In this document: one piece after another, positions 1 through 64,000 of the stretch
How the letters are laid out: every line of letters starts with the position of its first letter
Position numbering within the stretch: position 1 is the first letter of the stretch
Source: a virus
Lineage: Duplodnaviria; Caudoviricetes
Reading direction: 5' to 3' (one strand)
Virus record (IMG/VR): IMGVR_UViG_3300020050_009836
Coordinates: 19,861-83,860 of that record
DNA: 64,000 bases
Notes under the pieces: generated by a model
Told to the model about the DNA's origin: nothing
Database searches by the model: none
What the model saw: only the letters and a program-made list of their open reading frames with translations
Position numbers and translations under genes: made by a program

Positions 1-1082
1 GTAGGAGTTAGTCCAGTACAAGTAAAAGAAGTGGTGCTTGTTACTGTTGCCACAACGTACATACTGTAAGCAACAACGTTACCTACGGTAGATGTGAATT
101 GGACTCTGTCACCGACAGAATACGTATTACCACCTGACGGTATTTCTGCTGTTCCACTAGTTATTGACACAGTAGCAGACGTTGGCTGACCAGCGGAAAT
201 TATCGTGCTACCAAGACGTGGTCCATATGGGTCGTATGGAGTCAACCCAACTAACTTTTCACTAAACAGTGATGACATATTTGGAGTTGAAATAATTAAA
301 CCATCATATTGACGTATAGGAAATGATGATGATGTTGTACTTGTTGCAATACCAATAGACTGTGCATTTCCCAATGTATTGTTTATAAAATAAGAATAGC
401 CTTGAGTATAGCCATTTACCTGTACATTACTGTTTCTTTGGTCACTATTAACATTACCACCACCAAGAATAATGTTATTGGCAACAAATACATTTGCGTC
501 GTAATCTGCTGTACCTGTAAGCGTTATTAAAATGGCGTTTGAGTGAACAACCATTGCCGCTTCTCTATAAAAAACATTATTTGTTAACGTTAAATTTGCA
601 ACCGTATTACTAGTAGTTGAGAAGAATAATAAGTTAGCGGCTACCGTAGAACCTAAGAATACGCATTTATCTATTTTAATATCCCTGCACGTATTTAGTT
701 CTAGTCCCCTATTTGATGGTGCCTCAAATCGTATATTTTGAAAAGTTAGGTAATTCTTTGATGTTCCAGTACATAATATTGAACCTGTACCGGATGTTCC
801 AATAGTGTCATTAATGTATCCAGTCCACCTAACAAGACCGGGAGTTAAATCTGCAAATTGTGCTGCTGTTGGGTCACCGATAATACGTGTTTCGGATGTA
901 GCACTTGTCATACCAATGGTTACGAACTCATAGTAACGACCCGGCGCAATGTAAAGAGTGTCTCCTGAAGAAATACCGGATGCCCCTAACGCCTTTGCTA
1001 GAGTCTGCCACGCTTGTGATGGAGTTGGACCCAATCCAGTATTTGCGTTGTTTCCATCATTACGGACGTAGTAAGTAGCCAT
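1..1082 (-). CDS. beta-helix receptor-binding/tailspike-like protein paralogue (runs off the window start)
   Basis: ATG at 1082 overlaps the upstream TAA. Manual translation MATYYVRNDGNNANTGLGPTPSQAWQTLAKALGASGISSGDTLYIAPGRY is nearly the same as the N-terminus of 1082..3103. Confidence 0.85.
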   Translation of the reverse strand, partial: MATYYVRNDGNNANTGLGPTPSQAWQTLAKALGASGISSGDTLYIAPGRYYEFVTIGMTSATSETRIIGDPTAAQFADLTPGLVRWTGYINDTIGTSGTGSILCTGTSKNYLTFQNIRFEAPSNRGLELNTCRDIKIDKCVFLGSTVAANLLFFSTTSNTVANLTLTNNVFYREAAMVVHSNAILITLTGTADYDANVFVANNIILGGGNVNSDQRNSNVQVNGYTQGYSYFINNTLGNAQSIGIATSTTSSSFPIRQYDGLIISTPNMSSLFSEKLVGLTPYDPYGPRLGSTIISAGQPTSATVSITSGTAEIPSGGNTYSVGDRVQFTSTVGNVVAYSMYVVATVTSTTSFTCTGLTP

Positions 1083-3103
1083 TACTTCCTCTTCACTCTA
1101 ACAATCATCGGACCGTGTATTGTTGTATCGGAACCACCATTGTTGCGCCTCACATACAACTTATACTCAGCCGGATTAGCAGTCACAACACTATCAAGCA
1201 CAAACGTCATTTCACCGTTAGCATCGTACTGAATAGTAGGCGTATAAGTACTTATCAGGTTTCCGGCTGAATACGCCTCTACGGTACACGTAGCAGCTCC
1301 TACGGGCACTGCTGTGTTATACGTATCGACTATCTGCAACTTGACTGTTGTTTGTGTTCCTTGAACAATATCTAGTTCATCGTTTGCACCGAGTTGGTCG
1401 CTTATCAACTTGTAGCCGGGAGTACTAATCAACATCGATGCTTGGTCAAACTCTACGGTCACATACGCACCGTTAGAACCAGATGCACCCTTGATAGCAA
1501 ACGAAGCCGATGTCGTACCGGTTGCTATCATTGCGTTAGGGATATCGAACCTATACAAGCCCGGTAGTTTGATTGAGTCTACTTCACAGAATCCACCAGA
1601 TACCCACGCACCAGTTGGTGTCTGAATAACAAGCGGTACGGTTACTGTAGCACTGTTGTTTCTTACATAGTAGCAAACAAGGTTAGGCGTGTTGAACGAG
1701 ATGCCGGTAACACCTAGGAATACATAGGTAGTCTGACTTTGTGAGCCGGGTGTAGTTCTATAAGTAGTTACTTGCTTTTCAGTTGGTATGTACTGACCGA
1801 TAGTGCTAAGGTCTACACGGTTAGCCATGCCGATGGTTGGTTGACTAGATGAAGGATATGCAGTTCCAAACGCATCTGTTGTTAGTATGTATCGTCTATG
1901 TACGATTGTTCCAGCAGTAGATGGAGTCAATCCCGTACAAGTGAAGGATGTCGTAGAAGTAACTGTTGCGACAGTATAAATCTGATTAGCCGTGATGTTT
2001 CCAAGAGTGGTTAGGAAGACTACTTTGTCACCAACAACATATGCGTTTCCACCTAATGGTATTTCGGCTGATGAAGCAGTTATACCAACTGAAGGCGAGT
2101 TAGGCGTACCAGATGAGATAAGGTTACTTCCTAGGCGTGGTGCATACCAGTCGTTTACGCCAAGACCAAACAGTCGTTCCATTCCGTGAGACAGTGATGG
2201 ATTTACGGTCAAGTTGTTTGAACCATTGACTACGTTTACAGAAACATTAAAGAAACTAGTTGTGCCACACGCAAACCTGTTGTAGTCAGCGTAAATTGCG
2301 TTTGATATATTTGCATTCGCATAGTAATAACTACATTGTTGTGTGTAATTGTTATAGAATTTTGCCTGTAGTGTTGCGTCAGTAACACCAGATACTTCTA
2401 AGCATCTGTGAACCTGATGAAATGTATTGTTGAACACGAGTGAGTTAGCCGGTGTATAACCTGACATAAAAATAGCACTGTTACCAGAACCATTAGCAAC
2501 ATTTCCACCAGTGAAGTAATTGTTTGCAATAATTGTATTTGATTCTATAGCCGACGAACCAGCATGTGTAACTGCTAAGACAACAGAACCTAAAGCCGTT
2601 CTACATAAAACTATATTGTCAGTAAAAATAAAATTCAATGCCACATTGTTTGGACTGCCGATAGTGCCAGCATTACTCCAACAAATAAAAGCACATTGGT
2701 CTATAGTCCAGTTTGTACATGTCGTTGCACTAAAGCCAGTATTCCAGTTATCAAACAACAGTTTACGGAATGTCAGGAAGTTCTTTGAAGTTGCTGTTAT
2801 AGCAGTACCTGAAAAGTTAGAGCCTGTGTCTGCCGCTGTACTAGTCAACCTAACTACACCCGGCGTGATGTCATTAAACTGAGTACACGTTGGGTCACCA
2901 AGTACACGAGTTTCAACCGTAGCAGAAATCATGTTGATGGTCAACGTTTCGTTGTACCGACCCGGTGCAATATAAACCGTATCACCAGACGAAATACCAG
3001 CCGCACCTAACGCCTTCTGTATCGTCTGCCACGCTTGCAACCGACCGGGTCCAAGACCAGTATTGGCATCCGCACCATCGTTCCTGACGTAATAAGTTGC
3101 CAC
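1082..3103 (-). CDS. beta-helix receptor-binding/tailspike-like protein, 673 aa
   Basis: TYYV..G.D.N.G...W.T..KA...GDTVYIAPG.Y N-terminus typical of right-handed beta-helix (pectin-lyase-like) proteins; NN-repeat rungs; two C-terminal domains shared with paralogues. Confidence 0.75.
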   Translation of the reverse strand: MATYYVRNDGADANTGLGPGRLQAWQTIQKALGAAGISSGDTVYIAPGRYNETLTINMISATVETRVLGDPTCTQFNDITPGVVRLTSTAADTGSNFSGTAITATSKNFLTFRKLLFDNWNTGFSATTCTNWTIDQCAFICWSNAGTIGSPNNVALNFIFTDNIVLCRTALGSVVLAVTHAGSSAIESNTIIANNYFTGGNVANGSGNSAIFMSGYTPANSLVFNNTFHQVHRCLEVSGVTDATLQAKFYNNYTQQCSYYYANANISNAIYADYNRFACGTTSFFNVSVNVVNGSNNLTVNPSLSHGMERLFGLGVNDWYAPRLGSNLISSGTPNSPSVGITASSAEIPLGGNAYVVGDKVVFLTTLGNITANQIYTVATVTSTTSFTCTGLTPSTAGTIVHRRYILTTDAFGTAYPSSSQPTIGMANRVDLSTIGQYIPTEKQVTTYRTTPGSQSQTTYVFLGVTGISFNTPNLVCYYVRNNSATVTVPLVIQTPTGAWVSGGFCEVDSIKLPGLYRFDIPNAMIATGTTSASFAIKGASGSNGAYVTVEFDQASMLISTPGYKLISDQLGANDELDIVQGTQTTVKLQIVDTYNTAVPVGAATCTVEAYSAGNLISTYTPTIQYDANGEMTFVLDSVVTANPAEYKLYVRRNNGGSDTTIHGPMIVRVKRK

Positions 3104-4968
3104 TACAGTCTCCTAATCCTAAGCGACAGCGGTCCATAAACAACAGAATCAGTTGAGCCGCTAGTCTTTGTACAATACACGTTATAGTCACCGTACGTAG
3201 CACTTACGTTAGTAGATAGTACGAAGGTTATCTCGCCGTTTCCTGCATATCTTACAGTTGGCGTATACGAAGCGACTAAGTTGTTTGTACTGTTATAAAC
3301 TTCAACTGACAACGTAGCACCAGCAATATTAGAAGGTGCTTGATACATATCCAACAACTGCAACTTCACGGTAGTCGCCGTGTTAGCGTTCAACTCTAGT
3401 ACATTGTTGTAGCCAGCGTCTTCAGATGCAAGCCTAAACTCGTTAGTGGACACGTAGTTCGGTTGCGGTTCACCTTCTATGTTGATGTTGATGAATGCAC
3501 CGTTGAAAGCGTTAGCACCACGGAGCATGATTGACGCTGACTTAGCACCAGCCTGTATCACAGCGTTAGGGATGTCGAATTTGTAAACACCGGGCATTGT
3601 TGTTGATGAAACTTCAAACAGTCCACCTGATATCCAAGTAGATGCGTTGCCTTGGACGAGTGGTATCTGTACAGATGCACCGTTGTCACGAGCGTAGTAG
3701 CACGTTAGGTTAGGTGTTTGGTATGTCACGCCTGTAGAGCCTAGGTAGATGTGAATTGATACGCCGGTAGAACCTGCTGTTGTGGTGATGGTTTGTACAG
3801 CACGGTCAAGTGGTACGTAGCCAGCGGTTGATGGAACAGTCGATATTTGTCTGTTGTCCATATACCCAATGGTTGGGTTTGCTTGGTTCCAAGCGTTGCC
3901 TGAAAAGTCTACTGATGGAGTTTGTTCTCCACCGTCAGTTTGATACGCACCAGCACCGATAAGGACACTTGCAGGAATTGGTGTATACGGCAAGTAGTTA
4001 AATACTCCTTGCATATATCCATCGTTGTAGTCAACTGGTACAGTTTTTAATACCACCATATTTGATGTAATACCGTTTGATTGAGTTAGGTTATAGCCCG
4101 CTGAGTAAGTCACAAATAATGAATTACCTCTGTCTGCCTTGAACGTGTTCACTAGTCCATTACATAAAATTAAACAATTTCTTATGCCGAGTTGATAGAC
4201 TTCATTCCATGAATGGATAGCAAAAATATAATTTGGTAATTTAGCACCAGCAAGAACAGTGCAATTATGAAGCGCTACTGTGTCGGTCGATGATGCCGCA
4301 TTCACCAAGAACCAGAATGACGAGATAGTTCCTGCTGGTCCAGTAGTACTTGCGGTTGTTAGATTTTCCGTAGCGTACATTAAACAATTTTTAAATATTA
4401 ATTTATGTGACCTTGGAGTGTATTGGTCACCGAACGTTCTTATTGAGACATCTACTAGGACACATGAGTCGAAATATACAATTCCCTGCTGCGGACCCGC
4501 TTTGTAAATTGTCATTTCAAGACCATTTGAGTTGAAATTACAATTGTAAAAAGTAAGCGTTGTTATAGTGGAAGTTAATCCGAAAAGATATAAATATACT
4601 TGACCATCAAATCGTAGGTCTTGAAATGTGAAGTTTGCCCTCACACCATTTATATTTAAAACTAACCCAGTTGGAGTACCCACGTCGTTAGTTAAGTTGT
4701 TAGAAATACGTACAAGACCTGCCGTTAATCCAATCCCCCACGCAACTTGAGTAAGCGTTGCGTCACCACGGACTGTTACGTTTGTAGCCTTATCTGATAA
4801 AGACACGTTTTCACGATATACACCCGGTGCAATCCAAATAGTATCTCCACCAGATGATGTAGTGATGGCTTTTTGAACAGTCCTCCAAGCACCAGTACCA
4901 GCAGCACTTGTAGGAGCAAGCCCAGTGTTAGTATCGTTACCGTCAGGACGCACATAGTAAGTAGCCAT
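3103..4968 (-). CDS. beta-helix receptor-binding/tailspike-like protein, 621 aa
   Basis: Same N-terminal motif and shared C-terminal domains; translationally coupled to both neighbours. Confidence 0.75.
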   Translation of the reverse strand: MATYYVRPDGNDTNTGLAPTSAAGTGAWRTVQKAITTSSGGDTIWIAPGVYRENVSLSDKATNVTVRGDATLTQVAWGIGLTAGLVRISNNLTNDVGTPTGLVLNINGVRANFTFQDLRFDGQVYLYLFGLTSTITTLTFYNCNFNSNGLEMTIYKAGPQQGIVYFDSCVLVDVSIRTFGDQYTPRSHKLIFKNCLMYATENLTTASTTGPAGTISSFWFLVNAASSTDTVALHNCTVLAGAKLPNYIFAIHSWNEVYQLGIRNCLILCNGLVNTFKADRGNSLFVTYSAGYNLTQSNGITSNMVVLKTVPVDYNDGYMQGVFNYLPYTPIPASVLIGAGAYQTDGGEQTPSVDFSGNAWNQANPTIGYMDNRQISTVPSTAGYVPLDRAVQTITTTAGSTGVSIHIYLGSTGVTYQTPNLTCYYARDNGASVQIPLVQGNASTWISGGLFEVSSTTMPGVYKFDIPNAVIQAGAKSASIMLRGANAFNGAFININIEGEPQPNYVSTNEFRLASEDAGYNNVLELNANTATTVKLQLLDMYQAPSNIAGATLSVEVYNSTNNLVASYTPTVRYAGNGEITFVLSTNVSATYGDYNVYCTKTSGSTDSVVYGPLSLRIRRL

Positions 4969-6830
4969 TACAGTTCATTTACCTTTATCTGCAACGGTCC
5001 AAACACCGCTCTATCAGTCGTAGAAGCAGAACGTATCGCATAAGCGTTGTACGTACCTGCCGTACCAGTAATCTGTGTATCAAGCACAAACGTCAGATGA
5101 CCGTTACCCGCATACTGAATAGTAGGCGTGTATGACGCAAGCAACACATTAGAGCCTGTGTAGACCTCTACAGTCATCGTAGACGAGCCTATTGCAACAG
5201 CAGTGCCGTTTGTATCCGCTATCTGACATTTGACCGTGGTGACCGTTCGCTTGTTTACAGTCAGTACACCATCAGAGCCAGCGTACTCGGACAAGAACTT
5301 ATAACCAAGCGTGGATAGATAAGCCGACTGAGCCGGTTGTTCGATATTGATATTTACAAAAGCACCATTGAATGCATTAGCACCACGTAACATAATTGAT
5401 GCAGTAGTTGCTCCAGCTTCTATTACAGCGTTAGGTACATCAAACTTATATACACCCGGCATAGTCACGGCAGATACTTCGAATAGGCTACCAGAGACCC
5501 ATGTAGAAGCATTACCAGCCACTAGCGGTATGTTGACTGATGTACCGTTGTTACGTGCGTAGTAGCAAGTAAGGTTAGGTGTTTGGAATGTTACTCCGGT
5601 AGAGCCTAAGTAGACGTGTACTGACTTGCCTGTTTCACCAGCGGTTACTGTGAGCGTTTGGATTGAACGGTCAAGTGGTACGTAACCAGCCGTTGCCGGA
5701 ACAGTTGAAACTTGCCTGTTGTCCATATAGCCAATCGTTGGATTGGTTTGATTCCATGCATTGCCTGAAAAGTCAACGGTAGGAACGGTTACAGTCGCAG
5801 CTGTAGCGGTTGTTCCAGCACCTATAATACGACTACCAACATATGGTGTATATGGCAGGTAACCAGCAAATGCCTGTAGATATGACTCATTGACATCAAT
5901 TGGGTATGTTGTCACACTGAATGAATTAGCACCACTACTTACACCTGACCGAGTCAAATTCAATCCAGCGTTGTAGTTTTCTATTACTTGACCTCTGTCT
6001 GAACCAAATACAGCCGTGGTTGCATTACATAAAAACAAACAGTTTGTTACGTATGGGGACGGACTTGCGCCCCAACCAAAGTTTGTAAGAATATATCCGG
6101 GTTGATTTTTCCCAGCAGTAAAAGTGTTATTTATGTAAACAGAAGCAGGTCCAACGCCGTCTGAACTAGAACTATATGAGTGCCAAAATGAAGAGAATGT
6201 TCCACCGGGACTTACTATCGTTGCTCTATCGGCATTTGTACATACATAGTGCAAACAGTTCGTAAACACAACTCTATGTGCTGTTGTGGTGTTATTGAAA
6301 CCAACAGTAAAGTTAACGGGAAAGTCTACTGTTATGCATCTATCGAATGTTAATCTATCTACTGCTGGTGCTGTATTCGTGCGAAAGGCTATACTACTTT
6401 CAGAACCATTGCCTATAAAAACACAATCAGTAAAAGATGTAGTTAGATATGTACCTACGCTTATTTTTCCTTCAAACCGCAAGTCTGAAAAACTGTACTG
6501 ATTTTGTATTGACAGTGTAGTGCCACTTGCTGAACCAGAGTCGTTGGTCTGAATATTAGTTATGCGGACAAGCCCGACTGTAAGACCAGAACCCCAAGCT
6601 ACCTGTGTAAGAGTTGCATCACCACGAAAAGTAATCACCGTTGCTTGAGCCGCTACTGCCGATGTAAGATTCTCCCTATACGTACCCGGTGCTATCCATA
6701 CAGTGTCACCACCAACTGCAACAGACAACGCCTTATTGACAGTCCTATACGAACCAGTACCAGCAGCATTGGTAGGAGTCAGGCCAGTGTTATTATCATT
6801 GCCGTCAGGACGTACATAATACGTAGGCAT
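4968..6830 (-). CDS. beta-helix receptor-binding/tailspike-like protein, 620 aa
   Basis: Close paralogue of 3103..4968 (shared VDFSGNAWNQ.NPTIGYMDNRQ..TVP..AGYVPLDR). Confidence 0.75.
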   Translation of the reverse strand: MPTYYVRPDGNDNNTGLTPTNAAGTGSYRTVNKALSVAVGGDTVWIAPGTYRENLTSAVAAQATVITFRGDATLTQVAWGSGLTVGLVRITNIQTNDSGSASGTTLSIQNQYSFSDLRFEGKISVGTYLTTSFTDCVFIGNGSESSIAFRTNTAPAVDRLTFDRCITVDFPVNFTVGFNNTTTAHRVVFTNCLHYVCTNADRATIVSPGGTFSSFWHSYSSSSDGVGPASVYINNTFTAGKNQPGYILTNFGWGASPSPYVTNCLFLCNATTAVFGSDRGQVIENYNAGLNLTRSGVSSGANSFSVTTYPIDVNESYLQAFAGYLPYTPYVGSRIIGAGTTATAATVTVPTVDFSGNAWNQTNPTIGYMDNRQVSTVPATAGYVPLDRSIQTLTVTAGETGKSVHVYLGSTGVTFQTPNLTCYYARNNGTSVNIPLVAGNASTWVSGSLFEVSAVTMPGVYKFDVPNAVIEAGATTASIMLRGANAFNGAFVNINIEQPAQSAYLSTLGYKFLSEYAGSDGVLTVNKRTVTTVKCQIADTNGTAVAIGSSTMTVEVYTGSNVLLASYTPTIQYAGNGHLTFVLDTQITGTAGTYNAYAIRSASTTDRAVFGPLQIKVNEL

Positions 6831-6831
6831 C

Positions 6832-7131
6832 TTATTCGCCTGTACCGTTGACTATATGCCAAGCCATACGCTGTAGGAACTCGTCTACCCAGCCTTCTTG
6901 CAACTGTAAACTTGAAGTCGTAAAAAAACCAAACAACGAAGTACCTTGTGGAACACCATCAACATCAGGATTATCGAAACTTCCAATAACTGTGGATGGG
7001 TCAACAGGCTGAGTTGGGTCGTTAGGGTCAGGCTGATACCACTGATTGACTATCTGACCAAATACACGCCAGTCGTTCGTTAGAGCGTCATGTTCTTTAC
7101 GGATATTAGCAAAACTGTACTGGTCGTTCAT
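6832..7131 (-). CDS. small acidic protein, paralogue family ending G-T-x-E
   Basis: DWRVFG..IGSF..GT...MA..IVNGTGE resembles 8922..9149 and 11027..11254. Confidence 0.75.
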   Translation of the reverse strand: MNDQYSFANIRKEHDALTNDWRVFGQIVNQWYQPDPNDPTQPVDPSTVIGSFDNPDVDGVPQGTSLFGFFTTSSLQLQEGWVDEFLQRMAWHIVNGTGE

Positions 7132-7146
7132 ATGTTTAGTCTAGCC

Positions 7147-8922
7147 TTACGGTGATAGCACTTCAAGTTTCATTCTGCCGAATACGTTTGTCTCCGTGCC
7201 AATCTGCCGGTAGATGTTGATGGTATACATACCTACGTTGTCTGTGACAGTTGAGTCAATGGCGAATGAGTAGCGTCCGTCTAGTGCGTACATTGCTGTA
7301 CAAGTGTATGTGTCGATAAGGAAGCCAGCGGCGTTGTAGACCTTTGCAGTAACAACAGTGCCTGTGCCGTCAACTCCTGTGCCGTACGCATCAACCATCT
7401 TGAAGTCAATGGAGTGTACAGAGCCTTGGATAAGTTTGAGTCTGTCGTCTGTTAGGATTCCGTCTGCTTGTACGGTGAATGGACCCATACGTAGTTGAGT
7501 GCCTACGGCTTGTGGTTCTTGAATAGTTACCACTGCACCGTTTGTGCCAGATGCACCACGAACAACAATTGTTGTGTTGACGTATCCAGTAGCGATTGCT
7601 TCGTTAGGTATGTCTAAACGATAAACACCGGGCATTGTCACTGGGTTGACTTCAGCAAAACCACCTGCTATCCAAGGTTGAGCGATGGTTCTGGCAACTA
7701 AAGGTATAGCAACGTCAGACGTACGATTTTTGTTGTATCTTGCAGTTAGTCCACTTGTTGTTACGGTTATGCCTGTAGAGCCAAGATATATTTCAACTGA
7801 TTGAGATGTGCTACCAGAAGCAAGTGTTATTGTTGTTTGATTTCTTTCTGTTGGTATGTATGCACTAACTGTATTGAAAGACTTAAATTCACAAGCACCT
7901 ACAGATGGTGGATTAGCCCACGCATTACCATAAAAGTCCGTACCAAATGAATATGCCGGTTGTCCTGCGCCTATAAGGACATCACCATTAAGCGGCGTAT
8001 ATGACATTATTTCAGCGTCGATAGGGTTGATGTATACAGGACTACCAACAAAAGCACGATGGTACAACTGCTTTGAATTTGCTCCTGAATTAACTCCACC
8101 ACCTCTTGAAATGTAACCAACGTTTGCGTCTTCGATAATGCAGTCGGTTACCCCACACCCAAATGTTGGTGACGTATAACTTGGAATGATTAAACAGTTG
8201 TAAACAAATAGCGAGTTCACTGGAGGGGAATAACCACGAAAGATTTGTTGAGCCGCAGCACCGAAAATAGTACAGTTCGACATAATTATCCTAGGTGAAC
8301 CAGAATTCGCTAATTCAAATGCCCCACTTGAATATGTTCCGGCTTCCCATAAACAAGCATTAAATCGAGTATTTGTAGAATTTCCTGAACCGCTAGTATA
8401 AATAGACCCCTGCATATAACATTTGTCAAACAATATATTCAATTGCCCGGTTGTCCGTATTTCAACAGTGGCTAGATTCGGTGCGCCCGGAGTTGGTTGA
8501 TGAGGAGTTGTTATCTGACAACGAATAAATGTGACGTTGGTTGTGTTATTTGAAAGAATAATCCTATGTTCAAACCAGATAGATTCAAACGTAAGATAAG
8601 ACTTTCCATTTGTGTCGAAACTGCCTAGGTATGTTGATGTGTTTAATGCATCGGTAACCAATCCTGTTATACGTATATAACCTGAGTTGATTCCAGTAAA
8701 TTGAGATGCCCTCCTATCGCCAATAATGTTTACATTACTTGCGTATGTTCCACCAACAGTAACCGTTTCTCTATATGTACCCGGAGCAATGTATATGGTG
8801 TCTCCAGAAGTAACACCAGTAGCACCTAACGCTTTTTGAACGGTTCTCCACGCTGTTCCACTAGAGGGTCCAAGACCCGTATTGGAATCAGCACCATTTG
8901 GTTGCACATAATATGTAGCCAT
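7147..8922 (-). CDS. beta-helix receptor-binding/tailspike-like protein, 591 aa
   Basis: MATYYV motif, beta-helix and the shared C-terminal domains. Confidence 0.75.
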   Translation of the reverse strand: MATYYVQPNGADSNTGLGPSSGTAWRTVQKALGATGVTSGDTIYIAPGTYRETVTVGGTYASNVNIIGDRRASQFTGINSGYIRITGLVTDALNTSTYLGSFDTNGKSYLTFESIWFEHRIILSNNTTNVTFIRCQITTPHQPTPGAPNLATVEIRTTGQLNILFDKCYMQGSIYTSGSGNSTNTRFNACLWEAGTYSSGAFELANSGSPRIIMSNCTIFGAAAQQIFRGYSPPVNSLFVYNCLIIPSYTSPTFGCGVTDCIIEDANVGYISRGGGVNSGANSKQLYHRAFVGSPVYINPIDAEIMSYTPLNGDVLIGAGQPAYSFGTDFYGNAWANPPSVGACEFKSFNTVSAYIPTERNQTTITLASGSTSQSVEIYLGSTGITVTTSGLTARYNKNRTSDVAIPLVARTIAQPWIAGGFAEVNPVTMPGVYRLDIPNEAIATGYVNTTIVVRGASGTNGAVVTIQEPQAVGTQLRMGPFTVQADGILTDDRLKLIQGSVHSIDFKMVDAYGTGVDGTGTVVTAKVYNAAGFLIDTYTCTAMYALDGRYSFAIDSTVTDNVGMYTINIYRQIGTETNVFGRMKLEVLSP

Positions 8923-9149
8923 TATTCAGACGTTCCAGACATAATCTCTCTAGCCATTACCCACATAAACTGCATAACTACATTCTGTTGAAACTCAACA
9001 TCCTGTGCAACCCACCACGTAAAAACATCGATGCCATCCGGACCAAATGTGCCTATAACTTCGTTTTGGTCGTTGGTCATATCAGCCTTAACGTTATAGT
9101 CTGCTGGGTTGGTTGGATTAGGTGTAAGTACGATGTTTGTGATGTTCAT
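8922..9149 (-). CDS. small acidic protein, paralogue family ending G-T-x-E
   Basis: IGTFGPDG..WWV.QD..FQ motif shared with 11027..11254. Confidence 0.8.
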   Translation of the reverse strand: MNITNIVLTPNPTNPADYNVKADMTNDQNEVIGTFGPDGIDVFTWWVAQDVEFQQNVVMQFMWVMAREIMSGTSE

Positions 9150-9886
9150 TAGTTAGCCCTTACCATAACCTTCAACGGTCCAAACACAACAACATTCCCA
9201 CCAACAGCCCGTGTAATCGTAATACTGTAAACACCAGCAACGTTAGTCACAGCAGTTGTCAGTAAGAACGTACATCTACCATCAGCGGCGTATGTTGGCG
9301 TACACGTATACGTTCCAACAAGCGTACCAGCAGAGTTATAAGCCTTAGCCTGTACAGTAGCCCCGGTAATATCAATACCGTTCTCATTGACATCAACGAC
9401 TTGTACACTTACAGGAGCCTGTACACCTTGCATGATATCAAGAGGCTGGTCAGCACCAAGTCCGTCGGCTATGACTTTGTATGGACCCATTGCTAAAATT
9501 AGACCAGAATCCAATGTTGGGTCGTATCCAACAAGTTGATACTCCAAAGACACAGGAGCCATACCAGATGCGCCCTTTAGCATCACGACAGCGTGGTCTA
9601 CACCTGTGGCAAATACAGCATTAGGGATATCAAATCGATATATTCCCGGCAGGTTTGTTGCGTCTACCTCAACCCATCCACCAGATGACCAAGCACCAGT
9701 CACAGTCTGTGTTGCAAGTGTAATTGCTGTTGCGCTTCCACCGGGCCTGAGATAATAAGCAGTGAAGCCGATAGCGTTATATGTAATGCCAGTTTTACCA
9801 CCACCTGTCGTGCTTGTGCTATCCTGCACAAAAACGTACTCAGAGCGGCTGGATGTGGATTGCGCCTTTACGAATAACTTAGCCAC
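9149..9886 (-). CDS. stand-alone copy of the two C-terminal domains of the beta-helix proteins (putative adaptor)
   Basis: GTG start with SD GGAGG; W..GGWVEVD..NLPGIYRFDIPNA and C-terminal FGPLKV match the paralogue C-termini. Confidence 0.75.
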   Translation of the reverse strand: MAKLFVKAQSTSSRSEYVFVQDSTSTTGGGKTGITYNAIGFTAYYLRPGGSATAITLATQTVTGAWSSGGWVEVDATNLPGIYRFDIPNAVFATGVDHAVVMLKGASGMAPVSLEYQLVGYDPTLDSGLILAMGPYKVIADGLGADQPLDIMQGVQAPVSVQVVDVNENGIDITGATVQAKAYNSAGTLVGTYTCTPTYAADGRCTFLLTTAVTNVAGVYSITITRAVGGNVVVFGPLKVMVRAN

Positions 9887-11027
9887 GAATGCCTCCTGTC
9901 ATGCCCGGATGCATCAGTAGTCCACCACTAGGTGCAAGTTTTTGCACTGCACCAGCGTCTGGATTTCCCGCCCACGTTGCGTTATATAGGTCAACAGTAG
10001 GCGCACCAGTGCTGTTTCCAAATCCAATATTTGGACTGTTTGGATACGGCGCAAAAGTATCATTACCAGTTAGACCATTGATGCGTTCATAGGCTAACGA
10101 CACGCCAGCACTACCAGCGGTAACACTTGTCACGCTGGTTGCCGTATTTTGTAGCGTTACCATAATCAGACGATTGTACGTTTGTACAACTGCACCAGAT
10201 GTAGCACCAAAGATGTTGCCACGAATCAAGACGCAGTTTTTGACTATGCTTGGATGTGTCGTATTAGTGCTTGAGATATAGATAGTTTGACTGTCAAATC
10301 CTTGGAAGTGACAGTTATGTATTTTTACGCCATTACCATCTGAACCGGTTCCGGATTGTGTAAAAACCATGGCTTGACCAGTAGGAGGACATCCTAAGAA
10401 TATACAGTCCTTGATGTTTATATTCACATCGTAGGTGCTTGTGTGACGTTCGGCTGTAACACTAAAACATTGAGCACTTAAAAGTACACACCGGTCAAGC
10501 GTAAAGTCATAAGGAGTTCCAGCCGTATTTGTCATCTGGAATATCTGATTATTTAATTGCACTACACTAAAAACGCATTTAGTAAAAGTCCAACCACGAC
10601 AGGTCGTAAGTGCAATCGTATAACCACTAGTCCAAGTATCAAAATATAACGATTCCCAGTTGATGTAGTTTTTGCTTGTTGCTTGCAGTTGTCTGTAACC
10701 TGCTGATGTAGGGTTAGTAATATCAGTAGGAAAAACAGTCCAACGCACAACACCTGCGGTTGTGGCTGTCCACGCTTGGGTAGCGAGTGGGTCACCCTTG
10801 ATGTTGATTTTATTACCGACTGTACCGCTACCACCGTCATAGGGTAGAGCGGCACTCAGAGTTTCACGATACACGCCCGGTGCAATCCAGACTGTGTCAC
10901 CAGCGATTAGCCCCGGATTAGTACCAGTCGCAGCACCGATGGCAAAAGATATCTTAAGCCAAGGCGTGGTTGGGCTTGTGCCATTATTGGAGTCTGACCC
11001 ATAAGTGGCTACATAGTAAGTCGCCAT
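9879..11027 (-). CDS. beta-helix protein lacking the C-terminal domains, 382 aa
   Basis: MATYYV N-terminus; ends in GGLLMHPGMTGGIRG. Confidence 0.75.
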   Translation of the reverse strand: MATYYVATYGSDSNNGTSPTTPWLKISFAIGAATGTNPGLIAGDTVWIAPGVYRETLSAALPYDGGSGTVGNKINIKGDPLATQAWTATTAGVVRWTVFPTDITNPTSAGYRQLQATSKNYINWESLYFDTWTSGYTIALTTCRGWTFTKCVFSVVQLNNQIFQMTNTAGTPYDFTLDRCVLLSAQCFSVTAERHTSTYDVNINIKDCIFLGCPPTGQAMVFTQSGTGSDGNGVKIHNCHFQGFDSQTIYISSTNTTHPSIVKNCVLIRGNIFGATSGAVVQTYNRLIMVTLQNTATSVTSVTAGSAGVSLAYERINGLTGNDTFAPYPNSPNIGFGNSTGAPTVDLYNATWAGNPDAGAVQKLAPSGGLLMHPGMTGGIRG

Positions 11028-11254
11028 TATTCGGCAGTTCCTTGTGTTATCTGTTGAGCCATAATCACCGCAAACTGACTAACAATATTGAACTGAAAGT
11101 CTGCATCCTGTGAAACCCACCAAATATTGATGCTAGTTCCATCAGGACCAAACGTGCCAATTTGCGTTCCCGAATCATCAAAAATATTGCCGTAAACACG
11201 CCAATCAGTGCTTGGAGCAGGTTCTTTTTCAATCCGAAAGTTCTGTAAGTTCAT
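11027..11254 (-). CDS. small acidic protein, paralogue family ending G-T-x-E
   Basis: DWRVYG..IGTFGPDG..WWVSQD..FQ..GTAE. Confidence 0.8.
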   Translation of the reverse strand: MNLQNFRIEKEPAPSTDWRVYGNIFDDSGTQIGTFGPDGTSINIWWVSQDADFQFNIVSQFAVIMAQQITQGTAE

Positions 11255-11547
11255 CTACATTCACCTTTGGCTATCGTTTTCCATCTCATTCTATGCCAAA
11301 CGAATGCCCATGAAAACAATCCAGCAAGTCCTACATTTAACACTATCTCAGAAACAGGTGGAGTTGACAGCGACAACACGTTCATCAATGCACCAGCGGC
11401 AATCATTGCAAGAGACAACTTTATCAACAACCGCATGTGTAAAGCCATACTTGACAGAGGGCTGTGGTCTGCTTGAAGCATAGCAATAAATCCAGTTATT
11501 GATACTGCAATAATGCCTGACGATATGGCATTAATCAGCGTTGCCAT
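11251..11547 (-). CDS. membrane protein (about 3 TM)
   Basis: Three hydrophobic stretches; coupled within the operon. Confidence 0.7.
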   Translation of the reverse strand: MATLINAISSGIIAVSITGFIAMLQADHSPLSSMALHMRLLIKLSLAMIAAGALMNVLSLSTPPVSEIVLNVGLAGLFSWAFVWHRMRWKTIAKGECR

Positions 11548-11848
11548 TCTTCTTTACCTCTGTTGTTGTTTTTGTTATTTGCAACTTTTCAGTAATGAAC
11601 TCAACACCACGTAAACCAAGCGTCCCCATCAAAAAACTCAAACCAAGCATATACTTAGGGTCATTGATTTTTAGTAGGTCAGCAATTATCGGAGTCAGAT
11701 ATGTTGCACTTGCTGTGCCAGACAGAACAGCAATTACCAGACCACCGATGTTCTTATGACTTTGCCGTGATACCCCAACAAGGCTGCCGAAAAAACCAGC
11801 AACAATCTGTTGTATCTCTTCCGAGCTCAGACCTCTATCAAATGACAT
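11531..11848 (-). CDS. holin-like membrane protein
   Basis: About 3 TM segments and a charged C-terminal tail; late-operon position. Confidence 0.55.
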   Translation of the reverse strand: MSFDRGLSSEEIQQIVAGFFGSLVGVSRQSHKNIGGLVIAVLSGTASATYLTPIIADLLKINDPKYMLGLSFLMGTLGLRGVEFITEKLQITKTTTEVKKNGNAD

Positions 11849-12194
11849 CTTCTGTCTCCCGTGTCGCTTTATTACGGCTGAGCACCGTTCCGACAGTTGT
11901 TATTTTCATCTCTTCTTCAAGTTGCTGGATAGCCGCCTGTTTGGCACTTTGAAGTTGAAACGTTGGTACGTCTTTATCCTGACGTATAAAGAAGGCGATA
12001 CAGGCACTAACTGCTGCTGGTACACCGCCTTGAAGTCCTTCAATACAGGAGATAGTAAATGCCTTCATGACTAAGCCAAAAGATGCAGTGTCTGGTATAT
12101 GTTGTGTCTTCCAACTAGAGTCGAACTCAGGTCCGAAGCCAACCATAAAAGCACCTAGGGCTATCAAGAATAAACGTCCGTAAGCAATGTTCAT
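11838..12194 (-). CDS. membrane protein, hypothetical
   Basis: N-terminal hydrophobic helix and a coiled C-terminus. Confidence 0.65.
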   Translation of the reverse strand: MNIAYGRLFLIALGAFMVGFGPEFDSSWKTQHIPDTASFGLVMKAFTISCIEGLQGGVPAAVSACIAFFIRQDKDVPTFQLQSAKQAAIQQLEEEMKITTVGTVLSRNKATRETEDVI

Positions 12195-12604
12195 AGGGCA
12201 TCTACTCCAGTATCAGAAACAACGTCAGCATTAGCGATAAGCAATAAAGCATCTGAACGACCGTAGTCCACAGACTTGATATTAAACACTCTTTGCCTCA
12301 TCGTCCCACTTACAACTTTAACTCTGTCCTTGGGCATCAGGGAGGTTCCTGTGGGCATATAAATCTGCCAGTTGCTTCTAGCCTGTAGCACTCCACCTTC
12401 AAGGGATTCTTTACCGTCACTGAAAACTATTCTTGCTTTGACTGCCTTGACGAGTCGCCAATCAGATGTGATTCCACCCATGCCGTCAGACTGGGGTAAG
12501 TCACGAAGTACTTGTACCTCCGTACTGCATGCACGGCGTACCATCTCAGCACGAATTGGTGATAGAGCATCTTGATTAAACATAGACAAGATAAATGTAC
12601 ACAA
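12191..12604 (-). CDS. head-closure / head-tail joining protein (SPP1 gp16-like)
   Basis: DGMGG..W..V.ARI...W.IY.P....PKDRV..F.I..V pattern; position after the adaptor gene. Confidence 0.65.
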   Translation of the reverse strand: MCTFILSMFNQDALSPIRAEMVRRACSTEVQVLRDLPQSDGMGGITSDWRLVKAVKARIVFSDGKESLEGGVLQARSNWQIYMPTGTSLMPKDRVKVVSGTMRQRVFNIKSVDYGRSDALLLIANADVVSDTGVDAL

Positions 12605-12683
12605 AGTCTGAACACATATCTATGGAATCTGCGTTGACAGTGGTCTACATGGGGTGTAGTATCTCTACGGTGTGTTTCGCATG

Positions 12684-12716
12684 AAAAAAAGACCTACCTT
12701 CCGGTAGGTCTTTTTT
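12684..12716. terminator. intrinsic terminator, symmetric
   Basis: A7-GACCTACC-TTCC-GGTAGGTC-T6. Confidence 0.8.
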
Positions 12717-13191
12717 AGTAGATGTTGTATGGACGGTATCTTTCAGCCGTCTTTAAACAGTTTTCATACAACTGATTCATCTTGATGTCAACAGACTCAT
12801 CTTTAGAATCAGCAAACTCGGTACAGCGTTGTGCTTTTAGTAGCCATCCACGCCAAGCGGCTCGCTTGACATCGTAACGTTCAGTCCAAGCACTTCCATC
12901 ATCAGCCCACTCACATGTGCCATCTGTTTGGAGTTTGCCCTTGTATGGGTTAGTTGTCCAAGACGGCTCGGTCTCACCTGTTGTACCGGCTCCGATACAA
13001 ACGTAGATACGACCATTGCGTGTAGCCGGAAAAACTATGTCGTCAACTTGATATGCGGTTTCTGGTTCCCAAAGGTAGCCACGTTGGCTTTCATCCACTA
13101 GAGTCAACAAATCATCTGACGACAAAACAGGTTGCCTATCAGCACTGCACATACGTGCTAAATCTAAAGCGATTTGTTCTCTTGTTTTCAT
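12715..13191 (-). CDS. head-tail adaptor with an inserted carbohydrate-binding-like module
   Basis: Position after the capsid genes; W.PETAYQVDD.V..NGRIYVC..AGTTG..EPSW..DGT..W resembles CBM5/12-like inserts. Confidence 0.55.
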   Translation of the reverse strand: MKTREQIALDLARMCSADRQPVLSSDDLLTLVDESQRGYLWEPETAYQVDDIVFPATRNGRIYVCIGAGTTGETEPSWTTNPYKGKLQTDGTCEWADDGSAWTERYDVKRAAWRGWLLKAQRCTEFADSKDESVDIKMNQLYENCLKTAERYRPYNIY

Positions 13192-13203
13192 ATGTTAGAG
13201 ACC

Positions 13204-13238
13204 AAGTGGGCAGGTGGGATTTTCCCACCTGCCCACTT
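13204..13238. other. perfect 16-bp hairpin between capsid-associated and adaptor genes
   Basis: AAGTGGGCAGGTGGGA-TTT-TCCCACCTGCCCACTT with no U-tract; probably an attenuator or mRNA stabiliser. Confidence 0.6.
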
Positions 13239-13243
13239 ATGGA

Positions 13244-13678
13244 TTACAGAATAATTTCTGTTCCGGTTACGCCACGGGTTGCAGCCGTAGAAGGTGCTTC
13301 CTTCTGGCGGGACAACTCACCCCAAGCAGCAGCGAGAGTTGGACCAGCACCAGCCGTGAGAGCCAGTTTGATGTAACGTCGTCGCTTGCGGGTGTCAAGT
13401 TGGAATGCCCAAATCTTGCCGTTGTCGGTTGTAGCCGTAACGGTAAGAGTCGTGGTACCAGCGACATCAACAAAGGTGCTGTTGTCGTCGGACTCAGTCA
13501 ACTTAAAGTTACCAGATGTGACGTTTGCTCCAACGCTACCAAAGTAGACGTAGACAGTAGCCCAGTCTGCCTTGACGCCCTGTTGAACAGTGTCAAGAGT
13601 AGTCGTTGTGAATGCAGCACCGTTTGCGGAAACGGGTGCAAGCATCGTCATGATTTTGCTATCTTGCGAACTAACCAT
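13244..13678 (-). CDS. capsid-associated (decoration-like) protein
   Basis: Directly after the major capsid gene, good SD, beta-rich 144 aa. Confidence 0.55.
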   Translation of the reverse strand: MVSSQDSKIMTMLAPVSANGAAFTTTTLDTVQQGVKADWATVYVYFGSVGANVTSGNFKLTESDDNSTFVDVAGTTTLTVTATTDNGKIWAFQLDTRKRRRYIKLALTAGAGPTLAAAWGELSRQKEAPSTAATRGVTGTEIIL

Positions 13679-13728
13679 AGTTTTATCCTCAGCCTAGGGG
13701 ACTAACCCCTAGGCTAATTTCAAAGTGA

Positions 13729-15090
13729 TTACGAAGCAGCCGTAATCAGACCAACGATAGGACCCGGCTGGCGAAGAGCCGCAGTTGACGAAGCGTTTCC
13801 AACGTCATGGACGTTGATATCGTAACGCTGTGTACCACGGAGGGTCAGTTCGTCGGTCGTGAAGGCAGCATGCTCGGAAAGAGCAAGCGTAACGTCACGG
13901 CGGTCACCAAGCATGGAACCAAGGCGAAGGTCGCCAAGGAGACAACATACCTGTGAGTTAGCCTCATCCTTAGGCATGACCTGTGCAAACTCCACTGGAT
14001 AACCCATGAAGTATTGGCGTGGGATGCCGTTGATGATTTCGGTCGAAGTAACACCACCGGTTGCTTCAGCCAACTTACACATGACCTCATGGTAGAAGGA
14101 GCGGTGAACAATCCACCGTGCACCAGCACCGTCAGCGTACTGTGGAAGACGACCGATAACCTTGCGGAAGTCGGACAGAATCAACTCGGAGTAAGCGTTT
14201 CCGGTTCCAACTACGAGACCAGCGATATTAGCGATGGTTCCGTCAAGACCCTTGATTTTCTCACGGACACCGACGATACCGCCGTATGTGGAGGTGCCGT
14301 CGCCGTTGAAACCAGCGTTGTCTTCAGCGTTTGCAAATGCATATGCGATTTCGTCGGAAACCGTGTTTGCAATTTCAATCGTGGAGTCTTCGTTGAGTTC
14401 AGCAGTCAACTTAGCAATAACGCCAAGCTTCTTGGTTACCAAGCGAACACGGTCCCAGTTGAGTTCGGACTCGTTGATGGTTGCGCCTTCTCCAACGTAG
14501 AACGCTGTCAAGCCACCCTTACGGCGTGGACGGGACTGCGTGTCAGAGGTCATTGGGACAACACGGGTCAGACGGCGGAACACACCATACTGCTCACGGA
14601 GGTCGATGAGGTCGTTGAGGAACTCTTCAGGAACAAGGAATCCACCGACTTCGTTCTCGAACTCGTTGTGACCCTTGATTTCAATTCCACGCTCACGGCA
14701 CCATGTTGCTGCCTTAGCATTTCCAGCAGGTCCACCAAGGAACCACTGTCCAAAGCGGTAAGCCTTGAGTGCGCGCTCCTGTTGCGTAGCACCAGCAAAG
14801 TTGGTAACACGGTTGCCAGCAGGGAGGCGGAGTGCCTTCATTGCATCAACTTCAGCACGGTCAGCAGCAGACTTTACTGCTGGTTCTGGCTTAGGTGCTT
14901 CGTATGGAAGTGCATTTGTCTCGGAGATGGAGCGCAGGGACTTGATACGGAGGGAAATGCCTTCATTCTCTTCAATCAAAGTTGCGGCATCTGCCGGGTC
15001 AAGGTTCATGTCTGCGAGAATAGCCTGAGCGGTAGCCTTGTTGGCTTCCATCTTGGACTCAAGCGAGTTGATACGGGAAATAATATCCAT
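13729..15090 (-). CDS. major capsid protein, HK97 fold
   Basis: GGFLVPEEF, KKLGVIAKLTAEL.EDS, F.GDG and DLRLG..LGDR motifs; coiled delta-domain N-terminus. Confidence 0.93.
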   Translation of the reverse strand: MDIISRINSLESKMEANKATAQAILADMNLDPADAATLIEENEGISLRIKSLRSISETNALPYEAPKPEPAVKSAADRAEVDAMKALRLPAGNRVTNFAGATQQERALKAYRFGQWFLGGPAGNAKAATWCRERGIEIKGHNEFENEVGGFLVPEEFLNDLIDLREQYGVFRRLTRVVPMTSDTQSRPRRKGGLTAFYVGEGATINESELNWDRVRLVTKKLGVIAKLTAELNEDSTIEIANTVSDEIAYAFANAEDNAGFNGDGTSTYGGIVGVREKIKGLDGTIANIAGLVVGTGNAYSELILSDFRKVIGRLPQYADGAGARWIVHRSFYHEVMCKLAEATGGVTSTEIINGIPRQYFMGYPVEFAQVMPKDEANSQVCCLLGDLRLGSMLGDRRDVTLALSEHAAFTTDELTLRGTQRYDINVHDVGNASSTAALRQPGPIVGLITAAS

Positions 15091-15102
15091 ATCTATACCT
15101 TT

Positions 15103-16815
15103 CTAGTTTTGCATTCTCTGTGCGAGAAGTTTGCGGGTCAGTTCATCTCGCATGCGACGAGCTTGCTCATCATCATACGATTTGACATCTTCCTGAACTG
15201 GTTCTTCAGTCTCTTCTGTTGCTTCCACAACTTCAGTTTCTACTACTACCAATTCTTCAGCGGTTTCAGTAACAACTTCATCAGTCACTACTGGCTCAGC
15301 GTCTTCTGTTGTTTGTTCAACAACTTCTTCCACTGGTTGAACATCTGCTGACTTAAAGTCAACTTCGTCCACTTCGGCTTCTTCCACTGCATCGCACAGT
15401 GCCTTCCACCCATGAGAAGCAAGCATTTTTGCTTCCCGGCGAGAAAGACTGAGTACCTCACGCACCCGTCGCTCGAATTCCGTAACGCTAGTCGGCTTGG
15501 ACTTAGCGAAAATACATTTCAGGTCAACCGCTTCCTTCATAGGACGCTTACGGTTGTACATATAACTACGTAACATCGTACCGAAGGTATCAACATTGTT
15601 CATGAGGGTTGAATGGTACTCATCCATATCCTCTTCTTCAACTTCACCTTCATTGAGTGCTGTTAGCATCTCTTGGTAAGCCATCATCAAGTGGGAGAGG
15701 ATGCTTGAAAGACCTTGTGCGTCTACGCCTTCCATCTCTCGCTCTGAGTACATAGGAGGCATACCGCCACCACCCATCATCTCGTCAGGCTCACCACGGT
15801 ATGGACGCTTCTTGCCGGGTCCACACATATCCATTGCATCTTCTTCTTCAATGAGTCCGTAACCCATGCCGTAACCAGCCATTTCATCGGCTGATGGACG
15901 GTTGGACATAACACGCTTTTTGCGTGGGTACATCCAAGAATATGTATTTACTTCAGGCATTCGCATCTTAGGTTTCACCGCTGGCATAGGCATCATCTGA
16001 GGTTTAGGGTAACCACCGCCACATTTCATAGGATTTTCTATCTTCGTCAATGTACCTGCTCGATGAACAGTAAGCACATCCGACAACTCTTCGTCACCAT
16101 CGTTGTTAGTTGCAAAGACACGCACCTGATAAGCAGGTTGTGCTTCTGTGCCAATCATTGGCTTTCCGGCTGGTTTAGGAGATAGTTGACCATTCGTGGA
16201 TACGGCAGTAATACGTCCTTGTGCCATGCCACCAGATGACTGCCAACGAACATTGTCTCCGACCTTCAAGTCACCGACTTCAGCCTTGAACTCATCAGTG
16301 CTTACAAGACTCGCAAAGTTAGATAAAGACTTAGCAAAAGCAAGGTTACGTGGTTCGGCAGGACGTGGTGTAAGGCTTGCTTCAGCAAGAGGCCATACTG
16401 TCAATAGATTTGAGTCACCATCAAAAGACTTCTCACGAACAACGAGATGACCAGCCGCTCCACTTGAAAAGCCTAAGCGACCTTCAACGGCAAGCCTCTT
16501 AATCATTTCTCGATACTGGTCAGACATTTGAATCTGACCTTCGTACCAAAGTCCTGCTTCTTTGACAACTATTCGACCTGCGCCGACAGCCTTCTTACCA
16601 ACGACCGGGTCCATACCGTGAGCATAGTAGAGATTCATTGGCATAGAATCACCTATCTTCAACGGTCGCCCAAAGTCACACTGAGGTGAAAAGACATCGC
16701 CTTCAAGGTCTTTGCCACCAAAGCGTATAAGGTAACCACGGACTTTACCGTCTGTGGTGGCTTTTACTTCATCGCCAAAGCGAATCACAATTTCGTTGTC
16801 GTAATCTACTGACAT
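15103..16815 (-). CDS. prohead protease fused to extra domains and a scaffold-like acidic tail
   Basis: GYLIRFG..DL.GD.F, HG, GL.YEG, GFSSGA and E.SLTP.PAEPRN are HK97-type protease motifs. Confidence 0.85.
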   Translation of the reverse strand: MSVDYDNEIVIRFGDEVKATTDGKVRGYLIRFGGKDLEGDVFSPQCDFGRPLKIGDSMPMNLYYAHGMDPVVGKKAVGAGRIVVKEAGLWYEGQIQMSDQYREMIKRLAVEGRLGFSSGAAGHLVVREKSFDGDSNLLTVWPLAEASLTPRPAEPRNLAFAKSLSNFASLVSTDEFKAEVGDLKVGDNVRWQSSGGMAQGRITAVSTNGQLSPKPAGKPMIGTEAQPAYQVRVFATNNDGDEELSDVLTVHRAGTLTKIENPMKCGGGYPKPQMMPMPAVKPKMRMPEVNTYSWMYPRKKRVMSNRPSADEMAGYGMGYGLIEEEDAMDMCGPGKKRPYRGEPDEMMGGGGMPPMYSEREMEGVDAQGLSSILSHLMMAYQEMLTALNEGEVEEEDMDEYHSTLMNNVDTFGTMLRSYMYNRKRPMKEAVDLKCIFAKSKPTSVTEFERRVREVLSLSRREAKMLASHGWKALCDAVEEAEVDEVDFKSADVQPVEEVVEQTTEDAEPVVTDEVVTETAEELVVVETEVVEATEETEEPVQEDVKSYDDEQARRMRDELTRKLLAQRMQN

Positions 16816-16840
16816 AGTTCTTTCATATCCTCTGCAAACG

Positions 16841-17737
16841 TCACGCTTGTTCAGAATTGTCTTCGTCTACAGTTAGTAATACATTTAGTGAATCACCTTT
16901 CAACCACTTTGCGTACCTGCCGTCACCAAGGACGGACTTCGCTTCGTAGGTTGGCAGTAATTCGAAGGCTTCATCCGCTGATTTAATGGACTTCACTTCT
17001 TCTGCAACATCATTTAAATAAAACAACGGAACACACTTGCAACCACTTCCGTGAGTCGTAAACGAACTAGTTAAATTAATATCTGTTCCGTGTACAAACC
17101 AGCATTCTGCTTTTGTCGTCACGTCGCAAGGGGTAACCGTCACACATTTGACGTTCTTGTCCCTTATAGTCAAGCGGACTACATCAGTAAAGATGTTTTT
17201 TGCAGCTTCAGTAAACACAGAAATTATATTGGATACAAAGTCTTCATCTGCATCAGCAATAGCCGACATAATTAATTCATGTGGTTGACTAAATGAAATA
17301 TTGTTTGCTGCCCTAGCATTGTCAACTATAGTTTCTATTTCACATTCCATCTGATAGTCAAGTTCAGGCGTAAATAGTTGCTTCAGGAAGTCACTTGCTT
17401 CTTCTTCACTGATTAACTGCTTGCCATTAAGCACTTCAGAACTTTCATTTAGTTCTTCAATAATCAGAGTCGCAAGAGATGACTTCGTTTCATCAAACTT
17501 ATCAAGCATCAGACTAGCGGTCGTGACAACTATGGTTTGCAGTCTACGCAAAAGTATTGCTGATGTCTGGGCATCAAGACCACTCATTTTAACCATAGTG
17601 CCGATGGCGTCAATAGACTCTCGTTGTTTTTTAAATTTATCTTTGAGTTGTTTGACTGTGCGGTTTACGCTCTGGTCGTACTCATCACTCAAACTTCTCA
17701 TGATGAGTAGTGCTTCATCTACACGTTCCGTGCTCAT
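16841..17737 (-). CDS. minor head protein, MuF/gp7-like (degenerate)
   Basis: Between portal and protease; C..HG...HGSGCKC resembles the MuF HPNCRC motif. Confidence 0.5.
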   Translation of the reverse strand: MSTERVDEALLIMRSLSDEYDQSVNRTVKQLKDKFKKQRESIDAIGTMVKMSGLDAQTSAILLRRLQTIVVTTASLMLDKFDETKSSLATLIIEELNESSEVLNGKQLISEEEASDFLKQLFTPELDYQMECEIETIVDNARAANNISFSQPHELIMSAIADADEDFVSNIISVFTEAAKNIFTDVVRLTIRDKNVKCVTVTPCDVTTKAECWFVHGTDINLTSSFTTHGSGCKCVPLFYLNDVAEEVKSIKSADEAFELLPTYEAKSVLGDGRYAKWLKGDSLNVLLTVDEDNSEQA

Positions 17738-19503
17738 TTACCTTCACGCTCTTTCATGATGCGGTCACGAATCTTTTTACTCCAAGATGCGCCAGCGTCA
17801 CCGCCCCACAAGTCCCATGCAACCCGTCCCTTGCTCGGAAAGCCATCTTGACCACTATTGAATCCAGTAGCCTGTTTATCAACTTCGTGTCGTGAGAAGA
17901 ATGAATACATGCGAAGGACAGTGCTCTCGGACAGACTCTCGCCATTCACTAACTGGTTGGCACGTGTCAAACCAATTATTGTCCCACCGGACTTGCCTTC
18001 TTTTTTCCACTGAAGTGCACGTCTGGCAGCGGATTGCATGCCAGACGTTGGCTTATAACCTTCAGCCTTTACTTCTTCTAGTTCAACTTCTGTTGCTTTT
18101 TGTTCTGGCTGGGGCGTTGGAGGTGTGGTTGGCGGCTCCGGCTGTACCGGTGGTTCTGTTGGTGTTTCGGGTGGCGTTGCGTTTGCTTCGACGCCCACTC
18201 CAGTCTGAGAGTTGATGCCTTCATCTTCACTTCTTGCTACCTCTCCAATCATCTTTCTGGCTTCAGCCTTATCGATGATTCCAGCAGCATACAGTGTTGT
18301 TGCTCTTGATACACGAAGCGATTCATCCTCTTGGAGTGCTGGTACTTCAGTATTGTCAAAAGCTACGATGTCATCTTCCTGCAAGTCAGTGTACTCAGGA
18401 ATCATCGCCATGGTGATTTGAGCACATAGTTGTTCTTGCAGAGGAATCATTCCATCTTCCCATGCAGCACGACGTGCTTCAGCATAGTTAGAGTAAGTAT
18501 TCCTCTCAAGTCCTGCACCAAGCCCCAGAACCATACAGTTCAATCCTAAGGCTGATGCAATTCTTTCTTCTGGTTTACGTCGTAGTTCATCAAGGCTTAA
18601 TTCAGCCGGTGACATCGACATCCTACTGATGGAGTAAGGCGCAGTAGATACTGCAATACCACCTGCATTGTCTCCGCAGAAATCTTCTTGTAAACGCTTT
18701 TTGAGGACTCGTGCATCCTCTTCCATGATTTCAACCATCATGTCACCAGAAGCTGGACCCACCATCAAGGACGGCATTGCGTTGTTCTTGAGAAGTGAAT
18801 AACTGACAGTGGAACTCTGGTTGTCTGCGGCAACTTCTTTTAGGACGGATGCTATCGTTGAGCGACCAACACGGATATCCATCGGGTCACGTAAATACCG
18901 CCAATGAATGATGTCTTCAGATGCTATGTCGTACTGGACTCCATCCACCATGTAGATGTACTCTTTTACGATAAGTTCAGGCTCACCCTTTGGGGTAACC
19001 ATGTCACACGGCAAGAACTGTAAGTAAACAACTTCACTACGGCGACCACCCTTGCGAACTTTTCGTGCATAGGCATTGCCTTGCAATTTCAAGTCCTGCG
19101 TAATCCATCCATAGAATGTGTTCGCCGGTACTCCCGGTGACGGATTTCTAAGAAGAGTCAGTAGTGGGTGTGTGTCGATAAGTTCAAACTTGTCAGATTT
19201 TGTATCCTGAACATTACGTTGAATTACCAACTTGCCTACATTTAGATTTCGGATATACCAATCAAGCCCGATGGCAATAATAGAGTTGAGACCAAGGTCA
19301 CCAGCCTCTTTTGCCCAATCAAGTTTGCTCGATGGTAGTTTGGTTGTGATGATGCTTTCAAGCCCACCGTTACCTGCACGTGCAACGGCACGGGTACGGT
19401 TTCGCGGCTGTGGAGCCTCAGCACTTGGGCGTAGAGTGACTTTTACTTCATCTTTACCCGTTAGGGCTAACCAAGCGTCAGAGAACCTGCTTAACAAGCC
19501 CAT
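17734..19503 (-). CDS. portal protein (HK97-like) with Pro-rich linker and extra C-terminal domain
   Basis: HPLL.LL.NP, LQGNAY, IIHWRY..P...G.S, NNAMPS, IASALG and YSNY.EA motifs. Confidence 0.9.
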   Translation of the reverse strand: MGLLSRFSDAWLALTGKDEVKVTLRPSAEAPQPRNRTRAVARAGNGGLESIITTKLPSSKLDWAKEAGDLGLNSIIAIGLDWYIRNLNVGKLVIQRNVQDTKSDKFELIDTHPLLTLLRNPSPGVPANTFYGWITQDLKLQGNAYARKVRKGGRRSEVVYLQFLPCDMVTPKGEPELIVKEYIYMVDGVQYDIASEDIIHWRYLRDPMDIRVGRSTIASVLKEVAADNQSSTVSYSLLKNNAMPSLMVGPASGDMMVEIMEEDARVLKKRLQEDFCGDNAGGIAVSTAPYSISRMSMSPAELSLDELRRKPEERIASALGLNCMVLGLGAGLERNTYSNYAEARRAAWEDGMIPLQEQLCAQITMAMIPEYTDLQEDDIVAFDNTEVPALQEDESLRVSRATTLYAAGIIDKAEARKMIGEVARSEDEGINSQTGVGVEANATPPETPTEPPVQPEPPTTPPTPQPEQKATEVELEEVKAEGYKPTSGMQSAARRALQWKKEGKSGGTIIGLTRANQLVNGESLSESTVLRMYSFFSRHEVDKQATGFNSGQDGFPSKGRVAWDLWGGDAGASWSKKIRDRIMKEREGK

Positions 19504-19727
19504 CTATTGAATTCCTTCCGCATGAGTTCATCAGTCTTCACCGAATTGAATTTGATACGACGAGAAGCATCACGCATTTTAACTATAATGGATTTCGCAT
19601 CATCATCTGTCAACTCTACACAGTAACCACGATTACAGAAAAAAGCAAAGCGGACAAAAGTGACTTCCTTATCGTCCACTATGGCTCTTAGGTCATATCC
19701 AACTAAGGATTCATCACTAGACGTCAT
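19491..19727 (-). CDS. hypothetical protein
   Basis: ORF coupled to the portal gene; start chosen at MTSSDE. Confidence 0.5.
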   Translation of the reverse strand: MTSSDESLVGYDLRAIVDDKEVTFVRFAFFCNRGYCVELTDDDAKSIIVKMRDASRRIKFNSVKTDELMRKEFNRWAC

Positions 19728-19785
19728 ATTTTTGTTTTTATCATTAGTGTCAACAGTACAGTTATTTAGATTGTACAATGCCATC

Positions 19786-20061
19786 ATGCTCTATCAGACG
19801 TACCGAAGAAATATGCGTGGTCAAGGCTTCCATAAAATGCTTTATCACAAAGCCGACATATGCCACTACATGTGCATGTGTATCAACTGTGGAAAGACTG
19901 TCACCATAACTGTCAACGGCTTTGATGAAGTCTACGATGACCCAAAGGTACTCAATGTACTCAAAGAAGTATGCCCTAAGACAAAAATTAAGGGTTGGAC
20001 TCGAACACAACTAAAAGAAAAAGTAGAGTTGACAAAGTCCGTAGAATCAAGTAACATGTAG
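19786..20061 (+). CDS. hypothetical protein, Cys-containing (start uncertain)
   Basis: First ORF of the plus-strand operon; C..C motif. Confidence 0.45.
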   Translation: MLYQTYRRNMRGQGFHKMLYHKADICHYMCMCINCGKTVTITVNGFDEVYDDPKVLNVLKEVCPKTKIKGWTRTQLKEKVELTKSVESSNM

Positions 20062-20063
20062 TT

Positions 20064-20828
20064 ATGAACCCACGAGAAATGTCCGTCGCAATGTGGAAGG
20101 AAGTAATGTCTGACCTTTCACGCCTATCTGGTATCGAAATGGATGAAATGGATGCAAAGGAATATACAAATGCCTTACGTCCATTACAGCAAGCAATTGT
20201 AAACCAAAAGCCTAGTGAACTGAAGCAGCCTATGACCAACGAAAGTCCTGAGGTGTGGCGTTTACGATATTGGATACGCAACCAGAAGTTTCGCCCTAAC
20301 TACGAAGAAGTAGCGAACAAGGTGCTTGATGTACTTGGGATGCCACGTATCCACGGCGTACCGGGGCACATAATCGAAGCACAGAAGGTCTACAAGGCTG
20401 AACCCGTGCCTGTGTCGCATCAGTTAGGCGATAAGCAGTACGACCTTTTTAGTTGGACTAACGAACTCAAGCCAAGTGGCGATGAGAACCGTGACGAAAT
20501 AATTGCAAAGATGTTGACAACCGTTGAAGGTATCTATGGTTCCGGTGAAGCAGTAAATGTTGCCAAGTCGATTAATGCTAACAACATGCTAATCAAAGCC
20601 GAAGAGACTGAAATGCTTGAAAACATTGTCAACAAGATACCGCAAGAAGAGCGTACAACTTGGATTAGACGTGCCGGTGGCATAGAAGGCAAGAAGCACT
20701 TTGTTGCTATCGGCGTTGCTAGGGAAGCGGTTTCCCTTTATACAAAGTCAAAGCGTACTGCTAATGCGGAGCGTGGAATGCAAGTCTGGCGGGAGCGTTG
20801 GAATAAGCCAACAAAGGGAGGTTCATAA
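20064..20828 (+). CDS. hypothetical protein
   Basis: 254-aa ORF in the operon. Confidence 0.75.
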   Translation: MNPREMSVAMWKEVMSDLSRLSGIEMDEMDAKEYTNALRPLQQAIVNQKPSELKQPMTNESPEVWRLRYWIRNQKFRPNYEEVANKVLDVLGMPRIHGVPGHIIEAQKVYKAEPVPVSHQLGDKQYDLFSWTNELKPSGDENRDEIIAKMLTTVEGIYGSGEAVNVAKSINANNMLIKAEETEMLENIVNKIPQEERTTWIRRAGGIEGKKHFVAIGVAREAVSLYTKSKRTANAERGMQVWRERWNKPTKGGS

Positions 20829-21184
20829 TGTTTGAAAACGTAACACTTATCACATACGGATTAACAACCATCTCGGCAATCTTTGTCGGGATGGTTCTCG
20901 GCTATCAACTCAGATACATGGGTGAGCGTAAGTCAGATGACATCGTGCCAGCGGGTACTAAGGTTCGATTCAAGACTAAACTCGGTCATTGGTCGTACGG
21001 CATCGTGCTTGAAGATTTCGTTGAAGAGAAGAATCAGTTCATCGTTGTACGTGCTATTGAGTGGAAGATGAGCGAGACAAGTATGGAAGCCCATGAAGGT
21101 TACCGGGTCTTTCCTATCAAGTTGAAGGAAGGCGTGTATCTGCTTGGTACAGGTCCGTGGGTTGCAGACGATTACATTGATTAA
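20828..21184 (+). CDS. hypothetical protein
   Basis: TAATG coupling to the previous gene. Confidence 0.7.
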   Translation: MFENVTLITYGLTTISAIFVGMVLGYQLRYMGERKSDDIVPAGTKVRFKTKLGHWSYGIVLEDFVEEKNQFIVVRAIEWKMSETSMEAHEGYRVFPIKLKEGVYLLGTGPWVADDYID

Positions 21185-21773
21185 AAGGCTGACAGTTGCT
21201 TCTGAGGAAGTTGACGTACATTTACTTAAACAGCACCCAAGGAACGTCAATCAAGGCGACTTGGGTGCTGTCATTTCGTCCATAGAAACAAATGGCTTCT
21301 ACGGTCGCCTGATAGTCAACAAGAGGAACAACTACGTCCTTGCTGGAAATCACCGGCTGATGGCTGCTAAGGCTCTCAAAATGGACACAGTGCCTGTTGA
21401 GTGGGTCGATGTAGATGAAGACTCGGAAGTCAGAATCCTACTTGCTGACAATAGAACAACACGCCTTGGTCTGGACGACAACACGGCATTGACTGTACTG
21501 CTGGCTGAGTTGGCTAATACTGAAAAACAACTGGCCGGTACTGGATATGACTACGAAGACTTGAACAACTTCATCAGTGACATCGCAAATGAAGAACTCA
21601 AACTAACTACTGACTCATATGAAAAGTTAGTTCCAAGGCTTGCCAATCAAGGCGAAACGTGGGAGTTAGGCGATTCACTGTTAGTTGTTGGTGAGAACGA
21701 AGAAGACTGTGACAAGTTGATTGTGACTTGGGAAAAACAAACCAGAGGAAAGGCAGTTCTAAGAAATGGATGA
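21177..21773 (+). CDS. ParB/Srx-like N-terminal domain protein
   Basis: L..HPRN...SI..NGF...IV....VLAGNHRL.AAK.L....VPV..LADNR; TTG start inferred. Confidence 0.85.
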   Translation: MIKRLTVASEEVDVHLLKQHPRNVNQGDLGAVISSIETNGFYGRLIVNKRNNYVLAGNHRLMAAKALKMDTVPVEWVDVDEDSEVRILLADNRTTRLGLDDNTALTVLLAELANTEKQLAGTGYDYEDLNNFISDIANEELKLTTDSYEKLVPRLANQGETWELGDSLLVVGENEEDCDKLIVTWEKQTRGKAVLRNG

Positions 21774-22344
21774 TGATGAACTAGTACCGATTGATTTATC
21801 GGTTCCTGAATCAAGAGACTCTATCAAGGAAGAATTATCTGCTCCACTTTTTGATGAGTACCACGCACGACGTCAAGCAGTGATGAGTTCGAAACGACCT
21901 GACGGCAAAGCCTATGGCGGAACTCCTCTATCAATTGACGATACCAAGATGAAAGTTATCTTGGATGCAATCCTTGCCGGAGCATCGCACTCTGTAGCGG
22001 CTCAAGTCGCTGGTGTGCCTGTCAGGAGGCTCAAGGACTGGATAGTACGTGGTGAGAGTGGTGACATGGATGTCCCTACAGAACTCGTCGAATTTGCACG
22101 TCGTGTACGCATGGCTGAAAGCCGTGGTGAGTTAGGACTTATTGTCCGTATACGTCGTGCTGCGGAAGAAAACTGGGGTGCCGCCGCTTGGCTACTAGAA
22201 AGACGACATAGCAAGCGTTGGGGCAAAAAAACTACTGTTGATGTGAGGCAAATGACAGATGAGCAAATTACAAGACTCCTTACGGCAGAAGCTGATGGAG
22301 GAAGCGATACGGCGGGGATTGAGGATTCCGGGGACGACGAGTGA
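21766..22344 (+). CDS. terS: terminase small subunit
   Basis: HTH (AAQVAGV...DW), W.AAAWLLERR...WG motif, directly upstream of terL. Confidence 0.7.
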   Translation: MDDDELVPIDLSVPESRDSIKEELSAPLFDEYHARRQAVMSSKRPDGKAYGGTPLSIDDTKMKVILDAILAGASHSVAAQVAGVPVRRLKDWIVRGESGDMDVPTELVEFARRVRMAESRGELGLIVRIRRAAEENWGAAAWLLERRHSKRWGKKTTVDVRQMTDEQITRLLTAEADGGSDTAGIEDSGDDE

Positions 22345-23710
22345 TATCTACAACCCTTATAGGGATGGTATTGAGAAAGGCTCGATGGAGTCTTTTCATG
22401 AGTATCTAAAACTTACACTCCCAAAGGGATGGACTGCTGACCCAGCGCATATCAAGTTAATTGCTGAACACCTTGATGCAGTTGACCGTGGACAGATTGA
22501 CCGACTGGCAATCTCAATGCCCCCTAGACATGGCAAAACCGAAACTACTACAGTTCGTTACGGGGCATATGCGTTTGAAAAGAATCCTAGGGACAACGTC
22601 CTTGTAACTGCATATAACGAACGTATCGCACGTAGGTTTAGTCGTAAGGCAAGAGTAATCGTTGAATCACGTCGCCAACTCATGACCAGTAGTCGTGCTG
22701 CTGATGAATGGGGAATGCCTGAAGGCGGCACCTTTATGAGTCGTGGTGTTGGTTCTCCACCTACCGGTGTAGGTTTCAAGAGAATCATCATCGATGACCC
22801 TATCAGGCGACGTGAAGACGCTGAAAGCATCAACCTGCGTGAAAAGGCTTGGGACTGGTTTACTGACGATATCTACACTCGTCTTGAACCCGGTGGAGCC
22901 ATGATTATCGTTGCTACACGTTGGCATCATGATGACATCACAAGCCGTGCCATTGAGTCCGAGCCAAACAAATGGGTTGTCCTAAAACTTCCGGCTATTG
23001 CGGAAGAGGCTGACCAACTAGGACGGCAACCGGGTGAGTCTCTGTGGCCTGAGCGTTATTCAGTTGAAGACTTGATGCGTATCAAAGCGGTCATGCTTCA
23101 AAACGAAGGAGAGTACGGCTGGCAAGCACTGTATCAGCAATCTCCAACACAACGTTCGGGTGCGATGATTCGTCAAGACCGTATCTCTACTTTCCAAGAA
23201 CTGCCTCTGTCAGTTGGAAGATTCCGCAGAGTTATCAGGGCTTGGGACTTGGCATCGACACGTGGTGCAGGTGACTATACGGTTGGAGTTAAGGGTGCTC
23301 TCGATAACATCGGACGCTTCTGGATACTCGATGTAGTCATTGGTCAGTTCGATGTGGATGAGCGTGACAACATCATTTACAGGACTGCCGAGATGGATGG
23401 TAAAGATGTCACCATACGGCTCCCACAAGACCCAGCACAGGCAGGAAAGAGTCAGGCTAGATACTTACTCAGAATGCTTCACGGGTACCGTGTGAGCATC
23501 CAAAGTCCAACAGGCAATAAGACGTTGAGGGCTGAGCCATTTGCGGCACAGGTAAACAACTTCAACGTCAATATGATAGCCGCCGCATGGAATCAACCTA
23601 TGCTCGATGAGTTCAGGCAATTTCCTATGGGGCGGCATGATGACATCGTTGATGCAACCGTAGATTGCTATGACGAATGTACGAAGAAGAGGACTATGTC
23701 TTTCGCCTAG
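22259..23710 (+). CDS. terL: terminase large subunit
   Basis: Walker A MPPRHGKT, Walker B IIIDDP, LYQQ.P, nuclease AWDLA...GDYTVG and HDDIVDA. Confidence 0.95.
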   Translation: MSKLQDSLRQKLMEEAIRRGLRIPGTTSDIYNPYRDGIEKGSMESFHEYLKLTLPKGWTADPAHIKLIAEHLDAVDRGQIDRLAISMPPRHGKTETTTVRYGAYAFEKNPRDNVLVTAYNERIARRFSRKARVIVESRRQLMTSSRAADEWGMPEGGTFMSRGVGSPPTGVGFKRIIIDDPIRRREDAESINLREKAWDWFTDDIYTRLEPGGAMIIVATRWHHDDITSRAIESEPNKWVVLKLPAIAEEADQLGRQPGESLWPERYSVEDLMRIKAVMLQNEGEYGWQALYQQSPTQRSGAMIRQDRISTFQELPLSVGRFRRVIRAWDLASTRGAGDYTVGVKGALDNIGRFWILDVVIGQFDVDERDNIIYRTAEMDGKDVTIRLPQDPAQAGKSQARYLLRMLHGYRVSIQSPTGNKTLRAEPFAAQVNNFNVNMIAAAWNQPMLDEFRQFPMGRHDDIVDATVDCYDECTKKRTMSFA

Positions 23711-23916
23711 TAGGCGTTATTGGCTAGATACTGTCGCAAAGCATCTGCGCATGATTCTGCACCAATTACGGTGTCACGATTTGTGCGCAGGTTTGTGATT
23801 GTGACACTTTGACCTTTTTGATTCCAAGCCAGTCGTGCCTTCGCTGCGTAACCGTAAATCCCCTTGTCATCCAAATGACCCAACAGATTCATCTCTGTTA
23901 TGTTTCCGATTTTCAT
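23707..23916 (-). CDS. hypothetical protein
   Basis: Coupled last gene of a minus-strand operon. Confidence 0.6.
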   Translation of the reverse strand: MKIGNITEMNLLGHLDDKGIYGYAAKARLAWNQKGQSVTITNLRTNRDTVIGAESCADALRQYLANNAY

Positions 23917-24488
23917 TCAATCTCCAAAAGTTGTCGTTCACCTGAAGATGCGACATTTTCTTTTGGTGCATCAGCGGCTTGTTCCATCATATATTTTGCC
24001 ATTGCGTCAATCTTGGCAATTGTGTTTGCATGTGCCTGAATACGCTTGTTTTCGTGCTTCTTTGGAGTACTTATGCCACTTAGCCATTTGTTGAGCACAG
24101 CGAGTCTCCACGAGCCTACGTTGATAGGTTTTGACTTCTCTTCCTGTGCTTGCAGGTGACTACGCCAATGAGACCGTAAGGGGTTGGCATCACACTCGCT
24201 CAAGATAGACTCAACAGTTCCCAAGCACCGTTCTTGAGTATCAAACGTAAGTCCAACTATCGTGAAGTAACCTTCTTCAAAATAGACTAGTCCAGCATCT
24301 ATCAACTCATAGGAGTGCTCTTTTGAAACAACACATGTTTCTATTATCTGCACCATTCGTTGTTTAGATATCTTGCCGTTTGTTCGATTTGAACGTGACC
24401 AAGACTCAGAAGCAAGCAGTAGGTATCTTGCTTGCGGACTTAGTGTTTTCAGCCTGTCATCAGTGAACCAAGAATATTGCAATCTCAA
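23913..24488 (-). CDS. putative replication-initiator-like wHTH protein
   Basis: F.DD.L..LS..A..L....WS..N.T.G.I resembles the N-termini of phage replication initiators. Confidence 0.4.
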   Translation of the reverse strand: MRLQYSWFTDDRLKTLSPQARYLLLASESWSRSNRTNGKISKQRMVQIIETCVVSKEHSYELIDAGLVYFEEGYFTIVGLTFDTQERCLGTVESILSECDANPLRSHWRSHLQAQEEKSKPINVGSWRLAVLNKWLSGISTPKKHENKRIQAHANTIAKIDAMAKYMMEQAADAPKENVASSGERQLLEIE

Positions 24489-24871
24489 TTTCGCTTCCCG
24501 CCATCATAAGACTTCGCCATACCGGTTTCCACCAAGTACTCGTTCAGCGTAGTCCCATCCTTCCCAATTACTTTTGCTAGGATACGCCCGTACTTATCAG
24601 GCTTATCGCTTATAGATTGGAATGTAACATAGGTGGTCGATATTGTCAACTGCTTTTTTATTGTTGTGTTTTCTTTGAGCCAATTTTCAGTGGCATCTTT
24701 AGCAATTACTCCTTCAGGAGTTTTTATCTCAGGTGAGTCAAGTCCGTCTAGTCTGAGTTTTCTTTTTGCTAAAACAACACCAAAACCAAGGTCAATATCA
24801 ACTTCCATTGTGTCGGCGTCAAGGATGCGTATCAGTTTTGCTTGATACGTGTACAGCGTCAAGTTGTCCAT
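24485..24871 (-). CDS. thermonuclease (SNase-like)
   Basis: DADT..V.IDLGF, RL.GLDSPE, DKYGRILA and LNEYLV..G.A..YDG motifs. Confidence 0.9.
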   Translation of the reverse strand: MDNLTLYTYQAKLIRILDADTMEVDIDLGFGVVLAKRKLRLDGLDSPEIKTPEGVIAKDATENWLKENTTIKKQLTISTTYVTFQSISDKPDKYGRILAKVIGKDGTTLNEYLVETGMAKSYDGGKRN

Positions 24872-25491
24872 TCAAGCGCCTTTGCAGTGACTGGGAAATG
24901 CTTTATGAAGATATCTTTGACTTGATGTGCAAGTTGTTCGTGTTCTCCTTGTGCATCTTTTCCACCACGTGCTTCTATGTAATGTATCCAAGAGCGGATG
25001 TTCCCATTTGCATAGATGTGTGTAGGTGAGCACATAGGTAAGACAGAGCGAGCACATTCCTTTGCTATGTTCTGGCTAAGCAACCATTCATAAACTTCCA
25101 TCTGTTGCTTGAAGAGGTCTTCTATCTTCGCTTGTGCAACTGCCTTTGCTTCTTCGTCTTCCCACGTGTTGCTTGCCTGACGGTTCTTCTCGTCTTGAAG
25201 CCGGAGGTCAGGAATCTCAATCTTTTCAGTGACTTGTGCGTAGCGTTGACTAAACTCTTGAATGCGTATCGAACTATGTCTTGCAAACTGTGCAGAGATA
25301 TCTCGCCTTGTATGAATATCAAGGCACATATTACACATCTCAAAAATTGACCAATGCTTCTTTCGTATGCAGTAAGCAATAAGCTTGTCAGGAGGTGCGT
25401 TCTGGTTCTGCGGATTTGACACTCGTGCCATTTTTGCAATCTTGAACTCAGCATCTGGTGTTATCCAGACAAGGCTTACGGTTGAACTCAT
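24859..25491 (-). CDS. thyX: FAD-dependent thymidylate synthase
   Basis: HWSIFE, RH...QEFSQRY, KE.AR..LP, GN.RSW.HY..R and Q.EH motifs. Confidence 0.95.
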   Translation of the reverse strand: MSSTVSLVWITPDAEFKIAKMARVSNPQNQNAPPDKLIAYCIRKKHWSIFEMCNMCLDIHTRRDISAQFARHSSIRIQEFSQRYAQVTEKIEIPDLRLQDEKNRQASNTWEDEEAKAVAQAKIEDLFKQQMEVYEWLLSQNIAKECARSVLPMCSPTHIYANGNIRSWIHYIEARGGKDAQGEHEQLAHQVKDIFIKHFPVTAKALEWTT

Positions 25492-25712
25492 GTTGAAAGT
25501 AATTTCCTATAAACGTTTGTAACTACAGCCTCTTTTTGTTGTGGGCATAATTCAACCCACTCGACGCCATACATTACAAAAGCTTCTCTCCAGCACAAGA
25601 TGAACTCTCGTTCTTCTGCTGTAATTTGAGTAGTGACTATATCGTAATCACTCTTCTTGTCTTCAATGCGTGTTGTCCAAAGTGCATTGAATTCTAGTTC
25701 TGTGAGAATCAT
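25488..25712 (-). CDS. hypothetical protein
   Basis: Coupled ORF. Confidence 0.6.
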   Translation of the reverse strand: MILTELEFNALWTTRIEDKKSDYDIVTTQITAEEREFILCWREAFVMYGVEWVELCPQQKEAVVTNVYRKLLST

Positions 25713-26188
25713 TATTCCTCTGCTTCAAATGGCGAGATATTCAAGTCCAGATAATCACAAATACGCTTGGCTGCGTCATGCCACGAGTAGCAGACAGCCC
25801 AAGCGTATTCGGCTCCCTCATAAGAGAGTGTTTCTTTGAATTCTTTTTGATGTGGTGTTAGCCGATTCTTATCAGCCTTCATCTCTATCCACATGCCAAG
25901 GTAGACAAGTTCTCCGTCTACAAACTTTGGACACGCAATAAAGATATCCCAGACACCTGCCTTTTGACCTTCCCTCTTCATATTGACAGCAGTAGTTTTA
26001 GTGCGGTAACCGCCATTCGGTATAGCAAAGATACACCTTAACTTTGAATGGCGGTATTCATTTACCTTTATCCAGTTGAACAGATTAACCTGTTCCTGAT
26101 GCTCAGGATTCTGTCGTTTGGATTTTACGGGGACGACCCCTAGGTCGCCCAGTAGGGATGTAAGCCGCTTTCTTCTCAGGTCGCTCAT
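25712..26188 (-). CDS. VRR-NUC domain nuclease (resolvase-like)
   Basis: EH.EQ, FAIPNGG.R, G.KAGVWD, IEMK..RLT..QKEF; start uncertain and overlaps the upstream gene. Confidence 0.85.
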   Translation of the reverse strand: MSDLRRKRLTSLLGDLGVVPVKSKRQNPEHQEQVNLFNWIKVNEYRHSKLRCIFAIPNGGYRTKTTAVNMKREGQKAGVWDIFIACPKFVDGELVYLGMWIEMKADKNRLTPHQKEFKETLSYEGAEYAWAVCYSWHDAAKRICDYLDLNISPFEAEE

Positions 26189-26480
26189 TGACAGCCTCTT
26201 GCCACATGTTACGTTCACTCATGAATCGCTGTAGCGACTCAGTTGTCACATAAGTGTATCTGTCTTTTCCCTCTGACTTTACAAACTCAAGGCGACCTTT
26301 TCCGTTTAGCACATAGATTCGTGCACGGCTAATTCCAAGGATTTCTTCGGCAAGAGGCATAGGGACTCCACCAAGAGCACGTCCCTGTTCAATGCGAGTG
26401 TCACCCTGCAACTTCATACGTGTCAAGGCAGTTTCGATAGCCTGTTCCACGAGTTCATCTGTAAAAATATTACTTGGCAT
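26103..26480 (-). CDS. HTH DNA-binding protein with C-terminal AT-hook
   Basis: AEEILGISRARIYVL...GRL (excisionase-like HTH); GRPRGRPRK. Confidence 0.7.
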   Translation of the reverse strand: MPSNIFTDELVEQAIETALTRMKLQGDTRIEQGRALGGVPMPLAEEILGISRARIYVLNGKGRLEFVKSEGKDRYTYVTTESLQRFMSERNMWQEAVNERPEKKAAYIPTGRPRGRPRKIQTTES

Positions 26481-27060
26481 TTACTGCTTCCTTTCGGTCA
26501 ATCAACATCGCTTCTAATCCAATAATGGCTGTCTGCCATCCATTTGGACTTACGTCTTTTGAGCCGACAATCTTCTCGTACAACTCAGCACGTTCTTTTG
26601 TTGAGTGATTTACCCCTAGGTACTCTCTAGCCAAGTCACCAAAAACCTTTGAAGGTGTCGGAGCAGAAGAGTCTTGTACCTTCGGCTTAGGCTGGTTGAT
26701 AGGTGCATCAACGATACGTGGATTTGGCGAGTTGGAGTCAACTTCATCAAATTCCGGTGCAAATTGCGTCCCGTATCCCAAGATTCCCAAAGCTCGACCA
26801 ATAGAACCAGTCTCTGCTTTTTCCATAAAGTCAGCAAAGCCACGAGCGTCTTCCATCTTAGTGCCTTCGGCAACGATTACACCATTCTCGTTGGAGATGA
26901 TTGCTTTGAAAACAGCATACTTCTGCTCTAAGTTCAAGTCTACAATCTGTGTACGGATGCTCCAATCTGGATGCTCCTGACGAAACCAAACTAAACGCCA
27001 CTTGACTTCTAAGTAAGCCTTACCCTTCAGGTTCATTAGGTGGTCATTTGGATTAAACAT
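26470..27060 (-). CDS. single-strand annealing protein (Sak/Rad52-like)
   Basis: KGKAYLEV..R..WFR, AVFKA.I..G...A.G and EKAET..IGRAL..LG.G; next to ssb. Confidence 0.6.
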   Translation of the reverse strand: MFNPNDHLMNLKGKAYLEVKWRLVWFRQEHPDWSIRTQIVDLNLEQKYAVFKAIISNENGVIVAEGTKMEDARGFADFMEKAETGSIGRALGILGYGTQFAPEFDEVDSNSPNPRIVDAPINQPKPKVQDSSAPTPSKVFGDLAREYLGVNHSTKERAELYEKIVGSKDVSPNGWQTAIIGLEAMLIDRKEAVNAK

Positions 27061-27088
27061 ATCTTCTCCCCCTCATTTGAGTTGACGT

Positions 27089-27117
27089 ATGGTATCTGGT
27101 ATACGCCCGTTTGTCAA
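27089..27117 (-). promoter_or_regulatory. sigma70-type promoter
   Basis: TTGACA-17-TACCAT upstream of the SSAP operon. Confidence 0.75.
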
Positions 27118-27389
27118 GTGTACAAACATTTTGTTTTTTATCAAGAGAAGAACAACAAAATGGCTATGATTCCCAAAAACCTGTGGTATACGCACGTACC
27201 CGTACGCATGCGCCTACGGACGCGCACGGTAAGTTAACTTAGTAACATTACTACGTTAATTAGGTAATTGACTTAAGCATTACGTTAGTAGTAGATATAC
27301 GTATTTTGTTGTTTGTATTAATATAAACAACTACTAGGTAATGATGTTACTTAGTTATGCTAAGTAGTAGCAGTGCGCGCGACCTTCAC

Positions 27390-27418
27390 TTGACATGCTG
27401 GCAAACAGGTTGTAACAT
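27390..27418 (+). promoter_or_regulatory. sigma70-type promoter
   Basis: TTGACA-17-TAACAT upstream of ssb. Confidence 0.75.
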
Positions 27419-27437
27419 AGCGACCTGAGGTAAGAAA

Positions 27438-27872
27438 ATGAATGTTGTATGTTTAGTCGGTCGCTTGACTTCCGACCCTGAAGTAAAGGTTCTTGCATCT
27501 GGCACACAGGTTGCTTCGATGCGTATTGCGGTAGACCGTCCAGTTTCGAAAGAGTCAGAAGTAACTGCTGATTTCATCAACCTGACTAGTTTTGGGAAAA
27601 CCGCTGAGTTCTGCGGAAAGTACCTGACAAAGGGTCAGAAGATTTCTGTCAATGGACGACTTCAAATCCGTGACTATAACGACAAAGATGGCAACAAGCG
27701 CACAGCCGCAGAAGTCATCGCAAATGAAGTTCGTGGCGTAGAGCGTCCAAATGGTGGCGGAGGGGAAAACTCCCAACCTGCTCCTCAAAAGGCTCAGGAT
27801 AGACCGTATGGTGGCTCACAGCGTAACGCTCGCCCGTTTGATGAACCAATCACTGACCCGTTTGCGGAGTAG
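27438..27872 (+). CDS. ssb: single-stranded DNA-binding protein
   Basis: MN.V.LVGRLT.DPE, AVDR, GKT AEF..YL.KG..I.V.GRL..R.Y and an acidic tail DPFAE. Confidence 0.95.
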   Translation: MNVVCLVGRLTSDPEVKVLASGTQVASMRIAVDRPVSKESEVTADFINLTSFGKTAEFCGKYLTKGQKISVNGRLQIRDYNDKDGNKRTAAEVIANEVRGVERPNGGGGENSQPAPQKAQDRPYGGSQRNARPFDEPITDPFAE

Positions 27873-27878
27873 TCACAA

Positions 27879-28145
27879 ATGAATCCATTTCGCAAAATGT
27901 ATATGGATGCGGCTAAGGCAAAGGGGGCATCACACAGTGATGTTCTCTTCGTCCTTCAGCGGTCTGGTTATGACTCTATGACCTACCACGCATTCATGAT
28001 GAGACTGAATAGGGGCACGATTGATGAGCCGTTCATCAACACACTTGCCCTCATTGTTGACGTAGATGCTGCATTGCTTTATGAAAAAGCACTTGCACGT
28101 TTTGAGTATTACAAAAACCGCCATGCCTCTAACGATAATAATTAA
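27879..28145 (+). CDS. hypothetical protein (possible HTH)
   Basis: ORF in the ssb operon. Confidence 0.6.
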   Translation: MNPFRKMYMDAAKAKGASHSDVLFVLQRSGYDSMTYHAFMMRLNRGTIDEPFINTLALIVDVDAALLYEKALARFEYYKNRHASNDNN

Positions 28146-29094
28146 CAACCAATCAATCGGTCGAAATCGACCTGAGATAGCCGCCGTAAGAAGCGGTGAA
28201 GTTCAATCAAATAGTGTCGGTGAAGCATGGATTGTTCCTACTGAATATCTTGCAGAAGTCTGGAGACCAGAAGCCGATATATGGGAAGTTGCCATCCAAG
28301 GTGAAGGCACTTACGCTGGCTCACATAAGGTCAAGTATCTGAGACTTGCTAGTGATGTAGAACTCAATCAGATGGGCATCTACACTTCAGGGTTTACTGG
28401 TTCTGACAACAACGGAACAAAAGTAGTCAAGGATACTGGGTACGTAGTGACTGGAAGCACTTACGTAAACATAACTGCTGAGAATGCATCCATCACTTGC
28501 GACAAGCACAGTACGGGTGTAATCACAGCAGTGCGTTCAAAGATAACCGTATCTGAAGAATCTAACATCACGGTCAATGCAGATGACTGCGTAGTGACTG
28601 CATCCAGTGGCAAAATCATTGCAACAAAAAGCAAGGTTTACGCAACAGGAAACACTATTGTTGTAGCAAACAACTGCACGGTTGAAGCATCAGACAGTGT
28701 CTCTGTGACTTCCGTTGACTCAAGGGTCACTGTTGATGGAAATGCTTTCCTGACAACGACTGGATGTACGGTCATAGCAAAAGGTCAGTCAATCGTAAGA
28801 TGCCATGACAACAAGGTGAAGGTTACAGCCTACGACCATGTTGTTTGTATTGTTGATGATATTGAAGATTCACATGCAATTCCTTCTTTTTCAGACTCTA
28901 CTGCCAAACAGAGGTTCATCCTAAACGACCATTCAGTCGTCATATCAAAGGTAGTTGGTGACTACGTTTGGACGGCAAATGGCAAGTACTGCCCTATGGA
29001 AGCAAAGGCCTTCAAAGAAATATCAACACCAACACCCAAACGTGGTCGTCCAAGGTCGTCTGGTGTAGGTGATGAGGGGGTTGCCGTTGACTAG
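28123..29094 (+). CDS. small-residue repeat (beta-solenoid-like) protein with C-terminal AT-hook
   Basis: Repeating V.A..S.V.A pattern; PKRGRPRS tail. Confidence 0.6.
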   Translation: MPLTIIINNQSIGRNRPEIAAVRSGEVQSNSVGEAWIVPTEYLAEVWRPEADIWEVAIQGEGTYAGSHKVKYLRLASDVELNQMGIYTSGFTGSDNNGTKVVKDTGYVVTGSTYVNITAENASITCDKHSTGVITAVRSKITVSEESNITVNADDCVVTASSGKIIATKSKVYATGNTIVVANNCTVEASDSVSVTSVDSRVTVDGNAFLTTTGCTVIAKGQSIVRCHDNKVKVTAYDHVVCIVDDIEDSHAIPSFSDSTAKQRFILNDHSVVISKVVGDYVWTANGKYCPMEAKAFKEISTPTPKRGRPRSSGVGDEGVAVD

Positions 29095-29527
29095 TGATAC
29101 ACGCAGGAGCATGTATATCGTTGTCACAACGGACGGCTCAGCGCCCAATAAGGCATACTCCCGCCTAGAGAATGCCAACAGAATAAATTACAACAATGAC
29201 GCCGTTGAAATCTATCGTCACAAAAAACGATATGACGATGATTATAGTTGTGTGCCTGATGAAACAAGTGTGTTGTGCGCCAAACGGGAAATATCACCAG
29301 ATGATGCCAAGAAACGTGCAACACATATGAAGAATCACTTTGAAAAGTACATCTACATAGCACACAATCCAGAAACCAGTGAGTATCGTCAGTTCACAAG
29401 GACTACAAACATGGAGATATTCCTTAGGTCTAACGCAGGATTTAATGGATATAAGATGCTCCGTGATGATTGGAACACACACGGCGTTCTGTATAACGAA
29501 AGTCAAGTACCACAAACTTCACAATGA
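29069..29527 (+). CDS. hypothetical protein
   Basis: ORF in the operon; start uncertain. Confidence 0.6.
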   Translation: MMRGLPLTSDTRRSMYIVVTTDGSAPNKAYSRLENANRINYNNDAVEIYRHKKRYDDDYSCVPDETSVLCAKREISPDDAKKRATHMKNHFEKYIYIAHNPETSEYRQFTRTTNMEIFLRSNAGFNGYKMLRDDWNTHGVLYNESQVPQTSQ

Positions 29528-29584
29528 GCCAGATATTCTGGCTCATTTCTTCATGAACCACGCTGATATACTTCAGCCATTGAC

Positions 29585-30157
29585 ATGAATCTTCCAGACA
29601 AAAAATACGACATCGTACTGATGGACCCGCCTTGGTACTACGGCAACAAGACAGGTATGGGTGCTGCGGAAAACCATTACAGGACAATGAAAGATGCCGA
29701 TTTGATGGCTCTTGATGTCCCGTCTTTACTAAAGCCTACTTCTGTAGTATTTTGCTGGGCTACAGGTCCACGCTTAGATTTTGCAATGCAGTTGATGGCT
29801 CATTGGGGACTTTATTATCGTGGCATGTCTTTCGTCTGGGTAAAAACAACCAAAGCTGGTGTGCCGATAGGTGCAAAAGGAATTTCCCCAACAATCGTAA
29901 AGTCTAACTGTGAATTTGTGCTGGGATGCTCTTTGACAAAAAAGGGGAGACCTATGCCAATAGCAGACATGAAAGTCCCGCAGGTTGTCATGTGGGCGCC
30001 ACAAGAGCACAGTAAGAAGCCAGAAGAGATACACCAACGTATTGAACGCCTGTATCCAGATGCGACAAAGTTAGAGATGTTTGCTCGTCGCCCATACAAG
30101 GACTGGGATGTTTGGGGAAACGAAGTTGGATACATAACAGAAGAGGCTCCTGAATAG
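29585..30157 (+). CDS. MT-A70 family adenine methyltransferase
   Basis: KYD.V..DPPW.Y, HY.TM, F.WAT, WG..Y...FVWVK, HS.KPEE and LEMFAR motifs. Confidence 0.92.
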   Translation: MNLPDKKYDIVLMDPPWYYGNKTGMGAAENHYRTMKDADLMALDVPSLLKPTSVVFCWATGPRLDFAMQLMAHWGLYYRGMSFVWVKTTKAGVPIGAKGISPTIVKSNCEFVLGCSLTKKGRPMPIADMKVPQVVMWAPQEHSKKPEEIHQRIERLYPDATKLEMFARRPYKDWDVWGNEVGYITEEAPE

Positions 30158-30169
30158 GAGCCTCTTTTT
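30141..30169. terminator. terminator between convergent genes
   Basis: AAGAGGCTCC-TGAATA-GGAGCCTCTT-TTT. Confidence 0.7.
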
Positions 30170-30569
30170 ACTTCGTGTATGGTTTATCCCATTCAGGGTC
30201 TAGGAAGTAGTGTCTTCGACCGACATAGAACAGTTGACCGGTTGGACCGCAACCCTCTGCTCTCCAAGTGCCGTCTGAATATCGTTCAATCGTAAGACTG
30301 ATTCCTTTAGTGTCACGAACCATTGTCGCCACACCGTTTTTCATAACAACCTTATCTGACTGAATTACGAGTTTGGCATATCCAGTTTTCAGATTGATAG
30401 GGAAAGTCTTTACAATCGTATAAGGATATAAGTCGGTATAAAGAACTTCGGTTACACCAGTAAACCTATCTGCCTTCAATGGACCACACTCTTTTGCTAA
30501 AGTAATGTTCCGTGCAGAACCATAGTACGAGTCAACCCACTCAAAAATTGGTTCGACATTATTTGTCAT
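30168..30569 (-). CDS. hypothetical phage protein
   Basis: 133-aa ORF, coupled. Confidence 0.7.
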   Translation of the reverse strand: MTNNVEPIFEWVDSYYGSARNITLAKECGPLKADRFTGVTEVLYTDLYPYTIVKTFPINLKTGYAKLVIQSDKVVMKNGVATMVRDTKGISLTIERYSDGTWRAEGCGPTGQLFYVGRRHYFLDPEWDKPYTK

Positions 30570-31216
30570 TATTCACTAAAACCTTTTTCAACCACATCAC
30601 ACCATGTCTTATCAGCAGCATCTGCCAATGCTTTTTGAGTTGGTTCGTGTGCGGCAATCTTTACTAGAAACGGACCGCCACCCCATTCTGCGACATGAAT
30701 GTTCTTTACAGCCAGTTCATTTGAGAAATCATTTGTACCAACATTGTCGTGGTACAAGATTAGGTGCATTTCATTGATACCTAATACCAACAACTGATAC
30801 TGCATTTGATTGTAGACAGACTGTGAGATTGACTTACTGTTTTTGTAGTCAGATACATATCTGAATCCGCACTTGCACTCAAGGGCAAACACTTCTCCGG
30901 TATCGGATATATGTAAGCCGTCAAGTGATACACGGCGCCAAGGGTGCTCTATCGATTGTATGCATTCTGGCTCAAACTTACGTTCAAGCTTCTCTTCAGC
31001 AATAGCACGTGCATAAGGCTCAAGAATATGACCAAGTTGCATTGCTTGCGTTGATGGACTACTAGCCGTATCAACAGCTTGCAGTTTTTCACTAATGAAC
31101 CGAGCCTTACTACCGGGCGTCAGTAGACGCCCGGCTTCAGTGGCAGTTATCCCGCCTTTTCTCCAGTTCAACCACTCCTCTGTACCTTGTTCCATGGCTA
31201 TCACCGTGAAATTCAT
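30569..31216 (-). CDS. YqaJ-like (lambda-exo family) exonuclease
   Basis: EWL.WRK.GITATE, GH.LEP, SLDG, LECK and Q.QYQL motifs. Confidence 0.9.
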   Translation of the reverse strand: MNFTVIAMEQGTEEWLNWRKGGITATEAGRLLTPGSKARFISEKLQAVDTASSPSTQAMQLGHILEPYARAIAEEKLERKFEPECIQSIEHPWRRVSLDGLHISDTGEVFALECKCGFRYVSDYKNSKSISQSVYNQMQYQLLVLGINEMHLILYHDNVGTNDFSNELAVKNIHVAEWGGGPFLVKIAAHEPTQKALADAADKTWCDVVEKGFSE

Positions 31217-31218
31217 TG

Positions 31219-31521
31219 TTAGATTAACTTTCGAATAGATTCCAAAAGAGTTGGCTTTTGATTAGGGAAACGTTTTGACAAAAGAGTGATTATGTCAATT
31301 AGCGAGTTTGTAGCCTTGGCAAGGTCTGTGTCTGCACGTTCAATTAACGTCACGGTAACACGCATGTCGGTGTCATCGTCGATACTAGACTGCTCAAGTA
31401 GAGCAGTCCTCTCATTGATGAGTTGATAGCGAATAACATTAACGTCTGCTACGCAACCACGTAGCATCTGTACATCAGCCTTTGACAGGCGGCTTAGGTT
31501 CTTTGTCTGTGTTTGTCTCAA
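31219..31521 (-). CDS. hypothetical protein
   Basis: ORF in the operon. Confidence 0.6.
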   Translation of the reverse strand: MRQTQTKNLSRLSKADVQMLRGCVADVNVIRYQLINERTALLEQSSIDDDTDMRVTVTLIERADTDLAKATNSLIDIITLLSKRFPNQKPTLLESIRKLI

Positions 31522-31813
31522 TGCTTACTTCCCCTTGCAGTACCTCAGGAGCCTTATCCTTCCACTCTTTGTCAACAGTGGCGATAAAACCGCTTAGTTC
31601 TGGCCAGTCGGTGAATGACGCATCGACGATAAAGACCTCAGATGCCTTATCAGTGTTACGGTAACCATCACATGAAACATAGATGTCTGCATGAATCAAC
31701 TTCGATTCTTGGACGTATCCAGAACGAATGCGGTCAAGCGTAAACACACATGAAGTCATATTTTGACTAACAGTAGCAACACGAAGTTCTTCTTGGAATT
31801 CATTGAATGTCAT
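31475..31813 (-). CDS. hypothetical protein, probably leaderless
   Basis: TTGCTC-17-TAGAAT-6 nt-ATG. Confidence 0.7.
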   Translation of the reverse strand: MTFNEFQEELRVATVSQNMTSCVFTLDRIRSGYVQESKLIHADIYVSCDGYRNTDKASEVFIVDASFTDWPELSGFIATVDKEWKDKAPEVLQGEVSIETNTDKEPKPPVKG

Positions 31814-32001
31814 AGCGTCATTCTATTACTCTTCAACACACAGAGCAATACTCAATGTGTTGAAACTTTATACGGTAGATAAAGTACTTTGTCAATATAA
31901 TAAGAAGAAAATAATATAATAAAAACAACTCTTGCAACACATAATTAGTAATGATATTGTTTGCAACGGCGCAAGCCAACAATGACACAAGGGGTAATAA
32001 A

Positions 32002-32178
32002 GTGGCTAAAATTAAAACCACAGAACAAGATTCGGTTGCCATCGTATTGACAGGCACCGCAGTAACATCGGCATTGAAGGCACGTGAAGCGTTAACAAAA
32101 TCGCTTGGGTTTGAGCCAACTTGGCGTCAGACTGTTGCCCTTGCTCTTTCTCAGTTCAATAAAGCAAACGACGAATAG
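32002..32178 (+). CDS. hypothetical protein
   Basis: GTG start with SD AAGGGG. Confidence 0.55.
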   Translation: MAKIKTTEQDSVAIVLTGTAVTSALKAREALTKSLGFEPTWRQTVALALSQFNKANDE

Positions 32179-32192
32179 TTAAAGGGGTCGGT

Positions 32193-32459
32193 ATGCAAGA
32201 ACAGCCTACGTTCAGTCTTTGGCTAGTAGTGAAACGCTCTATCGCCTTATTGATAGGTTTAGTTTTACTGCCGGTCATCATCGTGCTTGCAATATTGTCA
32301 GTAAGTTTGTCAATCATAGGTATAGTGATTGCAGAAACTGGAAAACTTCTGCTTGTGCCGGTAAATGACATTGCTTGTGCTATTTTTGCTCCGAATCAAA
32401 ATACTATCTTCAGAGTCGATAGCGATAACGATATCAAAGAAGACGCAGAAGACGAGTAG
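32193..32459 (+). CDS. membrane protein
   Basis: Long hydrophobic stretch and acidic tail. Confidence 0.65.
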   Translation: MQEQPTFSLWLVVKRSIALLIGLVLLPVIIVLAILSVSLSIIGIVIAETGKLLLVPVNDIACAIFAPNQNTIFRVDSDNDIKEDAEDE

Positions 32460-32556
32460 TTCTATATATGAATGCCCCGCACTATGTGGTTTATTGGCTG
32501 CAAGTGCGGGGTGTTTTCGTCTCTCTCTGTCATAGAATAGTCTTTGGAGAAATCAC

Positions 32557-32868
32557 ATGACATTCAGCGAAATTACTAAGTACGTAACTGAGGGCAGAAC
32601 TGTATATAGAACGTCAACACCAGAAGAACTTTACTTCATATTTTCTGGTCGCATAGCGAACGTTGTTCTGTTTACAGCAGAGACTGAGTATCTGCCTGAG
32701 CCGGGTCTTGGTTACTGTGCTTACACGCAAGACGCAGATGGGATGGAATACAAGATTCTCTCCGACTGGCAACTATCAGCGGAAATGCTCTTAGCCGAAG
32801 ATTGGGAAATCGTGCCAGAGATGCTCCTTGAATGGGGTGGAGAAGACAAGTCAAAGCTTGAACAATGA
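32557..32868 (+). CDS. DUF2829/Tad2-like protein
   Basis: MTF.E.....EG..V.R ... LS.EMLLAEDWEIV. Confidence 0.6.
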   Translation: MTFSEITKYVTEGRTVYRTSTPEELYFIFSGRIANVVLFTAETEYLPEPGLGYCAYTQDADGMEYKILSDWQLSAEMLLAEDWEIVPEMLLEWGGEDKSKLEQ

Positions 32869-33497
32869 CAATACACGACATATTGATTCCACTTGAGTTG
32901 GGATTGTTTTGTAGGCGTAAATCAGAGCCGGAATACTACTACTTTGTATATGATGGCAAAAACTATAACCGTCAAGTCGGGCTTGCACCAGAAGATGGAC
33001 GACCAGCACTAGGTAAGGGATATAAGATATCCGCATATCCAGTGTTGCTTGATGGCTACAACGGATACAGCCTTGAAGACTGGGAGCCATCGGAATATGA
33101 CGCCATCCAGATAGATTGGGAAGTTCCAGCCATAGATATGGTTCTTCCTGATGCACCGGTTGAAACTCAAGTAGAAGAGAAAAAACAACTAAAGCGTTTA
33201 GACGTATCGAAGCCAATACTCAAACGACCAGAACGTCAAGTTGAGCCTGATTCAGGTATCGACTTTGACACTTCTCTGATACACATCAAGCATGGCGGGA
33301 TAATTGAAGCACCAATTTATGGTGATGGTGATGTGCTGGCTAAGCAGTACTACCTCTTCAATTTGCAGACACTGATGACACGAGACCGCCTCTACGATAA
33401 GAAGTACACGCCTTGGGTTGCATACACATGGGTTGATTCAGATTTCACGTGTATGAACTATAGGCTACTTGCAGCAAAGGACAGAAATGACACCTAA
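32865..33497 (+). CDS. DUF2829/Tad2-like N-terminal domain plus C-terminal extension
   Basis: MTIHDIL..LELG...RRK ... SLEDWE. Confidence 0.45.
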   Translation: MTIHDILIPLELGLFCRRKSEPEYYYFVYDGKNYNRQVGLAPEDGRPALGKGYKISAYPVLLDGYNGYSLEDWEPSEYDAIQIDWEVPAIDMVLPDAPVETQVEEKKQLKRLDVSKPILKRPERQVEPDSGIDFDTSLIHIKHGGIIEAPIYGDGDVLAKQYYLFNLQTLMTRDRLYDKKYTPWVAYTWVDSDFTCMNYRLLAAKDRNDT

Positions 33498-33720
33498 GAA
33501 ACGTTACTACTATTTCATCAAAGCAACGGGCTACAATGACGAAAAAGCGTACACGATGACCACGAAAGCCAAGTACCAGATATGCGAACTGATAAAAAAG
33601 GGCATCTCTCCGGTAACTGTGTACAGAGCTGATGTCACTGACTTAGAGAATCTAGAGCAGGTTGCTGTTTGCGATGAGAAGTGGTGGGCTGATTACTTGC
33701 AAGGGAAACGTGGATGGTGA
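33487..33720 (+). CDS. hypothetical protein
   Basis: Coupled ORF. Confidence 0.6.
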   Translation: MTPKKRYYYFIKATGYNDEKAYTMTTKAKYQICELIKKGISPVTVYRADVTDLENLEQVAVCDEKWWADYLQGKRGW

Positions 33721-34103
33721 TTACACTCCTAACAACTGGTCAAAAAGACGAGATGAAGACTGCCTTTACAGAGGAAGTCGTTGCAGTGCTGCATACAAAT
33801 ACAGAGACTACTGCTGAGCTTTACTTCGGTGACTACTCTTGTGTGGTCACTAAAGCATATGTCACAGACATTGAATCGGATGACCGGAACTGGGAAGAGG
33901 GAATCATCAAGTACAAACTTATCTATGACAATGGACATATGGAGTCAGATATGTCTGGTCGGTTCGTAGGTAAGTATCTGGCGCACATGGCAAATCCGGA
34001 AGTCTACGTACAAGAGAAGTTTGACTGGATTTACACTAGGCTCATAAACAAGATTCTGACGAGTGCTGACTGTTGCCAGCATTACGACGAACTAGATTAT
34101 TAA
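33714..34103 (+). CDS. hypothetical protein
   Basis: Coupled ORF. Confidence 0.65.
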   Translation: MVITLLTTGQKDEMKTAFTEEVVAVLHTNTETTAELYFGDYSCVVTKAYVTDIESDDRNWEEGIIKYKLIYDNGHMESDMSGRFVGKYLAHMANPEVYVQEKFDWIYTRLINKILTSADCCQHYDELDY

Positions 34104-34141
34104 TAGTTGACAAACTTCATGTAAAGTGGTAAAACACTTAC

Positions 34142-34414
34142 ATGCAACAAAACAACAACAACAATACACCGCTCTGGTTCATAGGTGGATTACTACTTGG
34201 TGGTACCAACCTTGCATCATCGGTGTTTTTGCTTTTCGGTCTTATCTGTGCCGTATTTGTATTCATGCTTGGCTCATTTCTGAGTGCCCTAACATTTGCC
34301 ATCGTTACGCACTGGAAATCGCTTCTACTGTATGTTGTCATTGGCCTTATCTTTACGTTCCTTGGTCACATCTACATGCTTGAGGAAAAGAAGAAATATG
34401 AAAATAAAGGCTAA
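34142..34414 (+). CDS. membrane protein, possibly leaderless
   Basis: Hydrophobic; TTGACA-17-TAAAAC-6 nt-ATG. Confidence 0.65.
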   Translation: MQQNNNNNTPLWFIGGLLLGGTNLASSVFLLFGLICAVFVFMLGSFLSALTFAIVTHWKSLLLYVVIGLIFTFLGHIYMLEEKKKYENKG

Positions 34415-34733
34415 TTACCTTGCGCTTGAGTGCGACCAATATACGGCTTGCCATGTGTTAGTCATGCTTTATCAAGGGAGCGTTGAGTCTGAGTATATTA
34501 GGCTGACTATCACTGACATCCTATCCAACGATGTCGGGTTGGCTCCACTTGAAATCTACCCAGTCATCGATGATGAAAAAGAACTGTACACAGTACGAAT
34601 GAGACTGCGTGGAGTGGAAGAAATCAAGACCTATTCATACACGCAGATGAATAAGATGTTAAACAACAGACTTATCCCGTTCTGGATGACTGAGATTGAC
34701 AAGTGCGTAGAGTCGATGAAGGGGCTAAACTGA
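34398..34733 (+). CDS. hypothetical protein
   Basis: Coupled ORF. Confidence 0.6.
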   Translation: MKIKANYLALECDQYTACHVLVMLYQGSVESEYIRLTITDILSNDVGLAPLEIYPVIDDEKELYTVRMRLRGVEEIKTYSYTQMNKMLNNRLIPFWMTEIDKCVESMKGLN

Positions 34734-34972
34734 TGACTCTGGAAGAGGCGTTGTTTTGGTTGCGGGATGGAAAACTAGTTGTATCCAAAAAGATGATGAT
34801 GCGGTTCCGTATGGAAAAGCGACCAGTATCACTTGGCGGAAGGCAGAAGCAGTACTGGTTTATTGACTTCCAGCATTGTGGGACGAAATTTCCAGAGGAG
34901 TGGATACGGTGGCACAGTGCCAACGATGACTTCTTTGATTTGATAAACGATGATACTTGGGAGTTGGAATGA
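34733..34972 (+). CDS. DUF2829/Tad2-like protein
   Basis: MTLEEAL..LRDGK.V ... DL..DDTWEL. Confidence 0.55.
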   Translation: MTLEEALFWLRDGKLVVSKKMMMRFRMEKRPVSLGGRQKQYWFIDFQHCGTKFPEEWIRWHSANDDFFDLINDDTWELE

Positions 34973-35160
34973 CTATTGCAGAACTAATGCCACAACTAGA
35001 AGAAGGGCTTGTCATAAAGACAGCCACACATAGACTCAGAAAGGGAGTTGTTTCCTATGAGTGGACTAACGTTGGCTTGCCAGATATCTGGTGGCCATTC
35101 TTGTGTCCATTGTCAATGGTAGACATAACAACTGACTGGGAAGTAGAGGAAACAGTATGA
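34969..35160 (+). CDS. DUF2829/Tad2-like protein
   Basis: MTI.ELM..LEEG ... S..DITTDWEV. Confidence 0.55.
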   Translation: MTIAELMPQLEEGLVIKTATHRLRKGVVSYEWTNVGLPDIWWPFLCPLSMVDITTDWEVEETV

Positions 35161-35432
35161 CGTTCACTGAATCTTTGGCTCACTTACTGAAAGGTGAAGT
35201 CATGAGGCGTTACGAAGATAACGTAGAGTATAGATTTTGGTTCAACAAGGAAACACGCACGGGTATGTGTGAGTACCACGCAGACAAATTTGCAAGCATG
35301 TGGTACATCAGCATCGAAGATATCCTTGATGAAAGTTGGGACTTTGCTATCCCAGAAGACAAAGAACGCATCCTAAACAAGTACTCTGATGCATCAAAAT
35401 ACATCCTTGGCTCACGTATCACTAAACGATAG
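35157..35432 (+). CDS. DUF2829/Tad2-like protein
   Basis: MTF.ESL..LLKG..MRR ... S.EDIL.ESWD. Confidence 0.55.
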   Translation: MTFTESLAHLLKGEVMRRYEDNVEYRFWFNKETRTGMCEYHADKFASMWYISIEDILDESWDFAIPEDKERILNKYSDASKYILGSRITKR

Positions 35433-35439
35433 TCATTCA

Positions 35440-35511
35440 GGCTCTATAAGTAAAAGGTCATACTAGGGGACTCATAATCCCTCTTTGATAGTTCGAGTCT
35501 ATCTGGAGCCA
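35440..35511 (+). tRNA. tRNA with CAT anticodon (Met or Ile2), no encoded CCA
   Basis: Folded by hand: acceptor GGCTCTA/TGGAGCC plus A73, D stem AGTA/TACT, anticodon arm GGGGA-CTCATAA-TCCCT, T arm GATAG-TTCGAGT-CTATC. Confidence 0.88.
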
Positions 35512-35552
35512 CTAACACAAAGCACCTCACTGGTGCTTTTTTCTTTTTACTA

Positions 35553-35581
35553 TTGACAAACATTCAACCTTGATGTAAAGT
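35553..35581 (+). promoter_or_regulatory. promoter of a leaderless mRNA
   Basis: TTGACA-17-TAAAGT-6 nt-ATG (35588). Confidence 0.75.
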
Positions 35582-35587
35582 GAACAT

Positions 35588-35779
35588 ATGAAATTCACTG
35601 ATGTAGTTAATGCATTGATAGCCGGAAAGCGGGTCAGGCGAACAGCTTGGCATCGAGTAGGCAGTTATATAACGTGTGATTTTGAGCAGATGACTATGTA
35701 CGTCGGTGGAGTTGTTAGTGCATTTAGCCCAAACAAGGTTTCATTGATTGCTGATGATTGGGAGGTGCTAGATGACTAG
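35588..35779 (+). CDS. DUF2829/Tad2-like protein
   Basis: MKF.DV..AL.AGKRVRR.AW ... P....LIADDWEV. Confidence 0.7.
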   Translation: MKFTDVVNALIAGKRVRRTAWHRVGSYITCDFEQMTMYVGGVVSAFSPNKVSLIADDWEVLDD

Positions 35780-36116
35780 TGAAGAGTTAGTTGATGCTTT
35801 ACTTGACGGTAAAACTTTGACCCATAGTTTCTTTGGGAGAAACGGTCGTGTCCACGTACTGCATGATGCAGAAGAGGGTGGCAGACATCACCGGTTAGTT
35901 GTTGTTTATAAAGACAACGAACTAGGTTGGAGTAGAGAAACCTATAAAGAGTCCATTGCTAGGTCAAAGCCAGAGAGTTTCTTGAAGCATATCTACATCG
36001 ATACTCTAAACCTACACCGTGACAACGTCATGATGATACGTGAACAGTACTGGATGCTCAAGGATGCATATTGTGAGTCAGGTTGGTCAATCTGTGAGCC
36101 TACAGATGGAGTTTAG
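35772..36116 (+). CDS. divergent DUF2829/Tad2-like protein (tentative)
   Basis: MTSEELVDALLDGK N-terminus only. Confidence 0.35.
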   Translation: MTSEELVDALLDGKTLTHSFFGRNGRVHVLHDAEEGGRHHRLVVVYKDNELGWSRETYKESIARSKPESFLKHIYIDTLNLHRDNVMMIREQYWMLKDAYCESGWSICEPTDGV

Positions 36117-36372
36117 AGCCAAGCCGTCTGGTTGCAAGTACTTGTCAAAGAAAGACCAAGAAGCAATCAGGTTTGCTATGAACTACTTCAGGGAGAACCC
36201 AACGGAACTTTCTTGTACGTTGTACGAAGTGCTGCCTGATGGAACTGAACAGATAGTTGGAAATATCCCAAATCCTAAGTTTGAGAAATTAGAAGAGAAC
36301 GTTATGCGGCTCATGTCCATATACACGCACTTTAAGAAAAAGGGTGAACCAACACCAGAAGTGTGGCAATAA
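36106..36372 (+). CDS. hypothetical protein
   Basis: Coupled ORF. Confidence 0.55.
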   Translation: MEFRAKPSGCKYLSKKDQEAIRFAMNYFRENPTELSCTLYEVLPDGTEQIVGNIPNPKFEKLEENVMRLMSIYTHFKKKGEPTPEVWQ

Positions 36373-36373
36373 A

Positions 36374-36604
36374 ATGACACTACATGAAATAACTCCATCT
36401 GTGACAAAAGGTTTGCCATTCCGGCGCACTGTTTGGGCTGAAGGAATCTACTACTACTACGACATCAATGAGTCGTGGTTCTTAAAGCAAAGGCTTGTTG
36501 ATGGGGACGAATATGAACTCATCACGTATACACTTGACCTTACACTTGAAGACTTGATGGCTACTGACTGGGATGTTGATGACTGGGGCGATGAAAATGA
36601 ATAG
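36374..36604 (+). CDS. DUF2829/Tad2-like protein
   Basis: MTL.EI....KG..FRR..W ... T.EDLMATDWDV. Confidence 0.7.
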   Translation: MTLHEITPSVTKGLPFRRTVWAEGIYYYYDINESWFLKQRLVDGDEYELITYTLDLTLEDLMATDWDVDDWGDENE

Positions 36605-36809
36605 TTTTGAAGCGATGGAAGCACTTCGTGAAGGACGCAAAGTCAGATTTATTTGGTGGCCTGACGAGAACTACATCATTAGGGTAAACGACGATATCAA
36701 GGGTTTTCCGGATACCTTTGATACATACATCCAAGAGAATCCTTGGCGAGTCATATGGCTAGTCTTTGATACTGCTCACGACTCTAGCCTTTGGCAAGAA
36801 AAAGATTAA
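36597..36809 (+). CDS. DUF2829/Tad2-like protein
   Basis: MNSFEAMEALREGRKVR..WW. Confidence 0.55.
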   Translation: MNSFEAMEALREGRKVRFIWWPDENYIIRVNDDIKGFPDTFDTYIQENPWRVIWLVFDTAHDSSLWQEKD

Positions 36810-37091
36810 ATGAAACTAATACTTACACACCGTGTATACACTCACGACGACGGAACAATCACAGACAGATACGACGCTGTTGGTGACAGTAAAGATGCCG
36901 AGTTGGTCATCCATGGGTTCAAAATAGACTATGATGTGTGGCGTCCACTAGACTCTGAACTAGAGTTTTTTATCCGCCAGATTGTTACTGACCCAGAAAG
37001 ACCAAATCGCACAATCGTTGATGAAACGGGTAAGTGCGCCACAGTCAATGTACACAAAAAAGTCAAGTCAGTAACCATCGAGTGGGAGTAG
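36810..37091 (+). CDS. hypothetical protein
   Basis: ORF in the operon. Confidence 0.65.
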   Translation: MKLILTHRVYTHDDGTITDRYDAVGDSKDAELVIHGFKIDYDVWRPLDSELEFFIRQIVTDPERPNRTIVDETGKCATVNVHKKVKSVTIEWE

Positions 37092-37198
37092 ATATTTATC
37101 CACTGAGTGGATAGAATCTATCCATAGAACCTATCAAGCCTCTACATATGCTCAAACCGATAGGTCCCTATGCCCGTATCTTATCTCCCAACCTACAA

Positions 37199-37230
37199 AC
37201 CCGAATGGCTTGCTGTTCGGGTATTTTTTT
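37199..37230 (+). terminator. intrinsic terminator
   Basis: ACCCGAA..TTCGGGT followed by A-T7. Confidence 0.65.
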
Positions 37231-37322
37231 CGTGGTAGTATCAGGTTGCCACCGAAAGGTGAGCTTTGAAAGGCTAGAAAACTCCTCTTCTTGCCCGACA
37301 AATTCGGACTCTGCAAAACCGA

Positions 37323-37351
37323 AAGACCAGTTTCACAGACTGGTCTTTTTT
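37323..37351 (+). terminator. intrinsic terminator
   Basis: AAGACCAGT..ACTGGTCTT-TTTT. Confidence 0.7.
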
Positions 37352-37388
37352 GTTTGTATACCTATGATGAAAATATACTTTTATATCG

Positions 37389-37418
37389 TTGACAACGGAA
37401 AACCAATGGATGTATAAT
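37389..37418 (+). promoter_or_regulatory. sigma70-type promoter
   Basis: TTGACA-18-(TG)TATAAT. Confidence 0.75.
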
Positions 37419-37461
37419 TGTTATGTAAGGGAGATATCCAAGGACATCTTTAAGGGACTAC

Positions 37462-37701
37462 ATGATAGATATTGCATTCGACCCTATATGGGCACTAAAG
37501 CACGGATACACGATTGTTAGCGAGTATGAAAACGGTGCGATAAACGAGTACAAGATTATTGAAGGGCAACTTATGTCCAAGTCTTCGTTTTTGTTATTTG
37601 ATGGAGACCGCACTGGTGACGATTACTTTCGTCCATGCCTTCATCTCAAGCTTGGTGTAAACGCTAAGTATTCACTCGTACCAGCAGAGGCAGCATTTTG
37701 A
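37462..37701 (+). CDS. hypothetical protein (possibly distant DUF2829-like)
   Basis: WALKHGYTIV loosely matches the family N-terminus. Confidence 0.5.
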   Translation: MIDIAFDPIWALKHGYTIVSEYENGAINEYKIIEGQLMSKSSFLLFDGDRTGDDYFRPCLHLKLGVNAKYSLVPAEAAF

Positions 37702-37919
37702 CGATAGACGCAGCAATCAAAAGCATACTTGAAGGTAACAAGGTCGCAAACGAAGCCGACTTGACTTTCAAGGAAGTCTACTTCGATAAAGAGTCAAGAT
37801 ACTTCATCTACTCTATCCAAGGAGTCGAGTCCATGAGGGATAGGAATTTAGTACTGACGGTATCTGATTTGAAAAGCAAAGAGTGGAAAACTGTTGACAT
37901 TCGGACAAGCACTACATAG
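37698..37919 (+). CDS. DUF2829/Tad2-like protein
   Basis: MTIDAAIK.ILEG.KV ... T.SDL.S.EWK.V. Confidence 0.55.
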   Translation: MTIDAAIKSILEGNKVANEADLTFKEVYFDKESRYFIYSIQGVESMRDRNLVLTVSDLKSKEWKTVDIRTSTT

Positions 37920-38109
37920 TTTAAAAAACGGTTTTACTGTGACTCGCACATACGTTGAGTCCGACGCTGTTGTTGTTGTATTTTGTAAATTGACAAACAA
38001 CCAAAAACTGGTCAGAAAGAAAGTCACGACTAACTATCAGTCCGGCTGGAGGCATTCTGGCTGGTCACTGAAAGACTTGTCAGCAACCGACTGGATAGTC
38101 GCTGGTTGA
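37894..38109 (+). CDS. DUF2829/Tad2-like protein
   Basis: MTFGQAL..LK.G..V.R ... W.W S..DL.ATDWIV. Confidence 0.7.
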   Translation: MTFGQALHSLKNGFTVTRTYVESDAVVVVFCKLTNNQKLVRKKVTTNYQSGWRHSGWSLKDLSATDWIVAG

Positions 38110-38288
38110 CGACTGTAGAGGCGTAGGAGTACATCAATGCTGGCGGTCAAGTAAGACATGCCACGTGGTCAATGGATGTTTACGCATTCATGAAAGATGA
38201 TGTGCTCTACGTCACTAACGATGTCCACTCATGGAATTGTCCACCTCTAGAATTCTTCTCTAATAACTGGCAGATATATACAAAGTAA
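38106..38288 (+). pseudogene. DUF2829/Tad2-like gene with an in-frame TAG at codon 7
   Basis: Manual translation MTTVEA*EYINAGGQVRHATW...NNWQIYTK aligns with MTFEEAVKAMDNGSFVRRSGW. Confidence 0.65.
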
Positions 38289-38326
38289 GATACACTTGTC
38301 ATGAAAAGGGAAAAGGGGGAAGTGGA

Positions 38327-38701
38327 ATGGATTTCATAACTATCATCGGTTTGGTGTTTGGGCATTGGTTTGCCGACTTTGTACTACAGTCACGTAAGAT
38401 AGCAGAGAGTAAGTCGAGTAGCCTACGGTCACTGTTTACACATGTAGGCTTGTACACTACTGGTCTTGCTTGTGTGATGGGACCTATTCTCATCATGCAT
38501 CATAGTTGGAGGTTAGTGTTATCCTTCATCTTACTCAATGGCTTCTGCCATCTAGTCACTGACTTTGCTACATCTAAGATGTCGGCGCATGCTTGGCAGT
38601 CAGAGGATAAGAGCCAGTTCTGGAATATCATCGGCTTTGACCAGTCTATCCACTGGAGCCACTTGCTGATTACTTACTTCGGCTTCTTTGTGTGGGGTTA
38701 G
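38327..38701 (+). CDS. DUF3307-like membrane protein
   Basis: HW.ADF.LQ...K..L..HV..Y, H...D and IG.DQ..H motifs. Confidence 0.8.
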   Translation: MDFITIIGLVFGHWFADFVLQSRKIAESKSSSLRSLFTHVGLYTTGLACVMGPILIMHHSWRLVLSFILLNGFCHLVTDFATSKMSAHAWQSEDKSQFWNIIGFDQSIHWSHLLITYFGFFVWG

Positions 38702-38702
38702 T

Positions 38703-39170
38703 ATGTGGCCAAGTAACAGCGGCATAAAGCCAAGACCAAGTGACGAAGATATCTATAAACAAACAACTAAGCAAGTACTTGATAAGTTGGTGGAACTGCG
38801 AGAGAATCGACGTTCATATGAGTGGATAGCATGCTACATGTTTACCAACAACTACCAGTCGCCATATAAGCGCTGGAACGTGAAGTTAGTCAAGTCACTT
38901 CTTTGGTCTCATGGGTTTAAACGGGAAACAATGTACAAGGCTCCGGACTACCGATACTTACTACTCATTGAATCCTTGAAGGCTGATGGCGTGAGTGTTG
39001 ACGATATAGCCGAGCATCTAAACAGCCAAGGTAAGAAGACAGTAAATGGTAATCCGTTTACTGGAAGCTTGGTAAAGCAGTACGTTAGTCGTTACAACGG
39101 ACTCAAGGTCAAGTACGGTGACGATGTTGTTAGGTTTACGAAACCAGTGGAGGAAGACGATGACATTTGA
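38703..39170 (+). CDS. protein with two recombinase-domain-like HTH repeats, no catalytic domain
   Basis: L...G.S...IA..LN..G..T..G..F...LVK pattern occurs twice. Confidence 0.55.
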   Translation: MWPSNSGIKPRPSDEDIYKQTTKQVLDKLVELRENRRSYEWIACYMFTNNYQSPYKRWNVKLVKSLLWSHGFKRETMYKAPDYRYLLLIESLKADGVSVDDIAEHLNSQGKKTVNGNPFTGSLVKQYVSRYNGLKVKYGDDVVRFTKPVEEDDDI

Positions 39171-39414
39171 AGAAGCAGTAAAGGCTATGGATAACGGTTC
39201 CTTTGTCCGTAGGTCTGGATGGTCAAAGAACATCAAGTTGTACGCAGCCTATCCGACAGACGAACAAGATAAACGAGAGTTAAACAACAAGCGGCATATC
39301 TTTGCACAGATTGACTCATACGAGCCAGAATACGCCATCTTCCGTATATCGGACATCTATGGTGACGACTGGTATGTCATTGATGAGGACAACATTACAG
39401 ACAATGAGTTGTAA
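39160..39414 (+). CDS. DUF2829/Tad2-like protein
   Basis: MTFEEA.KA...G..VRR.GW ... SDI..DDW.V. Confidence 0.72.
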   Translation: MTFEEAVKAMDNGSFVRRSGWSKNIKLYAAYPTDEQDKRELNNKRHIFAQIDSYEPEYAIFRISDIYGDDWYVIDEDNITDNEL

Positions 39415-39691
39415 GTACAACGACAAACAACTGCGAGCAATGAGTCATGTATATAGTGCTCACCTAGTAAAAGGAAACGTCGGTGAAGGTGACTACTATC
39501 CATTGATGTATGGAGTGGAAAGCGTAGTCAACTTGGCTATGACTGAGAAGGGTGCCGCCTTTACTTACAGTAGGGGTGATTGGCACGTGATTTACATCCG
39601 TGACAAGAGGAAGTGGAAGGAAGACGAAGACTTTCTACTTACGGCTATCAAGGGTGATGCAGTGTTTTATCAAACGGAGGATGACAAATGA
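39404..39691 (+). CDS. hypothetical protein
   Basis: Coupled ORF. Confidence 0.55.
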   Translation: MSCKYNDKQLRAMSHVYSAHLVKGNVGEGDYYPLMYGVESVVNLAMTEKGAAFTYSRGDWHVIYIRDKRKWKEDEDFLLTAIKGDAVFYQTEDDK

Positions 39692-39891
39692 CATTTGGAC
39701 AGATTTACGGCGCACTGAAAAAGGGACGATGGGTTGGTCGCTCTAGCAAAGAGAGTGAACGGTTGTCGATTATGGATGGCAGAATCCTTACATCCGTTTG
39801 GGTTGATGAGAAGTTTGTTGTTTATGTCAATAGTGACGTAATGCTGACAGCAGATGATTTACTAGCCGAAGACTGGGTTGTCTACAACTAA
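39688..39891 (+). CDS. DUF2829/Tad2-like protein
   Basis: MTFGQ...ALKKG..V.R ... T.DDLLAEDWVV. Confidence 0.72.
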   Translation: MTFGQIYGALKKGRWVGRSSKESERLSIMDGRILTSVWVDEKFVVYVNSDVMLTADDLLAEDWVVYN

Positions 39892-40126
39892 AGACCACGG
39901 CTTCTGCCGTGACATAACCCTTCTTTGCCGACGTGTAGATAAGGGTTATGTTATTGAGTGTGCCTACGTTAGGGCATTAGGTGCAGCAATGGCATCTAGG
40001 CATAGGAACGCCGACTTACTCAAGAAGCATCAAAAAGAATGCAACAGTAAAGGGCTTAACTGGGAGAAGTACTGGACGGGTGACCCGTACTTTACGAAGA
40101 AGGTTAAAGTCAGAGACTACGGCTAG
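39878..40126 (+). CDS. hypothetical protein
   Basis: Coupled ORF. Confidence 0.5.
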   Translation: MSTTKDHGFCRDITLLCRRVDKGYVIECAYVRALGAAMASRHRNADLLKKHQKECNSKGLNWEKYWTGDPYFTKKVKVRDYG

Positions 40127-40191
40127 TAGTTTATAATCTTTACGAAGTAATAGGTCAAGTCACCGGAAGTTTCAGTAGGGGAGAAGAGTGT

Positions 40192-40584
40192 ATGTTTGAA
40201 AGCGTAAGTGACCATCCGTCTAACTGGCAGTGTGTAGTTGATTACGACCATGTAGTCAACGGTATCAAGGCTGTAGTCGGCGACGTAACTGACATCGGTG
40301 TATTTGCTGAGATATATCCGTGCATCTTTGAAATGGCTGATAAAGATATCGTGGACGGCTGGTGTGCTATCGACAAGGTAGCCTTTGCCGCCGCCATAGG
40401 CTTCTACACGGCTACTGCTGTTCAGTCGCTATACAAGACGGTATCGCACCGGATGATATCAGCAATAACAGTTGCTCCCGTCATTGACTTGATGCAAGCT
40501 GGGCTATTACGGGTAGAGGCTAATGCTATCTATTTACGGCATGTAGATGGTATGGAGTTGATACCAGAATCACCTTATGAGTAA
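40192..40584 (+). CDS. hypothetical protein
   Basis: SD AGGGGAG; 130 aa. Confidence 0.65.
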   Translation: MFESVSDHPSNWQCVVDYDHVVNGIKAVVGDVTDIGVFAEIYPCIFEMADKDIVDGWCAIDKVAFAAAIGFYTATAVQSLYKTVSHRMISAITVAPVIDLMQAGLLRVEANAIYLRHVDGMELIPESPYE

Positions 40585-41002
40585 TGTTGACAAACAACCG
40601 GCTAGTGTTGTAAACCGTAAGACCCATGGAAGAATCGAACTGCCTAGGCATGATGACTCATTACTACGTGAGTACTGCCGTAAGAAGCGGTTACTAAACG
40701 GCTGGACGTACGCTTACGTGGGTAGGCAAGTACTACAGCGAAACGGTAAGCCGTACTCAAAGATGAACATCTATAACTGGGTTACTGGACGTATACACTT
40801 CGGACCAGAGTACTCCTTCAAGATGGCTCAAGCATTTCGTGTACATCCAGTGTATGCAGCTTTCCTTATGCGTAGGATTCCAGAGTACGAGTTAGTAGAT
40901 GATTATCCAGATGAGAGTGAGGTCGTTGACTACCTTATGAGCGGCATGCAACAGTTTGGATTTAAGATAAAAGCGGAAGATAAGAAGTATGAAATTATCT
41001 GA
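40577..41002 (+). CDS. XRE-family HTH regulator
   Basis: LREY...RL.NGWT...VG..V......NW..G...A.AF.V. Confidence 0.65.
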   Translation: MSNVDKQPASVVNRKTHGRIELPRHDDSLLREYCRKKRLLNGWTYAYVGRQVLQRNGKPYSKMNIYNWVTGRIHFGPEYSFKMAQAFRVHPVYAAFLMRRIPEYELVDDYPDESEVVDYLMSGMQQFGFKIKAEDKKYEII

Positions 41003-41282
41003 CTATGTGAAGAGACGACGTAAAGAACTAGGGCTAACACAAAAAGAATTAGCTCGTGCCGCTGGTCAAGACTCTGGCTGGATATGCATGCTTGAGACCG
41101 GGTTACGTAACTGTGGTAACCAAACAGCAGAGCCACTAGCCAAGGCGTTAGGTGTACGAGCAGACGTACTACACTTGCTTAGTGGTCACTCACCAGTACT
41201 AGACTTCCGTGATGACATACCCATGGAAGACATAGAGGCTGCCATCGATGAGTTCAAAGCAAAGGTAGCAAACAACTATTAG
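40989..41282 (+). CDS. XRE-family HTH regulator
   Basis: KRRRKELGLTQKELA..AG....I..LE.G.R...LAKALGV. Confidence 0.9.
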   Translation: MKLSDYVKRRRKELGLTQKELARAAGQDSGWICMLETGLRNCGNQTAEPLAKALGVRADVLHLLSGHSPVLDFRDDIPMEDIEAAIDEFKAKVANNY

Positions 41283-41584
41283 CAGGACCAGACTGCCACC
41301 GTCATGCTGTTTGCTGGTAATAGCCTAACTCAGCAGTCCTGTGGTGGTGGGTGAGTAGTTGATTATGCAAAGATATGCTGCATATACAAATCTATATCTA
41401 GGGATGAATTAGGGAATGCCTCTGTAGGTTCAAATTTGGCGATTCTAGGCACTTTGTATACGTTGTGGATACTTTATCCAATATGTACCAAATGTAGCGT
41501 ATTTAGGCAAAATAGATGCCATGTAGACAAAACAAAACCGGATGATTTCTCATCCGGTTTATTACTACGTGGTGGTGGTAGGTT

Positions 41585-41962
41585 TTATCCTACCGGTACA
41601 AATGACCCGTGAAAGTCTAGGAAACTTTCAGTACCGTCATCCAACTTGATTTCAAAACACATACTAACAGTGGTAGGTTCACCGGATTTACCAGCGGTTA
41701 CCGTCATTTCGTGATGTGTGATGCATCCAGAGTATGCACAGCACATTAACCACGATGCCATGTCAGCGGATTTACCACTAGTGGTAGTAACGTTATCACC
41801 ATAGATAACAGTGGATGAGTACTCATCCATTTCGACAACGTCAAAGTACTTGACAACTTCAGTACGATAGAAACGATGTTGGAATTTGCCATCCGTCCAA
41901 TTGCCATTAGGGCGGATTTGAGTCATTGCGATTGCGTTCTGGATGAGTTGATTTGCTGTCAT
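41585..41962 (-). CDS. cassette protein, GGAACC leader
   Basis: AAGGGAACC-TATC-ATG; terminator at 41533-41561. Confidence 0.8.
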   Translation of the reverse strand: MTANQLIQNAIAMTQIRPNGNWTDGKFQHRFYRTEVVKYFDVVEMDEYSSTVIYGDNVTTTSGKSADMASWLMCCAYSGCITHHEMTVTAGKSGEPTTVSMCFEIKLDDGTESFLDFHGSFVPVG

Positions 41963-42285
41963 GATAGGTTCCCTTCAGAGTCAGTGTAGAACGATTTCTA
42001 CATACCGATGTTACCACTTTGTATACGTACTGCAAGAAAATAAACCGACTATTTTCAAGCCGGTATACAATGTACAAATGTTACTGACAGTCACCATGGT
42101 GGTGACGTATAGTCACATAGGATTTTGGCAGGACGGTAGTTGCATAATCAACTGTTGCTAAATCAACTACTTTTGCAACCTACCTAAATATCCTGTGGTG
42201 GCAGCTCGGTGTGACTATTAGTCACATGCCAGTGATAAAGAAAAACCGGTTGGATGTCCAACCGGTTTGGGTACTACGATGTGGA

Positions 42286-42525
42286 TTAGTCGGCGATGTA
42301 GTCCGTCTGGTTCCACACCTTCACACGATAGGTTTTATTGTTGAAGTCGGTCAATTCCCAGACTTCATTGAGTCCCCAGACTCGGATAAGTTTAGCGGAA
42401 ATAAGGTTTGGATGGATTTCATCCAAAGCGAATTCACGGCTATAAAAGATTTCTATCCTTGCTTTGTTCAAGGATGCCTCACGGGTGAGGTTTTCGGCGA
42501 TACTGATTTCCATTTGCTTTGTCAT
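42286..42525 (-). CDS. cassette protein, GGAACC leader
   Basis: AGGGAACC leader; terminator near 42241. Confidence 0.8.
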   Translation of the reverse strand: MTKQMEISIAENLTREASLNKARIEIFYSREFALDEIHPNLISAKLIRVWGLNEVWELTDFNNKTYRVKVWNQTDYIAD

Positions 42526-42566
42526 TGTTTTGGTTCCCTATTGTTAGTGCAGAACGATTTCTGCGA

Positions 42567-42704
42567 TTATGCCCCGGTTGCGACCTTCACGATTAACATC
42601 ATGAGTACAAAGATAATTCCACACATCGTAGCGATGTAGTGTGGAACCATTTCATTGAGGGTGTCTGCGTCCGGCTTCATGAGTATCTTGATGTGCTTTA
42701 TCAT
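42567..42704 (-). CDS. 45-aa membrane peptide (paralogue of 44972..45109)
   Basis: Manual translation MIKHIKILMKPDADTLNEMVPHYIATMCGIIFVLMMLIVKVATGA. Confidence 0.8.
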   Translation of the reverse strand: MIKHIKILMKPDADTLNEMVPHYIATMCGIIFVLMMLIVKVATGA

Positions 42705-43183
42705 TTTCGTTTTTCCTTTTGATTCAGTGCAGAACGATTTCTACACCGACAAGTTACCACATTGTCAATAGAGTGCAAGTATTTACCTAAACTATTTTTT
42801 CCCTATCCTAAAACAGCAAAACGGCATCTGTTTACCTATAACGTATAGCATTTGACAAATGCCCCTATAGGTTCAAATTTGGCGATTCTAGGCACTTTGT
42901 ATACGTTATGGCATAACTTATCGGTTTGGTGTAAAAACGGCTCCATTTAGGCGAATTTCAAGCGATAGCAAAAACGGGATGGCAAACGATTGTTCGTATG
43001 GTGACTATTCGTCACATGCCGGTTGACAGGAAAGTAGTTGCGGAATCAATAGTTGATTAATCAACTAATTTTGCAACTACCCAATTATCCTGTGGTGGTG
43101 GCTGGTAGTTGATTATGCAACGATGTCATGACAAAGAAAAACCGGTTGGAAATCCAACCGGTTTGATGCCTACGATGTATACA

Positions 43184-43519
43184 CTAGTGAAGGTGTATAT
43201 AGGTACCAGTACCTTCACACGTAACACACTCAATACTTTGTATGCCATACTCAAATGAGTGCATCGTTATGTCGCTAGCGTTCATAATGATGTCAACGGC
43301 ATTGCCTACTGTTATAGGCGTATATTCGCGATTTCTACCCGTTGATAGGTCGTAGGATTCACGAAGGTTCATAATCTCACGGATAACGTCACGTCCGGTA
43401 ACGTCACGACGGGTCACCTCCCATTCAGAGTCAGTATCGGATTGCACGATACGTGCACCGACTTCGATTGCCGTCATGAGTGTGTGGATGATGATTTGCT
43501 TCATTGGTTTGGTTCCCAT
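43184..43519 (-). CDS. cassette protein (MGTK start, or the second ATG at 43504)
   Basis: ATGGGAACCAAA; terminator near 43136. Confidence 0.75.
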   Translation of the reverse strand: MGTKPMKQIIIHTLMTAIEVGARIVQSDTDSEWEVTRRDVTGRDVIREIMNLRESYDLSTGRNREYTPITVGNAVDIIMNASDITMHSFEYGIQSIECVTCEGTGTYIHLH

Positions 43520-43819
43520 TTTCGTTACTGTGTAAGCACGATTGCCTACGGTATTATTTTACCAGATTGTCAACGTATCGCTCATTCTTTTACGTAATAT
43601 ATTGTAAATAGTGCATAACATTTTCACCATGGTGACGTTTGGTCACATCCGCAGTTCACAGGAAAGTAGTTGCGAAATCAATAGTTGCATAATCAACTAC
43701 ATTTACACCAACGAAAAAGTCCTGCCATGTCGGTTGTTTGTTTGATTTTGCAACGATGTCATGACATAAGTAAACCGGTTGGATTTCTCCAACCGGTTGG
43801 ATGCAACCAAGGATATGGA

Positions 43820-44041
43820 TTAGAAATCCAAGTCTACATCCGTTTGTGCGATTACCTTGACGGTGCGTCCGCTTTGGAGCGTCACGCTCCATACTTCAGT
43901 ACCACCCTTGGTACGGATGATTTTCGCATCCACCATACCGGTGAACGTGTCATACGTCATATCGGACGTACGTGACATAAGGATGTCAATGCGGATGGAT
44001 GCCATGGCATCGGTGGTGGTGGTGGTGGTGGTGGTGTTCAT
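43820..44041 (-). CDS. cassette protein with N-terminal poly-Thr
   Basis: AAGGGAACC leader; (ACC)8. Confidence 0.75.
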   Translation of the reverse strand: MNTTTTTTTTDAMASIRIDILMSRTSDMTYDTFTGMVDAKIIRTKGGTEVWSVTLQSGRTVKVIAQTDVDLDF

Positions 44042-44058
44042 ATTGGTTCCCTTTACGA

Positions 44059-44175
44059 TTACTTGACTAGATTGCCAAGGGTGACGATAACAGCGACGAT
44101 GATTGCGAAGGCGAATACACTTGACACAATAAGGGCAAGGTTCATGACTTCGGCTTTGGTGGTTTGGGGTTGCAC
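44059..44175 (-). CDS. 38-aa membrane peptide, leaderless GTG
   Basis: TATACT-6 nt-GTG; VQPQTTKAEVMNLALIVSSVFAFAIIVAVIVTLGNLVK. Confidence 0.55.
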   Translation of the reverse strand: MQPQTTKAEVMNLALIVSSVFAFAIIVAVIVTLGNLVK

Positions 44176-44411
44176 GGCATTAGTATATCAGATTGTCACG
44201 TATACAAGGGTAAATACGGTGGAGCCAAGAAAAATAAACCGACTATTTTTAGCTCGTTTACCAGTGATAGGTATGGTGACTATTTGTCACTATGGTGACT
44301 ATCAGTCACGTGGTGGATAGCAGGAACAGCTGCCAGCAGTGGAGCCTGTGAGGTGGCATAAAAGAAACCGGTTGGATGTCCAACCGGTTTGGGTACTACG
44401 ATGGATGCCGA

Positions 44412-44744
44412 CTAGTCGGCATCTATTATGGTGGCAACGATTTCGTACCACATGCCACCAAAGTAGACATCGCATTCAAGCGTGTCACTCATTGGCGATG
44501 TGGTGATTTCGATGTGATTGATTTCATTTTCAAGCACATCGGTAAGGATGTGATATGCAAGCACATTCACATCGTGGAATTTGACGCTAGATGCATCATT
44601 TGATGCCAGAAATGCACTCTTGAATTCGAGTGCTGGACATTGGCTCACGATGTTATTTGCCGTGTCTTTGTAGCCAATTTCGGCATAGACATAGCCGGAT
44701 GTGCTATGTGCTTTGTTGATGAGAGAGAGGATAAGTGACTTCAT
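44412..44744 (-). CDS. cassette protein, GGAACC leader
   Basis: AAGGGAACC leader; terminator near 44362. Confidence 0.8.
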   Translation of the reverse strand: MKSLILSLINKAHSTSGYVYAEIGYKDTANNIVSQCPALEFKSAFLASNDASSVKFHDVNVLAYHILTDVLENEINHIEITTSPMSDTLECDVYFGGMWYEIVATIIDAD

Positions 44745-44971
44745 TTTGGGCGGTTCCCTTCGTTACTGGATGGCACGATTGCCATGCCAATATTTTACCA
44801 GATTGTCAACATATCGCACATTTATTTAGTTATTACTGCATAAGGGTATTCCGTTGCATAATCAACTACCGGCGGAGTTAGCAGGAACGGCTCTACGTGG
44901 TCGAACCTGCCATCAGGCATAGAAAAACCGGTTGGATGTCCAACCGGTTGGATACTACGATGTGCTACCGG

Positions 44972-45109
44972 TTATGCACCAGTAGCGATTTTGATTGCCA
45001 TCATCACTAGAATGAACGCCAATCCCGTCATTGCAACGATGTAGTGTGGAATCATTTCCTTGACGGTGTCAGCGTCCGGATTCAACAAAATCTTGATGTG
45101 CTTTATCAT
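44972..45109 (-). CDS. 45-aa membrane peptide (paralogue of 42567..42704)
   Basis: MIKHIKILLNPDADTVKEMIPHYIVAMTGLAFILVMMAIKIATGA. Confidence 0.8.
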   Translation of the reverse strand: MIKHIKILLNPDADTVKEMIPHYIVAMTGLAFILVMMAIKIATGA

Positions 45110-45123
45110 TGTCCTATCCTTTC

Positions 45124-45288
45124 CTATAAACCCATGTAGTGACGCGTCACTAGCACGATGAACGTTACGATGCCACCGGTGAAACCGAGCACAAATGCTC
45201 CGAGTAGTACGGTGAAAACGCCAAATGCGAATGGTGACATGACACGACTATAGTCGATGTCGGTGGTGGTGGTTTCTTTGGTTCCCAT
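45124..45288 (-). CDS. 54-aa membrane peptide, leaderless MGTK start
   Basis: TATAAT-7 nt-ATGGGAACCAAA. Confidence 0.7.
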   Translation of the reverse strand: MGTKETTTTDIDYSRVMSPFAFGVFTVLLGAFVLGFTGGIVTFIVLVTRHYMGL

Positions 45289-45527
45289 GCCTATCATTAT
45301 ACAAGATTGTCAACATATCGCACATTTATTTACGTATTACTTGCGAACTGTTGCATAATCAACAAACGGCAAATTATCCTGTAGTCGGTTTTTGTTGCGA
45401 AATCAAGAATGTGACTTTTGGTCACGTCGAAACCGAGAAAAAGCTCAAAAGTCGTAATTGGCGGTTTCTGCACAGTGCAGGGAGGCGGTCTCCGCCCCCC
45501 CCCTCCCCCCCGCCCCGGTGAAATTTT

Positions 45528-45755
45528 TCAATAATGAAAATCGTACACGCAATCAGCACAGAGGTTTATCTCCTCCGTACGTACGACTTCACCCTTGTAA
45601 TCGTGCTTATGAAGGATGCACTCATACACGTCATTTGCGAGTCCATTATTACAGCAGTCGCAACCCATACGTGTAAAGGTTTTTTCTTCACTATTTGTCA
45701 TGGTGACATTTGCACCGGACATCTCAAGCGAATCCAACATTTCTTCCCAAGTCAT
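45528..45755 (-). CDS. Cys-rich cassette protein (paralogue of 48634..48867)
   Basis: CDCC...C..C; AGGGAACC leader. Confidence 0.8.
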   Translation of the reverse strand: MTWEEMLDSLEMSGANVTMTNSEEKTFTRMGCDCCNNGLANDVYECILHKHDYKGEVVRTEEINLCADCVYDFHY

Positions 45756-45937
45756 TTTTGGTTCCCTCCGTAGCATTTCGCTACATCAATATAATAACAT
45801 GTCTGGTATACAAAGTCAATATATTTCCAAGTAAATGTCTGGACATTCTGGTGGCAGGATATTTTGCTTCCAGCCTCACCTGTGAGAAAACGAAAAAGAA
45901 AAAGCCGGGATTTCTCCCGGCTGCTAGCAGTTGCCTA

Positions 45938-46192
45938 CTAGATACTGCGATAGGCTGCGACAGCTCGCTGCATAGGCTCCAAGTACTCACAGCGGACCAT
46001 GAAAGCTTGCATTTTGAGTGATGCAATTTCGTTTGGCGTTTGTGCATCACGGATACCATCTATCATGATTTCCAGTGCATGCAGCGCATCGGACAAATCA
46101 GAGCTTGGCACAGCATGCATGCGAGCGATAACGGATGCAACGGAGTCGGAGGACGTGTCTACGGAGTCCCAACCGTGTGTAGTGTTTTCCAT
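45938..46192 (-). CDS. leaderless MENTT protein
   Basis: TTGACA-17-TAAGAT-6 nt-ATGGAAAACACTAC. Confidence 0.85.
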   Translation of the reverse strand: MENTTHGWDSVDTSSDSVASVIARMHAVPSSDLSDALHALEIMIDGIRDAQTPNEIASLKMQAFMVRCEYLEPMQRAVAAYRSI

Positions 46193-46366
46193 GTCTATAT
46201 CTTATGCCATAAATGGGAGAATGTCAACAACTATTTTGCATTTACGTGAAATAGTTTTGTTGCATAATCAAACAACTGGCAGCGGCAGGATAGACGGGTA
46301 GTCATGAGTCCTGCTAGTAGGCAAGAAAAGAGCCGGTATTTCTACCGGCTTGACTAGGATAGGTTT

Positions 46367-46597
46367 CTACTTGAAACCTATCCGTTTCCTCCACGTTGGG
46401 GCATTTCTCGGCTCTGAGCGGTACCGCAGCTCTGCATTGCAGTAGTGCATTTCGTCGGAGTAGTAACCGGTATTACTATTCCACGGTTGGAGCTCGATTA
46501 CTTGCTGGCAATCAGCGATTATGTAATTGAGCGAGTGATTCGACAGTGTAGCCGCGTACCGCTGGTACTCGGAATGTTGCATGTGTTTGGTTCCCAT
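46367..46597 (-). CDS. leaderless MGTK cassette protein
   Basis: TTGCAA-17-TAAATT-6 nt-ATGGGAACC. Confidence 0.8.
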   Translation of the reverse strand: MGTKHMQHSEYQRYAATLSNHSLNYIIADCQQVIELQPWNSNTGYYSDEMHYCNAELRYRSEPRNAPTWRKRIGFK

Positions 46598-46763
46598 GCA
46601 TCTAATTTACCATCACTTTGTATACGTTGCAAATGTATTTTGTTGTTAGAGAATAACTATTGAATATGCAACTATCTGTAGAAGAGTGGCAGGACTGCTG
46701 AGTAGGTGTACAGCCTGTCGCTAGGCAAAAGAAAACTCGGATTTCTCCGAGTTAGTTCACTAA

Positions 46764-47018
46764 TCAATAAGTTATGTAAACTGATGTGTGGTGAATGTTG
46801 TCCATCAAAACGCACTCATCCATTACCGTGATGCACCAGCGGTGATGTTCAAATGTCATAAAGTGAGTCCGCTCACCGGTCTTACGGTACCGATTAATAG
46901 CCGTGGTCGCTTTTGTTTCGTATACCTTTGCATATTCCGGCTTGCTACCCGGCAATTCGTCAATGTAAATTTCGTACGTTGGATGCTTGATGCTCACTAG
47001 TGTTGCGATTGTTTTCAT
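46764..47018 (-). CDS. cassette protein, GGAACC leader
   Basis: AGGGAACCAAT-ATG. Confidence 0.8.
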   Translation of the reverse strand: MKTIATLVSIKHPTYEIYIDELPGSKPEYAKVYETKATTAINRYRKTGERTHFMTFEHHRWCITVMDECVLMDNIHHTSVYITY

Positions 47019-47303
47019 ATTGGTTCCCTCACCTAAATATTACCATAGTTTGTATACGTGCACACTATTATTCACTCAATTTCAAAACTATTTTTCAGCG
47101 AGATTTAGGCAGGACAATCAGCCTACTGCCAAGCCTGTCGATGTGACCAGCAGTCACGTGTGACTCAGCGTCACGTTGGTGACTATCAGTCACGGTGACC
47201 AGCCATCACTATGTGAATATGCCCTATACAGGTGGTCTGTGTGGCACCCCCCCCCTCCCCCTGAGCTGGAAAAAGGAAAGCCGGGATTTCTCCCGGCTGG
47301 TGA

Positions 47304-47504
47304 CTACGCTTCGTTGCACGTTGCGCAGTCGTTGCAGATATCTTCATCTGCTATCCAATCATCCTCCCAAACCCAGTCACCGCACTGTGTGCACTGCATG
47401 GTGCTAGGCTCCGCACCGTAGCAATCATCATCCATATCACCCGTCATCATCTCAGCATCCAGCCACGGTGCGATATTCGATTCCAACATCCATTCTTCGT
47501 CCAT
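47304..47504 (-). CDS. acidic Zn-ribbon-like cassette protein
   Basis: CTQC...C..C..C; AGGGAACC leader. Confidence 0.8.
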   Translation of the reverse strand: MDEEWMLESNIAPWLDAEMMTGDMDDDCYGAEPSTMQCTQCGDWVWEDDWIADEDICNDCATCNEA

Positions 47505-47679
47505 TTGGTTCCCTCTTTCCTACACTATTAATATATCATTGCACGTAGACAATGTCAAGAAAATAGACAAAGTATTTTAGTTGCATAATCAACAAACAAC
47601 GGGAATGGCAGGAATGTCGATAGGTATAGCAGCCTGTGATAAAGCAAAAGATAGCCGGGATTTCTCCCGGCTTGAGTTA

Positions 47680-47961
47680 TTAGAAGGGTAAAACCTCCTC
47701 ATCCAACTGCATGAAGATGTCGGCTTCACAGATTTGTAGCACCGGCTCAGTGCACCATGGACGCTCAATAACCACGTCCACTCTAAAGTCAGAGTAATCT
47801 GCCGAGTGCTTTCCAATGACACTTTGAAGCATTTGCTTCGCTAGTACCATTTTGAAATTACGGGTCACTTCGTCCTCAATGTTGAAGCGAAGGGAAACGA
47901 GCGACTCAAGCCGTTCGTCACCACGACCGACGAAGTCGAAATGAAGTGTAGTGTTTTCCAT
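47680..47961 (-). CDS. leaderless MENTT protein
   Basis: TAAGAT-6 nt-ATG. Confidence 0.85.
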   Translation of the reverse strand: MENTTLHFDFVGRGDERLESLVSLRFNIEDEVTRNFKMVLAKQMLQSVIGKHSADYSDFRVDVVIERPWCTEPVLQICEADIFMQLDEEVLPF

Positions 47962-48099
47962 GTCTATATCTTATCACACTTTGTCAATACTGCAAGAACT
48001 ATTTTATGCAAGGGTGAGGCTTGGCAGGAGTAGCACCGAGCATGACAGCCTGTCATGAGACATAAAAAGAGCCGGTATTTCTACCGGCTGGTGGATGTC

Positions 48100-48429
48100 C
48101 TAGACTGCGAGTCCAAGACATCCGATAACGGCTCCCGTGGAGTCCCGTACGAGTCCGTGTGGACTCACAAGGTCGATTCTATGTGAAGCGGCTGCTTTCA
48201 CGAGTCCCGACACAATATACCGAGTCCCCTTGATTGGTTCAGGAAGTCCGGTGATATCACCGTATGCTACACCGAATACGGGGATTTTCCCGTTCACAAG
48301 TGCAGTCTGCACCTCTTGGGTTTCGACACGTGCCACACGCCCATTTGCTGGGAATGTGTGGATGATATTGCCATTTGGCGATACCACACGGATTGCGTGT
48401 GGAGTGAGATTGATAAAGCGAGTCTGCAT
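48100..48429 (-). CDS. conserved phage protein (NLTPH motif)
   Basis: INLTPH..G.VARV..GLP.P...IVS..V; GGAGGGGAACC leader. Confidence 0.8.
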   Translation of the reverse strand: MQTRFINLTPHAIRVVSPNGNIIHTFPANGRVARVETQEVQTALVNGKIPVFGVAYGDITGLPEPIKGTRYIVSGLVKAAASHRIDLVSPHGLVRDSTGAVIGCLGLAV

Positions 48430-48633
48430 GGTTCCCCTCCGAAGTGGATTAGGTTGTTTCCTATCCACACACTAATAATACCATACCTATTGACAATGTC
48501 AAGCGATATTGCAAACTATTTCGTATTTTGTTGTTTGATTATTCAAATAGATGTAAGGCTTGGCAGGACTAACACCTAGTATGGCAGCCTGTCATGAGGC
48601 ATAAAAAGAGCCGGGATTTCTCCCGGCTTTCGC

Positions 48634-48867
48634 CTATTCACCGTAGTGGAAGATACACAGACACTCAGCACATATGCTAACTTCTTCGGTTCGTACCACT
48701 TCACCGGTGTAATCGTGCTTGTGTAGTACACAGTCGTACACATCGTTCCCTAATCCATCGTTGCAACAATCGCAACCCAATCGGCGGAATGAGCGTTCTT
48801 CGCTGCCGGTCATCGTGACATTAGCACCGGACAATTCGAGCGAGTCTAGAAATTCTTCCCAAGTCAT
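48634..48867 (-). CDS. Cys-rich cassette protein (paralogue of 45528..45755)
   Basis: Colinear with and highly similar to its paralogue. Confidence 0.85.
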   Translation of the reverse strand: MTWEEFLDSLELSGANVTMTGSEERSFRRLGCDCCNDGLGNDVYDCVLHKHDYTGEVVRTEEVSICAECLCIFHYGE

Positions 48868-49009
48868 TTTCGTGGTTCCCTTTATAGCACTTGGCTACAC
48901 TAGAATAATACCATACTGGTAGACAAAGTCAAGAAGTATTTAGTTATTAGATAATAGTTGAATCCGCAACGACAGGAGTTGCTACCACTCAGTAGTCCTG
49001 CCATCCGGC

Positions 49010-49168
49010 TCAATCCTCCTTTCCTTTGTGCTTTGCTTTCCGGCTGTACTCACGTTTGTTGTCATACGTCATCGATTTCTGCCACGGGCGGTCACTAGCC
49101 GGTATCCGTGATTTCACGGCTGTACGGGCATTCTGGAGCTCTGTGGAGGTAAGTTTAATTGTTTTCAT
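49010..49168 (-). CDS. 52-aa basic peptide, ArfA-like C-terminus
   Basis: Manual translation ends YDNKREYSRKAKHKGKED; AAGGGAACC leader. Confidence 0.65.
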   Translation of the reverse strand: MKTIKLTSTELQNARTAVKSRIPASDRPWQKSMTYDNKREYSRKAKHKGKED

Positions 49169-49219
49169 TTGGTTCCCTTTCAAAGATAGAGCCGGTATCT
49201 CTACCGGCTCATTGAGTGA

Positions 49220-49444
49220 CTAATCTATGTTGATGTTTCCGTGCTTGACACAGAGTGCATCGTAGATTTCCTGACCGTTTTCAGTGAGTGATTCATACCC
49301 TCTGTGAAGTGGTGAGATGCGAAACTGCATCCGTTGCAACCTACCGAATACACGGTAGATAGGGCAATTGACACCACCGTGCCAATCACAAGCGAACGTG
49401 TAATACGCTTCGCAGATATCAAACCGGTTCCATTCTGTCATCAT
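49220..49444 (-). CDS. cassette protein
   Basis: RFDICEAYY..WHGG motif; AGGGAACC leader. Confidence 0.8.
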   Translation of the reverse strand: MMTEWNRFDICEAYYTFACDWHGGVNCPIYRVFGRLQRMQFRISPLHRGYESLTENGQEIYDALCVKHGNINID

Positions 49445-49625
49445 AACTTGGTTCCCTCTTTCCTACATCAACAATATACATTGACACGGTTACAATGTCA
49501 AGAAGTATTTAGTTATTAGGTAATAGTTGAATCCGCAACGACAGGACTTACTACTCAGTATCGAGCCTGTCATCAGGCAAAGGGAAAGCCGGGATTTCTC
49601 CCGGCTTTCATTCTAGGGAACCAAC

Positions 49626-49790
49626 CTAGAAAATCCTAGGGATTAAGGTTCCAACGTAGATTAGTAGCACAGCGACTCCGAGATACGCTCTGTCCTTGCG
49701 ATGCATCGCTGCAAACAACAAAGCCAACAAACCGATTCCAGATATCCCGGTGAACGATACTAACCTTGACAAATCTTCTATGATTATCAT
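49626..49790 (-). CDS. 54-aa membrane peptide
   Basis: Manual translation, 2 hydrophobic segments, own promoter. Confidence 0.7.
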   Translation of the reverse strand: MIIIEDLSRLVSFTGISGIGLLALLFAAMHRKDRAYLGVAVLLIYVGTLIPRIF

Positions 49791-49919
49791 TTTTCCCCTA
49801 TCCCTTCCTACACTATAATAATACCACGTATATTGACAAAGTCAAGGGAATATACAAACTATTTTCAGCCTATCTATCCTGTCATCCAGACAAAAAAAGA
49901 GAGCCTTTCGGCTCTCCTC

Positions 49920-50129
49920 CTACTTTGTTGGCTTCACCTCCACAGCGGTAAATTTTTGCTCTAAGACATCCATTAGTTGACCAACAGCGTTATCAAATTC
50001 AGCGAACGCCGTGCGAAGTGCAGAATCCTTTGGCTCTAACTTACGGTAGATTTGCCATGCCGTCTCACACGCCTCATTGACGTGAGTGAAAAGCCGTTGC
50101 TCGTTTGTTGTTGGTGTAGTGTTTTCCAT
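49920..50129 (-). CDS. leaderless MENTT protein
   Basis: TAAGAT-6 nt-ATG. Confidence 0.85.
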   Translation of the reverse strand: MENTTPTTNEQRLFTHVNEACETAWQIYRKLEPKDSALRTAFAEFDNAVGQLMDVLEQKFTAVEVKPTK

Positions 50130-50258
50130 GCCTATATCTTATCAGACTTTGTCAATAATGCAAGAGAATATACGAACTATTTTCAGAATGCATAAGCAGC
50201 AGGAGTCGCTACCTACTAGTAGTCCTGCTAGTAGGCATAAAAAAAGAGCCTTTCGGCT

Positions 50259-50486
50259 CTACTCTGCACTTGCCTCCTCCTCTTTCAACTTTGTGAGCGT
50301 GTCATTAAACAGCTCACGGTCTATCACGTTCATCAAAGCGCCAAGTGCACTTTCATACGCCGTGTAGCATAGTTGCACCGTATCGGACTTATCCTTGGCT
50401 TTCATGTATGCCATAAAAGGTGCGTGGCTGCTTTCACACAACGCTTTGTACAACGCTCCCAATTCCGCTCTTTGTTGTTCTGTCAT
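50259..50486 (-). CDS. cassette protein, GGAACC leader
   Basis: Complete cassette. Confidence 0.8.
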   Translation of the reverse strand: MTEQQRAELGALYKALCESSHAPFMAYMKAKDKSDTVQLCYTAYESALGALMNVIDRELFNDTLTKLKEEEASAE

Positions 50487-50663
50487 TTCGGTTCCCTATC
50501 CCTTTCCTACACTAATAATATACCATGCCACGTATACAATGTCAAGTAAATAGATGAACTATTTTAGTTGCATAATCAACTATCTTCACCGGGACGGCAG
50601 GATGGGATACCTATAGTGGAGCCTGTCGTAAGGCATAAAAAAAGGAGCCTTTCGGCTCCTCCT

Positions 50664-50870
50664 CTACATCGCTCTTACTTTATCTACCCACTCTGCTACC
50701 TGAGCGAATGAAAGGTGCCCGTGCACATCATTTAGGATTTCTCCATTGTGCATCACAGCGATTTCGAAAAGTCCGGTTTCCGCACCGTACGATACTCCCG
50801 GTTTGCAGATGATGGATATCGTGTATCCATTTGGGAAAGTGATTTTGTTGTCGTAGTAAGTTTGTGTCAT
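50664..50870 (-). CDS. cassette protein, long GTAGG..AGGGAACC leader
   Basis: Complete cassette. Confidence 0.8.
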   Translation of the reverse strand: MTQTYYDNKITFPNGYTISIICKPGVSYGAETGLFEIAVMHNGEILNDVHGHLSFAQVAEWVDKVRAM

Positions 50871-51046
50871 TTCGGTTCCCTTTATAGGCTAGGCTTGCTT
50901 CCTTCCTACACCTATATATTACCATACTAGTAGACAAAGTCAAGTAAATATACAAAGTATTTTTGTTGTTTATGCAACAAAGTACAGATGATGGCAGGAG
51001 CTACACCACGCATGGCAGCCTGTCACTAGGCAAAGAAAAAGGGAGC

Positions 51047-51181
51047 CTAAGCTCCCTTGGTCCTTATCGCCGCATCGAGTATCCGGCACACTTCCTTGTA
51101 CCGAGCCGTACTGGTCTTACAGTAGCATTCAAGGGATAGTTTTTCCCATGTAAGTGTTTTTATGATTTCGTCGATTTCCAT
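51047..51181 (-). CDS. 44-aa protein, second gene of a cassette
   Basis: SD AAGGGGG; follows a hairpin lacking a U-tract. Confidence 0.55.
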   Translation of the reverse strand: MEIDEIIKTLTWEKLSLECYCKTSTARYKEVCRILDAAIRTKGA

Positions 51182-51229
51182 CTGTTTCCCCCTTGTGAAG
51201 TGTAGCCGGGATTTCTCCCGGCTCACACC

Positions 51230-51490
51230 TTAGAAGCGACTGTAGTCTACTTTGAGGTTGCATGCGTCTTTGAACCTACCTTCAAAGTACTCGCCACGAC
51301 TGACGGTATTAGGGTCATTACTACTGAGCATTGCCATTATTGACATCTCAGCGATTGCCATAATGCTACCGAGTTTGTAACCGATGTGAACCGGCTCGCT
51401 TTCGACGGCTACGGCTACGGCTACGGTGGTGCTATCACTAGCGGTGTCTACGACGTCCCAGCCTACTGGGTTAGCGGTAGTGTTTTCCAT
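51230..51490 (-). CDS. leaderless MENTT protein
   Basis: TTGACT-16-TAATAT-6 nt-ATG; shares GWD.VDT.SDS with 45938..46192. Confidence 0.85.
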   Translation of the reverse strand: MENTTANPVGWDVVDTASDSTTVAVAVAVESEPVHIGYKLGSIMAIAEMSIMAMLSSNDPNTVSRGEYFEGRFKDACNLKVDYSRF

Positions 51491-51675
51491 ACACTAATAT
51501 TACCATACTAGTAGACAAAGTCAAGAAAATAGATGAACTATTTTTACTTGCATATGCAACGACCAACCTTAGCAGGAAAGTGAACCTAGGTACAGTCCTG
51601 CCACTGGGATGTGACTATCCGTCACCATGATGACTATCCGTCACGTATGTAGAACACAAAAAAAGCCTAGGCGTT

Positions 51676-51984
51676 CTACCTAGGCTTGCTCATTGCAGGT
51701 CGTCTGGGTTGCACCCCCCCTCTACGAGAGAGAGAGGTATTCCCGTGAGTGATTTGTCCGGTCTCTACCATTTCGTGAACATACTTTGCGATGTCACGTG
51801 CATCCCACTTGTAGAACCCAAAGTCGATATCGGATGTCACGCCTTCGGTATCAGCGTAGTAAATTTCCATAGTCTCATCCGCATCCATCACGAGAACGGA
51901 TGCATTATCACGCTCTGCGGACATATTGACGTAGTATTCGGTATAACCGAGACCGTCACGATTTGGAACCTTCACTGTTGGCAT
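51676..51984 (-). CDS. cassette protein
   Basis: The promoter lies inside the longer track ORF, so the start is revised to MPTVK. Confidence 0.7.
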   Translation of the reverse strand: MPTVKVPNRDGLGYTEYYVNMSAERDNASVLVMDADETMEIYYADTEGVTSDIDFGFYKWDARDIAKYVHEMVETGQITHGNTSLSRRGGVQPRRPAMSKPR

Positions 51985-52050
51985 TTCTTTGTACCCTTCC
52001 TTCACATATATATTACCATACTTTGTCAATGTGTCAAGGAAATATGTAAA

Positions 52051-52320
52051 CTATTTTTCAGGCGTCCGGTAGGCAGGGTCTATCATAGGCAGCCACTCCT
52101 GTTCAAGCCACTTCATGAGTTGCTTGTAATCCACTCCGGTATACACAGCTCTACCATCGGTGAACAAAGTGACCCTACGACGGTTCCTGTAAGGGTAGAG
52201 GCTAACTCCTACCGTCATTCCTAGGCTATACGCTAGGTTTACGAGCTTGGTGAACAAAGTCCCGTCATGCATGAAAAAGCCTCTAGATTCGGCATCTAGA
52301 GGCTTGTGGAGGCTATTCAA
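52051..52320 (-). CDS. cassette protein (second gene)
   Basis: Coupled to 52317..52700. Confidence 0.55.
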   Translation of the reverse strand: MNSLHKPLDAESRGFFMHDGTLFTKLVNLAYSLGMTVGVSLYPYRNRRRVTLFTDGRAVYTGVDYKQLMKWLEQEWLPMIDPAYRTPEK

Positions 52321-52700
52321 TACGATGGCCGGAAGATGCCAGCCGTTGCATTGGCGGTACCACGTGCATCGTGTTCGGCGTCAAGGTTTACCCTCCACTG
52401 TGCATCTTCGTATTCGCCTAAGATAGCACGGGACATTTTTGTCTGTCTGCCGATTCTGCCAGCAAACTCAAATTTGTCAAAGTAATTCGAGTCAATGAGT
52501 GAATCTACCGCTTCACCATCCACATAGATGGTAGGCACACACTCTGCATTCAATTCTGCATGAATGATGAAATAGTCATTTCGCTCATTGGAGTCATACT
52601 CAAATCCCTCTGGCTTTGGATACACGTTAAGGTATGCAAATACATAACCTTCAGTGAGTCCATCGATGATTACTTCCCGGCTCAAATAATAAAACTTCAT
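52317..52700 (-). CDS. cassette protein, GGAAGGGAACC leader
   Basis: Complete 5' module. Confidence 0.8.
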   Translation of the reverse strand: MKFYYLSREVIIDGLTEGYVFAYLNVYPKPEGFEYDSNERNDYFIIHAELNAECVPTIYVDGEAVDSLIDSNYFDKFEFAGRIGRQTKMSRAILGEYEDAQWRVNLDAEHDARGTANATAGIFRPSY

Positions 52701-52898
52701 ATCGGTTCCCTTCCTACATCAATAATATACACCATGCCGTTTACAATGTCAAGAAAATAGACAAACTATTTTTCAGTTGATTATGCAACTACAACGGAAG
52801 TGGCAGGAGTGACTCACAGTCACTAAGCCTGTCACAAGGCACAAAAAAGTGGATGGAAGCGATTCGCCGTGCTTCCATCCACTTATCGGGATAACGCT

Positions 52899-53129
52899 CT
52901 ATTCGAACGTTACGAAACCGACTACCAGCATGCCACTAGGCTTGATTACCAGCATGTCGCCGGTATTTTCCACGCGGCATCGGTGATTCGTCAAATCCAG
53001 CTCGGCTTTGACACGTCGCATGATTTGCGACTGAGTGGCATCGGATGCCATTTCAAACTCACCACGCTTCACCCAACTGTAGTTGGCTTGACCACCAAAC
53101 GTGTCCGTCAACTCAAATCGTACTGTCAT
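52899..53129 (-). CDS. cassette protein (TDTFGG.ANYSW motif)
   Basis: Long leader; terminator near 52846. Confidence 0.8.
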   Translation of the reverse strand: MTVRFELTDTFGGQANYSWVKRGEFEMASDATQSQIMRRVKAELDLTNHRCRVENTGDMLVIKPSGMLVVGFVTFE

Positions 53130-53324
53130 TTTGGTTCCCCTTGTAGATTAGGCTGATTCCTATCTACATCTACAATATACACCACCTAGTAGACAAAGTC
53201 AAGAAGTATTTAGTTATTAGGTAATATTTGAATATGCAACTACCTTTGACTTGATGGCAGGACTACCACTCAGTATGGCAGCCTGTAAGCCGGACAAAAA
53301 AAAGGAGCCTTTCGGCTCCTCCTC

Positions 53325-53582
53325 CTACCCTTCGTCTTCGTCTTCGATTTCGTTCGCTTCGTTTATCGCGGCGGCGATTTCTTCGAAGTCTACAGCACTG
53401 ATGTAGGTTTCAATGATGTCATTGTAGAGTGAACCCGCCTCCACTCCAGCCGGTGCCAAGTCACGCACCATATTTTCCACTTCATCTGCCGATACCTTGG
53501 AGTCTTCACCGATGAATACATCCATGATGTGGAGTGAACAGTTCCACGTTTCGTAGTTCGTCCAACCGTTGTAGTTGCTCAT
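53325..53582 (-). CDS. YNGWxNxxTW-motif phage protein (paralogue of 55817..56083)
   Basis: YNGWTNYETW. Confidence 0.85.
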   Translation of the reverse strand: MSNYNGWTNYETWNCSLHIMDVFIGEDSKVSADEVENMVRDLAPAGVEAGSLYNDIIETYISAVDFEEIAAAINEANEIEDEDEG

Positions 53583-53846
53583 TTTGGTTCCCTTAGTAGA
53601 TTAGGCTGTTTCCTACCTACACTATAATATTACAGCCTACGTAGACAAAGTGCAAGGTTTATTTTTAGCATTTACTTATTAGTTGTTTGTATTTGATTTA
53701 GCAACTAAATTTTGTTCACAGGATTGGCTAGAGGTCACAGCTCCTGTTACACTGAGTAGCCGGATGATACTCCAGTTGTCCGAGCATCATAACAACTACC
53801 GTTCCATGGAGAAAAGGAGCATCCTAGGATGCTCCTTTTTAGTTGT

Positions 53847-54116
53847 CTACTTGACTTCGTCGAAGGTTGAACGGATTACGCCGCCGTGGTTGTAGAGAAA
53901 CTTGCAGATGATGTGGAGGTTCGTAGCACTCCATCTATCCGCACGATTCATGGCATCCATTAGGTCATTTCTTAGCACTGCATCCAAGAAGCCACCAAGC
54001 ATCATCGTGGTGCGATATTGCACAAAGCCTTCGAAGGCTTGGATGTAAGATGCGATGCAAGCGTATTCATTACGAGTTTCTTCGCTGATGTTCAGCGGGT
54101 TGTTAGTGTTTTCCAT
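53847..54116 (-). CDS. leaderless MENTN protein
   Basis: TGG-TACTAT-5 nt-ATGGAAAACACT; start revised from the track. Confidence 0.8.
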   Translation of the reverse strand: MENTNNPLNISEETRNEYACIASYIQAFEGFVQYRTTMMLGGFLDAVLRNDLMDAMNRADRWSATNLHIICKFLYNHGGVIRSTFDEVK

Positions 54117-54342
54117 ACCTAATAGTACCATAGTTGACAAAGTATGCCAGCATTCTGGAACATTTATTTTCAAGCAGAAGTTGACAGGCTCGGAGCCTAC
54201 TCATAAGTCCTGCCAATGTGACTTCTGGTCACCATGATGGCTGTCCGTCACATCCATCAACAACAAAAAAGCCTAGGATTCCACCTAGGCTTTGCACAAT
54301 GCAAGGCGTGTGTCTTCGCCCCCCCTCCCCCCAACGGGGAGC

Positions 54343-54606
54343 CTACAGTTCAAGTACCGTGTAGGAATACTCCTCATTATTGTCAAGTCGCACGGTTAGC
54401 GACACATCGCCGTAGAGTGACCCTTCAAACATCGGGTCGTATGTCATGCCATACCGTGAGAGGTATTCGTGCACACATGCCTCAAGTTCCTCATTTGTGT
54501 TAGCGTCTACGGAACCGACAACCTTAAGTGGTTGACCGTATCCGATTTCGCCGGGAGTGCCTTCGAAGATTTCGATTACTAAGAATCGTGCTGTAGTGTT
54601 TTCCAT
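54343..54606 (-). CDS. leaderless MENTT protein
   Basis: TTGCAA-16-TAATAT-6 nt-ATG. Confidence 0.85.
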   Translation of the reverse strand: MENTTARFLVIEIFEGTPGEIGYGQPLKVVGSVDANTNEELEACVHEYLSRYGMTYDPMFEGSLYGDVSLTVRLDNNEEYSYTVLEL

Positions 54607-54744
54607 GACTATATATTACCATAGATTGTCAACATTGCAAGAACTATTTTAGTTAATTATTCACTGTACGGCGATAACAGGTTATTCAGTGAATAAGGCA
54701 GCCTGTAAGGAGGTAAAGAAAAAGGAGCCTTTCGGCTCCTCCTC

Positions 54745-55011
54745 CTATCCAATCACTTCGATAACTTGGTCCGAGTAGCACCAACGGAGTCCGCTAGTGT
54801 GTGGTCCATCAACGACCTTTATAGTGAACACAGCGAGCTGCTCAGCTAGATTCACCCTATTGACCTTCAAACCATCCTTGGCTCGCTGTTGGCCAGTGGC
54901 TTCGATTTCGATTACCACGGCACGGCGTTCCGGTTCCATACCGAAGCAACCACGCCACATGATGATGTCGCCGACTGTAATCGTTCGGCTCTGGGTAGTA
55001 GTGTTTTCCAT
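54745..55011 (-). CDS. leaderless MENTT protein
   Basis: TTGACA-17-TAATAT-6 nt-ATG. Confidence 0.85.
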   Translation of the reverse strand: MENTTTQSRTITVGDIIMWRGCFGMEPERRAVVIEIEATGQQRAKDGLKVNRVNLAEQLAVFTIKVVDGPHTSGLRWCYSDQVIEVIG

Positions 55012-55340
55012 GCCTATATATTAGCCCATAACAGACACATTGTCAATAGGCTTTAGTTGTTTTTGTAGATATATTTTCAGTCGGTTCAGGGACAGCTGTG
55101 GCAGCCTGTAGTAGTTCAGATAGAGAAAAAGGAGGTAGATTTCTCTACCTCCTCCTCCAGTCGGGAACCAACCGACAATCGTTCGCCGAGCTGCGATGCT
55201 CTAGGCTTATAAAGGTTATATCGTGTAGGCTCACATTTGCCAAATCTAGAGGCTAAAAGAGTGGATGCTAACTATGAGCGGGTTAGCATCCACTATCATC
55301 CCTATGGTAAACACCACGAAAACCATAGGGACATCAGATA

Positions 55341-55616
55341 CTAGCGTTTGGCTAGTAAGTCAGCGTATCCGACAATCATCGTGTCAAGATACGGGTCGTT
55401 GCAGACTTCATCCACGATGATATCGTTGGTGTTTTCTTGCACAGCGACTTCAAACCAGTGGCGAAGTGCAGAGATATGCACAGCGTTGAGGTCTTCGACG
55501 GCGGTATTCACCAAGTCGATACCCAACTCATTTTTGATGCACTCAAGGTGCGACTCCGTCAATGTCCCGTGCATCTGGAAGTTGATGCTAACGCTTCCCG
55601 TGATTGTGAACTCCAT
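55341..55616 (-). CDS. cassette protein with hybrid leader AGGGAACC-GAAAACACT-ATG
   Basis: Both initiation motifs occur in the 5' UTR. Confidence 0.8.
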   Translation of the reverse strand: MEFTITGSVSINFQMHGTLTESHLECIKNELGIDLVNTAVEDLNAVHISALRHWFEVAVQENTNDIIVDEVCNDPYLDTMIVGYADLLAKR

Positions 55617-55816
55617 AGTGTTTTCGGTTCCCTCTGTAGGCTAGGCTTCTTCCTTCCTACATCACTAATATATCCCATACTGTAGACAATGTCAAGAAAA
55701 TAGATGAAGTATTTTTAGTTGCATAGTCAACAAACAACATAGGCGGCAGGATGTGACTAGTGGTCACACAGCCTGTAGGTAGGCAAAAAAAGGAGGAGCC
55801 TCTCGGCTCCTCCTCA

Positions 55817-56083
55817 CTACTCCGCTTCCTCCTCTTCGCTCTTCTCCCGGTCGTCGTTGATGTGCTTGACGATTTCCCGCCAATCCACTTGCTCTAGGTG
55901 GTCGTTTATGAGCCACTGAGCGTAATCATTACCGGCGGTGCCTATCCACTCGGCTACGAGCTCTTCGGCGGTGTCCGGCTCCATATCGGCTCCGGCTTCA
56001 TTGGCGATGTCTAGGAGGCTCTCGCCGAAGTTCAGCGATACATGCCATGTGTCCCAGTTCTTCCATCCGTTGTATCCACTCAT
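55817..56083 (-). CDS. YNGWxNxxTW-motif phage protein
   Basis: YNGWKNWDTW; start revised to MSGY. Confidence 0.85.
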   Translation of the reverse strand: MSGYNGWKNWDTWHVSLNFGESLLDIANEAGADMEPDTAEELVAEWIGTAGNDYAQWLINDHLEQVDWREIVKHINDDREKSEEEEAE

Positions 56084-56286
56084 TGTCGGTTCCCTTAGTA
56101 GGCTAGGCTTGTTCCTTCCTACACTATTAATATACAGCATACGTTGACAATGTGCAAATGAATTACCAAAAATAAATAAAGAATGTTAGTTGACTAATCA
56201 ACGAGCTACGACGGCTTTACAGGCTGCCATAGTAAGCTGATATCCTGCCATCAGGCAAAGAAAAAGGAGCCTCTCGGCTCCTCCTC

Positions 56287-56502
56287 CTATAACCCTTCGT
56301 TGAACTCTTTGACTACTTGGTTAAAGAGTCTGTCGTTTGCTTCCGTGTACTTCCGGAACTCTTCACGTAGCTTGCGGATTAGTTCCGCCTTGCTTACTGT
56401 GTCGTCGAATTCAACGTCATTTACGACGTATGAAACATTGAATGCGTGGTGCGTTGCGACTGTTAGACGCTTTTGCGTGTAGTCGGTAGTAGTGTTTTCC
56501 AT
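56287..56502 (-). CDS. leaderless MENTT protein
   Basis: TTGACA-17-TAATAT-6 nt-ATG. Confidence 0.85.
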   Translation of the reverse strand: MENTTTDYTQKRLTVATHHAFNVSYVVNDVEFDDTVSKAELIRKLREEFRKYTEANDRLFNQVVKEFNEGL

Positions 56503-56545
56503 GTCTATATATTACCCTTACTTTGTCAATGTGTCAAGTCTTTTT

Positions 56546-56800
56546 TCAACTATTTTGAAAATAAGTCTCATAAATGTCTTTGTGACCCGTTGCCTTTTCG
56601 TACAAGTCATCCGACCGCTTTGTGTAGCGGTTCCATGTGGCGACAAGAGCGTCAAGCATCTCATCCCGTTGGATTTCCTTGTTTACGCTTGCTCTGCACA
56701 GCAAGAGGTACATTTCGCCTACGGCATCCACAGCGATGTTTTCACGCTCTGCTGTGTACTCTGCCATTGTCAACGGTTGGGTTTGTGTAGTGTTTTCCAT
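56546..56800 (-). CDS. leaderless MENTT protein
   Basis: TTGACA-17-TAAGAT-6 nt-ATG. Confidence 0.85.
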   Translation of the reverse strand: MENTTQTQPLTMAEYTAERENIAVDAVGEMYLLLCRASVNKEIQRDEMLDALVATWNRYTKRSDDLYEKATGHKDIYETYFQNS

Positions 56801-56970
56801 GTCTATATCTTACAGCACTTTGTATACTATGTCAAGGAGTTTTTGAAGTATTTTCAAAGCACTTTTAGCAGGAGCTGCTACCAGCATACTAACCTGCCAC
56901 AAGGAAAGCAAAAGAGCCGGTAGGCTGTAGACCTACCGGCTTTCTCTACCGTCGCACCACCGACGGATTC

Positions 56971-57300
56971 CTATATTTCCGTCGCTTGTAAACACTTTCG
57001 TGATGTGTCATTCAACTGAGCATCACCGTGGAAATGAGCCGGTTGTGAGCGTTGGATAGTCCATTTTTCAATGATACTAGACTTGATGTGCTTGACTTGA
57101 AAGTCGATAGCACGACCGTAATTCTTCTCCGACCAGTTCTGCAACACATAGCCGTTTTCGGATGCGTATTGACTAGCGTAGGTATCCATACGGGTATGCC
57201 ATGCTACGTCTACATCCATGACATCGATGATAAGAGGAGTCGGGTACGTGCTCGTTGTGAGCATGAAGACAACTTTCGTTGTGAGTGTAGTGTTTTCCAT
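56971..57300 (-). CDS. leaderless MENTT protein
   Basis: TTGACA-17-TAACAT-6 nt-ATG. Confidence 0.85.
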   Translation of the reverse strand: MENTTLTTKVVFMLTTSTYPTPLIIDVMDVDVAWHTRMDTYASQYASENGYVLQNWSEKNYGRAIDFQVKHIKSSIIEKWTIQRSQPAHFHGDAQLNDTSRKCLQATEI

Positions 57301-57503
57301 GACTATATGTTAGCCCATAAAATAGACTTTGTCAATAACTATTTCAACTATTTTTTACTTGCATAATCAACAACAAAAGAGTGTTAGCAGGATAGGTGAC
57401 GTACAGTCAAGCCTGTAAAGGTGGGATGTGACCCAGAGTCACCATGATGTCTGTCAGTCACATACCAGAGCAAAGAAAAAGCCGGGATTTCTCCCGGCTT
57501 GGA

Positions 57504-57767
57504 TTACATCCCCTTCTCTACAGCGAGCTCTAGAGCCTTCTCTGTGAGGTACCAGCCGTACTTTTTCATGTCTGGTTCGTAGCCGACTAGTCCAGCCTCT
57601 TGTGCGCCAGAGATAACACCGCCGGTCTTCTCGGCACTCCAGCCGGTCACCTCAGACACCATACACGCACCAAACCAAGAATGGTTGTCACCTTGAAGTT
57701 GCTCTGCCGTTTCGTACGGGCTATCGGCGATTACCACTTCTATCAAACGAGTCTGCAATTCAGTCAT
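57504..57767 (-). CDS. cassette protein (possible winged helix)
   Basis: Long leader; terminator near 57480. Confidence 0.8.
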   Translation of the reverse strand: MTELQTRLIEVVIADSPYETAEQLQGDNHSWFGACMVSEVTGWSAEKTGGVISGAQEAGLVGYEPDMKKYGWYLTEKALELAVEKGM

Positions 57768-58052
57768 TTTGGTTCCCTCAGTAGGCTAGGTCAGTTCCTT
57801 CCTACACATACATAATAAGGCATAGATTAGACTTTGTCAACAACTATTTTGACTATTTTTTGCACGTTTACCAGTGATAGGTATGGTGACGTTTGGTCAC
57901 GGGTATCTTTACAGGTTCGACTCCGATGTGACTATCCGTCACCATAGTGACTATCCGTCACGTCCAAAGCAAAAAGAAAACCACCAGACGTAGCCTAGTG
58001 GTTGCACAATGCAGGTACGAGTCTTTGCACCCCCCCCGCCCCCCGGCAGAGC

Positions 58053-58301
58053 CTACACCTCTTCGGTGTAAGCATCTACCTCTACAAGGATTTTGTCGAT
58101 GATGTATGCGGCTTGGAGAACGTTGACGGTGTGGTCACAGTCCGCTTCAAGCTGTGCAATGCACGGTCCACCTTCACGGTGGTTAGCAGAGCATCCATTA
58201 TGCCCCTCACAGCAAGGGTGAAACATGTACTCTGGTGCTTGCTCGTTGACGTGGAAGCGGATGTACTCGGCGGTACCGTAGGTAACTTGTGTAGTGTTCA
58301 T
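58053..58301 (-). CDS. leaderless MNTT protein, Cys/His-rich
   Basis: TTGACA-17-TAATAT-6 nt-ATG. Confidence 0.8.
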   Translation of the reverse strand: MNTTQVTYGTAEYIRFHVNEQAPEYMFHPCCEGHNGCSANHREGGPCIAQLEADCDHTVNVLQAAYIIDKILVEVDAYTEEV

Positions 58302-58452
58302 GCCTATATATTACAGCACATTGTCAACGTTGTCAAGTAGTATTTTGTTGTTTGTTTATGATGGATACAACTAGTCACGGAGAAGTATCACAGGATAGAT
58401 GAGTAGGTGTATGACCTGTAATCACCCAAAAAGAAAAGGAGCCTTTCGGCTC

Positions 58453-58929
58453 CTACTCAAACGCTGGCGTCTTGTACAACTCGTTGATTCGCATCCACCA
58501 GTCAAGGACTCGGAACGTCCACCACTGAGGGTCACAGATAGCCTTGAGGTCATCTGGCGCCTTGGTGCTGAAGTTGATTTGAGCCTTACGGGCTAGTAGG
58601 CTGCCTTCTTCAAGTTGGCTGTCGTGCACCGTGTTGTAGAACGCATTACGAAGGCTATCCTCTGAGTATGCGACGTCTACTAGCATCTGGCTGGCTACCG
58701 CGTAGTCGGTGACTCCAGAGTCCTTCTCAAGGGCGTCTACAGCCGTGTTGAACAGCTTCTGACCTAACTTGTGCATGTCAAACAAGACATCCTTGTTGGT
58801 TGCACCATCGATAAAGATTCCCTTGAGTGCGAGATAACTCAGCATTTCAAAGGCGTCGCTTTCGAAGGCGGCGAGCTCTGGATTTTCCATAGCCCATCTG
58901 AGTCGTGCATGCTTTTCTTGATTCGTCAT
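58453..58929 (-). CDS. hypothetical protein
   Basis: SD GGAGG; second gene of a cassette. Confidence 0.8.
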   Translation of the reverse strand: MTNQEKHARLRWAMENPELAAFESDAFEMLSYLALKGIFIDGATNKDVLFDMHKLGQKLFNTAVDALEKDSGVTDYAVASQMLVDVAYSEDSLRNAFYNTVHDSQLEEGSLLARKAQINFSTKAPDDLKAICDPQWWTFRVLDWWMRINELYKTPAFE

Positions 58930-59202
58930 TTAATTTTCCTCCTCCGAGATATTGATTGTTGCTACGAGTTCATTGAACTCCCAAGCGGGTGAACCCTTGG
59001 ATGCAACGTGGATACCGTTGCGGATGATAACGAACTCGATATCGTCATCTGACTCAAACCAAGAGTAGAACGCATCCTTGAACTCAATGAGTGAGTAGAA
59101 GTCTGGATTGTGTTGACCGTCAGAGATTCGCATCTGCTGTCCGAGTGCCCGCACGTGATTGTTCATCAAGCGGAGCGTGTCTAAGAGTTGATATTTGTTC
59201 AT
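58930..59202 (-). CDS. cassette protein, GGGAAGGGAACC leader
   Basis: Complete 5' module. Confidence 0.8.
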   Translation of the reverse strand: MNKYQLLDTLRLMNNHVRALGQQMRISDGQHNPDFYSLIEFKDAFYSWFESDDDIEFVIIRNGIHVASKGSPAWEFNELVATINISEEEN

Positions 59203-59263
59203 TGTGGTTCCCTTCCCTACACTACTATCTTACACTATACATGACAGTATGTCAACAACTATT

Positions 59264-59494
59264 TCAACTATTTTCCAGCACACGGAACATGATTTCTCCG
59301 TCCCATCCGTCGTGGAAAACGATTGTCAAGTCGTCTTCGTCTGGCGCACAGACGATATTGTCAACGTCACCGCCGACGTAGTTCCTCATCCAGAACTGTG
59401 CAAAGCGTGTCAGGCGCTCAGCATCCATACCCTCAGTGCGAGAGGTCAGTACCTCTGTCTCAATGTCCGTTCCCGATACTTCAACTTTTGTCAT
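59264..59494 (-). CDS. cassette protein, AAGGGAACC leader
   Basis: Own promoter. Confidence 0.8.
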   Translation of the reverse strand: MTKVEVSGTDIETEVLTSRTEGMDAERLTRFAQFWMRNYVGGDVDNIVCAPDEDDLTIVFHDGWDGEIMFRVLENS

Positions 59495-59550
59495 CGTGGT
59501 TCCCTTTCCTACACAACTATGTTACACTATACATCACACTTTGTCAAGTA

Positions 59551-59817
59551 CTATTTTAGAATAAATGTGACCTCAATAAGTTGAGGCACAGTCATCTCCC
59601 AGAGCATCCGCCCCTTGACGGTGTAGGAGCCATCCTTGACGGTGATACCGTCGAACTGGTACCCCTTGACGCTTGACGTGTATAGCAAGCTGCGGACGCT
59701 GTATACATCCACGAAATGCTTGATGTCGATAAGACTTTGTGGCGTCGAAGTCTTGAAGTTGATGATTTCGTACCGTGAGCGGTCTCTTGGTAGGTTGTCC
59801 AGTATCTTTGCACTCAT
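59551..59817 (-). CDS. cassette protein with a ~145-nt structured leader
   Basis: Promoter TTGACA-17-TAACAT at 59969-59997. Confidence 0.75.
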   Translation of the reverse strand: MSAKILDNLPRDRSRYEIINFKTSTPQSLIDIKHFVDVYSVRSLLYTSSVKGYQFDGITVKDGSYTVKGRMLWEMTVPQLIEVTFILK

Positions 59818-60204
59818 GTCGTTTCCCCTTGGATAAACTTACGGGAGAAAGGTTGTGTCAGTCTCCCATAAGGTTCGCATAAGAGATTGTGGATTTAACC
59901 ACTCCAAGGTTGCTACCCTTATTTGAACAACACAACTTGTTCTAGCCGTTCTGGTCTCTTACACCACTATGTTACACCATACATGCTACTTTGTCAACAA
60001 GTATTTCAACTATTTTCAAAGATGCTAGCTGGACTCTTACAGGAGGTGACTGTCAGTCACGTGAACAGTTGTTTGTTGCATAATCAACAATGTGACTTTC
60101 CGTCACACATGAAAAAAGGAGCCTCACGGCTCCCTATAAATATATGCACAATGCAGGTGCGAAAACTCCGCACCCCCCCCAGCGTGGAGGGAGCCTTACC
60201 CAGA

Positions 60205-60456
60205 CTATGGCTTGTAGTCTGGGTAGATGATGAGGTTGTACATCCCGTTGCGGCTATCAGAGTAGTACTGAAGTACATACCCAGCATCATGAAAGAATGT
60301 CAAAGCCGTCTCACGGGAAATGTCAATGTGATGATGACTCTCAGTGACACCGTTCGGCACAGCGAGCCTAACCATCAGGTCGTTCTCAACGATGAAGCGG
60401 TAGGCCTTGTGCCCGTAGAAGTACTCAATCTTGTGTGGGGTTGTAGTGTTTTCCAT
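60205..60456 (-). CDS. leaderless MENTT protein
   Basis: TTGACA-17-TATAGT-6 nt-ATG; start revised. Confidence 0.85.
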   Translation of the reverse strand: MENTTTPHKIEYFYGHKAYRFIVENDLMVRLAVPNGVTESHHHIDISRETALTFFHDAGYVLQYYSDSRNGMYNLIIYPDYKP

Positions 60457-60664
60457 GTACTCACTATACATCCTTACTGGTACTTTGTCAAGTACATTTG
60501 TAAATATATTCAGTAAGCAGCTTGGGAGTTTTACAGGAGGTGACTCTGGGTCACGTTACCAGCAGTCATCAGCCTTCTGTTGTTTGTTTATTTAATTGAA
60601 CAAGTGTTTTATTATTTGCACAATGCAGGTGCGGAATCTTGGCACCCCCCAGAAATGGAGGAGT

Positions 60665-60744
60665 AAAAAGGTGGACGGAAAACACTACTAAACCGTCCAC
60701 CAACCTAGGCTGGGAATGGGAAGGGGAAGGGAACCATCCTAGGC
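60665..60744 (-). ncRNA. candidate ~80-nt antisense small RNA
   Basis: Own promoter, no ORF, two hairpins and a U5 terminator; carries GGUUCCCUUCC and UAGUAGUGUUUUCC. Confidence 0.8.
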
Positions 60745-60750
60745 ATACTA

Positions 60751-60779
60751 AGTATAGCCATTCCCCACTCCCATGTCAA
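60751..60779 (-). promoter_or_regulatory. promoter of the candidate sRNA
   Basis: TTGACA-17-TATACT. Confidence 0.85.
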
Positions 60780-60985
60780 GCGCGCCTAGGCTTCCGTAAG
60801 CTCTTGTTAGGAGCTGCATAATCGTGTGAGGCGTCGTAAGAGTCAAGGAAGGATTCTATGAACTCATTCCTAAGGCTGCCATACACGCACTTCTCACCCT
60901 TGAAAACAAGGATTACTGGGTTCAGTGAGTTCAGCTCACTCACGATGGTAAGTCCAAGTGAGTGAGCCTTCTTCTCGGTTGTCAT
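60776..60985 (-). CDS. hypothetical protein
   Basis: ATGA coupling. Confidence 0.65.
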   Translation of the reverse strand: MTTEKKAHSLGLTIVSELNSLNPVILVFKGEKCVYGSLRNEFIESFLDSYDASHDYAAPNKSLRKPRRA

Positions 60986-61293
60986 TCTTTGACCTTTGGC
61001 GGGAAGTCGATTTGGATGGATATATCACGATGAGTGAAGTTCATCTCGTCGTAATCATCATACTCCCACAACTGACGGTGCGTTGCGTTGTCGCTGGTGA
61101 GCAACTTCAAGAAGTCGTCACGCATGATGTTACGCATCTCGTTGATGACCCACTCGTGATACTCACCGTGAGTAGCCTTCACCATAAAGTGCACCTTCAG
61201 AATGTTGCAGTGCTCCGGCTTGTGGTAGTGCTCGAAGATTTTCACTGCGTCGTCCTTCTTCAGCTTCGTCAATTTGACTTTAGTGTTTCCCAT
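60982..61293 (-). CDS. leaderless MGNT protein
   Basis: TTGACA-17-TATAGT-6 nt-ATG; start revised. Confidence 0.8.
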   Translation of the reverse strand: MGNTKVKLTKLKKDDAVKIFEHYHKPEHCNILKVHFMVKATHGEYHEWVINEMRNIMRDDFLKLLTSDNATHRQLWEYDDYDEMNFTHRDISIQIDFPPKVKE

Positions 61294-61572
61294 GTGTTCA
61301 CTATACATGGTACTAGGTAGTTTGTCAAGAACTTTGTGTAAATACTTTTCAAGAGCTGGAGGTCTTACAGGATGTGACGCTCAGTCACCATGATGACGCT
61401 CAGTCACGTAGTGGAGTACAGATTACGTTTCAGGCTCCACAAACTGTATGCCCATTGCAGGTGCGAAAACTTGCACCCCCCCCGCTGGCTGTTTAAACGC
61501 TAAATAATGGCATTTACGAAAATGGACGGAATTATAAGCAATTCCGTCCAAATGTAACCGTTTTTGTTGTTT

Positions 61573-61911
61573 TTAGTCAACATCTAATGGTTTTTCGACC
61601 ATTTTGTCCTTTAATTGACCAAAAAGTAGTGTGTCTGGGTCTGCTTCAGCCTCTGATTTAGCATCCTTCAAACCTAGTAGGATTTTCAAGGCATCGTTCC
61701 AGCCAACACTTACGAATGTGTCCTCCTCAGTCCAGTGGAGGATTTGGTTGTCTTCAAAGCGGAAACTCTCCTCCCAGCCGTCAGCGACGATAAAGGTAAC
61801 GAGTGTGCCACTAACAGTGAACTCTTTTATCTGCCCCGCACAGGCTAACTGATGCACAAGGAGCAAACCCTTCTCCTTAATCATGCTGTCGATGTATTCT
61901 TCGTACGTCAC
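61573..61911 (-). CDS. hypothetical protein
   Basis: GTG start overlaps the TGA of the 29-aa MENT ORF; terminator at 61519-61550. Confidence 0.75.
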   Translation of the reverse strand: MTYEEYIDSMIKEKGLLLVHQLACAGQIKEFTVSGTLVTFIVADGWEESFRFEDNQILHWTEEDTFVSVGWNDALKILLGLKDAKSEAEADPDTLLFGQLKDKMVEKPLDVD

Positions 61912-61997
61912 TTTACAATGACCCCCTTCTGAACGAACTCAATGAGGAACCGTTGCGCCCACTCTTCTGCTGTAAGACCGTCTATAGTGTTTTCCAT
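61908..61997 (-). CDS. 29-aa leaderless MENT peptide
   Basis: TTGACA-17-TATAGT-6 nt-ATG; MENTIDGLTAEEWAQRFLIEFVQKGVIVK. Confidence 0.7.
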   Translation of the reverse strand: MENTIDGLTAEEWAQRFLIEFVQKGVIVK

Positions 61998-62040
61998 GTA
62001 TTCACTATACATGAAGAACTACTGTTTGTCAACTAATTAC

Positions 62041-63033
62041 CTATGTATTTTCATCTTCGGCCAGCATGTATACGTCAGCCTTGTTAACTTTGTTTTTCAC
62101 TAGTAGGTTATTGGCGACAGCATCTTCAAGGGCTTGCTGTAACTGCGCTGTACCAAGTTTCGTGGCTTCCAGTATGTCTTTACGGGACATAGGTAACTCA
62201 GACTCTCGCATAGCCTCCATGACGCGCTTGACGCCTACTGAGTGGTCTTTCTTGCGTTCAGCCATAACGATTCGTCCGTTGTCATATCTACAGTAGAACT
62301 TATGACCAGTACCCCCATAGCGCGTCTTAGTTGCATCGACACTGATTAGGTTACGGCTAGACTCCTTCATCTTTATCTCAGCGTCTACAACTGCCGTAAT
62401 CGAAGATGCTCCACGTGTAGTGGTTCCATAGCCGTACTCAGCCTTTGAAACGTGATGCGTCATGACGGTTGTGATGCCCTTCTTAGGAAGCATCTTTATA
62501 CCCATCAAGATGTCGCTCATCTGACCGTTGTCGTTTTCATTGGCGTGTGGAAACGCAGCTGAGAGTGTGTCTATGAAAACAACACCAATCTCTTTGTCTT
62601 GACAGAACTGTATGAGGTTATTGATGACAGACGTCTTCGTCAGGTCATACATGTCATACCTAGTCTCTCCGTCTATCTCGACCATGATGTCACCCTGAAT
62701 CATCGGTATAGGACAATCAGGTGCGTGACGTATGTTGTAAGCCGTATGCTGCCTAACACTCATGTCGTACTGGATGAATACGCACTTAGACTTGTAGTCA
62801 ACATTCATACCGAAGAAAGGCTCACCAGTAGTAATGCTTTTTGCCATCATGAAACACAGTGACGTCTTACCGAGTCCGGAAGCTGCCGTCAGTAGTGTTA
62901 GTGTGTCTCGCTCCAAAAAGCCATTAATTAAAAACTCTGGCTCCGGAGGCATTGTCATGTCGGGATAGACCATACGTGATTCCGTGTACTCTGTCGAAAA
63001 CCGCTTTACTGGCTCGGTTGCTACTGTTGTCAT
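62041..63033 (-). CDS. RepA/AAA_25-like helicase with C-terminal wHTH
   Basis: Walker A AASGLGKT, Walker B VFIDTLS, HHVSK and RGASSI; leaderless promoter TTGCGC-17-TAATCT-6 nt-ATG. Confidence 0.85.
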   Translation of the reverse strand: MTTVATEPVKRFSTEYTESRMVYPDMTMPPEPEFLINGFLERDTLTLLTAASGLGKTSLCFMMAKSITTGEPFFGMNVDYKSKCVFIQYDMSVRQHTAYNIRHAPDCPIPMIQGDIMVEIDGETRYDMYDLTKTSVINNLIQFCQDKEIGVVFIDTLSAAFPHANENDNGQMSDILMGIKMLPKKGITTVMTHHVSKAEYGYGTTTRGASSITAVVDAEIKMKESSRNLISVDATKTRYGGTGHKFYCRYDNGRIVMAERKKDHSVGVKRVMEAMRESELPMSRKDILEATKLGTAQLQQALEDAVANNLLVKNKVNKADVYMLAEDENT

Positions 63034-64000
63034 GAGCCGAGATTATCATTACTGGAAAAGGAGCGCAATAGGCTAAATCATCGTTACTAGAATTTCTATA
63101 TATATATAAAATAGTAACAACGATGGAGACCCTAATTTCAAAAAGGTTTCCCCTTATAATAACCCCTTCCAAAAACTCAGGAAGGCTTCGCCACCTTCCT
63201 TTGTTCCACTCCGTGGTTTCCATAGGTTGGTGACTAATAGTAACCACAAACAACCAAGACGTTTGGATTCTTACAGGATAGTAGTTGCATAATCAACTGT
63301 TGCTAAATCAACAACGTGACTACTAGTCACATACCCCTAAACAGCAAGTAGCCCCTACGTAGTATTTGCACAATGCAGGCGCAAAAACTTGGCACCCCCC
63401 CCAGCCCCCTGACTCAACGTAATGCTCTGCACACCCTAACTGAGTCAGTTGTTTGTTTATATTATTCTCATCATTCAATGGAATCTCTCTAAACCACTAA
63501 CAACAAAAAGTGGCTGATGAGTCAGTGCTGGTGGCAACCGTTACCTCTGAGGAACGCAAAGGTAAAAGACTAGCACTAGTCCATCAACCACTCTCCTAAT
63601 GAGCACCACTGAGAAGTCGCTTATACCACCAGTGGTAAGTCAACAGTACAAGTCGTGCATCCTTGCCTTGTCAACCCTCACTTGTATTATAGCATAATAA
63701 GTGTACAGTAGCCTTTAATTATCGAATTAGTTCTTGAAGAATCTGGTGATTATGACAGGATGTGTGACCTCTAGTCACGTCACAGGCACCACGGGTTCGT
63801 AACAAAAGCCAGTTAGGTGTGAAGTTTTGTTAAGGCACGTATGTAAGACACGAAATACGTCCAAAACAGGAGAAATGGTGGTGGAAAGGGGTTGCGTATG
63901 GGTGAGAGCAGTGGTAGAATGAGAAAAATATCGTCTGCGCCCCCACACCTCCACATTCTCCAAATTACCCCAAAACCCTTAAACACTACCTCTCCCTCCC

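Follow-up and report, generated by a model that had tools for sequence, protein, structure and literature searches.

A shared start tag of predicted leaderless mRNAs and a candidate antisense RNA with a complementary loop in a putative early-gene array from an uncultured freshwater phage

In a window of 64 kb, the right-hand part of an 83.9-kb IMG/VR record of an uncultured freshwater phage, we identified fourteen minus-strand starts that share a 14-nt sequence, ATGGAAAACACTAC, and a candidate small RNA with a loop complementary to most of it (Table 1). We lean towards the reading that this sequence is both a leaderless start and the target tag of a master antisense RNA that controls the whole gene set; neither a transcript nor an effect on translation has been observed.

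With up to 2 mismatches allowed, ATGGAAAACACTAC is matched 15 times, where 0.73 matches would be expected; in 100 shuffles the count always stayed below 15. The tagged starts comprise 10 exact copies and 4 variants; the fourteenth start, at 58301, has the GAA deleted and is not among these matches. The promoter of the tagged units consists of a TTGACA-like −35 element, a 17-bp spacer (16 bp in 4 units) and a −10 hexamer of the TAnnAT type (TAAGAT, TAATAT, TAACAT and TATAGT, and TACTAT at 54116). In 13 of the 14 units the distance from the end of the −10 hexamer to the ATG is exactly 6 nt; at 54116 it is 5 nt. A sequence-only reading of the window had described both the shared tag of these fourteen starts and this spacing, and both descriptions held. 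The start codon is ATG in 14 of 14 units, no Shine-Dalgarno sequence lies upstream of it, where only the promoter discriminator (ATAGAC-like) is found, and when the first 50 nt are folded at minimum free energy (MFE), the first 14–17 nt are predicted to be unpaired in most units. The ORFs have 69–109 aa in 13 units and only 29 codons in M61997.

Table 1. Coordinates of the tagged units, the candidate antisense RNA and the tag copy in a leader (window positions).
Feature	Positions	Strand	Promoter	Tag or sequence	ORF or remark
Tagged unit M46192	45938..46227	-	46227-46199	46192-46179	84 aa
Tagged unit M47961	47680..47996	-	-10 TAAGAT ending 47968	47961-47948	93 aa
Tagged unit M50129	49920..50165	-	-10 TAAGAT ending 50136	50129-50116	69 aa
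Tagged unit M51490	51230..51524	-	51524-51497	51490-51477	86 aa
Tagged unit M54116	53847..54150	-	-10 TACTAT ending 5 nt before ATG	variant with final A (MENTN)	89 aa
Tagged unit M54606	54343..54642	-	-10 TAATAT ending 54613		87 aa
Tagged unit M55011	54745..55046	-	55046-55018		88 aa
Tagged unit M56502	56287..56537	-	56537-56509		71 aa
Tagged unit M56800	56546..56835	-	56835-56807		84 aa
Tagged unit M57300	56971..57335	-	57335-57307		109 aa
Tagged unit M58301	58053..58336	-	58336-58308	shortened tag ATGAACACTAC (MNTT)	82 aa
Tagged unit M60456	60205..60491	-	60491-60463 (-10 TATAGT)		83 aa
Tagged unit M61293	60982..61328	-	61328-61300	variant ATGGGAAACACTAA (MGNTK)	103 aa
Tagged unit M61997	61908..62032	-	62032-62004	tag with final T (MENTI)	29 codons
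Candidate master antisense RNA	60664..60779	-	TTGACA-17-TATACT at 60779-60751		predicted +1 60744
Hairpin 1 of candidate RNA	60743-60703	-		loop contains GGUUCCCUUCC	
Terminator stem of candidate RNA	60701-60693 / 60678-60670	-			followed by U-run
Anti-tag loop (loop 2)	60679..60692	-		UUUAGUAGUGUUUU (14 nt)	complementary to mRNA +5..+14 (AAAACACUAC)
Tag core copy	55616..55625	-		GAAAACACTA	in leader of an early gene of the leadered (SD-type) class; last base is A of ATG

From this geometry we infer that the tagged mRNAs are leaderless, with the A of the ATG as +1; there are no RNA data, and the start sites of transcription are unobserved. Independent support comes from leadered units of the same array, 7 of which have covarying 5' hairpins (stems GUAGG/CCUAC, GUAGAU/AUCUAC, GUGGAU/AUCCAC and GUAGC/GCUAC) with a start precisely 7 nt downstream of the −10 hexamer, and these place +1 for this promoter family. 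The invariant spacing and the agreement of the leadered hairpins uphold, as far as sequence analysis can, the earlier proposal of a portable leaderless-initiation module. Leaderless mRNAs have a 5'-terminal AUG, no Shine-Dalgarno sequence and an accessible start (PMC8459731), and the tagged units resemble known examples (lambda cI; such mRNAs are common in Actinobacteria, Deinococcus-Thermus and Caulobacter) in their AUG, their lack of a Shine-Dalgarno sequence and the predicted unpaired 5' end. Leaderless mRNAs described elsewhere, however, are not known to share a fixed downstream sequence, whereas in the tagged set, which consists of unrelated genes, the 11 nt that follow the AUG form an invariant block.

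The candidate antisense RNA, which has a consensus promoter of its own, is predicted to be ~80 nt long, with two hairpins and no plausible ORF (MFE −29.3 kcal/mol, z −4.69; transcript unobserved). The core duplex between the tag and the anti-tag loop is only 10–11 bp, and the closing C of the loop is able to pair with G+4. The net gain from cofolding averaged −8.1 kcal/mol over the 14 tagged 5' ends; it was −0.9 when the tag core was shuffled, and 90 further ORF starts gave −1.2. Loop 1 is C/U-rich and matches the purine-rich ribosome-binding leaders of the leadered early genes, with complementarity to 8–13 nt beside the ATG in 14 of 15 leadered units (background mode 4). Searches of Rfam, including the C4 family, gave no match at the gathering threshold and only chance-level matches at E up to 10.

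Under the reading we prefer, each tagged unit would be an early gene that the host's sigma-70 polymerase transcribes into a monocistronic mRNA, and the position of the −10 hexamer would lead to transcription from the A of the ATG, with no leader and no Shine-Dalgarno sequence, so that ribosomes, to judge from the geometry, would load on a 5'-terminal AUG. The next 11 nt, GAAAACACUAC, are A/C-rich and would remain unpaired whatever coding sequence comes after; they would double as a fixed RNA address, complementary to the 14-nt terminator-hairpin loop of the small phage RNA, the other loop of which would pair with the GGAAGGGAACC ribosome-binding leaders of the second early gene class. Pairing over +4 to +14 would cover the ribosome-loading site, and most likely translation of the tagged set would be jointly switched off or limited, a direction that is inferred and not shown. 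Synonymous sites would be frozen, conservation would end at nucleotide 14, and one tag would be common to unrelated genes and very different phages, because the tag must keep matching one loop. The promoter of the candidate RNA is of the same, early-type kind as those of its targets, and a simple early-to-late switch is therefore not obvious.

The identical loop was found on different stems in G002 and G003 (two copies each), G004, G005, L115 and L252, and is conserved in at least six phage lineages of 82–358 kb. Compensatory changes were present in 9 of 10 stem pairs, with 98% of cells paired, which 0 of 500 shuffles reached. Whole RNAs, kept from +1 to the U-run with diverged flanks, were present in nine metagenome contigs, where they always adjoin tagged arrays. 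In the sister phage G001 the contig stops ~4 kb before the antisense RNA locus, and the G001-like metagenome contig L297 has the RNA; a search of IMG/VR with the combined-loop pattern gave no match. Tag and loop are both invariant in all sampled sequences and covariation is confined to the stems; we found only same-tag members and no relatives with a changed tag and a correspondingly changed loop. A matching antisense loop in this phage, together with compensatory stem changes in other tag-carrying phages, bears out, on sequence comparison alone, the earlier idea that the tag is an sRNA seed.

The loop is arranged differently in the AT-rich phages, where it is the terminator of protein-coding operons and may never be free as a small RNA. 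One operon each of G002, G003 and G005 opens with a leaderless AUGAACACUAC gene (short tag) and closes with the anti-tag terminator. This arrangement, and the early-type promoter of the RNA in the phage studied here, would be compatible with a pairing that is real but positive or intramolecular, the loop guarding the leaderless 5' end from 5'-end-dependent decay or closing the operon transcript 5' to 3' without repression of translation. We regard this as unlikely, though not negligible: the G004 hairpin lies on the opposite strand, 8–18 kb from the tagged genes, the phage studied here has a separate RNA for 14 separate transcripts, and a duplex over +4 to +14 would block ribosome loading at a 5'-terminal AUG. 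The terminators of MNTT operons lack the loop in G004 and one other contig.

We compared MENT-coding starts in six phage records using the degenerate sequence ATGGARAAYACNAC. All 30 of the 30 matches were one single version without any synonymous variant, and the share of this codon set expected from genome codon usage is ~0.12 per gene. Codon 4 was always ACT and codon 5 varied (ACA, ACT, ACC); near invariance of the codons had been noted from the window alone. In 11 ortholog pairs the tag was 97% identical, compared to 79% upstream and 83% downstream, and in a 155-aa family the first 13 nt were kept down to 52% amino-acid identity. Among the variants (MENTN, MENTI, MGNTK and MNTT) the peptide changes with the nucleotides kept. 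These comparisons support the view that the tag is kept as RNA and not as protein.

An alternative reading is that the tag is merely a context-independent translation enhancer, A/C-rich and free of structure after the AUG, with which any ORF could be translated in the absence of a leader, and that the complementary loops serve another purpose. In E. coli, CA-rich downstream sequences reportedly boost the translation of leaderless mRNAs (Martin-Farmer and Janssen 1999), the predicted mRNA fold leaves the first 14–17 nt open in most units, and accessibility of the start codon is among the main factors that determine leaderless translation (PMC8459731). Accessibility would nevertheless permit many A/C-rich variants, whereas we observed 0 substitutions in at least 30 independent starts from phages of 32–45% GC, and the invariant, exactly complementary 14-nt loop would then be a coincidence of the order of 1e-5; an enhancer alone seems to us a rather poor explanation.

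The array is built of units of promoter, ORFan and terminator. Promoter-like sites number 61 (32 expected) and terminator-like sites 40 (14.5 expected), and almost all of them lie on the minus strand. The array had no megablast match among cultured phages, and the best cultured-phage counterpart of the terminase is only ~41% identical; the phage therefore has no cultured relative. Pfam gave no match in the tagged proteins or in the conserved families of the AT-rich phages, and PHROGs gave none for the tagged proteins below the default threshold; there was one weak match (E 0.0034), and the function of that family is unknown. When 185,579 species genomes were scanned for a host, the tag plus discriminator was matched 94 times, about the chance number, and only one or two of these matches had a promoter-like context.

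PeSL cassettes of T4-type phages likewise occur in ORFan arrays and combine a strong sigma-70-like promoter, a terminator stem-loop and a repeat common to the cassettes (PMC2839356). The tagged units share with them the sigma-70-like promoter and terminator stem-loop between ORFan genes. However, PeSLs end in a Shine-Dalgarno sequence and a start codon (PMC2839356), whereas the tagged units appear leaderless, their conserved block extends 11 nt into the coding sequence, and no antisense partner has been described for PeSLs. The array structure, the presence of the same module at unrelated genes and in phages of 82–358 kb, and the shuffling that PeSLs mediate (PMC2839356) would suit a reading in which promoter and tag are the junction of mobile cassettes, homogenised by recombination among cassettes and co-infecting phages, without sequence-specific function. 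We give little credit to this reading, since promoter spacers and flanks are diverged (0.1–0.7 bits) and +1 to +14 is fixed, the reverse of what recombination would homogenise, and since the complementary loop is left unexplained. A cassette junction and a tag read by an antisense RNA are not mutually exclusive.

Copies of the tag that are not at a leaderless start bear on what it follows. The tag lies in a leader directly before the ATG at window positions 55625-55616 and in L115 and L022, it is displaced by one codon in some starts (MNENTT, MNKNTT), and in L262 one ortholog carries it after a Shine-Dalgarno-led ATG. The tag thus follows the start codon rather than the promoter, the reading frame or leaderlessness, which is a refinement of the earlier reading. 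Strong promoters are predicted to start transcription right at the 14-mer, which could point to a DNA element, either the operator of a phage repressor over +1 to +14 or an initially transcribed sequence that tunes promoter escape. This is very improbable, given that the window copy lies ~45 nt downstream of a start site, that in L115 the copy comes after a terminator and has no promoter near it, and that a DNA element gives no reason why its complement should occupy precisely the loop of an RNA hairpin whose stems covary. That MENTT is a peptide tag (a processing, targeting or degradation signal), which the sequence-only reading had rightly ranked low, can hardly be maintained: coding copies are always in the N-T-T frame, but synonymous sites do not vary as they should for a peptide, non-coding copies stand out of frame before an ATG, the variants alter the peptide, and the tagged proteins have no domain match beyond the weak one mentioned above.

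The loops of c4-type RNAs base-pair with complementary sequence around the translation start of a phage mRNA and keep its expression down. If c4-like is taken to mean a small, structured RNA one loop of which is complementary to phage translation starts, the candidate RNA, as predicted, fits this description, as do P4 CI RNA and P22 sar. The c4 RNA of P1/P7, which has a role in ant control (PMC8198154), nevertheless serves one operon and temperate-phage immunity, whereas the candidate RNA would address ~14 mRNAs, and a second class via its second loop, in a lytic-type early array; its target would be the coding 5' end of leaderless mRNAs, and it matches the Rfam C4 family in neither sequence nor structure. 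Bacterial sRNA regulons with C/U-rich anti-Shine-Dalgarno loops (Cuckoo/CcsR, AbcR) likewise offer a seed in hairpin loops to many mRNAs, but loop 2 aims at a coding 5' tag and not at the Shine-Dalgarno sequence, and the candidate RNA is phage-encoded and directed at the phage's own genes. In phage T4, many unrelated early mRNAs have in common a short RNA motif that spans the start codon and through which RegA can shut off their translation jointly. RegA is a protein, whereas the candidate regulator is an RNA loop, and no RegA-family repressor (PF01818) was matched in the 83.9-kb record. Literature searches returned no description of such a tag and antisense system.

If the preferred reading is true, one short RNA loop governs many unrelated phage early genes via an address in their first codons, a compact and transferable form of post-transcriptional co-regulation and a natural example of synonymous sites under strong selection. 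The tag system would further provide a rule for uncultured phage genomes, in which a shared 5' tag and a complementary terminator loop would denote a regulon, as well as a portable module for leaderless expression that includes its own RNA off-switch, and would bear on the use and regulation of leaderless translation beyond a few model organisms. A more speculative extension, which we think doubtful, is a private RNA address system common to co-occurring but very dissimilar freshwater phages (82–358 kb), in which the anti-tag RNA of a resident, beyond timing its own early genes, silences the tagged leaderless early mRNAs of a later-arriving phage with the same tag. Such superinfection exclusion by means of RNA, or such competition among lytic phages, would account for the identical 14 nt and loop across lineages.

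The tagged proteins had been described as fourteen unrelated proteins with likeness ending after about five codons, which is correct for most pairs, in which likeness is limited to the first 5–6 residues, and fails for M46192 and M51490, which are paralogs over ~26 residues (E 9e-6). The protein of M50129 has a distant paralog in the product of the leadered gene at 50486 (E 3e-5). At 61997, listed as a protein start, tag and promoter are present and the ORF has only 29 codons; it is overlapped by a 112-aa GTG ORF (61911-61573) that continues beyond it, a layout that recurs in metagenome relatives.

On the minus strand of the window we identified 10 exact copies of ATGGAAAACACTAC together with variants, where 0.73 occurrences are expected at up to 2 mismatches. 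This shared 14-nt start (MENTT, ATG included), which we call the tag, opens 14 early units, named here by ATG position. Alignment of the 14 starts shows TTGACA, a 17 bp spacer (16 bp in four units), a -10 element (TAAGAT, TAATAT, TAACAT or TATAGT), six bases (ATAGAC-like or GAAnAC) and the ATG; the gap is five bases only at 54116, and the spacing of 6 nt, once 5, claimed in the sequence-only reading is thus borne out. ORFs of 69-109 aa begin at 13 of the tagged ATGs. The remaining ORF, at 61997, has 29 codons, stops just past a G5 run and overlaps a 112-aa GTG ORF in another frame, which could represent coupling or a programmed frameshift; an assembly error is excluded by the same arrangement in L298 and L304, two relatives from metagenomes. 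The proteins had been described as unrelated, with similarity ending after about 5 codons. All-vs-all BLASTP agrees for most pairs but not for 46192 and 51490, the only tagged proteins similar past the first six residues, and further detects a distant link between tagged gene 50129 and gene 50486, which belongs to the array's other class of early genes (leadered units, with a leader and a Shine-Dalgarno (SD)-type site). No Pfam matches were found among the tagged proteins, and one has a weak match to a PHROG family of unknown function (E = 0.0034).

The window covers bases 19861-83860 of its source, an IMG/VR virus record (83,860 bp, complete by CheckV). Genes of this record include those for a portal, a major head protein, a large terminase and a primase/helicase-like protein, and comparison with cultured phages found no close cultured relative. 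Rightward of about 44 kb, consensus sigma-70-type promoters (61 sites vs. 32 expected) and intrinsic terminators (40 vs. 14.5 expected) crowd the minus strand as far as the end, and this array of small one-gene units is typical of a phage early region. Approximately 15 further promoters in the array are followed by six bases after the -10 element and then by a conserved leader starting GUAGGAAGG, often closed as a 5' hairpin, with (A/G)GGGAACC next and the ATG 3-6 nt on. In seven leadered units the hairpin begins exactly at the seventh base past the -10 element, and the hairpin arms covary (GUAGG/CCUAC, GUAGAU/AUCUAC, GUGGAU/AUCCAC, GUAGC/GCUAC). The hairpin start thus provides an internal marker of the transcription start in this promoter family, and the same rule, applied to the tagged units, places +1 at the A of the ATG. 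Because +1 is marked by these hairpins, although not measured, the leaderless reading is well supported by sequence, and the tagged mRNAs are, in our judgement, quite probably leaderless.

Coordinates of features (window positions unless a contig is named)
Feature	Position	Strand	Sequence or layout
Leadered units, range	45755-59519	minus	
Leadered unit, example	57812-57767	minus	
Leadered unit, example	53174-53129	minus	
Leadered unit, example	48475-48429	minus	
Core in leader of leadered gene	55625-55616	minus	
Tag complement	60692-60675	minus	
Candidate antisense RNA promoter	60779-60751	minus	TTGACA-17-TATACT
Candidate antisense RNA, predicted +1	60744	minus	
Tagged ORF at 61997 with overlapping 112-aa GTG ORF	61573-61997	minus	
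Untagged leaderless candidate	20027-20828	plus	TTGACA-17-TAACAT, six bases, ATG
Inverted repeats	about 51600, 54200, 57400, 60555, 61400	minus	GTGAC-N5-GTCAC
Repeated element	60620-60650; about 61470	minus	GGGGGG(G)TGC...GCACCTGC
Other non-coding promoter unit	61558-61531		
64-aa gene, untagged (MNKDTK)	L020, about 6550-6750	minus	ATGAACAAAGATAC
64-aa ortholog, tagged (MNKNTT)	L022, about 12050-12240	minus	ATGAATAAAAACACTAC

The near-invariance of the tag codons, noted from this phage alone, extends to other records. Of the 16 synonymous versions that the degenerate pattern ATGGARAAYACNAC allows, a single one accounts for all 30 matches (10 here, 20 across five further records); from codon usage, that codon set is expected in about 12% of MENT starts (9% in AT-rich phages). 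All copies in this phage have ACT for Thr codon 4, and the Thr codons found at position 5 are ACA, ACT and ACC, so that conservation ends at base 14. Across 11 ortholog pairs with two relatives, identity is 97% in the tag, vs. 79% in the 45 nt upstream and 83% in the 90 nt downstream, and in a 155-aa family (15 contigs) the first 13 bases are kept down to 52% protein identity. We have very little doubt that the constraint acts at the nucleotide level.

Tagged starts aside, the complement of the tag occurs only once on the transcribed minus strand, downstream of an early-type promoter that is the region's best promoter match. The candidate antisense RNA predicted from this promoter contains no plausible ORF and is predicted to fold into two hairpins followed by a U-run (MFE -29.3 kcal/mol, z = -4.69; 0/200 shuffles folded as well). 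The loop of the second, terminator hairpin (UUUAGUAGUGUUUU, the anti-tag loop) is complementary to AAAACACUAC at tag positions +5 to +14, and the loop-closing C can pair with the G at +4. With the RNAs' own folds allowed for, the tagged 5' ends (all 14) gain a mean of 8.1 kcal/mol on cofolding, compared to 0.9 kcal/mol with the central stretch of the tag (its core) shuffled and 1.2 kcal/mol for 90 other ORF starts. Hairpin 1 has a 28-nt loop that contains GGUUCCCUUCC and matches 8-13 contiguous bases adjoining the ATG in 14 of 15 leadered units (background mode 4), so that one RNA presents complements of the array's two conserved translation start regions. For the earlier proposal of an sRNA seed, a complementary loop has therefore been found in a structured, predicted RNA, and a function of the pairing is only inferred: that tag/anti-tag pairing is functional appears reasonably likely, and that it represses translation is close to an even bet. 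Given the early-type promoter, any repression would result from accumulation of the RNA rather than from its late synthesis. One copy of the repeated element listed in the table comes directly 3' of the terminator of the candidate antisense RNA, and another follows a further non-coding promoter unit; the element is also present in contig L303.

Many IMG/VR contigs (GC 32-45%) carry the tag together with its leaderless promoter; among them are records with lengths of 92, 114, 166, 261, 316 and 358 kb. The 14-nt loop recurs in four other phage records (two copies each in G002 and G003; G004 and G005) and in contigs L115 and L252, in each case inside a terminator hairpin with a differing stem sequence. 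When six sequences are aligned, both sides have changed in 9 of 10 stem pairs, 98% of cells pair (0/500 shuffles and no slid register came near the observed level), and the loop is invariant in 13 of its 14 columns. The loop is present in all five sufficiently large tag-bearing records open to examination (the sister phage, G001, was left out, its contig ending short of the locus), and in a metagenome contig resembling the sister phage the antisense RNA heads the tagged array. In nine metagenome contigs the RNA occurs in the version seen in this phage; its conservation spans +1 to the U-run, and the promoter spacer and downstream flank are diverged. No Rfam family was matched at either threshold tried. 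Neither the tag nor the loop varies within the sample, and no joint tag/loop change was seen. In AT-rich phages the loop forms the terminator of protein-coding operons, one of which has a short tag (AUGAACACUAC) at its start and the loop at its end, making pairing within one transcript possible there; some copies of this operon end in other terminators. Release of the loop from such operons as a 3'-derived fragment is also possible. Just past the anti-tag terminator, four contigs of AT-rich phages (L025, L027, L029 and L115) have another conserved hairpin, AAAAAATC-(3-4 nt)-GATTTTTT, which may be a bidirectional terminator.

The core also occurs outside its usual position. In one leadered gene of this phage and in the sister-phage ortholog, the leader carries the core directly 5' of the ATG; in L115 the core has this position ahead of a gene that comes after a terminator, and in L022 it is part of a short SD-type leader just before the ATG. 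It is offset by a single codon where genes start MNENTT or MNKNTT, and one otherwise leaderless gene has an ortholog in which the core comes after an SD-led ATG. Judged from these placements, the core moves with the start codon, not with the promoter and not with the frame, which makes a peptide tag unlikely, as the sequence-only reading had held, since the core also lies before the ATG, outside the frame, and shifted by one codon, and likewise a promoter-bound DNA site, since the core is placed apart from the promoter in the leadered gene and in L115. The tag state of two orthologous 64-aa genes differs (see table), indicating that few point changes can create or erode the tag.

T4-type phages have similar arrays, the promoter-early stem-loop (PeSL) cassettes (PMC2839356), from which this array differs in lacking the PeSL SD leader. 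In its proposed mode of action the candidate antisense RNA resembles c4, CI and sar, the antisense RNAs of P1/P7, P4 and P22; it has no homology to them, however, and would address a regulon. The logic of joint shut-off is similar to that of T4 RegA, and no RegA gene was found in this phage. The proposed tag/loop system would be a form of antisense RNA control, already known as a kind; literature searches turned up no account of leaderless phage mRNAs whose coding 5' ends share a tag matched by an RNA loop.

Across the whole record, a loose SD-like motif precedes about 11 of 28 long ORFs among the late genes, and such weak SD use may point to a host that depends little on SD sites. A leaderless candidate without the tag, a 254-aa ORF with no Pfam match, heads the terminase block. 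The inverted repeats lie between terminators and the next promoter, some in tandem and with ATCATG ahead, and could be protein-binding sites.

Follow-up and report, generated by a model that had tools for sequence, protein, structure and literature searches.

A candidate two-seed regulatory RNA in an uncultured freshwater phage, with hairpin loops antisense to two classes of translation start

To our knowledge, very little is known about the post-transcriptional control of leaderless mRNAs. Phage T4 achieves the joint shut-down of many early mRNAs with proteins, the translational repressor RegA and the endoribonuclease RegB, which recognize a short motif in the initiation region. Bacterial small RNAs (sRNAs) may derive from the 3' UTR of an mRNA through an internal promoter, as do DapZ and MicL, which depend on Hfq and use linear seeds upstream of the terminator. 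Comparable RNAs encoded by phages are the CI RNA of P4 and, named alongside it, c4 RNA. The c4 antisense RNA of P1 and P7 exerts trans-antisense control on phage genes (Citron and Schuster 1990, cited in PMC8198154); as summarized in the latter source, it controls a single operon (icd-ant) in temperate-phage immunity, is processed from the same transcript and acts in trans on the phage's own mRNA via short complementary segments of a folded RNA, so that genes downstream are not expressed. For the LhrC family of Listeria monocytogenes (LhrC1-5) it has been established experimentally that UCCC loop and terminator-loop seeds block ribosome-binding sites, and the wider set of UCCC-motif sRNAs includes RNAIII, RsaE, SprD and FsrA (PMC4132741). 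The seeds of LhrC-type RNAs are redundant copies of one motif and are directed against the ordinary Shine-Dalgarno (SD) sequence of host genes.

The locus that we compare with these systems belongs to an uncultured freshwater phage. The window analysed, 64 kb in length, is the final part of an 83.9-kb IMG/VR phage record and contains the portal, terminase and major head genes. Between 41 and 64 kb lie about 50 small genes, arrayed on the minus strand and each provided with its own near-consensus sigma-70 promoter and terminator; two types of start alternate along the array. Leaderless genes (n = 13) have a -10 box that ends 5-6 nt before the ATG and a message that begins AUGGAAAACACUAC. Leadered genes, of which the array has about 22, carry a short leader that often starts with GUAGGAA and places GG(G/A)AACC 1-9 nt before the ATG. 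The late and structural genes lack GGGAACC, and their Shine-Dalgarno sequences are weak or absent. The two start types, referred to below as target classes A and B, are located as follows.

46179..61997, minus strand: target class A, 13 leaderless AUGGAAAACACUAC starts, from motif matches
61997, 61293 (variant), 60456, 57300, 56800, 56502 and 55011, minus strand: class A starts
54606, 54116, 51490, 50129, 47961 and 46192, minus strand: class A starts, continued
41962..59512, minus strand: target class B, about 22 leadered starts with GG(G/A)AACC
59504, 59212, 57777, 56094, 52710, 50496, 49456 and 47513, minus strand: examples of class B starts

A first-pass annotation of this DNA had placed a candidate antisense sRNA within the array, and all of the elements it described were found, on the minus strand from 60779 to 60665.

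60776..61328, minus strand: upstream operon, with a promoter at 61328, a leaderless MGNTKV gene (108 aa) running to 60982 and a 69-aa ORF at 60985-60776
60751..60779, minus strand: sigma-70-type promoter, with -35 TTGACA at 60779-60774, a 17-nt spacer and -10 TATACT at 60756-60751, matching the consensus at 11 of 12 positions
60745..60750, minus strand: variable discriminator, from the -10 to the predicted start G60744
60703..60744, minus strand: hairpin 1, from the fold and from relatives
60665..60701, minus strand: intrinsic terminator with a 9-bp GC-rich stem, a 14-nt loop and a U5 tail, from the fold

The promoter is of the same grade as those of the neighbouring cassettes, and its -35 hexamer contains the stop codon of the upstream 69-aa ORF. 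The predicted RNA start follows the pattern of the leaderless cassettes, in which the seventh base past the -10 is the A of the ATG. Hairpin 1 has an outer stem in which GCCUAGG (60744-60738) pairs with CCUAGGU (60709-60703), an inner UGG/CCA stem and a CU-rich loop of 20 nt; this loop (loop 1) holds UUCCC four times, and seed 1, AUGGUUCCCUUCCCCUUCCCAU (60737-60716), is antisense to (A/G)AGGGAACC(A/G). The arms of the terminator stem, GGUGGACGG (60701-60693) and CCGUCCACC (60678-60670), are followed by the U5 tail and enclose loop 2, UUUAGUAGUGUUUU (60692-60679), whose seed 2, UAGUAGUGUUUUCC, is antisense to the 5' end AUGGAAAACACUAC(UA). A GC-rich stem and a U tract at the end of a transcription unit are the hallmarks of an intrinsic terminator; the unusual part is the conserved 14-nt loop, and a simple terminator scanner with a loop limit of 8 nt misses the structure. 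The 81-nt RNA folds with -29.7 kcal/mol (z = -4.95), and none of 200 shuffled sequences was as stable. Its own promoter and an intrinsic terminator bound a short predicted non-coding transcript, as expected of an sRNA gene. No terminator lies between the 69-aa ORF and the unit, which consequently also serves as 3' UTR for the two-gene mRNA upstream. That the unit lacks an ORF, as had been claimed, was borne out in that no reading frame is conserved. A small protein was considered and rejected: the frames of 10-13 codons are not conserved, short frames being shifted by indels between variants, the ITS variants have lost the ATG, and relative L291 has a 1-nt indel.

The two loops match the two start types of the array. 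Loop 2 is antisense to the AUGGAAAACACUAC 5' ends of the 13 leaderless genes, and loop 1 (AUGGUUCCCUU...) to the GGGAACC motif located 3-7 nt before the AUG of about 22 leadered genes. When up to two mismatches are allowed, ATGGAAAACACTAC has 15 matches against 0.73 expected; 13 are minus-strand gene starts, and of the two on the plus strand one corresponds to the terminator loop read in antisense. Similarly, GGAAGGGAACC with at most one mismatch has eight matches against 0.55 expected, and its sole plus-strand copy is the antisense of hairpin 1. Genome-wide, all 10 minus-strand copies of AAAACACTAC are gene starts and the single plus-strand copy lies in the sRNA terminator loop, while GGGAACC occurs 25 times on the minus strand versus four times on the plus strand, three of these four lying opposite hairpin 1 and two 3'-UTR hairpins. 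The lengths of complementarity initially claimed hold for loop 1 (13 bp to the 59212 leader and 12 bp to the 52710 leader) and for loop 2 (14-16 bp at 55011 and 56502, 11-12 bp at most other starts). About 38 targets had been proposed; the number is to be corrected to about 35, 13 leaderless and 22 leadered genes. These targets are spread across some 20 kb.

Duplex predictions point in the same direction. Loop 2 pairs with the 13 class A starts at -10.7 to -17.4 kcal/mol, with a median of -14.6 kcal/mol that none of 200 shuffled loops equalled; the median for loop 1 against 22 leaders is -17.0 kcal/mol, and one of 200 shuffled loops was as good. When every 25-nt window of the whole genome was scanned on both strands, 12 of the 22 best partners of loop 2 were leaderless starts. 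Seed complementarity at translation initiation regions therefore exceeds chance, a further property expected of an sRNA gene. A hairpin loop of 14 nt would be strained if it paired from end to end, which speaks against the model proposed below. In silico, loop 1 favours the G-runs of inter-cassette GGGGGGGGTGC boxes over the leaders, which makes its true partner less certain. The sRNA had been put forward as the reason for the conservation of the cassette 5' ends, but the start motifs themselves may equally be initiation signals that the sRNA evolved to target.

How does this locus relate to the described systems? The first-pass annotation knew of no described equivalent, which is too strong a statement, as analogues exist in the UCCC loop and terminator-loop seeds of LhrC-type RNAs and in the c4 RNA of P1. 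Like LhrC, the phage RNA consists of a terminator hairpin and a second hairpin, with CU-rich (UCCC) loop sequences facing a G-rich ribosome-binding region and several seeds in one RNA. The two RNAs share no sequence similarity; UCCC in a loop is predicted to pair with a G-rich site in the AGGGAACC leaders, the resemblance to LhrC and RsaE is a functional one only, and the site is GGGAACC, confined to the cassette array, rather than a canonical GGAGG-like SD. Unlike those of LhrC, the loops of the phage RNA differ from one another, each matching one start architecture of the phage's own genes, one of these being the 5'-terminal coding sequence of leaderless mRNAs. With c4, as that RNA is portrayed in the source cited above, the unit would have in common that it is phage-encoded and addresses the phage's own mRNA in trans by short complementary segments of a folded RNA. 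In contrast to what is described there for c4, separate transcription units, about 35 in all, carry the target motifs, and the RNA is equipped with a promoter of its own; it is neither processed from a single immunity operon nor matched to one, and no immunity operon was recognized near the locus. The arrangement of a promoter at the end of an upstream coding sequence and a terminator shared with the upstream mRNA, which allows for a primary transcript or an mRNA 3' end, recalls DapZ and MicL, but here the terminator loop would serve as a seed. RegA and RegB offer the same logic, although the recognizing factor in this phage would be an RNA and not a protein. What sets the phage RNA apart from the UCCC sRNAs and c4 is its two different seeds, the leaderless 5'-coding target, the number of units (about 35) and the fact that one seed is a terminator-loop motif found across phages. 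The locus has no gathering-level match in Rfam 15, the only such match in the window being a tRNA at 35440, and at E values up to 10 it gives chance matches alone (11-17 bits). No match was obtained by blastn against a phage GenBank collection, an exact IMG/VR scan for the loop-1 sequence retrieved no other record, and a 330-aa AAA_25/helicase-like neighbour used as an IMG/VR anchor gave no pattern match. A literature search found no described phage RNA that is aimed at leaderless starts.

Relatives of the unit support the view that it is a gene. Scanning metagenomes for both seeds at the appropriate distance from each other gave 18 matches, nine of which are homologous loci. Independently of the RNA, relatives of the 69-aa ORF were sought by protein alone; the homologues form five clusters (99, 94, 78, 72 and 70% identity), and in all five the sRNA unit follows directly after the ORF. 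Measured against the more distant variants, the RNA body has 98-100% identity, whereas the 3' part of the ORF reaches 65-79%, the promoter spacer 47-71% (71% in L225/L286, 47% in L232) and the downstream spacer 38-71%; identity of the discriminator between the -10 and the RNA start is 50-100% among relatives and 50-67% with respect to the more distant variants. The promoter hexamers are identical in four of five variants, and the fifth, L232, has TTGAAT-18-TAGAAT, still promoter-like, around an unrelated spacer. The flanks vary from lineage to lineage: L222 has a 27-nt insertion upstream, the cassettes that follow downstream are different ones in L223 and L225, and L291 carries an additional inserted unit. 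The sRNA unit thus behaves as a module. Within hairpin 1, four stem positions are changed in L291-L293 and all are still paired, two by compensatory changes (G-C to A-U and U-A to G-C) and two by wobble pairs; the terminator stem of L232 is longer by one C-G pair. The first ~16 nt of seed 1 (GGUUCCCUUCCCCUU) are invariant except in L291, which has a 1-nt insertion and two changed bases before GGUUCCC, and outside L291 every substitution in loop 1 falls in its 3' part. The whole terminator loop is invariant in the variants of the unit. Both single-stranded loops are the best-conserved parts, and conserved structure with conserved single-stranded seeds is again what an sRNA gene should display.

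Because the RNA body and loops, the stem pairing and the promoter are kept in relatives while the flanks diverge, the unit is, as judged from sequence comparison, a functional, selectively maintained non-coding RNA gene. Both target motifs are invariant in the relatives that keep the RNA, and seeds and motifs together do not vary in any relative recovered; the pattern is one of co-conservation, with no seed-target covariation. MENTT starts also occur inside operons in L291, as TAATGGAAAACAC, and this speaks for a role of the motif at the RNA level, as opposed to one within a promoter. G001, the closest complete relative, shares ~75-80% identity and a collinear order with the phage; its contig ends at ~59863, ~800 nt short of the sRNA locus, on which it is therefore uninformative. 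It does retain two further hairpins of the array.

49612..49630, minus strand: accessory 3'-UTR hairpin UCUAGG[UUGGUUC]CCUAGA, just before the terminator, conserved in the closest complete relative at 95% identity
55160..55176, minus strand: accessory 3'-UTR hairpin GUCGG[UUGGUUC]CCGAC, just before the terminator, conserved in the closest complete relative and present in L286

These hairpins, at 49630 and 55176, present the same anti-leader seed, UUGGUUCCC, as the sRNA on different stems. The sRNA had been described as a 'master' antisense RNA, and this needs correction: since two 3'-UTR hairpins share the seed, the sRNA is not a lone master and is one member of a distributed anti-leader system, and the hairpins probably add to the same regulator pool.

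Loop 2 has a wider distribution. Exact scans of IMG/VR with the 14- and 16-nt loop sequences revealed the identical loop in strong hairpins followed by T-runs, on at least 10 unrelated stems and in contigs of 33-59% GC. In a set of 13 distinct examples all pairs of the 9-bp stem are kept (100%), and eight of the nine are changed on both sides, giving a stem covariation score of 1.13 versus 0.25 in shuffles. As these 13 examples were chosen for having a stem, two controls matter, one based on protein only and the other on prokaryote genomes. For the former, a family of 101-aa ORFs (ending ...LPLG) precedes many of the loop-2 hairpins in jumbo-phage-like contigs; when this family was searched by protein alone (48-79% protein identity), the identical loop was present at all 11 loci that have that gene end, and the 11 orthologous sites carry six different stems and divergent spacers. 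For the latter, 185,579 prokaryote species genomes (one each) contained 47 loop matches, none of them in a GC-rich hairpin. A covariance model detected second copies in the same phages, with changes at the loop edges only. The apparent hairpin in L193 probably represents a genuine SD-plus-MENTTK start on the opposite strand and was excluded from the stem analysis. The jumbo-phage-like contigs also have a leaderless MENTT gene starting AUGGAAAACACUACUA, 1.1-3.5 kb upstream on the same strand, and the gene just before the loop hairpin starts with AAAACACU-AUG, 10 nt of which are complementary to the loop; the match between loop and 5' sequence is therefore conserved far beyond the present phage. 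On two GC-rich contigs (L173 and L175) the loop follows a structural-looking gene, with no matching target in the 7-11 kb available. The terminator-loop seed would be an older module, which in the unrelated jumbo-phage-like contigs occupies the terminators of protein-coding genes.

Based on these observations, we propose a model in which the unit is a phage gene for a trans-acting regulatory RNA of ~80 nt that pairs with two classes of start and turns the cassettes down together, a reading to which we incline with modest confidence. Host sigma-70 RNA polymerase would transcribe the sRNA from its own promoter, and the RNA would also be made as the 3' end of the upstream two-gene mRNA. Two hairpins would fold, their loops being the functional parts. 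Loop 1 (AUGGUUCCCUUCC...) is predicted to pair with (A/G)AGGGAACC(A/G) before the AUG of about 22 leadered mRNAs, and the terminator loop with nucleotides +3 to +16 of the 13 leaderless mRNAs. Pairing may then block access of the ribosome, which for the leaderless class means binding of the 70S ribosome at the 5'-terminal AUG. As the sRNA accumulates, a delayed and coordinate turn-down of the small early-gene cassettes could result. We infer that the RNA is transcribed, that pairing takes place in the cell and that its effect is repression rather than protection or activation; the sRNA is most likely a trans-acting translational repressor of early cassettes. A more far-reaching proposal is that uncultured phages share a hitherto unrecognized RNA 'code', in which terminator or sRNA hairpin loops antisense to leaderless 5' ends and to leader motifs switch off sets of early genes by RNA alone. 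The sRNA would be a dedicated two-seed version of this code, for both start types of about 35 genes, and the UUUAGUAGUGUUUU loop an ancient, horizontally shared module with the same action in jumbo phages. We put this forward tentatively, as possible and short of probable.

Could the pairing be real and its effect positive? The loops might shield 5' ends from 5'-end-dependent RNases or host defence nucleases, or bridge the 5' and 3' ends within one mRNA, and we regard such a role as unlikely. It would suit the jumbo-phage-like contigs, where the loop lies in the terminator of an operon or neighbourhood that begins with a leaderless MENTT gene and where the complementary AAAACACU-AUG gene start adjoins the hairpin; in the present phage, the cassette that ends at 55176 has a leader and a 3'-UTR loop that match one another. 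However, the operon that ends in the sRNA starts with a variant, AUGGGAAACACUAA, which at -10.7 kcal/mol is the weakest of the 13 matches, and for this reason a protective or bridging role fits this phage poorly. The cassette ending at 49630 has no GGGAACC leader, the unit retains a promoter that a purely cis element would not need, and pairing at +3 to +16 or with a motif beside the AUG is expected to hinder initiation.

If the main partner lay outside the start motifs, the RNA could be a host-directed anti-Shine-Dalgarno RNA, a partner or sponge for the G-rich inter-cassette boxes, or a partner of an RNA-binding protein, the match to the phage motifs then being secondary. The four UUCCC repeats of loop 1 are a classic anti-SD signature (PMC4132741), the best in-silico partners of this loop are G-runs at 47260, 45517, 54337, 58048, 63409 and 60187, and in the GC-rich phage contigs loop 2 has no visible target. 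Yet loop 2 contains neither GGA nor SD-like content, and the 12-14 nt over which it matches the phage's most conserved 5' sequence cannot be incidental (0 of 200 shuffles, one antisense copy in 84 kb); loop 1 is invariant in exactly the GGUUCCC end that it has in common with the two 3'-UTR hairpins, and no copies of the hairpin were present among the 185,579 prokaryote species genomes. We consider this explanation quite improbable. Very improbable, in our judgement, is that the unit is merely the 3' UTR and terminator of the upstream operon, with hexamers and complementarities that are by-products of cassette shuffling, namely remnants of inverted 5' ends in standard hairpins. The missing terminator after the 69-aa ORF would be consistent with it, and scaffolds are indeed reused in this phage, as AGCCTAGG...CCTAGGCT hairpins at 13693, 51666 and 54272 and as a TGGACGG...CCGTCCA terminator at 61550 that resembles the sRNA terminator scaffold. 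The loops are nonetheless far better conserved than the flanking ORF, the hexamers remain promoter-like while the spacer between them is replaced, and other phages have the same loop on many unrelated stems. The plus strand translates as T-E-N-T-T-K, resembling a MENTT start in decay, but a decayed plus-strand MENTT gene was rejected, as the frame is broken by indels in L232 and L291 and the plus-strand order of the motifs fits no cassette. Presumed resemblances to segments of 16S and 5S rRNA were left out of the argument.

What are the implications of a trans-acting repressor RNA with two seeds? Pairing of an RNA with the extreme 5' ends of leaderless mRNAs would represent a new mode of regulation, and shut-off of early genes by an RNA, through two seeds and across about 35 transcription units, would be a compact new solution compared with protein factors. 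The terminator loop, conserved across unrelated phages on freely covarying stems, constitutes an uncatalogued RNA motif, through which regulators and targets might be located in metagenomic phages. The consensus sigma-70 promoters and the short motifs make the model readily testable, and portable start motifs together with the matching RNA could serve as orthogonal translational switches. One further element of the region was considered as an operator, the three CCTAGG sites, and this role was rejected, as CCTAGG is a common building block of hairpin stems in the phage, with 25 copies in 83.9 kb against 13 expected, 23 of them in the window.

The terminator of the candidate sRNA, whose 14-nt loop is antisense to the 5' ends of the leaderless MENTT genes, is built on an outer stem (GGTGGACGG...CCGTCCACC) that it has in common with another terminator of the window. 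This shared outer stem suggests that a terminator scaffold already present locally received the anti-MENTT loop as a graft. Other terminator stems recur in the window, and CCTAGG is found 25 times in the whole 83.9-kb genome versus 13 expected, about twice the Markov expectation.

Window 61523-61550, minus strand: terminator TGGACGGAATT-GCTT-ATAATTCCGTCCA
Window 13693-13713, 51666-51684 and 54272-54289: AGCCTAGG-N6/7-CCTAGGCT hairpins, recurrent terminator stems

Particular terminators, that of the sRNA among them, immediately precede an inter-cassette box in which, in minus-strand order, 6-9 consecutive G are followed by a short GC hairpin and then by TGCATTGTGCA. The G-runs of this box are the top in-silico partners of the CU-rich loop of the sRNA.

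Window 60613-60655, 60141-60183, 63363-63405, 61445-61487, 57999-58041, 54289-54331 and 45465-45507: inter-cassette box, seven copies

In the relatives L291 (4825-4925) and L293 an additional insertion of ~100 nt, with a terminator-like hairpin of its own, separates the sRNA terminator from the G-box and may represent a further small unit.

An AT-rich 14-nt loop identical to that of the sRNA is carried by two phage contigs of 59% GC, in both immediately 3' of a structural-looking gene. ACCTTCTTTC comes after the hairpin in both, and likewise after the copy in contig L193. No target of the loop was found in the first two contigs, which are partial.

L173:8560-8640 and L175:5550-5630: identical loop on a 12-bp stem, GGAGGAGAGGGG/CCCCTCTCCTCC

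The anti-MENTT terminator, together with a conserved 3'-UTR box (ACAGAWUGAG), is also located 3' of a 101-aa ORF conserved in jumbo-phage-like contigs (L179:6969-7340; also L186, L190, L198, L200, L203, L133 and L043). This family, which ends in ...NLKFSHSDLPLG at the C-terminus, has no Pfam match and no assigned function; a tRNA gene invariably lies immediately 5' of the ORF.

The start-proximal motif GGGAACC, 1-9 nt 5' of the ATG, is confined to the early cassettes (window 41962-59512, minus strand); the late genes are devoid of it and have almost no Shine-Dalgarno sequence. A leader of the same GGAACC type is also present in an unrelated jumbo-phage contig of 35% GC (L043:1140-1172). In L286, a relative of 87.6 kb, the leader motif and the sequence antisense to it together form a terminator-like hairpin (17925-17960), GGGGAACC-AACC-GGTTCCCC, after which comes a T-run.
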